In this document: one piece after another, positions 1 through 39,197 of the stretch
How positions within the stretch are numbered: position 1 is the stretch's first letter
Layout: each line of letters opens with the position of its first letter
NCBI GenBank assembly: GCA_001600815.1
Contig: BCKZ01000009.1
Span: forward strand, 910,803 to 949,999
DNA from: Alloascoidea hylecoeti
Lineage: Eukaryota
Length of the DNA stretch: 39,197 bases
Direction of reading: 5' to 3'
Position numbers and translations under genes: made by a program
The notes under the pieces: generated by a model
The model's input: the letters and a program-made list of their open reading frames with translations, nothing else
What the model was told of the DNA's origin: nothing
Database searches by the model: none

Positions 1-88
1 TCTAATGTTTATATTGCTAATGACTCCTATAATTTAATGTTAGTGATATATATTACAAATGTTATTACAAATGTTAATAATACTAGTA

Positions 89-2470
89 CTAATCACTAGT
101 ATTATCATCTTCAATACATTCAACAAATTCAGGAACTTTACAAACAATTTGTTCCAATCTTAAATAAGCAATTTTAATAAATTCACAACCTCTTGCTCTT
201 AATTTTAAAAACCATCTATAATCTTGTACTAAATTTTTATATTCAATTGAATCTTCAACATTTATAGCTAATTGAACCATTGATATTGTAAAAGTACCAA
301 CAAATAATAAATTATCAGTTGTTGATGAATGCCAAAAACCTTCTAAATGGCAAGGTTTAAAAGATAAAATTAAATTAATTGTTTTTTTAATTTCATTTTT
401 ACAATTTAAATGATAATTTTTAATTAATTGAATTGAATCATTTGATTTTATTGATTGAATTAATCTTTTTAAAATATATAAATTTGCAATATGATATTGT
501 AAAAATAAAAATCCAGTTGAATAAATTTTTTGATTTTTTTCTACTATTGATGATGTTGATGATATTGATGATAATGTTAATATTATTGATGCTGGTAAAT
601 TATTATACCAGTATTTTAATTTTTTAAATAAAATTTCAGATATTGGTATTAAAGATTTTAAATCTGTTTTTAATTTTAAAGAATTTAAACAAAATAATTC
701 AGAAATCATTTCATCTATAATTATACTTAAATTAATCATATGAAGAAAAGTTAATTTACCTAATTTTTCATCATCATCATCATCATCATCCATAATTCTT
801 GATAATTTTTCATTATTATTAGAATTTGAAATTGAAGAATAATTTGGGAATTGATTTAAATCATTTATATTTAATTTTGAAGTTATAAAATTTTTATCAA
901 TTATTAAATGAATTGGTCTTGATTCATTTAATGCTAACCATTTTTCTTCACAATATAAAGACCATTCAATTCTTTTTCTTAAACCAATTTCCCAATTTGG
1001 TATATTCCATTTTAAACATTCTAATCCTAAACCTAAAATTTGAGAAATTGAAATTAATTGATTACATATAATCCATTTTGATGGATTATTAATTAAAAAT
1101 TGTAATAATAATAAACCAGATTGTAATGTACTTAATTTTGATTTTTGTAAATTTTTTTCAAATAATTCTAAAGTTTTTTGGAAAAGTTTTTTAAAATTTG
1201 GTTTTTTAAATTGATATTTTAATAATTTTAAATCATAATCCCAATAATTTAAAGAAATTAAATATATAATTGATAATAATGATGATGATATTTCACGATG
1301 AGTTCGTTTGTATTTTTCAATTAATACTGATTTATTTAAAATTGGATAAAATGGATGAATAAATTTAAAATATAAATTGAAAAGAATTGAACCAAATGGT
1401 GCAACTAATTTTTCAATTATATCACAATCATTAATTTCTTCAAGTATTAAATTTTTATTAATTTTTTCATCAAAATTATCATTATCAAAATCAAAATCAT
1501 AATTATTTTGATTTTGATTTTGATTATGATCTGGTTGTTGTTCTAAATAATCATTACGTAATTGGAAATAAACATTATCATCAACTTTTCTAATATCCAA
1601 TTTTGGAGATATTTTAATTTCATTATCATTATCATTATCATTATCATTATCATTATCATTATCATTTAAATTTAAATTTGAATTAAATTGAAATTTATTT
1701 AAAAATAATAAATCAAATAAAGAATTTGAACCAATAATTGAACTTGATTTTGAAAATTGTAAAGCTAAAGATTGTTTTAGTAAAGATTTACCAGGATATT
1801 GTTGATAGTCAGTAATTGGATTAATATTTGAAATTTTAGATTGTTCATATTTTCCTTCACCAGATTTTTTCCTTGTTAACATGATTTCATTTGATTTTGA
1901 TTTTTTTAAATGGATTTTTTTCGGTGCATTTGCATTTACATTTACGTTTGAAGTTGCATTTGGATGTGCGCTTGAAGTTTGATTTACATATGAGGTTGTG
2001 CTTTGATTTGGATGTGAGGAAACAAGTGGAGATTTTTCGGCATTTGGAGTAGTGACCAAAGGAGTCGTTGGTACCTTGAATCGGAATTGATAGTGATCGT
2101 GCTGATCATATGGATCGTTATGGGGTTGTTGATAAAGTTGAGGATTTCTGTTATTTACTGGGGAATGAACATTTGTAGACAAATTAGAAGCCGAGAAGTT
2201 TGAAGTCGTTGAGTTTGAAACCCATTGGGGCCGGTTGAACTGAGGAGGATTGAATTGAGGGTGTACGGGGAAGTTCTGTAGGATGTCGTCATCCAGGAAA
2301 AACGGGTTATTCGGGTTGAAGTTGAGGTTGAAGTCGGATTGGAAGAACTGAGGGTTGTTGAAGTTGTCCAAGCCTTGGTACCTCGGCTCGTCCCTCGGCT
2401 CGTCCCTCGGCTCGTCCCTCGGCTCGTCCCTGCAGTTACTGTGTGGGCTGCTGTCTGTGCGTACGTCCAT
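89..2470 (-). CDS. DAL81: Dal81/TamA-like fungal transcriptional co-activator (middle-homology domain present, no Zn2Cys6 cluster)
   Basis: Segments DYQQYPGKSLLKQSLALQFSKSS, IEKLVAPFGSILFNLYFKFIHPFYPILNKSVLIEKYKRTHRE, KLSTLQSGLLLLQ and LGLGLECLKWNIPNWEIGLRKRIEWSLYCEEKWLALNESRPIHL match the Dal81 family as recalled. The first ATG (MDVRTD) is at 2470; the ORF track starts at a TTG at 2494. Confidence 0.8.
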   Translation of the reverse strand: MDVRTDSSPHSNCRDEPRDEPRDEPRDEPRYQGLDNFNNPQFFQSDFNLNFNPNNPFFLDDDILQNFPVHPQFNPPQFNRPQWVSNSTTSNFSASNLSTNVHSPVNNRNPQLYQQPHNDPYDQHDHYQFRFKVPTTPLVTTPNAEKSPLVSSHPNQSTTSYVNQTSSAHPNATSNVNVNANAPKKIHLKKSKSNEIMLTRKKSGEGKYEQSKISNINPITDYQQYPGKSLLKQSLALQFSKSSSIIGSNSLFDLLFLNKFQFNSNLNLNDNDNDNDNDNDNDNEIKISPKLDIRKVDDNVYFQLRNDYLEQQPDHNQNQNQNNYDFDFDNDNFDEKINKNLILEEINDCDIIEKLVAPFGSILFNLYFKFIHPFYPILNKSVLIEKYKRTHREISSSLLSIIYLISLNYWDYDLKLLKYQFKKPNFKKLFQKTLELFEKNLQKSKLSTLQSGLLLLQFLINNPSKWIICNQLISISQILGLGLECLKWNIPNWEIGLRKRIEWSLYCEEKWLALNESRPIHLIIDKNFITSKLNINDLNQFPNYSSISNSNNNEKLSRIMDDDDDDDEKLGKLTFLHMINLSIIIDEMISELFCLNSLKLKTDLKSLIPISEILFKKLKYWYNNLPASIILTLSSISSTSSIVEKNQKIYSTGFLFLQYHIANLYILKRLIQSIKSNDSIQLIKNYHLNCKNEIKKTINLILSFKPCHLEGFWHSSTTDNLLFVGTFTISMVQLAINVEDSIEYKNLVQDYRWFLKLRARGCEFIKIAYLRLEQIVCKVPEFVECIEDDNTSD
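1620..1666. repeat. (TCATTA)n hexamer microsatellite encoding an Asn-Asp run in the DAL81-like ORF
   Basis: Direct reading of about 7-8 tandem TCATTA units; the protein shows NDNDNDNDNDNDNDN. Confidence 0.9.
2381..2430. repeat. 12-bp tandem repeat (CCTCGGCTCGTC) x4 encoding RDEP x4
   Basis: Four consecutive exact units in the sequence. Confidence 0.92.
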
Positions 2471-2587
2471 TTCCACCCGACAAACGACAAACAATGGACC
2501 ACAACAGCAGGCAGCCTCACGGCCTCAATTAGTTATTCATGCACCGTCGATAGCACAACCGCACCGACGGCACCCGCAGTTATGCAG

Positions 2588-2715
2588 CCACGTGCCCCAC
2601 GTGCCCCACGTGCTTCCACATCTTCCACGTGCACAGACCCACGTGCACCCACATCTTCCACGTGCACAGACCCCACGTGCACAGACCCCACGTGCCCCCA
2701 CGTGCCCCCACGTGC
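2588..2715. promoter_or_regulatory. Array of ten CCACGTGC E-box motifs in the DAL81-PBR1 bidirectional promoter
   Basis: CACGTG cores start at 2589, 2598, 2607, 2626, 2640, 2659, 2674, 2689, 2699 and 2709, each flanked as CCACGTGC, within a 289-bp divergent intergenic region. Confidence 0.75.
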
Positions 2716-2759
2716 CACGGCGACTCTTCTCTCGCAACGTTTACTTTCCTTTCCATGAG

Positions 2760-4019
2760 ATGCCCGTCAACATCATCTACACGTTTGCCGTCAAGGGCTG
2801 GGAAGGAATCCCCTTCGCCGACTCGCTCAAGACTTACCTGCCCCCCCTGCTCGTCCTCGGTATCCTCAAGTACATCTTCTCCTCAACAAAAAACACCTGG
2901 GAACGCGAATTGCATGGAAGGGTCTTCCTGATCACCGGTGCCACGTCTGGCTTAGGACAATCCGTCACTGAAGATTTGGCGAAAAAAGGTGCCCAATTGG
3001 TACTTCTTGTACGTTCAACTTCTAACTGTTTCATACAGGAATCCGTTCAAGAATTACGGGAACGCACTAAAAACAACATGATTTATATCGAAGAATGCGA
3101 TTTAGCTTCTTTATATTCGGTTCGAACTTTTGCAACCAGATGGCTTGATAATAAACCTGCACGTAGAATTGATGGAATTATATGTTGTGCTGCTGTTTCC
3201 CAACCAATTCATTTCCCAAGAAATACAACTCCTGATGGAATTGAAATTCAAACTCAAGTTAATTTCTTAGCTCAATATCATTTATTAAACCTATTAGAAC
3301 CTGCTTTTAAAGCTCAACCTCCTGATAGAGATGTTAGAATCATTTTAGTAACTTGTGTTTCAAATGCTTTAGCTGATTTAAATATTAATGATATATCATG
3401 GGAGAAAAGAAAATATCCTTTAAATCAACCATGGAAAGTATATGGTGCCTCAAAATTAGCTTTATCAATGTATGGAATTTATTTGCAAAAAAAATTGATA
3501 GATTTTAAAAGACCTGATAATATGCCAAATAATACCCATGTTATAATAACAAATCCTGGAATTATGAGATCTCCATCTTTTACAAGATTTATATCTTTTG
3601 GTTCATTATGGGCTTTATTGATTTATATTATAACCTATCCAATATGGTGGTTATTTTTAGATAATTCTTTTGGTGGTTCACAAACTGTTCTGAATGCTCT
3701 AATGTGTCCTGAATATACTTCAACAAATGATAATCCAACAAAATCTCCAGTTTTTTTACAAAATTGTCAAGTTATTAAACCTGCAAGAAATGAATTAAAA
3801 ATTAATGAAACTTCTGAATTTTTAAGAAATCAATTAATTGAAAAATCTGAAATTTTAGTATTAAATTATGAAAAAGAGGGTTTTAAAGCAAGAAAAAGGG
3901 AAGAAAAATTAAAATCTAAAAAATCTTCTTCATCTTCTGGATCAACTCCAAAATCTTCAACTCCAAAATCTACAGAAAAATCTTCATCTAAATCTACATC
4001 TAAATCTACATCTAAATAA
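2760..4019 (+). CDS. PBR1: Pbr1 (YNL181W)-like ER short-chain dehydrogenase/reductase
   Basis: MPVNII...NTWERELHGRVFLITGATSGLG (Rossmann motif), CDLASLYSVRTFATRWLDNKPARRIDG, QPPDRDVRII and the YxxxK motif YGASK. The true start is the ATG at 2760. Confidence 0.88.
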   Translation: MPVNIIYTFAVKGWEGIPFADSLKTYLPPLLVLGILKYIFSSTKNTWERELHGRVFLITGATSGLGQSVTEDLAKKGAQLVLLVRSTSNCFIQESVQELRERTKNNMIYIEECDLASLYSVRTFATRWLDNKPARRIDGIICCAAVSQPIHFPRNTTPDGIEIQTQVNFLAQYHLLNLLEPAFKAQPPDRDVRIILVTCVSNALADLNINDISWEKRKYPLNQPWKVYGASKLALSMYGIYLQKKLIDFKRPDNMPNNTHVIITNPGIMRSPSFTRFISFGSLWALLIYIITYPIWWLFLDNSFGGSQTVLNALMCPEYTSTNDNPTKSPVFLQNCQVIKPARNELKINETSEFLRNQLIEKSEILVLNYEKEGFKARKREEKLKSKKSSSSSGSTPKSSTPKSTEKSSSKSTSKSTSK

Positions 4020-4199
4020 TTAGAATAAGCATCAATATATATTATAACTCATATTTTCTCATTTATATTTTTACATACAACTAATTCTGGTTTAAAATTG
4101 CTACTGGTAAACTATTTTGTATACCACTCCAAATAGAAATGACAATATTCTCCCATGTAATATAAAAGACCACTGAATACCTTAAATTCTTAACATATT

Positions 4200-4665
4200 G
4201 AATTATGTTTCGTAGATACCAGATACTATAGATTATATTAGTGTATAAAAAATGAAAATTTAAATCTAGTATTTAATACTTGCATCCATAACCCTCTCTA
4301 TAAATGACTTCCAATCTTCAAGATCATAACAATAAAAGAGACATAAATATTAAATATCCGCTATGGAAGCCTCATAATCGCAATTGATGAACCTTTTTGA
4401 AACTCCAAATGATCTTAGTTGTATAAATTAGAATCAACAATAATTTCAATATTAATGTCAGAATATAGTCATTTTATTCCAATTCTCTATAATGTATTTA
4501 TTTAATAATTAATTAACCCTTATTAGTTTCAAACACGATTCTTTATCAATAAAAAAAAAAATGAAAAAGAATCTTTTTGAAGTACTAATAACAAAGATAG
4601 TATTAATTATATTAGCAAAATAAATAAATAGTTGAATAAAAGACAAATCATCATATATTAATTAC
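4200..4665 (+). repeat. Diverged non-coding direct repeat, copy 1 (copy 2 at about 8690-9025)
   Basis: Collinear shared blocks: ATGTTTCGTAGATA, AATCTAGTA, AAAGAGACA, AAGCC(T/A)CATAATCG, TGATGAAC..TTTTGA..TCCAAAT, GAATAAAAGACAAATCATCATATATT. Confidence 0.75.
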
Positions 4666-4994
4666 CACTATAAATAGCGAGGATCTATAGAGGAAGGCAT
4701 AATTAAGAAGGCTATCAAAACCATTAGTTAGAAACTTCCTAAAAGAAATGAAATTTGTCCCAAATCCAATAAAATTTATAAATGACAATATGGCAGCTCT
4801 TTCTGTTGCAGATCACTATAATAGATTTCCCAACAAAATCTTTTCAAAAGACTTCAAAGGAACGTTCATAGGCTTTGAAAAAAAAGCAAAATAGCTAAAA
4901 TTATTTAAAAAAAAAAAAAAAAAAAAAAAAACACGAATTATAAAGATAGTGCTAGTTTCTACGCTTGTTCTCATTTATACAATTGCGATTTGAT

Positions 4995-5194
4995 ATGCTA
5001 ATATATTCGAGCAAAGGCCTGCTTTGAACACTCTAATTTTTTCAAAGTAAAAGTCCTGGATCGCCACTACACCTGTTAAGGGCATAATGGTTAACCAGAA
5101 GGAAAGGCTCGATTACATTCCAGTACTCGCCAAAAAGGCGGACCAGGTAACCAAGCCCAAGGTTCAACTACGAGCTTTTTAACTGCAACAACTT
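4995..5194 (-). pseudogene. Isolated 200-bp fragment of 18S rRNA (V4 region), non-functional insert
   Basis: The reverse complement reads AAGTTGTTGCAGTTAAAAAGCTCGTAGTTGAACCTTGGG...ACTTTTACTTTGAAAAAATTAGAGTGTTCAAAGCAGGCCTTTGCTCGAATATATTAGCAT, the conserved fungal SSU blocks flanking V4. Homology stops abruptly at both ends. Confidence 0.93.
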
Positions 5195-5576
5195 CCATAG
5201 TTTCCCTTCTCGTAACTACTCTCGTGCCTTCAAGCTTCACAGTCTTACCATTGTAGTCTCATCAAAGGCCTCTTAGAGGTCTTAAAAAAGTTTTACAGTC
5301 GCTAAAAGGCTGGGATACCTTGTAATTATACCTCTATTATAACTACCCACGCCTTCAACTGTTCCTTATAACGTAGTGTAACTTACAGTAAATACTGTTT
5401 TTACCGATTTATGGCAGAATATAGTAGACTCTCATTTTTTTTTTATCTATAGTAGCTACCTCTACTCACCGAATTTAACAGAGACGAGGATTAAATATAA
5501 TACTTCATAAACCCCTTATTTTTTTTTCCACTTGTTATTGCAGAAAAGCATTAATATTATTGACAACTACCAGTAC

Positions 5577-6842
5577 ATGTCCTCACTCCAGAATCTTCAG
5601 ATCAAAATCGATTATGTTTCCGATCTCCCTGTTGAAATATCTGAAATAATCTTCTCATATTTGCCACCTAAAACTTTACTTAATTGTAGAAGAGTATCTA
5701 AATCATGGAAACAAATAGCTGAAAATGATAATATATGGAAATCGAAATTTCAAGATCAAAAATATTGGAAATACTATAATGATGAGTCCAAACCTGATTC
5801 TTGGTATGAATTATACAAAGAACGGTGTCTTTTAGAATTGAATTGGAAAAATGATATATTTACAGAGCATAAATTAACTGGTCATTCTGCTGAAACATAT
5901 TGCGTTAAATTTTATAAAAACTGGATTATAACTGGTTCAAAAGATTGTACCATACGAATTTGGGATAATGAAACTTTTGAATGTCTAAGAGTATTAGGAA
6001 AACTAAACCATGAGATTACAAGAGACTATTTATCAGAATTTGAAATGTTGGAATTAACAGAAAAGAATGATACCATATTTCATTTTGATAATGTTTCATA
6101 TTTAGATATAAATGATAAATATTTGATTTCCGGCTCATTTGATGGGACTTGCATAATTTGGAGATTACCTGATTTTAAATCAATAGATCGTTTAATATTA
6201 CCAACACAAGCAAATAATTTATTTCTAAGTGGGATAGCTTTATACAATGATTATGTTGTATGTTCTGGTTACGATTATATTGGGGTTTGGAAATCAAGTC
6301 TTGATGATTTGGAACAGCAACTAAAGTTTAATTTTCACCTCCGTATAAAAGGAGAAGGTTGGATTAATGGTATATGTATTTGTAATGGTATTATATATAG
6401 TGAAGTATCCGGAGGTGTGAGATTCTGGAATATTGAAACTGGTCAATTAATCCAAGAATTTCAATTACATTTTTTACATTTCTTTACAGTAAATGATCAA
6501 TACTTATTTGTTAGTCGCTACGATACACTAACAGTTTTGGATTTTCGAACAAATAAAAGAAGTATTTTATCAATTGAAGTAGCAGACTTAGGGCCAGTGC
6601 GATTATTCATAGTTAATAATAAACTCATTACCGTTAATAATGATTTTACTGTTAAGATTTGGAATTTAAATGATCTAAAATTAGATAAAGAATTTAAAAA
6701 CTTAGAACATGAAAAATTAAATTTGTCGCTTACTTCAATTCAAGCTGATTCGAAATTCTTGGCAGCTTTTACTATGGATGGTGATGTTGTTATTTATGAT
6801 TTTACCGCAAATTTAAGGAAAGAATATTTAAAACATTTATGA
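5577..6842 (+). CDS. F-box/WD40 protein, family copy 1 (intact, 421 aa)
   Basis: F-box DYVSDLPVEISEIIFSYLPPKTLLNCRRVSKSWKQIAENDNIW and WD repeats GHSAETYCVKF...ITGSKDCTIRIWD and LISGSFDGTCIIW. The ATG at 5577 matches the paralogue starts (MS...). Confidence 0.9.
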   Translation: MSSLQNLQIKIDYVSDLPVEISEIIFSYLPPKTLLNCRRVSKSWKQIAENDNIWKSKFQDQKYWKYYNDESKPDSWYELYKERCLLELNWKNDIFTEHKLTGHSAETYCVKFYKNWIITGSKDCTIRIWDNETFECLRVLGKLNHEITRDYLSEFEMLELTEKNDTIFHFDNVSYLDINDKYLISGSFDGTCIIWRLPDFKSIDRLILPTQANNLFLSGIALYNDYVVCSGYDYIGVWKSSLDDLEQQLKFNFHLRIKGEGWINGICICNGIIYSEVSGGVRFWNIETGQLIQEFQLHFLHFFTVNDQYLFVSRYDTLTVLDFRTNKRSILSIEVADLGPVRLFIVNNKLITVNNDFTVKIWNLNDLKLDKEFKNLEHEKLNLSLTSIQADSKFLAAFTMDGDVVIYDFTANLRKEYLKHL

Positions 6843-7399
6843 TCTATTTAAAATTGAGAATAGATATATCGTTGCTTAAATAAATTTTAATTCAAATAAA
6901 TTAATTTAATAATATCAACCCTCCATTATTAGGGAAGTGTAACGGGTATAATATTAATGTAACAATGAATTATAATGGAAGAGCATTTGGCTGGTGTATT
7001 GTTGAGGGTTGCAGTTCTCAAAACTGTTTTCCATCCTTATTGGGGAAGTAGTTTTAATTTTTGAATAGATTTAATTTCTTGGTGGACGGTGAGGGTGGAA
7101 AATTCTATTTACTTGATCAGATTTCACCACATAAATTGGAACATTATGTCCTCCCTACCAGCAGAATTTGCTTTTGGGGTAATGATGATATCAATGATAC
7201 ATAAACGTTGCTTCTGAATGAAAATCGCAGTATAACTGAATACTGAGTATTTTAAACGGCACAGACAACTTGGCGGATAATGTTCAGATGTTGAGGGTTA
7301 AAACCTCAATAATGTTAAATTTAAACCTCGAAGGCAACTTATTCTTATTCAAATTTGGAAAACGAATAAAACACAAGATGATGATATTACAGTCCTCAG

Positions 7400-7957
7400 G
7401 ATGAAATCAAACTACCTACGCTGACATAGCAGCGTTTGCACCACAAAATCCTAGGGCATCTATAGACAAGAAATCATTATTAAACAAATATGACATTAAT
7501 GTAACTAGCTCAACTCTGGGCAGAAGTTACAGCATTCCAAACACTGATTCATGGTAATAGTGATATAACAACTAACGAAACAGTAACTAAGGGAATCCAA
7601 GCACTAAATAATGAGAACATCACAGCCATATCTTATTCAAGAAATGGGCATTTAAAAGTTACTTCTAAAAAGAACTTAGAGGATGGTGATATCAAATCGT
7701 TAATTGATGCATGGAAAGATTAGGCATATTAAGTACAGCAAAATGGGAAGGAGAAGTAATTTATTTTGTACCAGTCGAGATAAACCGACACAATGATACA
7801 AGAATCATTAGACGATGACACTAATCTTAAGAACCTGGTGATATCAAAATCCGTAAAAACTATTCAAAAACGAAATCCAGAACCTACAACCTCACCCAAA
7901 CGATTTAGATCGAGAATACTCTTTCCAAATAAAGAGGCACGAGAAATTGCAATGAAA
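7400..7957 (+). mobile_element. Degenerate non-LTR retrotransposon (Tad/LINE-like) ORF1 remnant
   Basis: Across frameshifts and stops it reads TYADIAA...ITAISYSRNGHLKVT...KWEGEVIYFVPVE...FRSRILFPNKEARE, a motif order I recall from fungal LINE gag-like ORF1 proteins. Confidence 0.4.
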
Positions 7958-8300
7958 ATGATCAATACTTATTTGTTAGTAACGATGACAAACTAACAGT
8001 TCTGAATTTACAAACAAATAAAACAAGAGTTTTATCAGATGGAGGACCATTTAAATTAATTTCAGTTAATAGTAAAATCATTACTGTTGATCAGAAATGT
8101 ACTATTAAGATTTTGAATTTAGATGATTTAAAATTATTTAAAAAATTTAAAAATTTAGAACACGAAAGAATAATTTTATGGCCTACTTCAATTGATGCTG
8201 ATTCGAAAAAGTTAGCTGCTTTTACTATGGATGATGATATTGTTATTTATGATTTTACTGAAAATTTAAAAAAAAAAAAAATAAAAAACATTTATAATCT
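7957..8300 (+). pseudogene. F-box/WD40 family copy 2, 3' fragment only
   Basis: NDQYLFVS...LNLQTNKT...TSIDADSKKLAAFTMDDDIVIYDFTENL aligns to the C-terminus of copy 1; the end is frameshifted by a poly-A run. Confidence 0.85.
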
Positions 8301-8689
8301 AATTTAGAATGAAAATGGAAAATTGAAAAAAGATACCGTGATTTAAAGAAATTTCAATTGAAATGATCATTTTATCTATATGCCTATAATTATTTATTAA
8401 TAACAGTTCACAATCTTCATTCTTCTACTCTGGGGTAATAGAATTCATTTAACAAAATAGGTAGACATATCATCAAATGCATTACGTATACTCATAATTA
8501 TGAGTTTTCGCGTTACCGCCATTTTATCGCACTACAAAGAAATGTGTGGTACATGGAACATTATAGGTCGTGGATTCATTGGAATTCGAACAAAATAATA
8601 GTAGAGGTAAAGCTGGCTTAAAAGTAATTTTGGCATCTCTTTAAACACTTCAAATAAAGATGTCAATAAGACCTTGAACGATTCTTGAA

Positions 8690-9025
8690 ATGTTTCGTAG
8701 ATAAAAAGAAATTTTCAATCTAGTACTTAGTGTTGGCCCCCCTTAACCCTATAAGAATATCAATGACATACCTAAGTGGTGGTGTCTCCAATATTTTGAA
8801 AGAGACACAACTATTAAGTCTTGCTTCATTTACTTCATCATATGAAAGCCACATAATCGTAATTCATTTTCGGTGATGAACTTTTTGAGATTCCAAATTT
8901 AAATGGATCCAGGCCCTAAATTTAGAATTACCAGTAACAAGGTTTTTTTAAAATCAGAATTTTATTGCAATCTTTTGGTTGTTTTTAATTATAATGGAAT
9001 AAAAGACAAATCATCATATATTTAG
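8690..9025 (+). repeat. Diverged non-coding direct repeat, copy 2
   Basis: Collinear with 4200-4665; a further short match pairs about 9227-9258 with 4947-4978 (TAGTGCT.GTTTCTA.GC..GTTCTCA). Confidence 0.75.
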
Positions 9026-9692
9026 TTTACAGATACATTCCGGTTCAATGAAGAACACTCAAACTATTCAAAGTTGTGGAGTATTCCCTAACCTAAGCCG
9101 ATAATCATCGACACATAAACATGTGTTAACATTTTTAGCCATTTAGATCAAGTGTTATCTGTTTTGGAACAAGCCAGTTTAACTGTTGCGCTGAAAAATA
9201 CCCCAATTTGTTGGAGTGAAATCTACTAGTGCTGGTTTCTATGCAAGTTCTCAGATATAGTGTTACTGATGATGATAGCTTTTCTATAGATTCCTACAAG
9301 ACACTTCCCGAATCCAGCTTGATACACTATCATTTTATTCCTATGTGGTACCCACTTAAATTCCTGTAGTTTCCTGTAATGATGGTTCTTAAATTATTTA
9401 TATATGAGATTCTAAGGTTTGTGTATGTTCCATAGTAAATAGTTTTTAATTGTTAGCTGTTAATAACGATAGTTCATTTTGTTTTCTGGGTATTCCAATT
9501 TCATACTCGTCATCAGTTTGCTTATGAAAAGGTCAAATTAATTATTAGGTTACACAGCTAATTAATGCATAGCACAATATGCGAATATAAACACATATGA
9601 AAAGCGAAATACTTATTAATTATAACCTTAAAATTTTCCACACACATCCAAACCTTCATATCCAAATTTTCCTCTTCTTCATCTTCATTAAA

Positions 9693-12662
9693 ATGGCCTC
9701 TGCTGCAATCGATACAAAACGTCGTCTATCAAAAGGAATCTCCGTATCTCAAAAGGTTTTTGTTCGTTCAAGAAACGGAACAGCTGCTAAAATCGTTAGA
9801 GAACATTATCTTCGTGATGATATTCCTTGTTCTTCCCGTTCATGCCAAACTTGTGAACAAATCTCTGATGCTTCAGGTCAATTAATTCCTTTTATATTAT
9901 CTTCAGATCCTTTTAAAATTCAAAATTATGGTCCACATTACATTGTAATTGATACAAATATTGCTCTTCATGCAATTGATCTTTTGGAAAACAATTCAGC
10001 TTTTTTTGATGTTATAATTCCACAAATTGTTTTAGAAGAAGTTAAAAATCGAAGTTTACCAATTTATAATCGTCTTCGAACATTAAATAAAACAGAAGAT
10101 AAAAGATTTTATATCTTTCATAATGAATTTAGATATGACACTTTTGAAAATCGAAAAACTGGTGAATCAATAAATGATCGAAATGATAGAGCAATTAGAA
10201 CTGTTGTTAAATGGTATCAATCACATTTAAAAAAGTCAAATTCGAATATAAATATAATTTTAATTACTAATGATGTTGATAATAAATTAAAAGCAAAAAA
10301 TGAAGGAATTATTGCATTATCACTTGAAGAATATATTAAATTATTACCAAATTCTGAAGATTTAATTGATTCTATACCAACAACTGATTTTGAAAATGAT
10401 TTTAAAAATAGAAAACCAGAAACTTCTTATCCTGAATATTTTTCAACTTCTAGATTAAATGGTGGTTTAAGAAATAATACTTTATATCAAGGTAATATTT
10501 CAATTAATTCTTATAATTTTTTGGAAGGTTCAGTTAGTACAAAAGCATATCCAAAACCATTATTAATACTTGGAAGAAAAAATTTAAATAGAGCTTTTAA
10601 TGGAGATTCAGTAATTGTTGAATTATTACCACAATCAAAATGGCATAAACCATCAGATGAAATAATTGAAGAAGAATCTTTAGATTCAAATGATAATGCA
10701 GAAACTGAAGATAATGATTCTGATATAATTTCTGAAAAAGAACGAAAATTACTTGCAAAAGAAGCATTATCTGTTCAAAAATCATTTGTTGAAGATAGTT
10801 CCACAACAAAAATTCAACCAACTGCAAAAGTTGTTGGTATAATTAGAAGAAGTTGGAGATTATATGTTGGACAAATTTCTCCACAATCAATTTCAACATC
10901 ATCAACATCAAATAGTAATGCTTTAAGAAGTGTTTTTGTTATATTAATGGATAAAACTTTACCACGTATTAGAATCAAAACAAGAAAAGCACAATCATTA
11001 ATTGGTCAAAGAATAGTTGTTGTCATTGATTCATGGCCTTCAAATTCAAAATATCCAGAAGGTCATTTTGTTCGTTCTTTAGGAGCAATTGAATCAGAAG
11101 GTGCTGAAACTGAATCTCTTTTATTAGAACATGATGTTGAATATAGACCATTTGCTAAAACAGTTTTAGATTGTTTACCAAAAGAAGGTCATGATTGGAA
11201 AGTACCCTCAGATTTGGAATTATCAACAACTAATGATGAACAATTACGTAAAAGGCGTGATTTACGTGATTTACAAGTATGTAGTATTGATCCTCCTGGT
11301 TGTCAAGATATTGATGATGCATTACATGCAAGATTACTTGAAAATGGAAATTATGAAATTGGTGTTCATATTGCAGATGTTACACATTTCGTTAAACCAA
11401 ATACTCCTCTTGATGCAGAAGGAGCATCTCGTGGAACTTCAGTTTATTTAGTTGATAAACGTATTGATATGTTACCAATGTTATTAGGAACAGATTTATG
11501 TTCATTAAAACCATATGTTGAAAGATTTTCATTTTCAGTAATTTGGGAAATGGATGAAAATTCAAATATAATTAATGTTGATTTTACAAAATCAATTATT
11601 AAATCAAAAGAAGCTTTCAGTTATGAAGAAGCACAAAAAAGAATTGATAATTTAAAAAATCAAGATGAATTAACAAATGGAATGAGAATTTTATTAAAAA
11701 TTTCAAAAAAATTAAAACAAAAAAGATTAGATAATGGTGCATTAAATTTAGCAAGTCCTGAAGTTAAAGTTCATATGGACAGTGAAACAGCTGATCCAAA
11801 TCAAATTGAAATTAAAAAATTATTAGAAACAAATTCATTAGTTGAAGAATTTATGTTATTAGCAAATATTAGTGTTGCAAGAAAAATTTATGATTCTTTC
11901 CCACAATATGCAATGTTAAGAAGACATGCTCCACCACCTGCAACAAATTTTGAATTATTAAATGATCAATTACAAAAAAGAAAAAATTTAAGTATTAGTG
12001 TTGAAAGTTCAAAATCATTAGCTGATTCTTTAGATAGATGTATTGATCCATCAGAACCTTTTTTCAATACATTGGTTAGAATAATGGCAACAAGATGTAT
12101 GATGTCTGCAGAATATTTTAGTTCTGGTAATTATGGATATCCTGAATTTAGACATTATGGTCTTGCTGTTGATATTTATACACATTTTACAAGTCCAATT
12201 CGTCGATATGCTGATATTGTTGCACATCGTCAATTAGCTGCTGCAATATCATATGAATCATTAGATTTAAATCATCGTGATAAATTTAAAATGGAACAAG
12301 TTTGTAAAAATATTAATAAACGTCATAGAAATGCCCAATTTGCAGGAAGAGCAAGTATTGAATATTATGTTGGTCAAGTTATGAAACAAAATGAATCAAA
12401 TCAAGAAGGTTTTATAATAAAAGTATTTTCAAATGGTATTGTTGTATTGGTACCTAAATTTGGTGTTGAAGGATTAATTAAACTAGAACAATTAGGTAAA
12501 TCAGAAACTGCAATTTTTCATGATGATAGTTATATTTTAGATTTTAAAGATGATAATAATAATCAAAGATCAATTGGATTATTTGATAAAATACAAGTTA
12601 AAGTTGAATCAGTTTTAGATTCTACTACAGGAAAGAGAAAGACACAATTATCACTTATATAG
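9693..12662 (+). CDS. DIS3: Exosome catalytic subunit Dis3/Rrp44
   Basis: CR3/PIN N-terminus ([30 protein letters not shown]), RNB catalytic motif [15 protein letters not shown] and [13 protein letters not shown]. Likely ATG at 9693 (MASAAID). Confidence 0.97.
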
Positions 12663-12689
12663 ATTTTTTTTTATTATGCATATATATTT

Positions 12690-14957
12690 TTAATGTTGTT
12701 TAACAACACCAGATGCATCAGCAGAAGCTAATATATGTACTTTATAATCATAAATCGTTCCAGGAAATTTAACAACTTGACCATCTTCACAGACCCATAG
12801 TTGATTACAAACTCTATCAATCATTGTAACATCGTGAGAAACCATTAATATACCACCATTGAATTGTTTAAAAGCATCCGCTAATGAATCTAAACCTTGA
12901 GTATCTAAATGATTTGTAGGTTCATCTAAAATTAATATATGTGGATTTGCTAAACCAAGTGCAGCAAAAGCTACACGAGATTTTTGACCACCAGAAAGTA
13001 AAGCCATTTTTTGCAAACCTAATGTACCTGTAATACCAAAAGCACCTAGATGACGACGATATTCTTCATCACTTTTACCATGGAAAGTTTTCGCCATCCA
13101 ACTAACAGCACTTAAATTAAGATCCATTTGATCAACATGATGTTGAGCAAAATAACCAATTCTTAATCTTGGGTTTCTTGACATTATGCCATCAACTGGT
13201 TGTAATTGACCTAATAATAATTTTAAAAGTGTTGTTTTTCCTGCACCATTAGCACCAACTAAAGCAATTCTTGAATCCATTTGAACATCTAAATCACAAC
13301 CTTTTAATATTAATTTTTCAGGAGTATAACCAAATGAAACATCTTGTAATTGAATAATTGGTGGAGATAATTTTTCAGCTTCAGGAAATCTAAAAACAAT
13401 TGATTTCACTTCTTCTGGTGGTTCTAAAATTGGTAATTTTTCTAATTTTTTAATTCTTGATTGTGCTTCAGAAGATTTTGCAGCATTATATCTAAATTTA
13501 TCAATAAAAGTTTGTAAATGTTTTCTATAAGCCATTTGATTTTCATATTCTCTAACTGCATTTTTTTGTCTTTCTTCTCTTGTTGCATAGAAATTATCAA
13601 AATTAGAGCCTCTATAATAATCTAAACGTTCTGAATGTTGATGAATAATATCAGTAGCTACTTCATTTAAAAATGCACGATCGTGTGAAACAACCAATAC
13701 AGTACTTGGGTAACCTCTTAAATAATCAGCAAGATAAGTAATTGAAGGAACATCCAACATATTGGAAGGTTCATCAAGTAATAATAAATCAGGTTTACAA
13801 AATAGAGCTCTTGCTAATGAAAGACGCATTCTCCAACCACCAGAAAATGAATTTGTTGGCATACCTTGAGATTCTTTTGAAAAACCAAGACCAGATAAAA
13901 TTGAAGCAGCTCTACCTTCAGCTTTATCACTTTCAATTTCAGCTAATTTTGAATCAACATCTAATAAATGTTCTTCAAGTTCATCTCTTTCAGCATCTAA
14001 TTGTCTAACTTCATGAGATTCTTCATCAAATTCTTTTCGTAATTTTTCAATTTCAGAAACTCTTTCATTTATTTTTGATTCTTCAATAAGTAATTGTTTT
14101 CTCCAAACATCAGCATCAAGAACAGATTGTAAAGCAGTGGTATCATCACCAGTTAATTCTTGTTCAACATGTAAAATTGTGATATGTTTTGGAATATTTA
14201 ATTCTCTTCTTGCCAATGCACGAAGTAAAGTAGATTTACCAATACCATTCTGACCAACAAGACCATATCTATGACCATAACTTAAAGTAAGAGTTGTATC
14301 AGATAAAATTCTTTTACCAGCTCCAACATATAAATCAAAATTTTCAACTTTAATATCTTTACTTTTACCATAAGATCCACCAACATCTAAAGGATTTACT
14401 TTTAAATAAAAAGAGTCATAATCTTCTTGCTCTTGTTCTTCTAAAATTCTTGAAGCTTCATAATTAATTGCTTGACGAACAGCATTTTCTTCACGTTTTT
14501 CTAATTTAGCTCTAATTTTTCTTTCAGCTTTTTCTAACTTCTTTTTATCAACTCTTGTTTCCATTTTTCTACCAGTATGTTCAATATCAGTTGTAGCACC
14601 AAGTAAAGCCATTGAAGAAGATTGTCTTTGTGATTGATTTGCTAATAATGTACGATCAATAACTCTTCTACTTGTATCACCAACTAAAGCCATTTTTGAT
14701 GCATTTTCTTCCAATAATTTTGTAAAATGAGATCTTAAATTTTCAGATAATTTAGAAACAGCATCCGAATTCCCACCAGCACTAATTAAAAGATATTGAA
14801 GAAATGAAATCTCTTGTGATATATTTAAACCTACACTAGCAACAGCATCATGAGTTAAAGATTCAACATAGCTAGCATAACCAGCAGCGTATTCAGAAAC
14901 AATCGGGTCGATTGAAGGAACAGCTTTTCTAACTTGAACGGAAATTGGAGGTGCCAT
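12690..14957 (-). CDS. GCN20: ABC-F ATPase Gcn20
   Basis: Two nucleotide-binding domains (GQNGIGKST, FSGGWRMR, GANGAGKT, LSGGQKSR), no transmembrane domain, and a Gcn20-type N-terminus (QVRKAVPSIDPIVSEYA). Confidence 0.95.
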   Translation of the reverse strand: MAPPISVQVRKAVPSIDPIVSEYAAGYASYVESLTHDAVASVGLNISQEISFLQYLLISAGGNSDAVSKLSENLRSHFTKLLEENASKMALVGDTSRRVIDRTLLANQSQRQSSSMALLGATTDIEHTGRKMETRVDKKKLEKAERKIRAKLEKREENAVRQAINYEASRILEEQEQEDYDSFYLKVNPLDVGGSYGKSKDIKVENFDLYVGAGKRILSDTTLTLSYGHRYGLVGQNGIGKSTLLRALARRELNIPKHITILHVEQELTGDDTTALQSVLDADVWRKQLLIEESKINERVSEIEKLRKEFDEESHEVRQLDAERDELEEHLLDVDSKLAEIESDKAEGRAASILSGLGFSKESQGMPTNSFSGGWRMRLSLARALFCKPDLLLLDEPSNMLDVPSITYLADYLRGYPSTVLVVSHDRAFLNEVATDIIHQHSERLDYYRGSNFDNFYATREERQKNAVREYENQMAYRKHLQTFIDKFRYNAAKSSEAQSRIKKLEKLPILEPPEEVKSIVFRFPEAEKLSPPIIQLQDVSFGYTPEKLILKGCDLDVQMDSRIALVGANGAGKTTLLKLLLGQLQPVDGIMSRNPRLRIGYFAQHHVDQMDLNLSAVSWMAKTFHGKSDEEYRRHLGAFGITGTLGLQKMALLSGGQKSRVAFAALGLANPHILILDEPTNHLDTQGLDSLADAFKQFNGGILMVSHDVTMIDRVCNQLWVCEDGQVVKFPGTIYDYKVHILASADASGVVKQH

Positions 14958-15132
14958 TTATTTCATCAAATTATTTTGATGCTGATTTTGATGATTTTTA
15001 TGAGTAACAAAATTGAAAATTGAAAATTGAACATCACGTGCTGCTGACCACGTTTTTTCCATTGAAAAAGTGAAAAATTATATCTGAGACATCATCTGTT
15101 ATACTTATTATTTTTCAACAACAAATCAAAAA
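14958..15132. promoter_or_regulatory. Compact bidirectional promoter GCN20/ARO3 with TCACGTG (Cbf1-type) and ATGAGTAA (Gcn4/Yap-like) motifs
   Basis: 175 bp between the divergent ATGs; TCACGTG at 15034-15040 and ATGAGTAA at about 15000-15007. Confidence 0.45.
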
Positions 15133-16318
<1,186 letters not shown>

Positions 16319-17092
16319 GTTCTTTTTTCTGTTAAAGATATATAGCAGTTTTATGAATTAGAGATATAGCATGTATTAGGATTAGCCTTATACTTTTTTA
16401 TGTTTTATTGTATCTTATTTTAGAATTGGCTATAGCCATGGAAATTAAAAGTTTTAATATATAATAAATTTAGGTAGATTAAAAATCTAAAGTAAAACTT
16501 TCAATGGATAATGTTATAGTAGTTTAAATTGAAAATTGAAGTTGCTAGCAATAGTATATAAGAACTTAAATACAATTTGAATTGCAATGGTTCATAATTA
16601 TAAATAGGAAGAAGTTTAAGAAGTAAAACAATTGTGTAATTGTACTGTATGAGCTAACAAAATAAATAAATAAAAAAATTCATCTTTTTACAAATATTTA
16701 ATCAAAAGAATTTAATAATAATGTAGTGAGTAGTGATGATAAAGTAAATGCAAGTTTTTTAATATAATGATGTAGTATGTATAAAAATATTCTCTCGTTA
16801 TCAATATAAAGTTTTGTTTGTTTGTTTAATAAGTTATTTCATTTGATTTCCAATTGTTGTATAAAATCCTCATTCAAATTTAAAAATTAATTTAAATTTA
16901 TAAGTCTTCAAAATCAAAATATTGATTATATTTTTCTAATGACCATTCCATCATGCTATTATTAATTTATATTATATATCAGTTCTTATTTAATTTGTTC
17001 TATTTTGTTGATATCAGTATCCATTACTGTCATATAATATAAAAAATATAAAAAATATAAAAAATTGTGTGTACATTATGATCATGTTCATA

Positions 17093-18008
17093 TTAAATCA
17101 ATTTCTCAATTTTAGCTTCGAGTTCATTGATATAATTTTGAAGGTCTAAATATATTCATAAATAGTTAGTTAAGTAGTAAATAATATCAAAAATATGGTT
17201 ATTAATAACATACCTGATACTTGATATCTTAAAGTTTCATTTTCATCTTTCATGATTCCAAGTTCAATTTGTTTTTGATTAGACCGTCCATAAGAAAGAA
17301 GTTTCTAGATGATATAATTAGTTAATATCATTAAGAATATTGCTTAAAAAAATGAAACTTACAGCTAATTCTTCATTTTCTTTTGTTAAAAGTTGTAATT
17401 TAACAACAATTTTATGAGCAATATCTTGTTCATCTAAAAATTTCAATTGTTTTGTAACATTATTAATTCCAGAAACAGTAGCAGCAGCTGAATTATTATT
17501 TCCATTTGAATTTGAATTTGGATTAGGATTTGAAAATTGATTTAAATTTAATCCATTATAATCATTAATTGCAATTGCTGTTATAATTGCTTCTAATCTC
17601 ATTTTTAATTCTTCAATTTTTTGATTTTTTAAATTTAATTCATTAATTAATTTTTTGAAAATTAATTCAATTTTTGGATCAACATTAAAATTTAAATTAG
17701 AATTTCCATTTCCACTCAGATTTATATTGTTTGTATTTGTATTGTTATTGCTTGTAGTTAATGTTGAATTAGATGTCGATAAATTTGTTAATAAATTAGA
17801 TAATTTTGAAATTTCATTATTTAAATCTTCTGCTTCCTCTTCTTTTAATTTTAACTTTATTTTCAAATCTTGTTCTTCAGTTATTGATGAAACACTTGAT
17901 AAATCAGTTGAAATATTCATACTATTAACTGGGCTACTACTATTAATATTAGAATTATATCCATTATTTGAAGTTAAAGAAGTAATTGAATGAGAATGGT
18001 TTAAAAGT

Positions 18009-18040
<32 letters not shown>

Positions 18041-18388
18041 TTGTTGCTGTTGTTGCTGTTGTTGTGATGGAGTATAATGATTATTGGAACTCATATAGTT
18101 TAAATTATGTTGAGAAAAATCAACAGATGGAATTCTTGTTTGTGAATGATTTCCAACACCACCAGTTGGGAAACCTTGTTGATTATAAAGTAATTGAGAA
18201 TATTCATAATTGTTACTTCCTGTAGATGATGAACCTGATTGAGAAGAAGGTTTCTTATCGGAAACGATGGGAGTTTTAGAATCCGGAGTGAATGGATTAA
18301 ATTGAAGAGTTGAAGAACCTGGTGGGACAGGACCAGGAGAAGGAGAAGATGAACCCATTGTGCCCATATTTAAATAATTAAGACTCAT
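17093..18388 (-). CDS. MUM2: Mum2 (WTAP-like subunit of the m6A methyltransferase complex); exons 18388-17363, 17304-17214, 17145-17093 (389 aa)
   Basis: Splicing at GTAAGT..AACTAAT..TAG and GTATGT..AACTAAC..TAG restores IAHKIVVKLQLLTKENEELA|KLLSYGRSNQKQIELGIMKDENETLR, the conserved Mum2 C-terminal coiled coil as recalled. Confidence 0.82.
18007..18065. repeat. CAA/CAG polyglutamine tract in MUM2
   Basis: Run of about 19 Gln codons on the minus strand. Confidence 0.9.
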
Positions 18389-18657
18389 ATTGATATTTTT
18401 GATGGTTGCCTTTGATGGATCTTCGTATTGTAAATTGAGCTATTCGGAGAAGAAAGGGAATCAGCCAGCCGTCTGGATGCGATAGAAAGAAAAACACTTA
18501 CGGTTGAAGGTTGGTACGCCATTTTCTACACCACTGAAAAAAAACACACAGAAAAAAGGGGTAAAAACGTTTACAAGAAAAAAGAAGAAAAAGAAGAAGA
18601 AACGAAAAAAAAGGGATAAATGAGTGTTTTTATATTCATTCGGTACATTAAACTAAA

Positions 18658-20985
18658 CTAAACGATAACCCGTTCAAAGAAATAAATATACGCATTTTCA
18701 ACCAACCCATCCAAATTTTGACCTTCTGCTTTAACCACTTTTTCATCATTAAACAACACCCAATCTCTATTTTTCCTAACACATGCTACATAATGTCCAG
18801 AATGAACACTTGGTCCTTTATGACAAATAGTAGCTTTTAATTTATATAACGATGGTTTGTGTGCTGTTCCAAATACTATTGGATTTTCTTGCGAATCATC
18901 TTCTCCTTCATCACCGGGATTAGAGAATAACCAATCAATTGATGCTTCAGGATTTCCTTTATTTATTCTTAATGCTTTTCGAGCTTGTTTTGATGTAAAT
19001 CCCATATCAACCAATTGTTCTATTTTTGATTCCATTTGTTTAGATTTTTTACTTAAAATTAACGGTGAATCAATATCTGAATCATCCATATGTTCAAAAA
19101 TCCAATTCATTGCAACTTCTGCATTATTATTCCCTGTATTATATAATCCTCTAATACATCTATTATTTGGAAACCCCATTGATTGTAACATTTCAAAAGC
19201 TGATTCATTTGGTTTAAATTTTTCTTCTTCTTCTTCATCGTCTGGTAATTTTTCTTCACCTGGTTGTAAACCTTTACTGAAATATTTTTCCATTGAAAAA
19301 ACTTCTTTTGTATCTAAAATTGGAATTTCTAATTTTTTTGGTTCCCATCCAATTATTTTAAATCTTCTTGCATTTAAAATTAATGATATTGGTAATGTTT
19401 TAAAACCAATTCTTTTAATTGCTGTTGTTTTTATTTTACAAAATGGACAATTATATTCAAGTTTTTCTTGTTGTGTAAAAATATCTAATACTTGATTAAA
19501 ATGAATTGGTTCATATAAATCTTTATCATTTTCAGATATTTTTTCTGATAATTTTGCAGGAATATCAACAGAAATGTTTTCACAAGTAATTGTTGAATAT
19601 CGAACTTTTTTACAATCAAGGCATTGTAATTTTTCTTCAGTCATAAATCTAAACATATTAGTCGGTGTATTTAAAATATTTGAATGTCCTGGTAATGGAG
19701 TATCTAAATTTGGGATTGGTTTCCTTTTAATTGATTCATCAATTTTATCAATTAGATATAATAAAAATTCAAAAGCATCTTGTTGTCTCATTGAAGAAAA
19801 TTCTTCATTTCCTCTACCAACTAATGCTTTAAACATACTTGGTTCGATACCTGATTGATATTTCCCTTCAAAATCATCAGGAATTGAGTATCTACCTGAT
19901 ATCAAACCATCTGCAATTTTTCTAAATTGAATTTCAAAATCAACTGCTGGTTCATTTCTTTCAATCCAATCTTTTCTCATTGGTTTATAATATCTTTCAA
20001 TAAAAGGTTTAAAAGAAAACAAAACTTGTAAAACTGATGCTAAATAACATGAATTACCTAAATTTTTAATACCTGTTAATTCATTACCAAAAATTGGTTT
20101 TAAATCTTCTCCATCATCACCAGACATATTAAATTGCCATTTTAAATTTTGTTCAATATTTAATTCCATTATTGATTTTTCAGTTTTATGCATTTTTTTA
20201 ATATCAATCCCCCAATTTAATAAATGTTTATTTAAAAATGGATCAATTACTTCATCATTTTCTGCATAACTATAAACATCAGGTTGAGTTCCATCTGTAC
20301 CAAGACTACCTAATTTAACAGCTAATGGATGCCCTGTTGAATCAAAATGATGTAAAGCATGACTTTCACCTCCAACTCCTCCAAATTGTGCTCTACCGCA
20401 TCCAACACTACCACAAGATAAACAAAACCATAAATTTTCATGTAAATCACATTGTGAACATTTATCAATTGAATTGGATAAATCTTTTGAACTTAATTGC
20501 TTTAAATCATTTGCATATTTTGAAATTTTAATTTCTTGTTCCCATGCTTTAACTTCATTATGTCTATTATAAGAAGTTGCATTTAAAACAGCTTCAATTA
20601 CTTCAGGTAATGGATTAATTTTTGAATCAATTTTTTCATTACATGGTAAACAAAAAACAGAAGTTAAAGTATCATAATAATCTTCTTCAGTTTCTGCTTT
20701 AATTTCTAATTTTAATAATTTATTATTATTTTTATGATTTATTAATTTATCATTTTTTTTAATTTTTTTAATATTTAAATAAATTGAATGATTTGTTGTT
20801 TCATAATGAAATTGAGTATGTTTTAATTCTCCATTTGAAAAAGAATTAAAACATGATAAACAAATGTCGATCCCTGTTGACGAAAATGGTGTATCGAATG
20901 ATAATGTGCTATCATCTTTATAAATTGGTTGATGAATTGATGGATAAAATGGTGGATTTGAAGCAAAATGTTGACAAATACTCAT
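18658..20985 (-). CDS. UBP14: Ubiquitin C-terminal hydrolase Ubp14 (USP5/isopeptidase T family)
   Basis: ZnF-UBP (CSQCDLHENLWFCLSCGSVGCGR), Cys box GIKNLGNSCYLASVLQ, QQDAFEF, two UBA domains and His box HKGPSVHSGHY. Confidence 0.96.
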   Translation of the reverse strand: MSICQHFASNPPFYPSIHQPIYKDDSTLSFDTPFSSTGIDICLSCFNSFSNGELKHTQFHYETTNHSIYLNIKKIKKNDKLINHKNNNKLLKLEIKAETEEDYYDTLTSVFCLPCNEKIDSKINPLPEVIEAVLNATSYNRHNEVKAWEQEIKISKYANDLKQLSSKDLSNSIDKCSQCDLHENLWFCLSCGSVGCGRAQFGGVGGESHALHHFDSTGHPLAVKLGSLGTDGTQPDVYSYAENDEVIDPFLNKHLLNWGIDIKKMHKTEKSIMELNIEQNLKWQFNMSGDDGEDLKPIFGNELTGIKNLGNSCYLASVLQVLFSFKPFIERYYKPMRKDWIERNEPAVDFEIQFRKIADGLISGRYSIPDDFEGKYQSGIEPSMFKALVGRGNEEFSSMRQQDAFEFLLYLIDKIDESIKRKPIPNLDTPLPGHSNILNTPTNMFRFMTEEKLQCLDCKKVRYSTITCENISVDIPAKLSEKISENDKDLYEPIHFNQVLDIFTQQEKLEYNCPFCKIKTTAIKRIGFKTLPISLILNARRFKIIGWEPKKLEIPILDTKEVFSMEKYFSKGLQPGEEKLPDDEEEEEKFKPNESAFEMLQSMGFPNNRCIRGLYNTGNNNAEVAMNWIFEHMDDSDIDSPLILSKKSKQMESKIEQLVDMGFTSKQARKALRINKGNPEASIDWLFSNPGDEGEDDSQENPIVFGTAHKPSLYKLKATICHKGPSVHSGHYVACVRKNRDWVLFNDEKVVKAEGQNLDGLVENAYIYFFERVIV

Positions 20986-21528
20986 GATTTTAAACAGTTT
21001 CTGAATTTAATTGATATATGTTTAAAAAAGAAGAGAAGAATCAAAAAGAATCAAAGAGAGATGATCTGAAAGGTGTGTGTATGGGTGTTTCCAGATCCCA
21101 ATATAAGCGTATTTCACTTAATTTGGGCCACATGATGTACTATTGTTTCGTATGGCGTATCCAAATCAATATATCAAGTTATTGGTCGATAAGTGATATC
21201 TTTAATCTACAACAATTTACCATTGAAAAGGTAAAAAAGGACTTTTCAGGCTACTGAGAATTATCATTGTAAGATTGAAAAAAAAATTTTTTTTGAGAAT
21301 AGAAATCTAGAAATAATTATTCCAAAAGTGAATCTACAGCTGTGTTTGAAATTTAATTTTGAATAGTCAATGATATCCTATACATGTATATATAAAAAGA
21401 AAAAAAAAAACTTTCTTATAGAGGCTATTCCTAGGTCACTGGTGTACAAATATTTTTATTGTTGATTAATAAAATTAAAATTACATGTTTATGTTTTGAA
21501 AAAAATAAACAGTGCTCGTTCCAGAGGT

Positions 21529-23478
21529 TTAAAGACGAGATGTTCCATGACCATTTCCTTTGGAAAATTTGTTGATATCTGGGAACAAAAGTTGATAATT
21601 TTTACTTGTAGAATTGGATATATTTGTGTTGACCGAGACATCGTCTTTTTCAATACTTAATGTTTTAAAAGTTTTTATATAATCAATCCAATATTCCAAA
21701 GTTGTAAAATTATTTTCAACAACTATTTTGTAATTTAATCCAAAATTTGATTTAAAATTATTAGAATTTCTTTTAATTATATTAGATTTAGTTAGATTAA
21801 CTAATAGTTTTAAAATCACAATTGCAGAAAGTTGTAATGTAAAGTCTCTTGAATATTCAATTGGAATATTTAAAATTTTTTGATTTTCTTTGCCTAATAG
21901 TTCATTCACTTTATCATTAATGAAATTTTGATATTCATCAATAGTATCTTTAGCACTATTATTATTTGATGATCTTAGAAATTTAATGAATGAATTCCTG
22001 ATTGGTATTTTGTATTGTAAAGTTGAAACAACATATCGACTTAATACATTAGTTGTTCCTTCCCATATTGTATTAACTTGACAATCAGCTATTAATCTAC
22101 CTATATTCATTTCAATATCATGGGTTAAATATCCTATCCCACCTAAAGCCTCCATACATTCGGAACACCCAGAAACTGATAATTTAGAACTAATTTCTTT
22201 GGCCAAAGTTGGTAAAATTTTCAATAAGTTTTTAGTGTCTTTATCAACTTTAGGAGTGCATTCATCAATGCCCAACAATACTGAAGTATGACAATTGATT
22301 ATTAATAAACCATGAAGTTTAGATTCTTCTTGTGCTAATGTTTTTAAATGAAGAGGATTTTCACTTAAAGTTTTCCCAGCAACATATCTTTGTAATGAAT
22401 AATTTTTTGCAATTTGTAAAGCACGATGGAAATTAGATACACTTGCAAAAGCAGAGTGTAATCTAGTTATATTTAAAACTGGTACAATTGTTTTAACACC
22501 TTCACCTTTTAAACCAATTGATTGAGCTTTTAACCCCTTTAGTTCTAATTCTGCAGTTGGGAATGCTTTTGTACCCCATTTCTTTTTTAAACGAGATAAT
22601 ATAACAGTATCATTATCAGGATGAATATGACCTAAAAAGCAACCAATTGGAGGTACTTTATATTGATCAATTGATTTTTTAGTTTTAAGAGTAATTGTTT
22701 TGGAGTTTGGTAATGTTGTATCTCGTGCAAGAATGAGCGCTACTTGACAATCTACTGTACTTGCAAAACATTTAAAACCGTCTATTTTATAATCAGCTAA
22801 AACATTGTGTTCATTCTGTTCACTATCATCTATTTTAACAATAGAATCTGATTTAAAGGCAAATGTTTCCGTATTAGATATATCAGAACCACCAGTTCTT
22901 TCTGTTGTCCATTGACTATTAATCCATGCATAATCCGGATCATTACTTGTAACTCTATAATAAACAGGATTAATTTCATCTCTTTTATTAATTTGTTGAT
23001 CCAATTCTAAAGCTCTTGCACAACCATCCGTCATACTAAGAGGAGCACAAACCATTGCAGATGAAGTTGAATATAAGAAATATTTAATCATATGATAAAA
23101 ACGACTATATATTCCTTGATCTCGTTTATAAGCAATTGAAAGTAAACCTTCTTTAATTCCAACATTTTTTAATTCTTTCCAGCCAAAGGAAGTAATTAGT
23201 TTATTTGTTTTGTTTGTAAAAATATCATAATGTTTAATATAGGGAATTTTATCAGCTGCAGCAGAATTTTCAGCATCTTCGACCAATTCCATAATTCGCG
23301 GGCTTATTACCAAATCTCCCAAACGGATTAAATCAGGAACAATTGAATTTGAGATGTCATCGGGTAAGAAGTGGGAAATCAACTCATGAAGGAATGGATC
23401 AGATGTGAATTGATTTGGCAAATGGAAAGGTTGTTGTTTAAAACCTTTATTTATTCCAGCTGATAGATATTTAGGCAT
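21529..23478 (-). CDS. AidB-like acyl-CoA dehydrogenase family flavoprotein
   Basis: PLSMTDGCAR, SQWTTERTGGSD, RLKKKWGTKAFPTAELEL, LNITRLHSA, ECMEALGGIGY and TIWEGTTNVLS. Confidence 0.85.
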   Translation of the reverse strand: MPKYLSAGINKGFKQQPFHLPNQFTSDPFLHELISHFLPDDISNSIVPDLIRLGDLVISPRIMELVEDAENSAAADKIPYIKHYDIFTNKTNKLITSFGWKELKNVGIKEGLLSIAYKRDQGIYSRFYHMIKYFLYSTSSAMVCAPLSMTDGCARALELDQQINKRDEINPVYYRVTSNDPDYAWINSQWTTERTGGSDISNTETFAFKSDSIVKIDDSEQNEHNVLADYKIDGFKCFASTVDCQVALILARDTTLPNSKTITLKTKKSIDQYKVPPIGCFLGHIHPDNDTVILSRLKKKWGTKAFPTAELELKGLKAQSIGLKGEGVKTIVPVLNITRLHSAFASVSNFHRALQIAKNYSLQRYVAGKTLSENPLHLKTLAQEESKLHGLLIINCHTSVLLGIDECTPKVDKDTKNLLKILPTLAKEISSKLSVSGCSECMEALGGIGYLTHDIEMNIGRLIADCQVNTIWEGTTNVLSRYVVSTLQYKIPIRNSFIKFLRSSNNNSAKDTIDEYQNFINDKVNELLGKENQKILNIPIEYSRDFTLQLSAIVILKLLVNLTKSNIIKRNSNNFKSNFGLNYKIVVENNFTTLEYWIDYIKTFKTLSIEKDDVSVNTNISNSTSKNYQLLFPDINKFSKGNGHGTSRL

Positions 23479-23942
23479 ATTAATTTAAGTCGGAGTTGGT
23501 CTTCAAACAAAATATTTCCAGCAGCTGCAACTGTAGAGATTATAGAAAATGATACAGAGAATTAAATATATGAAGAAACTACAATTATTTATATGACCGA
23601 GAAGACATACCAATTGCAAGCTACAAGTTACCCGTGGAGGCACAGAAATCATTAATAATCGCATATATAAAGGGAAGACTAAGGTCGAATTTGAATGGAG
23701 GAACAGATAGCTGGCTCTGTCTGCAGCTGTGGTATGCATGCAAAATACGATTACCCTAAATGGATCAAATGTGTGTTCTGTTATCGTCTGCCAGTCCAGA
23801 ACAGGAATATTTAATGCAATGTTTAATGCAATATCAAGCATGCTATCCACAGCTAGCAGTAGCTAATAGTAAGATAGCAGGTATCATATCGCAAGTCTTC
23901 CTACTAACTCCCTCGCAGAACAGCAATCGTTCTTCACGTTCT

Positions 23943-24158
23943 TCAGGCGGATCCCTTATATTTTCCATGAGAATCCTGACGTTGAAACTTTGATCTCCAT
24001 ATATCATCATTTTCAGCTATTTGTTTCCATGATTTAGACACTCCTCTACAATTAAGTAAAGATGTTGTTGGCAAATTTGAAAATATTATTTCAGATATTT
24101 CATCAGGGAGATGGGAAACAAAATCAATTGGAGTCTTTAGATTTTTTTGTACGGACAT
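23943..24158 (-). pseudogene. F-box/WD40 family copy 3: F-box-only fragment (71-aa open frame)
   Basis: MSVQKNLKTPIDFVSHLPDEISEIIFSNLPTTSLLNCRGVSKSWKQIAENDDIWRSKFQ, then unrelated sequence. Confidence 0.85.
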
Positions 24159-24742
24159 ATTTCGATTTCAATATGGTTTAAATATTACGTACTTGTGATT
24201 GTCAATATTATTATGGGGTTTAACATAACGTTAATATCGACCACGTGTAGATCTCTAAGACCCAGTAGTTTAGACGCTATTCGCCGATACTTTAAATTAA
24301 ACATTCAACCATTTTATGTTAAAATATTCGACCATTATCCTTATTTATTTACGACCACCTTGCATTAATTATTCGTTAATACTACACAACATCCTTTGGA
24401 CAATGTAGTCGATAATATTAAAATATCAAATAAACATATATTATCAGAATTATGAGATTTATTAAATCTTATTAATACTATTCTCAATAAATTTTATTTA
24501 TTGCTAGGTGCCAGTGGCCAATTATAGCCTGTTTTGTTAGCCTTTCCTTTCTACGCCTTGTATAATATAATCCTTACGGAAACCTGAACAAGTAAATAAA
24601 AGCCTGCAACTCACACCGTCCACTAATAAATCAATTGATTCAAAAATCTGAAAATTATTTCAAAGTTCAGATGCAACAGGAAAAGCAATTTTAATCCTTC
24701 TTCGATATCGATTTTCAATTTTCAATTTTAAATATTAATAGA

Positions 24743-25986
24743 TTATAAATGTTTTAAATATTTTTTCCTTATATTTTCAGTAAAATCATAAATAACAACA
24801 CCATTCATAGTAAAAGCTGCTAGCCTTTTCGAGTCAGCATCAATTGGTAAAGGTTTTAAATCTAATTCGTCATATTCTAAATTTTTAATCTCCTTAAATA
24901 GCTTCATCCCATTTAAATTCCAAATCTTGATGGTACATTCATGATTAACAGTAATGATTTTATTATCAGCTATAAAAAATGGAGCTTCTCCGTCGTCTGT
25001 TAATGAATCTGGTGAAATATTGGTTTTATTTGTCTGTAAACCCAGAACTTGCAGTGTGTCGGAGCTACTAACAAATAAGAATTGATCATTTACTGCGAAG
25101 CGATATGGTACAACATCAAATTGAAATTCTTGGACTATTTGACCTGTTTCGATATTCCAGGACCTTACAACTCCTGGTATTCTACCAAATATAATACCAT
25201 TATGAATGCAAATATCAGCAGTCCAATCTTCTCCTTTTATATAGTGTTAAAAAGTAAACTGCAATCGAGGTTCTAGATTATCAAGATTTGATTTCCAAAT
25301 CCCAATATATGTATTAGCATAACGAACAATATAATCATTGTATAAAGCGACGCTTCTTATATTGAAATAATCTGACGACCTAATGGTTTATAATCTGGTG
25401 GTTTCCATATTATACAAGAACCATCGAATGAACCAGAAACCAAATATTTATCATTAATATCGAAGTGCACAACACTACTGAAATGAGATATTTCATCATT
25501 CTTTTCTGTTAGTTCCAACAATTCAGTTTTTGATAATATCCTTCTTGGAAAATTATGGTTCGGTTTTCCTAATATTCTTAAACATTGAAAAGTTTCATTA
25601 TCCCAAATTCTTATTGTACAATCTACGGAACCAGTTAGAATCAAGTTTTTATAAAATTTAACACAATATGTTTCAGCAAAATGACCAATTAATTTATGCT
25701 TTGTAAATTTATCATTTCTCCAATTCAGTTCTAAAAGATATCGTTCCTTGTATAATTCATACCAAGAATCAATTTCTGAATCACCATTATCATACCAATA
25801 TTTTTGATCTTGAAATTAAGATCTCCATATATGATCATTTTCAGTTATTTTCAGCCATGATTTAGATACTCTCCTACAATTAAGTAAAGTTTTCGGTTGC
25901 AAATCTAAAAATATAATTTCAGATATTTCATCGGGGAGATGGGAAACACAATCGATTGTCGTCTTAGGGGCTTGGTATACGGACAT
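24743..25986 (-). pseudogene. F-box/WD40 family copy 4: full-length pseudogene
   Basis: Premature TAA at 25816-25818 directly after the F-box and further disruption near 25357. Recognisable WD segments continue to the family terminus YLKHL* at 24743. Confidence 0.88.
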
Positions 25987-27609
25987 ATTGCAATTGTACG
26001 TGTTTTTATGGTTGCTGTTCACATACTCGCGGTACCGATTGTCAAAAATATTATAGTATTTTGCAATAACAAATCGGAAGAAAAGGGGGACAATATTTGG
26101 AATCTAAGTACAGAATCTACAGATACAGTTTTTCCACATATGTCGGATTAGCGAAATTTAATAATTTGTATCCAGGGTTGACCACCTTTTCGTTAATATG
26201 GATTAATTCAGTTCGTCATATGCCCGGAACATATTTCGTTTCCAACAAGAAGTGAGAAAAGAGAGGAGTTATGAATTTTACTTATTTAGAGCTAGAACGA
26301 ATTAAAGGCAAACAAATGGTTTACGACAGGCAAAATATGATCTATATAATATGTTTATAAGAGTTTGTAAGGAGTTAAATATCTGGCAATTTTTTAATTA
26401 ATTCAAAAATATCAATAAGTTTCTACTTTATATTTTAACAGGATCTAATAAAAACTAGTATTACTAGATTCTACTTAATCTCATTAATCTAATTATGTTC
26501 ATTTATTTTTATAATATAATTCCTGTTGTGGTGTGAGTGATCTTCTAGGATTTTGCGTATTGAACCCACAAACGAAGCTTACGACACATATCACTCTTTG
26601 TTATATCATGAGAAATGTATCCAATTTGCGCCTTTCCTCTCTTATATATCTGAATTCCACCCAAAATAGTTTTTTGGAGATCTTAGAGAAGGATGGGGGA
26701 AATAGGAGTTAATAAATTCTTCTGTATCCCGAGAAGATATTTGTTCAACGACATAAAATCAATATCAGATATCTCATATCTTCAATTTTTCCAACCATGC
26801 ATTGTAAGTTTTCTCCTAAGAATGTGAGTGAGTCTGAATCGTTCTGGTAAATCCTTATATAATAAATGGGTTCATTCTGAATTATTTTGATTACTTTTAC
26901 ATCTTTTTCGCCTAACCAATCCTTTCCGAATTTATAATATCTTCGGGTGATTAAAATGATGATTTCAGATGTTGAATAATCTAATATTTATAAGGGTTAT
27001 AGCTTCAGTGATTCCCCCTAGTTATATTGTAATTAAGTCCTGTTTTGAGGTCGGTCATTGGTGGAATTTGTTACTATCTTTTTGTGCGTTTCAATGAGAT
27101 GGATCATTATCAACACGCTCTACAACCAACTCTTGTAATATCATGAAACCACGATTTATCTAGCAACACAACCATTTACACACAAAATCAACTTTCGAAG
27201 AATGAGTTCCATCTCTTCGGGAATAGAGGAAGCTTTTCGTTTTGAAGAAAATTTTCTGGTGTGATGCTCTACGTTGGAGGCGAGCTTGAAATATTGAAAA
27301 ATCAATTATCTTGGTATCATTCTGTTCTTTAACACTATCTTCCTTTCTCTTTCATCCCATTAAAACATTCTAACACTCTCCACTGTTCACTGAATCACTT
27401 ACCCAAAAGGGATTTATCTATAATAATAAGTTTAGTATAAGTCTTGGTACAGAAGTTTATAGCTAACAGTCTCACGACACACCTACTTGTTTCATTTTAT
27501 GTATCTTTGCTTTTAACAGCAGGGGGTATGAGATTTTTTCTATTCTCATCATTTAGGATCGCTGTATTTAATTTATATAAGTTGCTAGTATTGCAATTCG
27601 TGGTTTAAA

Positions 27610-27967
27610 TGTAACAGTTTTGGGTGTCCCGCTAGCCATTTCTGTAGTATACCAAAGAGTAATATAATCTCGTGTATATTATAATCTTACAGAACTGTAT
27701 GCGTAATAAAAACAATTTGGGGTATCTACTACTCTGTACTTGATCAAGTAAGAAATTGTTAGCCACCTACACAGTGCACACTCATTGAAAAAATTAATTC
27801 ACACAAAAATCAGAAAACGTGCCCAAACTTGAGATCAGGAGGGAGATCTCACTGTATTGCTGGTAAATATTAAATGCAGTATCGACAACTCACTCTTCAC
27901 CAATATACCAAATACTCTCCTAATAATATTATAATCCCCCTAATAAAGTAATATTATACCTGTTACA
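27610..27967. mobile_element. Candidate LTR (358 bp) with TGTAACAG...CTGTTACA termini
   Basis: Perfect 8-bp terminal inverted repeat with TG...CA ends. One end recurs at 30518 and the other resembles 6938-7015 in inverted orientation. No target-site duplication is visible. Confidence 0.45.
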
Positions 27968-28050
27968 ATTAATAAGTAAAAGAGAGTTGATATTATTGAA
28001 TTTATTTCAAAAGTAACACTGTTTATTTTCAATTTACAATTTTAAATGAA

Positions 28051-29304
28051 TTATAAATGTTTTAAATATTTTTGCCTTAGATTTTCAGTAAAATCATAAA
28101 CCAGCGCATCATCATCCTTAGTAAAAGCAACTAGCTTCTTCGAATCACCCACAATTGAAGTAGGCCATAAATTTAATGTTCCAGAATCTAAAGTATATTC
28201 TTTATATAATTTTAGATCATTTAAATTCCAAATCTTAATATTAAGATCTTTATGAACAGTAATAAGTTTATTATTAACTATGGAGAATTCAAGTGGTCTA
28301 TCTGTTTTTTCACCTGGTAAAAGATTTGTTTTGTTTGTTTGTAAATCCAGAACTGTTAGTGTGTAGTTCTCATTAGCATATAAGTATTGTTCATTTATTC
28401 TAAATTGTGTAAGATATAATCGAAATTCTTGGATTGTTTGGCCAGTTTCAATATTCCAGGATCTTATACCTCCGGATACTCTACCATATATGATACCATT
28501 ATGAATATAAATACCATTGACCCAACCTTCCCCTTTTATACGGAGTTGAAAATTGAACTGTAGTTGATGTTCCAAATTATCAAGACTTGATTTCCAAACC
28601 CCAATATAGTCATACCCACAACATACAATATAATCATTGTATAAAGCAACACCATTTGAAAGCATATAATTTCCTTGTGATGGTAATTCCAGACGATCTA
28701 TTGGTTTAAAATCCGGTAATTTCCAAATTATACAAGAGCCATCCCATGAAAGAGAAATCAAATATTTATCATTAATATCCAAGTATAAAACAGTATCAAA
28801 ATGAAATATTTCATCATTCTTCTCTATTAATTCCGACAATTCTGTTTGTGATAAAATAATTTTTCTAGTCTTTTTGATTTTTCCTATTACTCTTAAACAT
28901 TGAAAAGTTTCATTATCCCAAATCCTTATTGTAGAATCCAATGAACCAGTTATAATCCAGTTTTTAAAAAATTTAACACAACATGTTCTATCAGAATGAC
29001 CAGTTAATTTGTGTTTCGTAAACTTATCATTTTTCCAGTTCAACTCTAAGAGATAACGTTCCTTGTATAATTCATACCACGAATCAGTTTCGGAATCATC
29101 GTTATAATACTTCCAATTTTTTTGATTTTGAAACTTTGATCTCCATATGTTGTCATTTTCAGCTATTTGTTTCCATGATTTAGAAACTCTTCTACAAATG
29201 AGTAATATTGTTGTTGACAAGTTTGAAAAGATTATTTGAGATATTTCATAAGGGATATTGGAAACAAAATCGATTGTAGTATCAAGATCCTTTTTTAAGG
29301 ACAT
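28051..29304 (-). CDS. F-box/WD40 protein, family copy 5 (intact, 417 aa)
   Basis: Uninterrupted ORF with F-box and WD repeats collinear with copy 1; ends ENLRQKYLKHL. Confidence 0.9.
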   Translation of the reverse strand: MSLKKDLDTTIDFVSNIPYEISQIIFSNLSTTILLICRRVSKSWKQIAENDNIWRSKFQNQKNWKYYNDDSETDSWYELYKERYLLELNWKNDKFTKHKLTGHSDRTCCVKFFKNWIITGSLDSTIRIWDNETFQCLRVIGKIKKTRKIILSQTELSELIEKNDEIFHFDTVLYLDINDKYLISLSWDGSCIIWKLPDFKPIDRLELPSQGNYMLSNGVALYNDYIVCCGYDYIGVWKSSLDNLEHQLQFNFQLRIKGEGWVNGIYIHNGIIYGRVSGGIRSWNIETGQTIQEFRLYLTQFRINEQYLYANENYTLTVLDLQTNKTNLLPGEKTDRPLEFSIVNNKLITVHKDLNIKIWNLNDLKLYKEYTLDSGTLNLWPTSIVGDSKKLVAFTKDDDALVYDFTENLRQKYLKHL

Positions 29305-29644
29305 ATTGCAAATGTTTAAATGGTCGTTATTTAAGTTCTTGTAGTTGTCGATAATATTATAGCTCTTTGCAATAACAAGTGAGAAGAAGAAGAATCACTT
29401 CCAATTTTTGTTATCTAGGAATTGCGTTATGGCTGGGTGATGAATCGAAAAATACATATAGCTGTATCCAAAATGGCTGCCAGGACGGACAACCACAGTT
29501 GTCACATTTCAGCCGTGAATTGCAAAACTGGCAATATACTTAATTTATTGAAAATAGTATCAATTAGATCTAATAAATCTCATAATTCTGAAAATACACT
29601 TCGTGTAATTTTTCTAAATCTTATTTTGGTGTTCTATATTTGAG

Positions 29645-29800
29645 AGATGTACCATTTAGATGTGGACAGTAAAGTACCAGTGGATCTCCTCCTAAATATC
29701 TGTAAACAACCGGAGTTTCCTTATTTCTATATAAAAGTAATGGATTTCGTTCAATTATCAGTTTATGATAAATCTTGCAACAATATTGCTTACTAAAAAT
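29645..29800 (-). mobile_element. Degenerate Ty1/copia-type integrase core remnant
   Basis: The minus strand reads ACTGATAATTGAACGAAATCC (TDN*TKS, compare TDNGTEF), followed by IHWYFTV / PHLNGTS (compare GIxHxxTVPYTPQLNGVSER) across frames. Confidence 0.35.
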
Positions 29801-30944
29801 ATTTTTGTCTATCTTCAAGATGAATCACTTATATACTCTATAGTACTTATCTTATTCACCAGCTCATGGAAACATGTTAGTATTTGCAGATAACCATTTT
29901 TATAAAGAAGAAGTAGTTGATGAACTATATCTCCCTAGTCAATAGTAGAGTGAGTCTTTTCTCTTTGGTAGGTCTCTATTAATATCGACCATGGAGACGA
30001 ACTGCAAGATTATTTTTTTTTACTAATATTTCTGGTAACCTTCTTAGGTACGACACTTTCTTCTTTTTCTTTCCTCTTTTGAGGATTTAATCATGGAGTC
30101 CATGGAATTATTGAAGGTTTTTAACCTTGTTATTTGAATTTCTGATGAAGATACGGGTTGTAAAAGGAAGAATTTTGGTTCTTTAAGGTGAGTTGGTTAA
30201 GCTTATAGATCTCATCAATTCTCATTCTTCGCTGCGGTGATCACATTAAAGAGACACTATTCTATTCTATGAACGTAGGGGTATCATATGATCCGCACAT
30301 TGTGCTATTCAGTTAATTGTGGAATTCCTGAAATTGGGTTTTAAGATTGGAATTGGTTGGCTCTGCGATCATTGGATTAAATCACAGAAGAACACACACC
30401 ACAACAATATTAACAAAAATAACTACATATTACCAGAATTGTGAGATTAAATAGAGCCTAGTAATAATATATACAATAATTGAATTTTTTTGCTGGTTTT
30501 GTAATTCGTGGTTTAAATGTAACACTTTTGGGTGTCCAATGGCCATCTTTGTCCTAGCCCTTCCTGAATGAGTGAATACATATAAGCCTTAAACTGATTC
30601 TAAGAACATTATTACTATTTTAAAAGTCATTCAGAGTACTTGGTATCTGGTTATAATACTGCCATTTTTATCTTGAGTGGTATATATCCAAAAAAGCCTT
30701 ACAACTTAAAATTAGGAAAATGTGGGAAAACCGATAGCCCCAATTCAGCAGCTCCCTTAATTAATATCTTTGGGCCATTAGTTGGAGAGGTGGTACGCTT
30801 TATCTTATAATTAGTATAATAGATTAAATAGTGGTTAAAATTTTAAATTTGGAACATATTTCAAACTAATCGACAAACCACAAGGAAATTCTGCTGTTTA
30901 CGGAGGGACATAATGTTCCAATTTTTTCGGAGAAACCTGAACAT

Positions 30945-31496
30945 GTTTGTGGTAATATCAGACGATGTATTGGCTTAAAATCTAATGATTTCCAAATTAT
31001 AAAAGAACCATCTAATGAACCAGAAACCAAATATTTATCATTAATATCCAAGAATAAAATATCACTGAAATGAGTTATGGCATCGCTTTTTTATTAACTC
31101 CAACAAATAAGTCTCTGATAAACTCCTTGTTGAAAGATTAAGGTTTTGTTTTCCTAATATTCTTATACAAAGATAATTTTCAGTATCCCAAATTGTTATT
31201 GCACAATCACTTGAAACTAGTCCAATTTTTATAAAATTTATCATTTTTCCAGTTCAATTCTAAAAGATAACGTTCTTTGTGTAATTCACTCCATGAATCT
31301 GTTTCTGAATCATCATTATAGTATTCCCAAGATATTTCATCTTGACATTTCGATTTCCATATATTATCATTTTCAGCTATTCGTTTCCATAATTTAAAAA
31401 TTGTTCTACAAATAAGTAAAGTTGTTCATGGCAAATCTAAGAAGATTATTTCAGATATTGTCGTCTCAAAAAAAAAAGATTTTGGTTTAAGGACAT
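30945..31496 (-). pseudogene. F-box/WD40 family copy 6: 5' half with deletions and frameshifts
   Basis: Damaged F-box, WSELHKERYLLELNWKNDKF, ITIWDTENYLCIRILGK and DINDKYLVSGSLDGSFIIW; truncated after LILPQ. Confidence 0.85.
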
Positions 31497-32059
31497 GTTG
31501 CAATCAATTGTTTGAATGGCTGTTGTCTACGTATTAGTAGTTATTAATAATAATACGACTCTTGACAATTGGGAAAAAAGAAAGAGGTTTTGAACTTTAC
31601 TCCTTGTTTTTGTGAAATCTAGCTAAAGTGGTACGTACCAGTAAGTGTACATGTATAGCTACATAGTAGAATATTTTGGTAGACGGGTAGCTATCCATAT
31701 ATGACTATGTACATCTGCAGTATTCCTTTATATGGATATGCAACTATGCATGAATACCATATAGAGTATCTTATATTGCATATACATATGCAAATAAATT
31801 AAGGATAAATAGTTTTACTTTTTTTGATTTAAAAGGAATGTTTGGGACTCAAGCAAAAACGACGTTAGCTTTAATGCTGCAGAACCGAGACATACACACA
31901 GTTGAGTAGCCACATGTCTACCCTAAATCAAACGAGAAAATCCGATACGTGGATCATAAAAGAGTAAAATCCTAAGATTTAAGTTTTGNTGTTGCTGCAC
32001 GTGCAGGACATGAGGTCGGGTAAATTATTGATCATCAGCTGCTATTGGAGTCTTTCATC

Positions 32060-32310
32060 CGAGCCCCATCCGAAACCTAGTCAAATTTTTGACTATCTTA
32101 GACTCGTTTTGGTTTCGGATCTCTGGATATTTCGATTATGTAATAATATAGTAATAATAATTGGATAACAATGGGTAAATGTACGAATGCATGGGTGTGT
32201 GTGGAGGATTTGGATTTGGATTCGGATTTGGGTTATAGATTTCGAGGCCAGATTCGGACTAAACACGGGTAACCTCTGAAATGCCGAGTCCGAATCCAAA
32301 TGCATCTCTA
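32060..32310. mobile_element. Possible hAT/MITE-like element end with CCGAATCC/GGATTCGG subterminal repeats
   Basis: Nested inverted repeats (ATCCGAAACC/GGTTTCGGAT, TAGTCAAA/TTTGACTA, GATTCGGACT/AGTCCGAATC). It ends in CATCTCTA, the reverse complement of TAGAGATG; a partner TIR was not found. Confidence 0.3.
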
Positions 32311-32391
32311 GTTGCTATGCATAGTAGTTGCTCTACCATAACCATTTATAATTGTAGTATTTTATTACACTCATTACGCAAAACACTTAAG

Positions 32392-33630
32392 ATGACATTA
32401 GATTTTGTTTCCGATTTCCCTGTTGAATTATCTGAAATAATCTTTTCAAATTTGCCAACAACAACTTTACTGATTTGTAGAACAATTTCTAAATCATGGA
32501 AACATATAGCTGATATCGATAATATTTGGAAATCAAAGTTTCAAGAACAGAAATCATGGAAATACAATAATGATGATGGGGAAACTGATTCATGGCATGA
32601 ATTATACAAGGAACGTTATCTCTTAGAATCAAATTGGAAACATGGTAGATTTGAAAAGTTTAGACTAACAAATTCTGTTTTCACAAGTAGCGTTAAATTT
32701 TATAAAAACTGGTTTATAACTGGTGGAGCAGATTCTACAATATTGATTCAGGATAGTTATACTTTCGATCGTATAAAACAATTAGGCAAATCAAATTATG
32801 ATAATAACTCTATATCAAGAGATGCATTTTTAAGATTAATAGAAAAAAGTGATGTTATAACTCATTTTTGTTATATTACATGCTTGGATATTAATGATAA
32901 ATATTTGGTGTCTGCTTCACTCGATTATTCATATATAATTTGGAGCTTACCAGATTTTAAACCTATATATCGTCTGATCTGTCCATCAAAGTCTGAAGGT
33001 GGTTTAAGAAGCGTCTGTTTATACAATGATTATATTGTAGGCTCTCATGGTGTTAATATTACGGTTTGGAAATCAAGTCTTGATATAGAAAATCAATTAA
33101 AGTTTAATTTACAANTCCGTATAAAAANACGTGGCTGGATTACTCAGATTCGCATTCATAATGGTATTATATATGGTCTAGAATCTAGACGTTTANGATC
33201 CTGGAATATTGAAACTGGTAAAATAATCAAAAAATATTCGTTTGGTCCTATAAATTGCTTTGCAGTAAATGAACAATACTTAATTGTTCGTAATTACAAC
33301 AAAATAACAGTTCTGAATTTACAAACAAATAAAACAAATATTTTATCATGTGTTAAAACAGAGNTAGTATCACCTCCATTATTTATAAATAACAATATAA
33401 TCCTTACTTTTAAAGATGAAAATACTATTAACATTTGGGATTTAAATGAGATGAAATTATTTAAAGAATTTGAAAAATTAAAATTTTGGCTTGGTCANGA
33501 CGAAATANATTTANAGAATACTTCAATTGATGCGGGTTCGAAAGGATTAGCTGTTTTCACTAAAGGTGGTGATATTAATGTATTCAATTTTTCTNAAAAC
33601 TTGAGGAAAGAATATCTAAAATATTTATAA
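32392..33630 (+). CDS. F-box/WD40 protein, family copy 7 (apparently intact, divergent, contains Ns)
   Basis: MTLDFVSDFPVELSEIIFSNLP...NLRKEYLKYL. The family-typical ATG appears lost, so the next Met at 32392 is used. Confidence 0.78.
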   Translation: MTLDFVSDFPVELSEIIFSNLPTTTLLICRTISKSWKHIADIDNIWKSKFQEQKSWKYNNDDGETDSWHELYKERYLLESNWKHGRFEKFRLTNSVFTSSVKFYKNWFITGGADSTILIQDSYTFDRIKQLGKSNYDNNSISRDAFLRLIEKSDVITHFCYITCLDINDKYLVSASLDYSYIIWSLPDFKPIYRLICPSKSEGGLRSVCLYNDYIVGSHGVNITVWKSSLDIENQLKFNLQXRIKXRGWITQIRIHNGIIYGLESRRLXSWNIETGKIIKKYSFGPINCFAVNEQYLIVRNYNKITVLNLQTNKTNILSCVKTEXVSPPLFINNNIILTFKDENTINIWDLNEMKLFKEFEKLKFWLGXDEIXLXNTSIDAGSKGLAVFTKGGDINVFNFSXNLRKEYLKYL

Positions 33631-34449
33631 TCTATTTGGAATTGAAAATATANTTCCCTCCTTCAAGAAATTTCAACTGTAATAAATTTAGTACCATCAA
33701 GGTAGTATCAACTCTCCATTACTAGGGATCCGGATCTGTAACATCAAAATGATGCTACCAATATTAATATTTCTGTAATGCCAACTTATACTTTCTAATT
33801 GGCATTGGATTCGAGAATTATTTAACTGATATGTCTGAAAATAATTAGCACTTTTTTTTTATGAAATTAGTTAATGATCTGTTGGAATGAAGAACTAGAC
33901 TAGACACCTTTCAGACATTCAATTCCAGTAACTCATACGAAATATAATTAGCCACTGTATTGAAATCTAATTAGTATTTCCTAATTATGCTATATAATAT
34001 TGGTAAATGAAGCACTATGTTTTTGAGGTAATGAATTTCTATATGATCTAGTTTTAGCTATTTTAGTTTTCAATTAACTACTGTAATATGTTAGTTGTAT
34101 AAACACAAGTTAAATCTACGGTTACTTATAAATATACTATAATATAAATATTTTATTGTAGCTTACTTGAATCAATACTTATTACAATGGTCTTAAAATT
34201 TAATAAGAATGATAACTATCAAATCAAAATTGGTTAGAGAACCTATNTTAGTAGAGANNANATTAAGAGGAATGGAAATTGAAATTAAGATTAAGATTAA
34301 TAATAATNAGCATGATTTTATTATGAAATTTTTATTGAAATAATACAATATATGTAGATGAATCTGAAAATCATTTAAACTGGAAAAGGTGGTAGACAAT
34401 CTTATTTCCCATAAGAATCAATCAGCAATTCGTATTGGAAATTATGATC

Positions 34450-34660
34450 AATAAAGTTTATCTATTTTCTCTACTTTAGGATTTATTACTCAATCAAGAA
34501 AACGTTTATAAATAAATAATTTGATAAGCATATAAACTACGAATTGACCTCCAAAAACATATCTGGTGCTTTTAAAAAGTTAGGTTTATATCACTATTCA
34601 ATTCAAATTATGTCTTGAAATGAAGTGTTAGAACAAATACAACTGAACCGATTGAAAATG
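34450..34660 (+). mobile_element. Possible pogo/Fot1-type transposase C-terminal remnant
   Basis: LTSKNISGAFKKLGLY followed by frameshifted FNSNYVL, resembling the TxxNIxxxFxxxGxxPFNxxxVL motif. Confidence 0.3.
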
Positions 34661-34732
34661 NATATACTGAATGCCGGACTCACAGAGGACTCACCGAAGA
34701 GCTTGTTAAANAAAATATGAGTTTTCAATAGA

Positions 34733-35566
34733 TTATAAATGTTTTAAATATTTTTTCTTTAAATTATTAGTGAAATCATGAATTAAAACGCCATGCCAAC
34801 CTAAANCAGCTAGTTAGCTAGCTTTTTGGAGTCAGCATCAATTGACGAAGAATAAAANAGTAAATAATTGTAAGTTTCTGAATCTTCAGATTCTTTAATT
34901 AATTTTAGATCATTTAAATTCCAAATCTTAATAGTATCATAAAAAACCAAAATGAGTTTATTATTATTTATAAATTATAGATTTTGTACTCCTTGATCTG
35001 ATAAAATATTTGTTTTTCATTTGCTTGTAAATCCAAAGCTGTTAGCTTGTTCTCACTAACAAATAAGTACTGATCATTTACTGCAAAGAAATTCACAGTA
35101 CCAAATCGAAATTCTTGGATTATTTGACCAGTTTCAATATTCTAGGATCTTACAACTTCAGAATCTATACATGATACCACTATGAATGCAAATACCACCA
35201 ATTCAATCTTCTCCTTTAAACGAAGTTGTAAATTAAACTTTAGTTGATGTTCCAAATTATCAAGACTTGATTTCCAAACTCAAATATATTCACACACACA
35301 CACAATCACAACATACAATATAATCATTGTATAAAGCAACGCTTATTAAATAATTTGATTGTGATAATATCAGACGATGTATTGGCTTAAAATCTGATGA
35401 TTTCCAAATTATACAAGAACCATCCAATGAACCAGAAACCAAATAGTTATCATTAATATCCAAGAATAAAATATCACTGAAATGAGTTATGGCATCACTC
35501 TTTTCTATTAACTCCAACAATTTAGTTTCTGATAAACAGAAGTTCGAAATACCATAGTTTGGTTTC
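34733..35566 (-). pseudogene. F-box/WD40 family copy 8: 3' two-thirds, several stops, (TG)7 insertion
   Basis: LELIEKSDAITHFSDILFLDINDNYLVSGSLDGSCIIW through to YLKHL*; the F-box and first WD repeat are absent. Confidence 0.87.
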
Positions 35567-36875
35567 CGGTCTGAGACTCTGAGTAGTTCAACAGGCCAAA
35601 TTGATATTTGTTATTGGGGTTGCCTCGGTAAATGCAACCAGATCAAGATTAAACTGCCACCACTTCATATAAAAATGACTAGATTATAACTAGTTTTTGA
35701 GCCCTGAGATGTTCTTGAAATAGTTCACAATTCTAAATATTCTACTCTCCTTGTAAAATGACAACTTATGCTTAGTATTTAGTCTTAGCGCCCCGCTCGC
35801 GGCTTGTGAAGTAATCACTGGTGCAAATCTAAATCGTTTTGGGCTGGTTCTATAGTTTATATCACCCGAAACAGTCTAAGCAACATAGGATAAATCAAAG
35901 AGCCGTGTACCACTAGATCCGGAGCCAAAACCGACATTGGTGTTTTTTTTTTTTGATATTATACGTACTTCATACGTGCTTCTCTAGTCTAAACTACATG
36001 TCTGCTTTGATGAACTTTTCCTTTTTGTCAAGCTGCCGATGACACATTCTTACGATCGCGAAATGACAGTTGGACAGATACTGTACTAGATTTGAAATAG
36101 GAAACCTAAAGCGATAAGAGAATTGGGATTAAAAATGGAGAAGTAAGATGGGCTGGTGAGATATAAAAGTTATGTAGAGCTTTAGATATAAGCTTAAAGA
36201 GAGGTTGATTTCTCGAAAGTTTAAGAATTCATTTGCTAATAGCTGGTCAATTAATGATCATTAGTTTTATCTTTACTAGAATATTGAATTTCAGCAGAAT
36301 ATATAAACAACCTTATAGTCTCATACCCTTATTTCATAAGCAGCTGATCGTCGTGGTCCTTTATTCCTTCATATTTGGAATTATCGATGATATATTTTTA
36401 AATGATAGAGAATCTCACAAGCTAATATAATAGGTCCCCAAGAAAGATATTTTTGATGGAAATAAAGTATGGGATGTTTCAAAATCTCAGATTTTTCGAG
36501 TGACTAAAATTATAATGATAGATATGGTATTATAGTGCCGATATGATATAACAATTCTTGCTTTTAATTTTGCTGTATTTTATTTGGTAGATCTAGTAAA
36601 TCCCATCAATATTGATTTTCCAATGATAATTATAATAAGTTTAAAATAAAATAAAAACTTATCACTTTAAAATATGAATAAATTGTGCAATAATGAATAA
36701 TGGTCCAATTAAAAAGATGGGAAATTGTTCGAGGTGGAGGTTTAAGTTTCATCATGCTTGGGTTAAATTACGTTTTCCACTAATTTAATATTTTCTTATC
36801 TGATAACTAACCTGACCAGTTGATATAAATATTACGGACCACTTTTCTTCTTTTTCTTCACAAACTATACAAATC

Positions 36876-37973
36876 ATGACAATTGAACCTGAAATCAATG
36901 ATCCTAAGTTTTTCAACACAGATGTTCCTTTAGTTAAAGTATCAGGTACACCATATGAAATTGGTTTTGCACATGGTTCCATAGCAAAAAAACAAATCCA
37001 TAAATCAATTTCAAATTATCATATCATATTTAAAACACGATATAATTTCAGTTGGAAACAGGTTAAAGAAATAGTTATTAAATTTGTTCCAATATTAGAA
37101 TCATCATATCCTGAAATTATTCAAGAAATTAAGGGAATTGCTGATGGTGCAAATGTTGAATTATTAGATATCTTATCACTTAATTCAAGATCAGAGATTT
37201 TTAGATATGGATTTTCGGATGGCTGTACTAGTATTGGACAAATCGATCATATTACAAAAGAAGTCTACATTGGTCAGAATTGGGATTGGGTTTCCTGTTA
37301 TAAAGATACATTGGTAGCACTTGACATAACACAGCCAAATACTGGGAAACCACGTATTTTCTTGATAACTGAAGCTGGATTTGTGGGTAAACAAGGCTTC
37401 AACACTAGTGGAGTTGGATTACTCCAAAATGCAATAAAACATACTTCTGTTGATCTTACACACTGGCCTATTCAAATTGCAATTAGAAAAGCTTTAGAAC
37501 AGCATACAGCTAGTGATTCTTTAGCTGTTTTAAAGAAGCATGGTGTTGCAAGTAGTGTTAGCTTACTGGTTGCTGATAGGACACAAACTTTTAATATTGA
37601 AGCTACACCTTTAGGAATTCAAGTGATCAAACCAACTATTAATGAAATTGGAGATACTTTGATTACACATACAAATCATTTATTGCATCCAAATAAACAA
37701 GTCGACGATCAGCCAATTCTGAATTCCCTTCATAGACTTCAAAGAGTTAATGAGCTTTCTGAAAAAGCTAATGTTGGAGATATTCGATCAAGATTAAGTG
37801 ATACTGAAAACTTTCCATATTCTATTAGTAGACATGCACAAGAAGGAGTTTCTGAATATGATGCAGTCATAACCATTTATACTACCATCATGAACTTGAC
37901 AAAATTGGAGGCAAACATTAGTATCGGAGAACCTTCGACAAACCCTGAACAGTACATATACAAATTAGAATAG
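36876..37973 (+). CDS. Peptidase C45 / Ntn-hydrolase (isopenicillin N acyltransferase-like)
   Basis: GTPYEIGFAHG, EIKGIADGA, LNSRSEI, the autoprocessing site DG|CTS, GQNWDW, ITEAGFVGKQGFN and HTNHLL. Confidence 0.88.
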   Translation: MTIEPEINDPKFFNTDVPLVKVSGTPYEIGFAHGSIAKKQIHKSISNYHIIFKTRYNFSWKQVKEIVIKFVPILESSYPEIIQEIKGIADGANVELLDILSLNSRSEIFRYGFSDGCTSIGQIDHITKEVYIGQNWDWVSCYKDTLVALDITQPNTGKPRIFLITEAGFVGKQGFNTSGVGLLQNAIKHTSVDLTHWPIQIAIRKALEQHTASDSLAVLKKHGVASSVSLLVADRTQTFNIEATPLGIQVIKPTINEIGDTLITHTNHLLHPNKQVDDQPILNSLHRLQRVNELSEKANVGDIRSRLSDTENFPYSISRHAQEGVSEYDAVITIYTTIMNLTKLEANISIGEPSTNPEQYIYKLE

Positions 37974-38544
37974 ATTTGTATACGTATGTTTATTTTTATA
38001 TTTTTACTACTAGCAATACAGACTCTACATGTGGTGATGATAGTATTTAATGAGAAAAAAAAACATAATGCCCATTTTTTGGAGGAAAATGGGACTCGTA
38101 AAACTCACTGTCTTTTTAACTGTTGGGTTATATTAATTATGGAGATTTGGTTGTTGATTCTCTCCTCTCCATGTGTTGCTTCAAATTGTTCATTTTTGAA
38201 TTCTATGTGAGGTTTACCAGTCTCATCAACATTGTAAATGGCTAGTATTTATATTTGTCACATGACCATTTTAACCATAATTGCATCTAAGAAGGTCATG
38301 ACCCAGGCCCATTCGTTAATATTGCTAACATAATAGATATTCCCATTTGTTGTTATTAGATCTGAGTAAAGTTGAGTTTACTCTTCCACGAACCAAAATA
38401 TCATGAACGGCAATTTAGATATGTTATACTTTAAAATATGATGAATTGAAGTTTCAAGGATATTTGTATATATTACCGGGATTGTCGCATTGTCAGTTTT
38501 GAAGTATGGATCGCAAGCACAGTAACCATTTAAACAATTGCAGT

Positions 38545-39197
38545 ATGTCCTTACACAGAAAACTTAAGATAGTATTAGATTCTATTTCCGATCTCCCTTA
38601 CAAAATATATGAAATAATCTTCTTGGATTTGGTACCAGAAACGTTACTTAATTGTAGAAGGGTGTCTAAATCTTGGACACGAATAGCTGATAATGATGAT
38701 GGGGAAACTGATTCATTGTATGAATGGGTTATACAAGGAACGTTGTCTTTTAGAACTGAATTGGAGAAATGATAAATTTACAAAACATAAATTGTCATTC
38801 TGCCAAAACATATTGTGTTGAATTTTTTAAAAACTGGATTATAACTGGTTCAGATGATTGTACAATAAGAATTTGGGATAATGGAACTTTTCAATGTTTA
38901 AGAATATTAGGAAACATAAACCAGGAGATTTTAAATCACAGATTATCAGACAATCAATTGTTGGAATTAATAGAAAATAATGATGCCATATTTCATTTTG
39001 GTACTGTTATACATATGGATATTAATGATAAATATTTGGTTTCTGGTTCATTGGATGGTTCTTGTATAATTTGGAAATCATCAGATTTTAAGCCAATACA
39101 TCGTCTGATATTATCACAATCAAATTATTTAATAAGCGTTGCTTTATACAATGATTATATTGTATGTTGTGATTGTGTGTGTGTGTGAATATATTTG
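38545..39197 (+). pseudogene. F-box/WD40 family copy 9: 5' half with internal deletion and frameshifts, runs off the window end
   Basis: F-box SISDLPYKIYEIIFLDLVPETLLNCRRVSKSW, then shifted frames with HSAKTYCVEFFKNWIITGSDDCTIRIWD. Confidence 0.87.

What the first reader, a model, noticed from the sequence alone, without database searches (positions are those of the whole stretch)
5577..39197. Birth-and-death array of nine F-box/WD40 genes in a budding yeast: candidate diversifying ubiquitin-ligase recognition system
Seen: three intact ~410-420 aa paralogues (5577+, 28051-, 32392+) and six broken ones, in both orientations and in two clusters, surrounded by transposon debris, while the neighbouring housekeeping genes are single-copy. 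Established: model budding yeasts keep only a few conserved F-box/WD40 adaptors (Cdc4, Met30), whereas rapidly turning-over F-box clusters in nematodes and plants (e.g. S-locus F-box genes) are linked to recognition of foreign or non-self proteins. Inference: this family may be a lineage-specific SCF adaptor repertoire acting against viruses, transposons, toxins or non-self cells. No target is identifiable from the sequence.
Basis: partly seen in the sequence, partly recalled or inferred. Interest (0 to 1): 0.8.

Follow-up and report, generated by a model that had tools for sequence, protein, structure and literature searches.

The report
Expanded F-box/WD40 family in a yeast
An AT-rich budding yeast has multiplied one ordinary ubiquitin-ligase adaptor gene into dozens of live and dead copies that stay alike where they dock to the ligase and differ most on the face that should grip the target protein.

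Summary
The nine copies are real: two clearly intact genes (A 5577-6842+, B 28051-29304-), one open frame with 8 unresolved bases (C 32392-33630+) and six broken copies, in two clusters and both orientations. Transposon debris was not found. Each intact copy has an F-box, a linker helix and a 7-bladed WD40 propeller, and folds like beta-TrCP, Fbw7 and Cdc4, but has no N-terminal dimerisation region. The protein databases hold 20 paralogues (45-100% identical) plus 13 shorter fragments, all unnamed and all apparently from this organism. They form one clade. At its base sits a conserved 517-aa member that looks like the orthologue of a single-copy, uncharacterised pan-fungal F-box/WD40 gene. Among paralogues the presumed substrate face (D-A and B-C loops) is hypervariable (2.2 bits) and the bottom loops, F-box, linker and tail are conserved (0.6-0.9 bits). 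Orthologues from other fungi show the reverse. For A versus B, dN/dS is 0.17 in F-box+linker+tail, 0.43 in the scaffold and 0.81 in the top loops. Neutral drift would close the frame (open in 1 of 20,000 simulations). The best reading is a lineage-specific, birth-and-death repertoire of SCF substrate receptors with a diversified binding face. Positive selection, expression, Skp1 binding and targets are unproven.

The parts
5577..6842 (+). Copy A: intact F-box/WD40 gene, 421 aa
   Evidence: ORF. Pfam F-box-like 56.5 bits, F-box 49.4, WD40 57.9, all above cut-off. 99.8% identical to database protein P0001. The AF2 model shows a 7-blade propeller.
5470..5576 (+). About 100 bp upstream block shared by copies A, B, D, F and I (copy A's instance; possible common promoter or 5'UTR)
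   Evidence: Alignment of six upstream regions. blastn 5520-5576 against 29335-29391, 83%.
7957..8268 (+). Copy E: C-terminal fragment (equivalent to aa 306-413 of A), no F-box
   Evidence: tblastn 64% identity, E 2e-32; translation.
23958..24158 (-). Copy F: N-terminal fragment, F-box only (67 aa)
   Evidence: tblastn; translation.
24746..25986 (-). Copy D: full-length pseudogene, 2 in-frame stops and 1 frameshift
   Evidence: Three-frame translation. The same sequence is present in contigs of runs X1, X4 and X3.
28051..29304 (-). Copy B: intact F-box/WD40 gene, 417 aa
   Evidence: ORF; Pfam; 99.3% identical to P0002.
30950..31458 (-). Copy G: fragment (aa 21-208), 1 stop, read in three frames
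   Evidence: tblastn; translation.
32392..33630 (+). Copy C: open frame of 412 aa (another ATG at 32281) with 8 N codons and a degenerate first WD blade; status uncertain
   Evidence: It has the longest branch of the window copies in the tree.
34816..35607 (-). Copy H: fragment (about aa 126-396), several frame changes
   Evidence: tblastn; translation. It forms an 89% inverted repeat with copy I (I5).
38545..39197 (+). Copy I: broken N-terminal half, three frames, runs off the window end
   Evidence: tblastn. The database gene model P0088 (128 aa) matches its third piece.

Best explanation
The nine copies belong to a large, lineage-specific family of SCF ubiquitin-ligase substrate receptors. 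The family arose in this budding-yeast lineage by repeated duplication of one conserved, pan-fungal F-box/WD40 gene. The derived copies lost the N-terminal extension. They kept the F-box, the linker helix, the propeller scaffold, the bottom face and a C-terminal tail under purifying selection, so they should still dock on Skp1-Cul1 (inferred). They let the top face of the propeller, where WD40 receptors bind substrates, diverge until each paralogue presents a different surface. Copies are continually made and lost, which is birth and death. The expected mechanism is that each receptor brings a different protein to the SCF core for ubiquitination. Shown here: anatomy, copy number, monophyly, the pattern of constraint, and open frames that neutral drift cannot explain. 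Inferred: Skp1 binding, substrate binding on the top face, and any adaptive value. What the targets are is unknown.
For: Architecture. F-box and WD40 score above the Pfam cut-offs in A and B. The family profile aligns F-box+linker+first blade to Fbw7 (E 1e-50), and also hits beta-TrCP and Cdc4. The AF2 model has pLDDT 76.5 and pTM 0.76 with seven blades. The best Foldseek matches over the whole length are FBXW11, beta-TrCP1, Fbw7 and Cdc4 in their Skp1 complexes.

Family size. 20 paralogues at 48-100% identity to A, then a drop to 24%. The every-protein HMMER search adds 13 short fragments whose printed sequences are family-like.

Origin. The 22 family rows form one clade (SH-aLRT 100) against 25 single-copy fungal orthologues. 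P0012 (517 aa, with an N-terminal extension) is basal on a branch of 0.11. It scores 278 bits against the orthologues, where the others score 119-182. It keeps 26 of 37 orthologue-conserved top-loop residues, against a mean of 27% in the 19 derived copies examined.

Constraint. Among the 19 paralogues examined, entropy is 2.20 bits in the D-A and B-C loops against 0.84 in the A-B and C-D loops (p 3e-13); the F-box is 0.90, the linker 0.69 and the tail 0.66. Among 25 orthologues the order is reversed (1.21 against 2.12, p 5e-5). Paralogues are more varied than orthologues in 40 of 56 top columns but in only 3 of 44 bottom columns.

Codons. For A-B, dN/dS is 0.17 in F-box+linker+tail, 0.43 in the scaffold and 0.81 in the top loops. 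The excess of replacements in the top loops over the rest gives Fisher p 0.019.

Open frames. At the A-B divergence (19.3% of bases) a neutrally mutated copy of A stayed open in 1 of 20,000 trials per lineage, counting substitutions only.

Not an artefact. Contigs of three studies (X1, X4, X3) bridge F to D, D to B and B to G. A second set of gene models is 99.3-99.8% identical to A and B.
Against: dN/dS on the variable face is not above 1 for the two clearly intact genes (A-B 0.81). Values above 1 (1.14-1.46) all involve copy C or pseudogene D. Neutral drift of the top face is therefore as compatible with the data as diversifying selection. NG86 in a 30% G+C genome may misestimate dS.

Only three open copies have DNA available, so no site model could be run. 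The derived copies have lost most WD40 signature residues (GH, and the Asp of the B-C turn) outside blades 1-2, which could equally mean decay. The F-box part of the model has low confidence (pLDDT 29-62 over residues 1-80). Leucine codon use of the copies is less biased than in the highly conserved neighbours, which fits low expression. The assignment of the D-A and B-C loops to the substrate face rests on textbook WD40 topology and on the model's strand order, not on a solved complex.
Confidence: 0.6

Rival explanations
1. Passive expansion followed by relaxed constraint. Duplicates of one F-box/WD40 gene spread by ectopic recombination, lost the ancestral substrate and are slowly decaying. 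The conserved F-box and scaffold would then reflect youth, gene conversion from the functional parent, or weak selection against misfolded or Skp1-titrating products. No new specificities would be involved.
For: Top-loop dN/dS is about 1 (0.81-1.46). Six of nine window copies are dead and 13 further fragment models exist. WD40 signature residues are lost in the derived copies. Distances between copies change along the gene (A-G 0.117 in aa 1-60 against 0.261 in aa 126-208), and third-position divergence is low (0.03-0.17 in the two windows over codons 90-135), which hints at gene conversion. Codon bias is weak.
Against: F-box+linker+tail dN/dS is 0.17-0.25 between open copies at dS of about 0.5-0.6, and the scaffold is at 0.43 for A-B. 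Open frames are not expected under neutrality (1 of 20,000), yet about 20 exist. Bottom loops are far more conserved among paralogues than among orthologues (3 of 44 columns more varied). That is hard to reconcile with general decay, and it localises the change to one face.
Confidence: 0.27
2. Selfish or conflict-driven element. The copies would act as antidotes or killers in toxin-antidote or hybrid-incompatibility systems, or as Skp1 decoys. They would spread because of drive rather than benefit to the host.
For: By analogy only. Species-specific F-box genes cause hybrid incompatibility in Caenorhabditis, and F-box genes appear in papers on toxin-antidote elements (PMC11573670 and PMC12680543, search listing and start of abstracts only). 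The family is restricted to one lineage and turns over fast.
Against: No partner 'toxin' gene is duplicated with the copies. The repeated unit is the gene plus about 100 bp upstream. The same arrangement, pseudogene D included, is present in three data sets, with no presence/absence difference seen over 13200-33114.
Confidence: 0.08
3. Assembly artefact. One or a few genes would have been inflated into many by mis-assembly.
For: The window has 19 N, all between 31989 and 34858 and so in or near copies C and H. Short-read contigs break inside the copies.
Against: The copies differ by 12-32% in DNA and each has its own lesions. Contigs from three studies bridge unique DNA into neighbouring copies with 0-3 differences. 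Independent gene models match A and B at 99.3-99.8%.
Confidence: 0.02

Closest known systems
Canonical F-box/WD40 SCF receptors (human Fbw7, beta-TrCP1/2; yeast Cdc4)
   Same: F-box, helical linker and WD40 propeller in the same order. The profile matches are Fbw7 E 1e-50, beta-TrCP about 1e-33 and Cdc4 1e-27. They are the best whole-length structural matches.
   Different: Only about 14 residues precede the F-box, so the dimerisation (D) domain of those proteins (recalled) has no room. Identity is 17-21%. The model has seven blades, whereas Cdc4 and Fbw7 have eight (recalled). There is a helical insert between blades 1 and 2 (residues 141-172). Most WD40 signature residues are lost outside blades 1-2. 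The gene is multi-copy rather than single-copy and conserved.
Uncharacterised pan-fungal F-box/WD40 orthogroup (Lipomyces, Myxozyma, Limtongia, Trichomonascus, Sugiyamaella 'Met30p', Tuber, Orbilia; also Mucoromycota and Basidiomycota)
   Same: It is the nearest relative by sequence. It shares the linker pattern and the C-terminal end. P0012 of this organism looks like its orthologue.
   Different: One copy was seen per named species among the hits. These proteins have N-terminal extensions of about 35-335 aa. Their top loops are conserved and their bottom loops variable, the reverse of the yeast paralogues. The sources give no tested function. The labels 'Met30p' and 'FBXW1/11' are automatic names and I did not check them.
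Lineage-specific F-box expansions of nematodes and plants (Thomas 2006, recalled; C. elegans wild-isolate study PMC8120010, search listing and start of abstract only)
   Same: Large, clustered, fast-turning-over families of ubiquitin-ligase adaptors, with a conserved F-box and a variable substrate-binding domain.
   Different: In those families the variable domain is mostly FBA/FTH/DUF38, kelch or LRR rather than a WD40 propeller (recalled), and positive selection has been demonstrated. Here omega is about 1 and untested at site level. The host is a unicellular budding yeast.
NACHT/HET-WD40 (HNWD) non-self recognition genes of Podospora (recalled, not searched)
   Same: A fungal paralogue family in which the ligand face of a WD40 propeller is the hypervariable part.
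   Different: Those are STAND NTPases with highly similar, concertedly evolving WD repeats and no F-box. Here the repeats within a protein are dissimilar and the effector module is an F-box.

Membership tests
F-box/WD40 (FBXW-type) SCF substrate receptor | F-box domain near the N-terminus | tested here: met
   PF12937 and PF00646 score above the cut-off in A (56.5 and 49.4 bits), B (43.3 and 38.3) and C (32.1 and 34.4). Eight F-box positions are invariant in 20 paralogues.
F-box/WD40 (FBXW-type) SCF substrate receptor | C-terminal WD40 beta-propeller | tested here: met
   PF00400 scores 57.9 bits in A and 37.4 in B (cut-off 27); C scores 19.8, below the cut-off. The AF2 model has seven four-stranded blades at pLDDT mostly 80-94. 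Foldseek probability is 1.00 to beta-TrCP, Fbw7 and Cdc4.
F-box/WD40 (FBXW-type) SCF substrate receptor | Binds Skp1 and assembles with Cul1-Rbx1 | not testable with these tools
   No Skp1 of this organism is available, because no genome is held. Binding is inferred from F-box conservation only.
F-box/WD40 (FBXW-type) SCF substrate receptor | Binds substrates on the top face of the propeller and promotes their ubiquitination | not testable with these tools
   Only the pattern of variation points to that face.
Cdc4/Fbw7/beta-TrCP/Met30 subgroup | Dimerisation (D) domain directly before the F-box (feature recalled) | tested here: not met
   The F-box match starts at residue 15 in A and B and at residue 7 in C. 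Most paralogues start 11-14 residues before it.
Met30 orthologue | Groups with bona fide Met30 in a tree | not tested
   No verified Met30 sequence was available. The only 'Met30p' label is an automatic name on P0037. That protein sits in an orthogroup whose named members here come from Lipomycetaceae, Trichomonascaceae and Pezizomycotina.
Birth-and-death multigene family | Many paralogues plus pseudogenes, species-specific clade, copies not homogenised | tested here: met
   There are 20 gene models plus 13 fragments and six dead copies in the window. The clade has support 100. DNA distances are 12-32%. Mosaic distances hint at some gene conversion.
Family under diversifying (positive) selection | dN/dS significantly above 1 at binding-face sites | tested here: inconclusive
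   Top-loop omega is 0.81 (A-B), 1.17 (A-C) and 1.27 (B-C) by NG86 on 89-97 codons. No site model was possible with three open sequences.

The most novel reading that the evidence does not exclude
A budding yeast carries an innate-immunity-like repertoire. Dozens of SCF receptors with individually diversified WD40 binding faces would be kept by selection to tag fast-evolving foreign or selfish proteins (dsRNA-virus or retroelement proteins, killer toxins, or proteins of competing cells) for degradation. This would be a unicellular-fungal counterpart of the nematode and plant F-box arms-race families.
Probability: 0.2. Interest if true: 0.8.

Novelty: new variant of a known kind. Interest (0 to 1): 0.62.

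Why it matters
Budding yeasts are the reference for a small, conserved set of F-box proteins. A family of 30 or more F-box/WD40 genes and gene remnants would be the first such adaptor expansion described in this group, as far as my two searches show. In this family the constraint is inverted relative to the parent gene: the binding face is free and everything else is fixed. The organism is presumably culturable, so it would offer a tractable system for asking what drives ubiquitin-adaptor arms races. It would also provide a natural library of WD40 binding surfaces on a fixed scaffold.

Tried and rejected
- **Whole genome:** none is held for this window, so no genome-wide copy count and no search for Skp1, Cdc4 or Met30 was possible.
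- **RNA evidence:** no RNA holder is listed. The one metatranscriptome laid (X8) gave only matches of about 21 letters. This says nothing about expression.
- **Predicted binding to Skp1:** not attempted, because no Skp1 of this organism was available.
- **Read laying on 19198-39197:** The stretch 13200-33114 was laid instead, so copies A, E, H, I and most of C were not examined in reads.
- **'Joints':** these have sides of only 20-36 letters, apart from one opposite-strand joint of 130 letters in X3. They look like unitigs of other paralogues, and I did not read them as deletion alleles. The higher summed depth over the copies is not used as a copy number.
- **More paralogue DNA for a site model:** a metagenome scan gave one weak, unrelated locus (L001, 39% over 44 residues).
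- **Transposon debris:** Pfam on 24 intergenic ORFs, tRNA, Rfam and self-blastn found nothing convincing.
- **Earlier notes of this scan:** none by place, sequence or words.
- **ESM Atlas:** look-alikes were FBXW9- and FBXW8-like clusters of animals and plants. I treated them as leads only, and they added nothing beyond 'F-box/WD40'.
- **PDB sequence searches with P0012 and P0037:** these could not place the parent orthogroup with beta-TrCP or with Fbw7.
- **CUG decoding:** there are no CTG codons in the four conserved genes checked, so it could not be inferred. It affects at most 3 residues per family member.


Full report
**Observation.** The window is 39,197 bp at about 30% G+C, with 19 N that all lie between 31989 and 34858.

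tblastn with the protein of ORF 5577-6842 finds nine places. A repeat with 20 database paralogues refines them.
- Intact: A 5577-6842(+), 421 aa, and B 28051-29304(-), 417 aa.
- Open but uncertain: C 32392-33630(+), 412 aa.
- Broken: E 7957-8268(+), F 23958-24158(-), D 24746-25986(-), G 30950-31458(-), H 34816-35607(-) and I 38545-39197(+).

D is full-length with two in-frame stops and one frameshift. G has one stop and is read in three frames. H and I also need several frames, and I runs off the window. C holds 8 codons with N, and three of them would be stops if N=T. Its first WD blade has lost the GH and WD signatures.

The copies form two clusters: A+E, and F-D-B-G-C-H-(AAT-family gene)-I. 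They lie on both strands. Between the clusters lie single-copy genes: Dis3/Rrp44, a GCN20-type ABC protein, a DAHP synthase, a UBP14-type deubiquitinase and an AidB/acyl-CoA-dehydrogenase-like gene.

Nearly all repeats in the window are the copies themselves, at 62-89% DNA identity.
- 0 of 24 intergenic ORFs hit a transposon family at E<=1.
- There are no tRNA genes and no Rfam family.
- Only five short repeats of 32-69 bp lie outside the copies.

**Is it real DNA?** Contigs of two isolate data sets (X1, X4; coded organism A) and of a wood-decay metagenome (X3) bridge unique DNA into neighbouring copies:
- 24009-24763 bridges F to D (X1 and X4).
- 25709-28235 bridges D to B in X1 and X4. X3 covers 25597-28235 in two adjoining pieces.
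- 29176-30981 bridges B to G in X1 only. X3 (to 30732) and X4 (two pieces, to 30972) cover most of the same stretch.
- The listed pieces of X1 and X4 carry no other letters, and those of X3 carry 1-3.

Database gene models P0001 and P0002 are 99.8% and 99.3% identical to A and B. Pseudogene D is present in X3 with 3 differences in 657 bases. An assembly artefact is therefore very unlikely. Copies A, E, H, I and most of C were not covered by that call, because a stretch containing closely spaced N is not accepted.

**What the proteins are.** A and B have F-box and F-box-like matches and a WD40 match above Pfam's cut-offs. C has the F-box matches, but its WD40 match is below the cut-off.

A profile of 20 paralogues aligns F-box, linker and first blade (positions 6-140) to human Fbw7 (E 1e-50). 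It also hits beta-TrCP (about 1e-33) and yeast Cdc4 (1e-27).

The AlphaFold2 model of the A-type protein has mean pLDDT 76.5 and pTM 0.76. The propeller is mostly at 80-94 and the F-box is low. It shows helices for the F-box and linker, seven four-stranded blades closed by the N-terminal strand 96-100, a helical insert at 141-172 between blades 1 and 2, and a short C-terminal helix. Its best structural matches over the whole length are FBXW11, beta-TrCP1, Fbw7 and Cdc4 in their Skp1 complexes, with probability 1.00, TM 0.60-0.65 and 17-21% identity.

Only about 14 residues precede the F-box. The dimerisation domain that precedes the F-box in those proteins (recalled) therefore has no room.

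**Host.** The GCN20-type protein of the window is at most 72% identical to any named protein. The best named hits are all budding yeasts of several orders (Spathaspora, Ascoidea, Babjeviella, Scheffersomyces, Pachysolen, Wickerhamomyces, Ogataea). 'Budding yeast' is supported, and the lineage has no close named relative in that database.

**Family size and origin.** The word-indexed search returns 20 proteins at 48-100% identity to A. All are unnamed single-member clusters on short contigs of 2.9-21 kb. The next hit is at 24%.

The search that reads every representative protein finds no further close relative. It does find 13 short proteins of 122-203 aa whose sequences are family fragments. 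One of them (P0088) is the gene model of window copy I. P0010 and P0019 report the same longest-contig length (20,894), so they may form another cluster.

The best full-length outsiders are one-per-species proteins. The named Saccharomycotina and Pezizomycotina hits are from Sugiyamaella (labelled Met30p), Myxozyma, Limtongia, Lipomyces, Trichomonascus, Tuber, Orbilia and Bogoriella. With P0012 as query, hits also come from Mucoromycota and Basidiomycota at about 33% identity. None carries a tested function.

In a maximum-likelihood tree (47 rows, LG+G4, quick search) the 22 family rows form one clade (SH-aLRT 100) against these 25 orthologues. P0012 (517 aa, with an N-terminal extension of about 90 aa) is the first branch, on a terminal branch of 0.11. 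The remaining 21 rows share a stem of 0.29 and have terminal branches of 0.21-0.58.

P0012 scores 278 bits against the orthologues, where the other family rows score 119-182. It keeps 26 of 37 top-loop residues conserved among the orthologues. The 19 derived copies examined keep 27% on average.

I read this as follows. P0012 is the orthologue of a pan-fungal F-box/WD40 gene. The rest descend from a duplicate that lost the N-terminal extension and then multiplied. P0017, P0020, P0016 and P0018 are truncated or internally deleted. P0020, P0012 and the pseudogene row were left out of the entropy counts.

**Pattern of constraint.** I assigned strands A-D of each blade from the model. I used the textbook rule that the D-A and B-C loops form the top (ligand) face of a WD40 propeller and the A-B and C-D loops form the bottom.

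| Region | Entropy among the 19 paralogues (bits) |
|---|---|
| Top loops (65 columns, insert excluded) | 2.20 |
| Bottom loops (50 columns) | 0.84 |
| F-box | 0.90 |
| Linker | 0.69 |
| Strands | 1.22 |
| C-terminal tail | 0.66 |

The top-against-bottom difference has Mann-Whitney p 3e-13.

Among the 25 orthologues the order is reversed: 1.21 for the top against 2.12 for the bottom (p 5e-5). The paralogues are more varied than the orthologues in 40 of 56 top columns, but in only 3 of 44 bottom columns. So within one yeast the presumed binding face has diverged more than it has across the fungal orthologues, while every other part is far more uniform.

**Codon evidence.** Only the window copies have DNA. 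Nei-Gojobori estimates are below.

| Pair | Whole gene | F-box+linker+tail | Scaffold | Top loops |
|---|---|---|---|---|
| A-B | 0.45 | 0.17 | 0.43 | 0.81 |
| A-C | 0.67 | 0.25 | 0.72 | 1.17 |
| B-C | 0.74 | 0.24 | 0.86 | 1.27 |

- The A-B linker alone (37 codons) is at 0.04.
- Replacement against silent changes in A-B top loops (60:18) exceed the rest (94:59), Fisher p 0.019.
- Pairs of broken fragments lie at 0.6-1.1 over their full overlap, and up to 1.6 for one propeller segment. Pairs involving the long pseudogene D lie at 0.44-0.75.
- A copy of A mutated neutrally to half the A-B divergence stayed open in 1 of 20,000 trials, and at the full divergence in 0 of 20,000, with indels ignored.

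Purifying selection on the docking module and on the reading frame is therefore shown. Positive selection on the top face is not, because omega of about 1 equally fits neutral drift of that face. NG86 may be biased in so AT-rich a genome.

**Other features.**
- About 100 bp upstream of the ATG is conserved among A, B, D, F and I, so the duplicated unit includes a possible common promoter.
- DNA distances between copies are 12-32% and change along the gene (A-G 0.117 in aa 1-60, 0.261 in aa 126-208).
- Third-position divergence is lowest (0.03-0.17) over codons 90-135, the first blade, in the four pairs examined. I take this as a hint of occasional gene conversion. It was not tested.

**Explanation and rivals.**
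- Best reading (0.6): a lineage-specific birth-and-death repertoire of SCF substrate receptors with a fixed docking module and scaffold and an individually diverged substrate face.
- Main rival (0.27): passive expansion with relaxed constraint on a face that no longer binds anything.
- A selfish or incompatibility role (0.08) rests only on nematode analogies. For those papers I saw only the search listing and the start of the abstracts.
- An assembly artefact (0.02) is largely excluded.

No evidence bears on the proposed targets (viruses, transposons, toxins, non-self).

**Comparison with what is known.** The proteins pass the sequence and fold tests for the FBXW class. They fail the D-domain feature of the Cdc4/Fbw7/beta-TrCP/Met30 subgroup. 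Skp1 binding and ubiquitination could not be tested.

The evolutionary mode resembles the F-box expansions of nematodes and plants (Thomas 2006, recalled; PMC8120010, listing and start of abstract). It also resembles the hypervariable WD40 faces of Podospora HNWD genes (recalled).

Two full-text searches found no report of an F-box/WD40 expansion in budding yeasts: 'F-box, WD40, gene family expansion, yeast' gave 15 papers, and 'F-box, Saccharomycotina, expansion, tandem' gave 5. Subscription journals are not covered by that library.

**Verdict.** This is a real and unusual gene family, and a new variant of a known kind. The inverted constraint pattern is the most informative result. Expression, Skp1 binding, targets and site-level selection remain open.

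Noticed in passing
window 15503-16318 (+): The DAHP-synthase ORF starts at position 53 of the 270-position Pfam profile, so about 50 N-terminal residues are missing from the ORF. Run X1 shows no contig depth over 15192-15855, and X3 has a 6-base gap at 15205. The cause could be an intron, a frameshift or an assembly problem.
   Followed up: no
window 31989-34858: All 19 N of the window lie here, in or near copies C and H. X1's contig differs from the window at 32654, 32671 and 32677. The consensus in this part may mix paralogues or alleles.
   Followed up: partly
window 35281-35560 and 38918-39197: Broken copies H and I form an 89% inverted repeat. They flank the single-copy gene 36876-37973, an acyl-CoA:6-APA acyltransferase-family protein (PF03417).
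   Followed up: no
window 9597-23478 (four conserved genes): CTG codons are absent from GCN20, DIS3, UBP14 and the ACAD-like gene (0 of 3,200 codons). They are rare elsewhere (0-4 per gene). The meaning of CUG in this yeast cannot be read from the window.
   Followed up: partly
window 5470-5576, 29305-29420, 25987-26100, 24159-24260, 38440-38544: A block of about 100 bp directly upstream of the start codon is conserved among copies A, B, D, F and I. Copy A has a deletion of about 28 bp next to the ATG.
   Followed up: partly
window, codons 90-135 of copies A, B, C, D: Third-position divergence is lowest (0.03-0.17) over the first WD blade in the four pairs examined. Pairwise distances between copies change along the gene. 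Both suggest gene conversion between paralogues.
   Followed up: partly
window 24439-24507 / 29528-29596; 27582-27629 / 30490-30537; 4628-4659 / 8991-9022: Three short repeats (32-69 bp, 86-94% identical) lie outside the gene copies. Their nature is unknown. They are the only candidates for 'debris'.
   Followed up: no
window 12690-14957 (-): The GCN20-type protein is at most 72% identical to any named yeast protein, and is about equally distant from several orders. The host seems to be an isolated budding-yeast lineage. Near-identical DNA is present in a wood-decay metagenome.
   Followed up: partly
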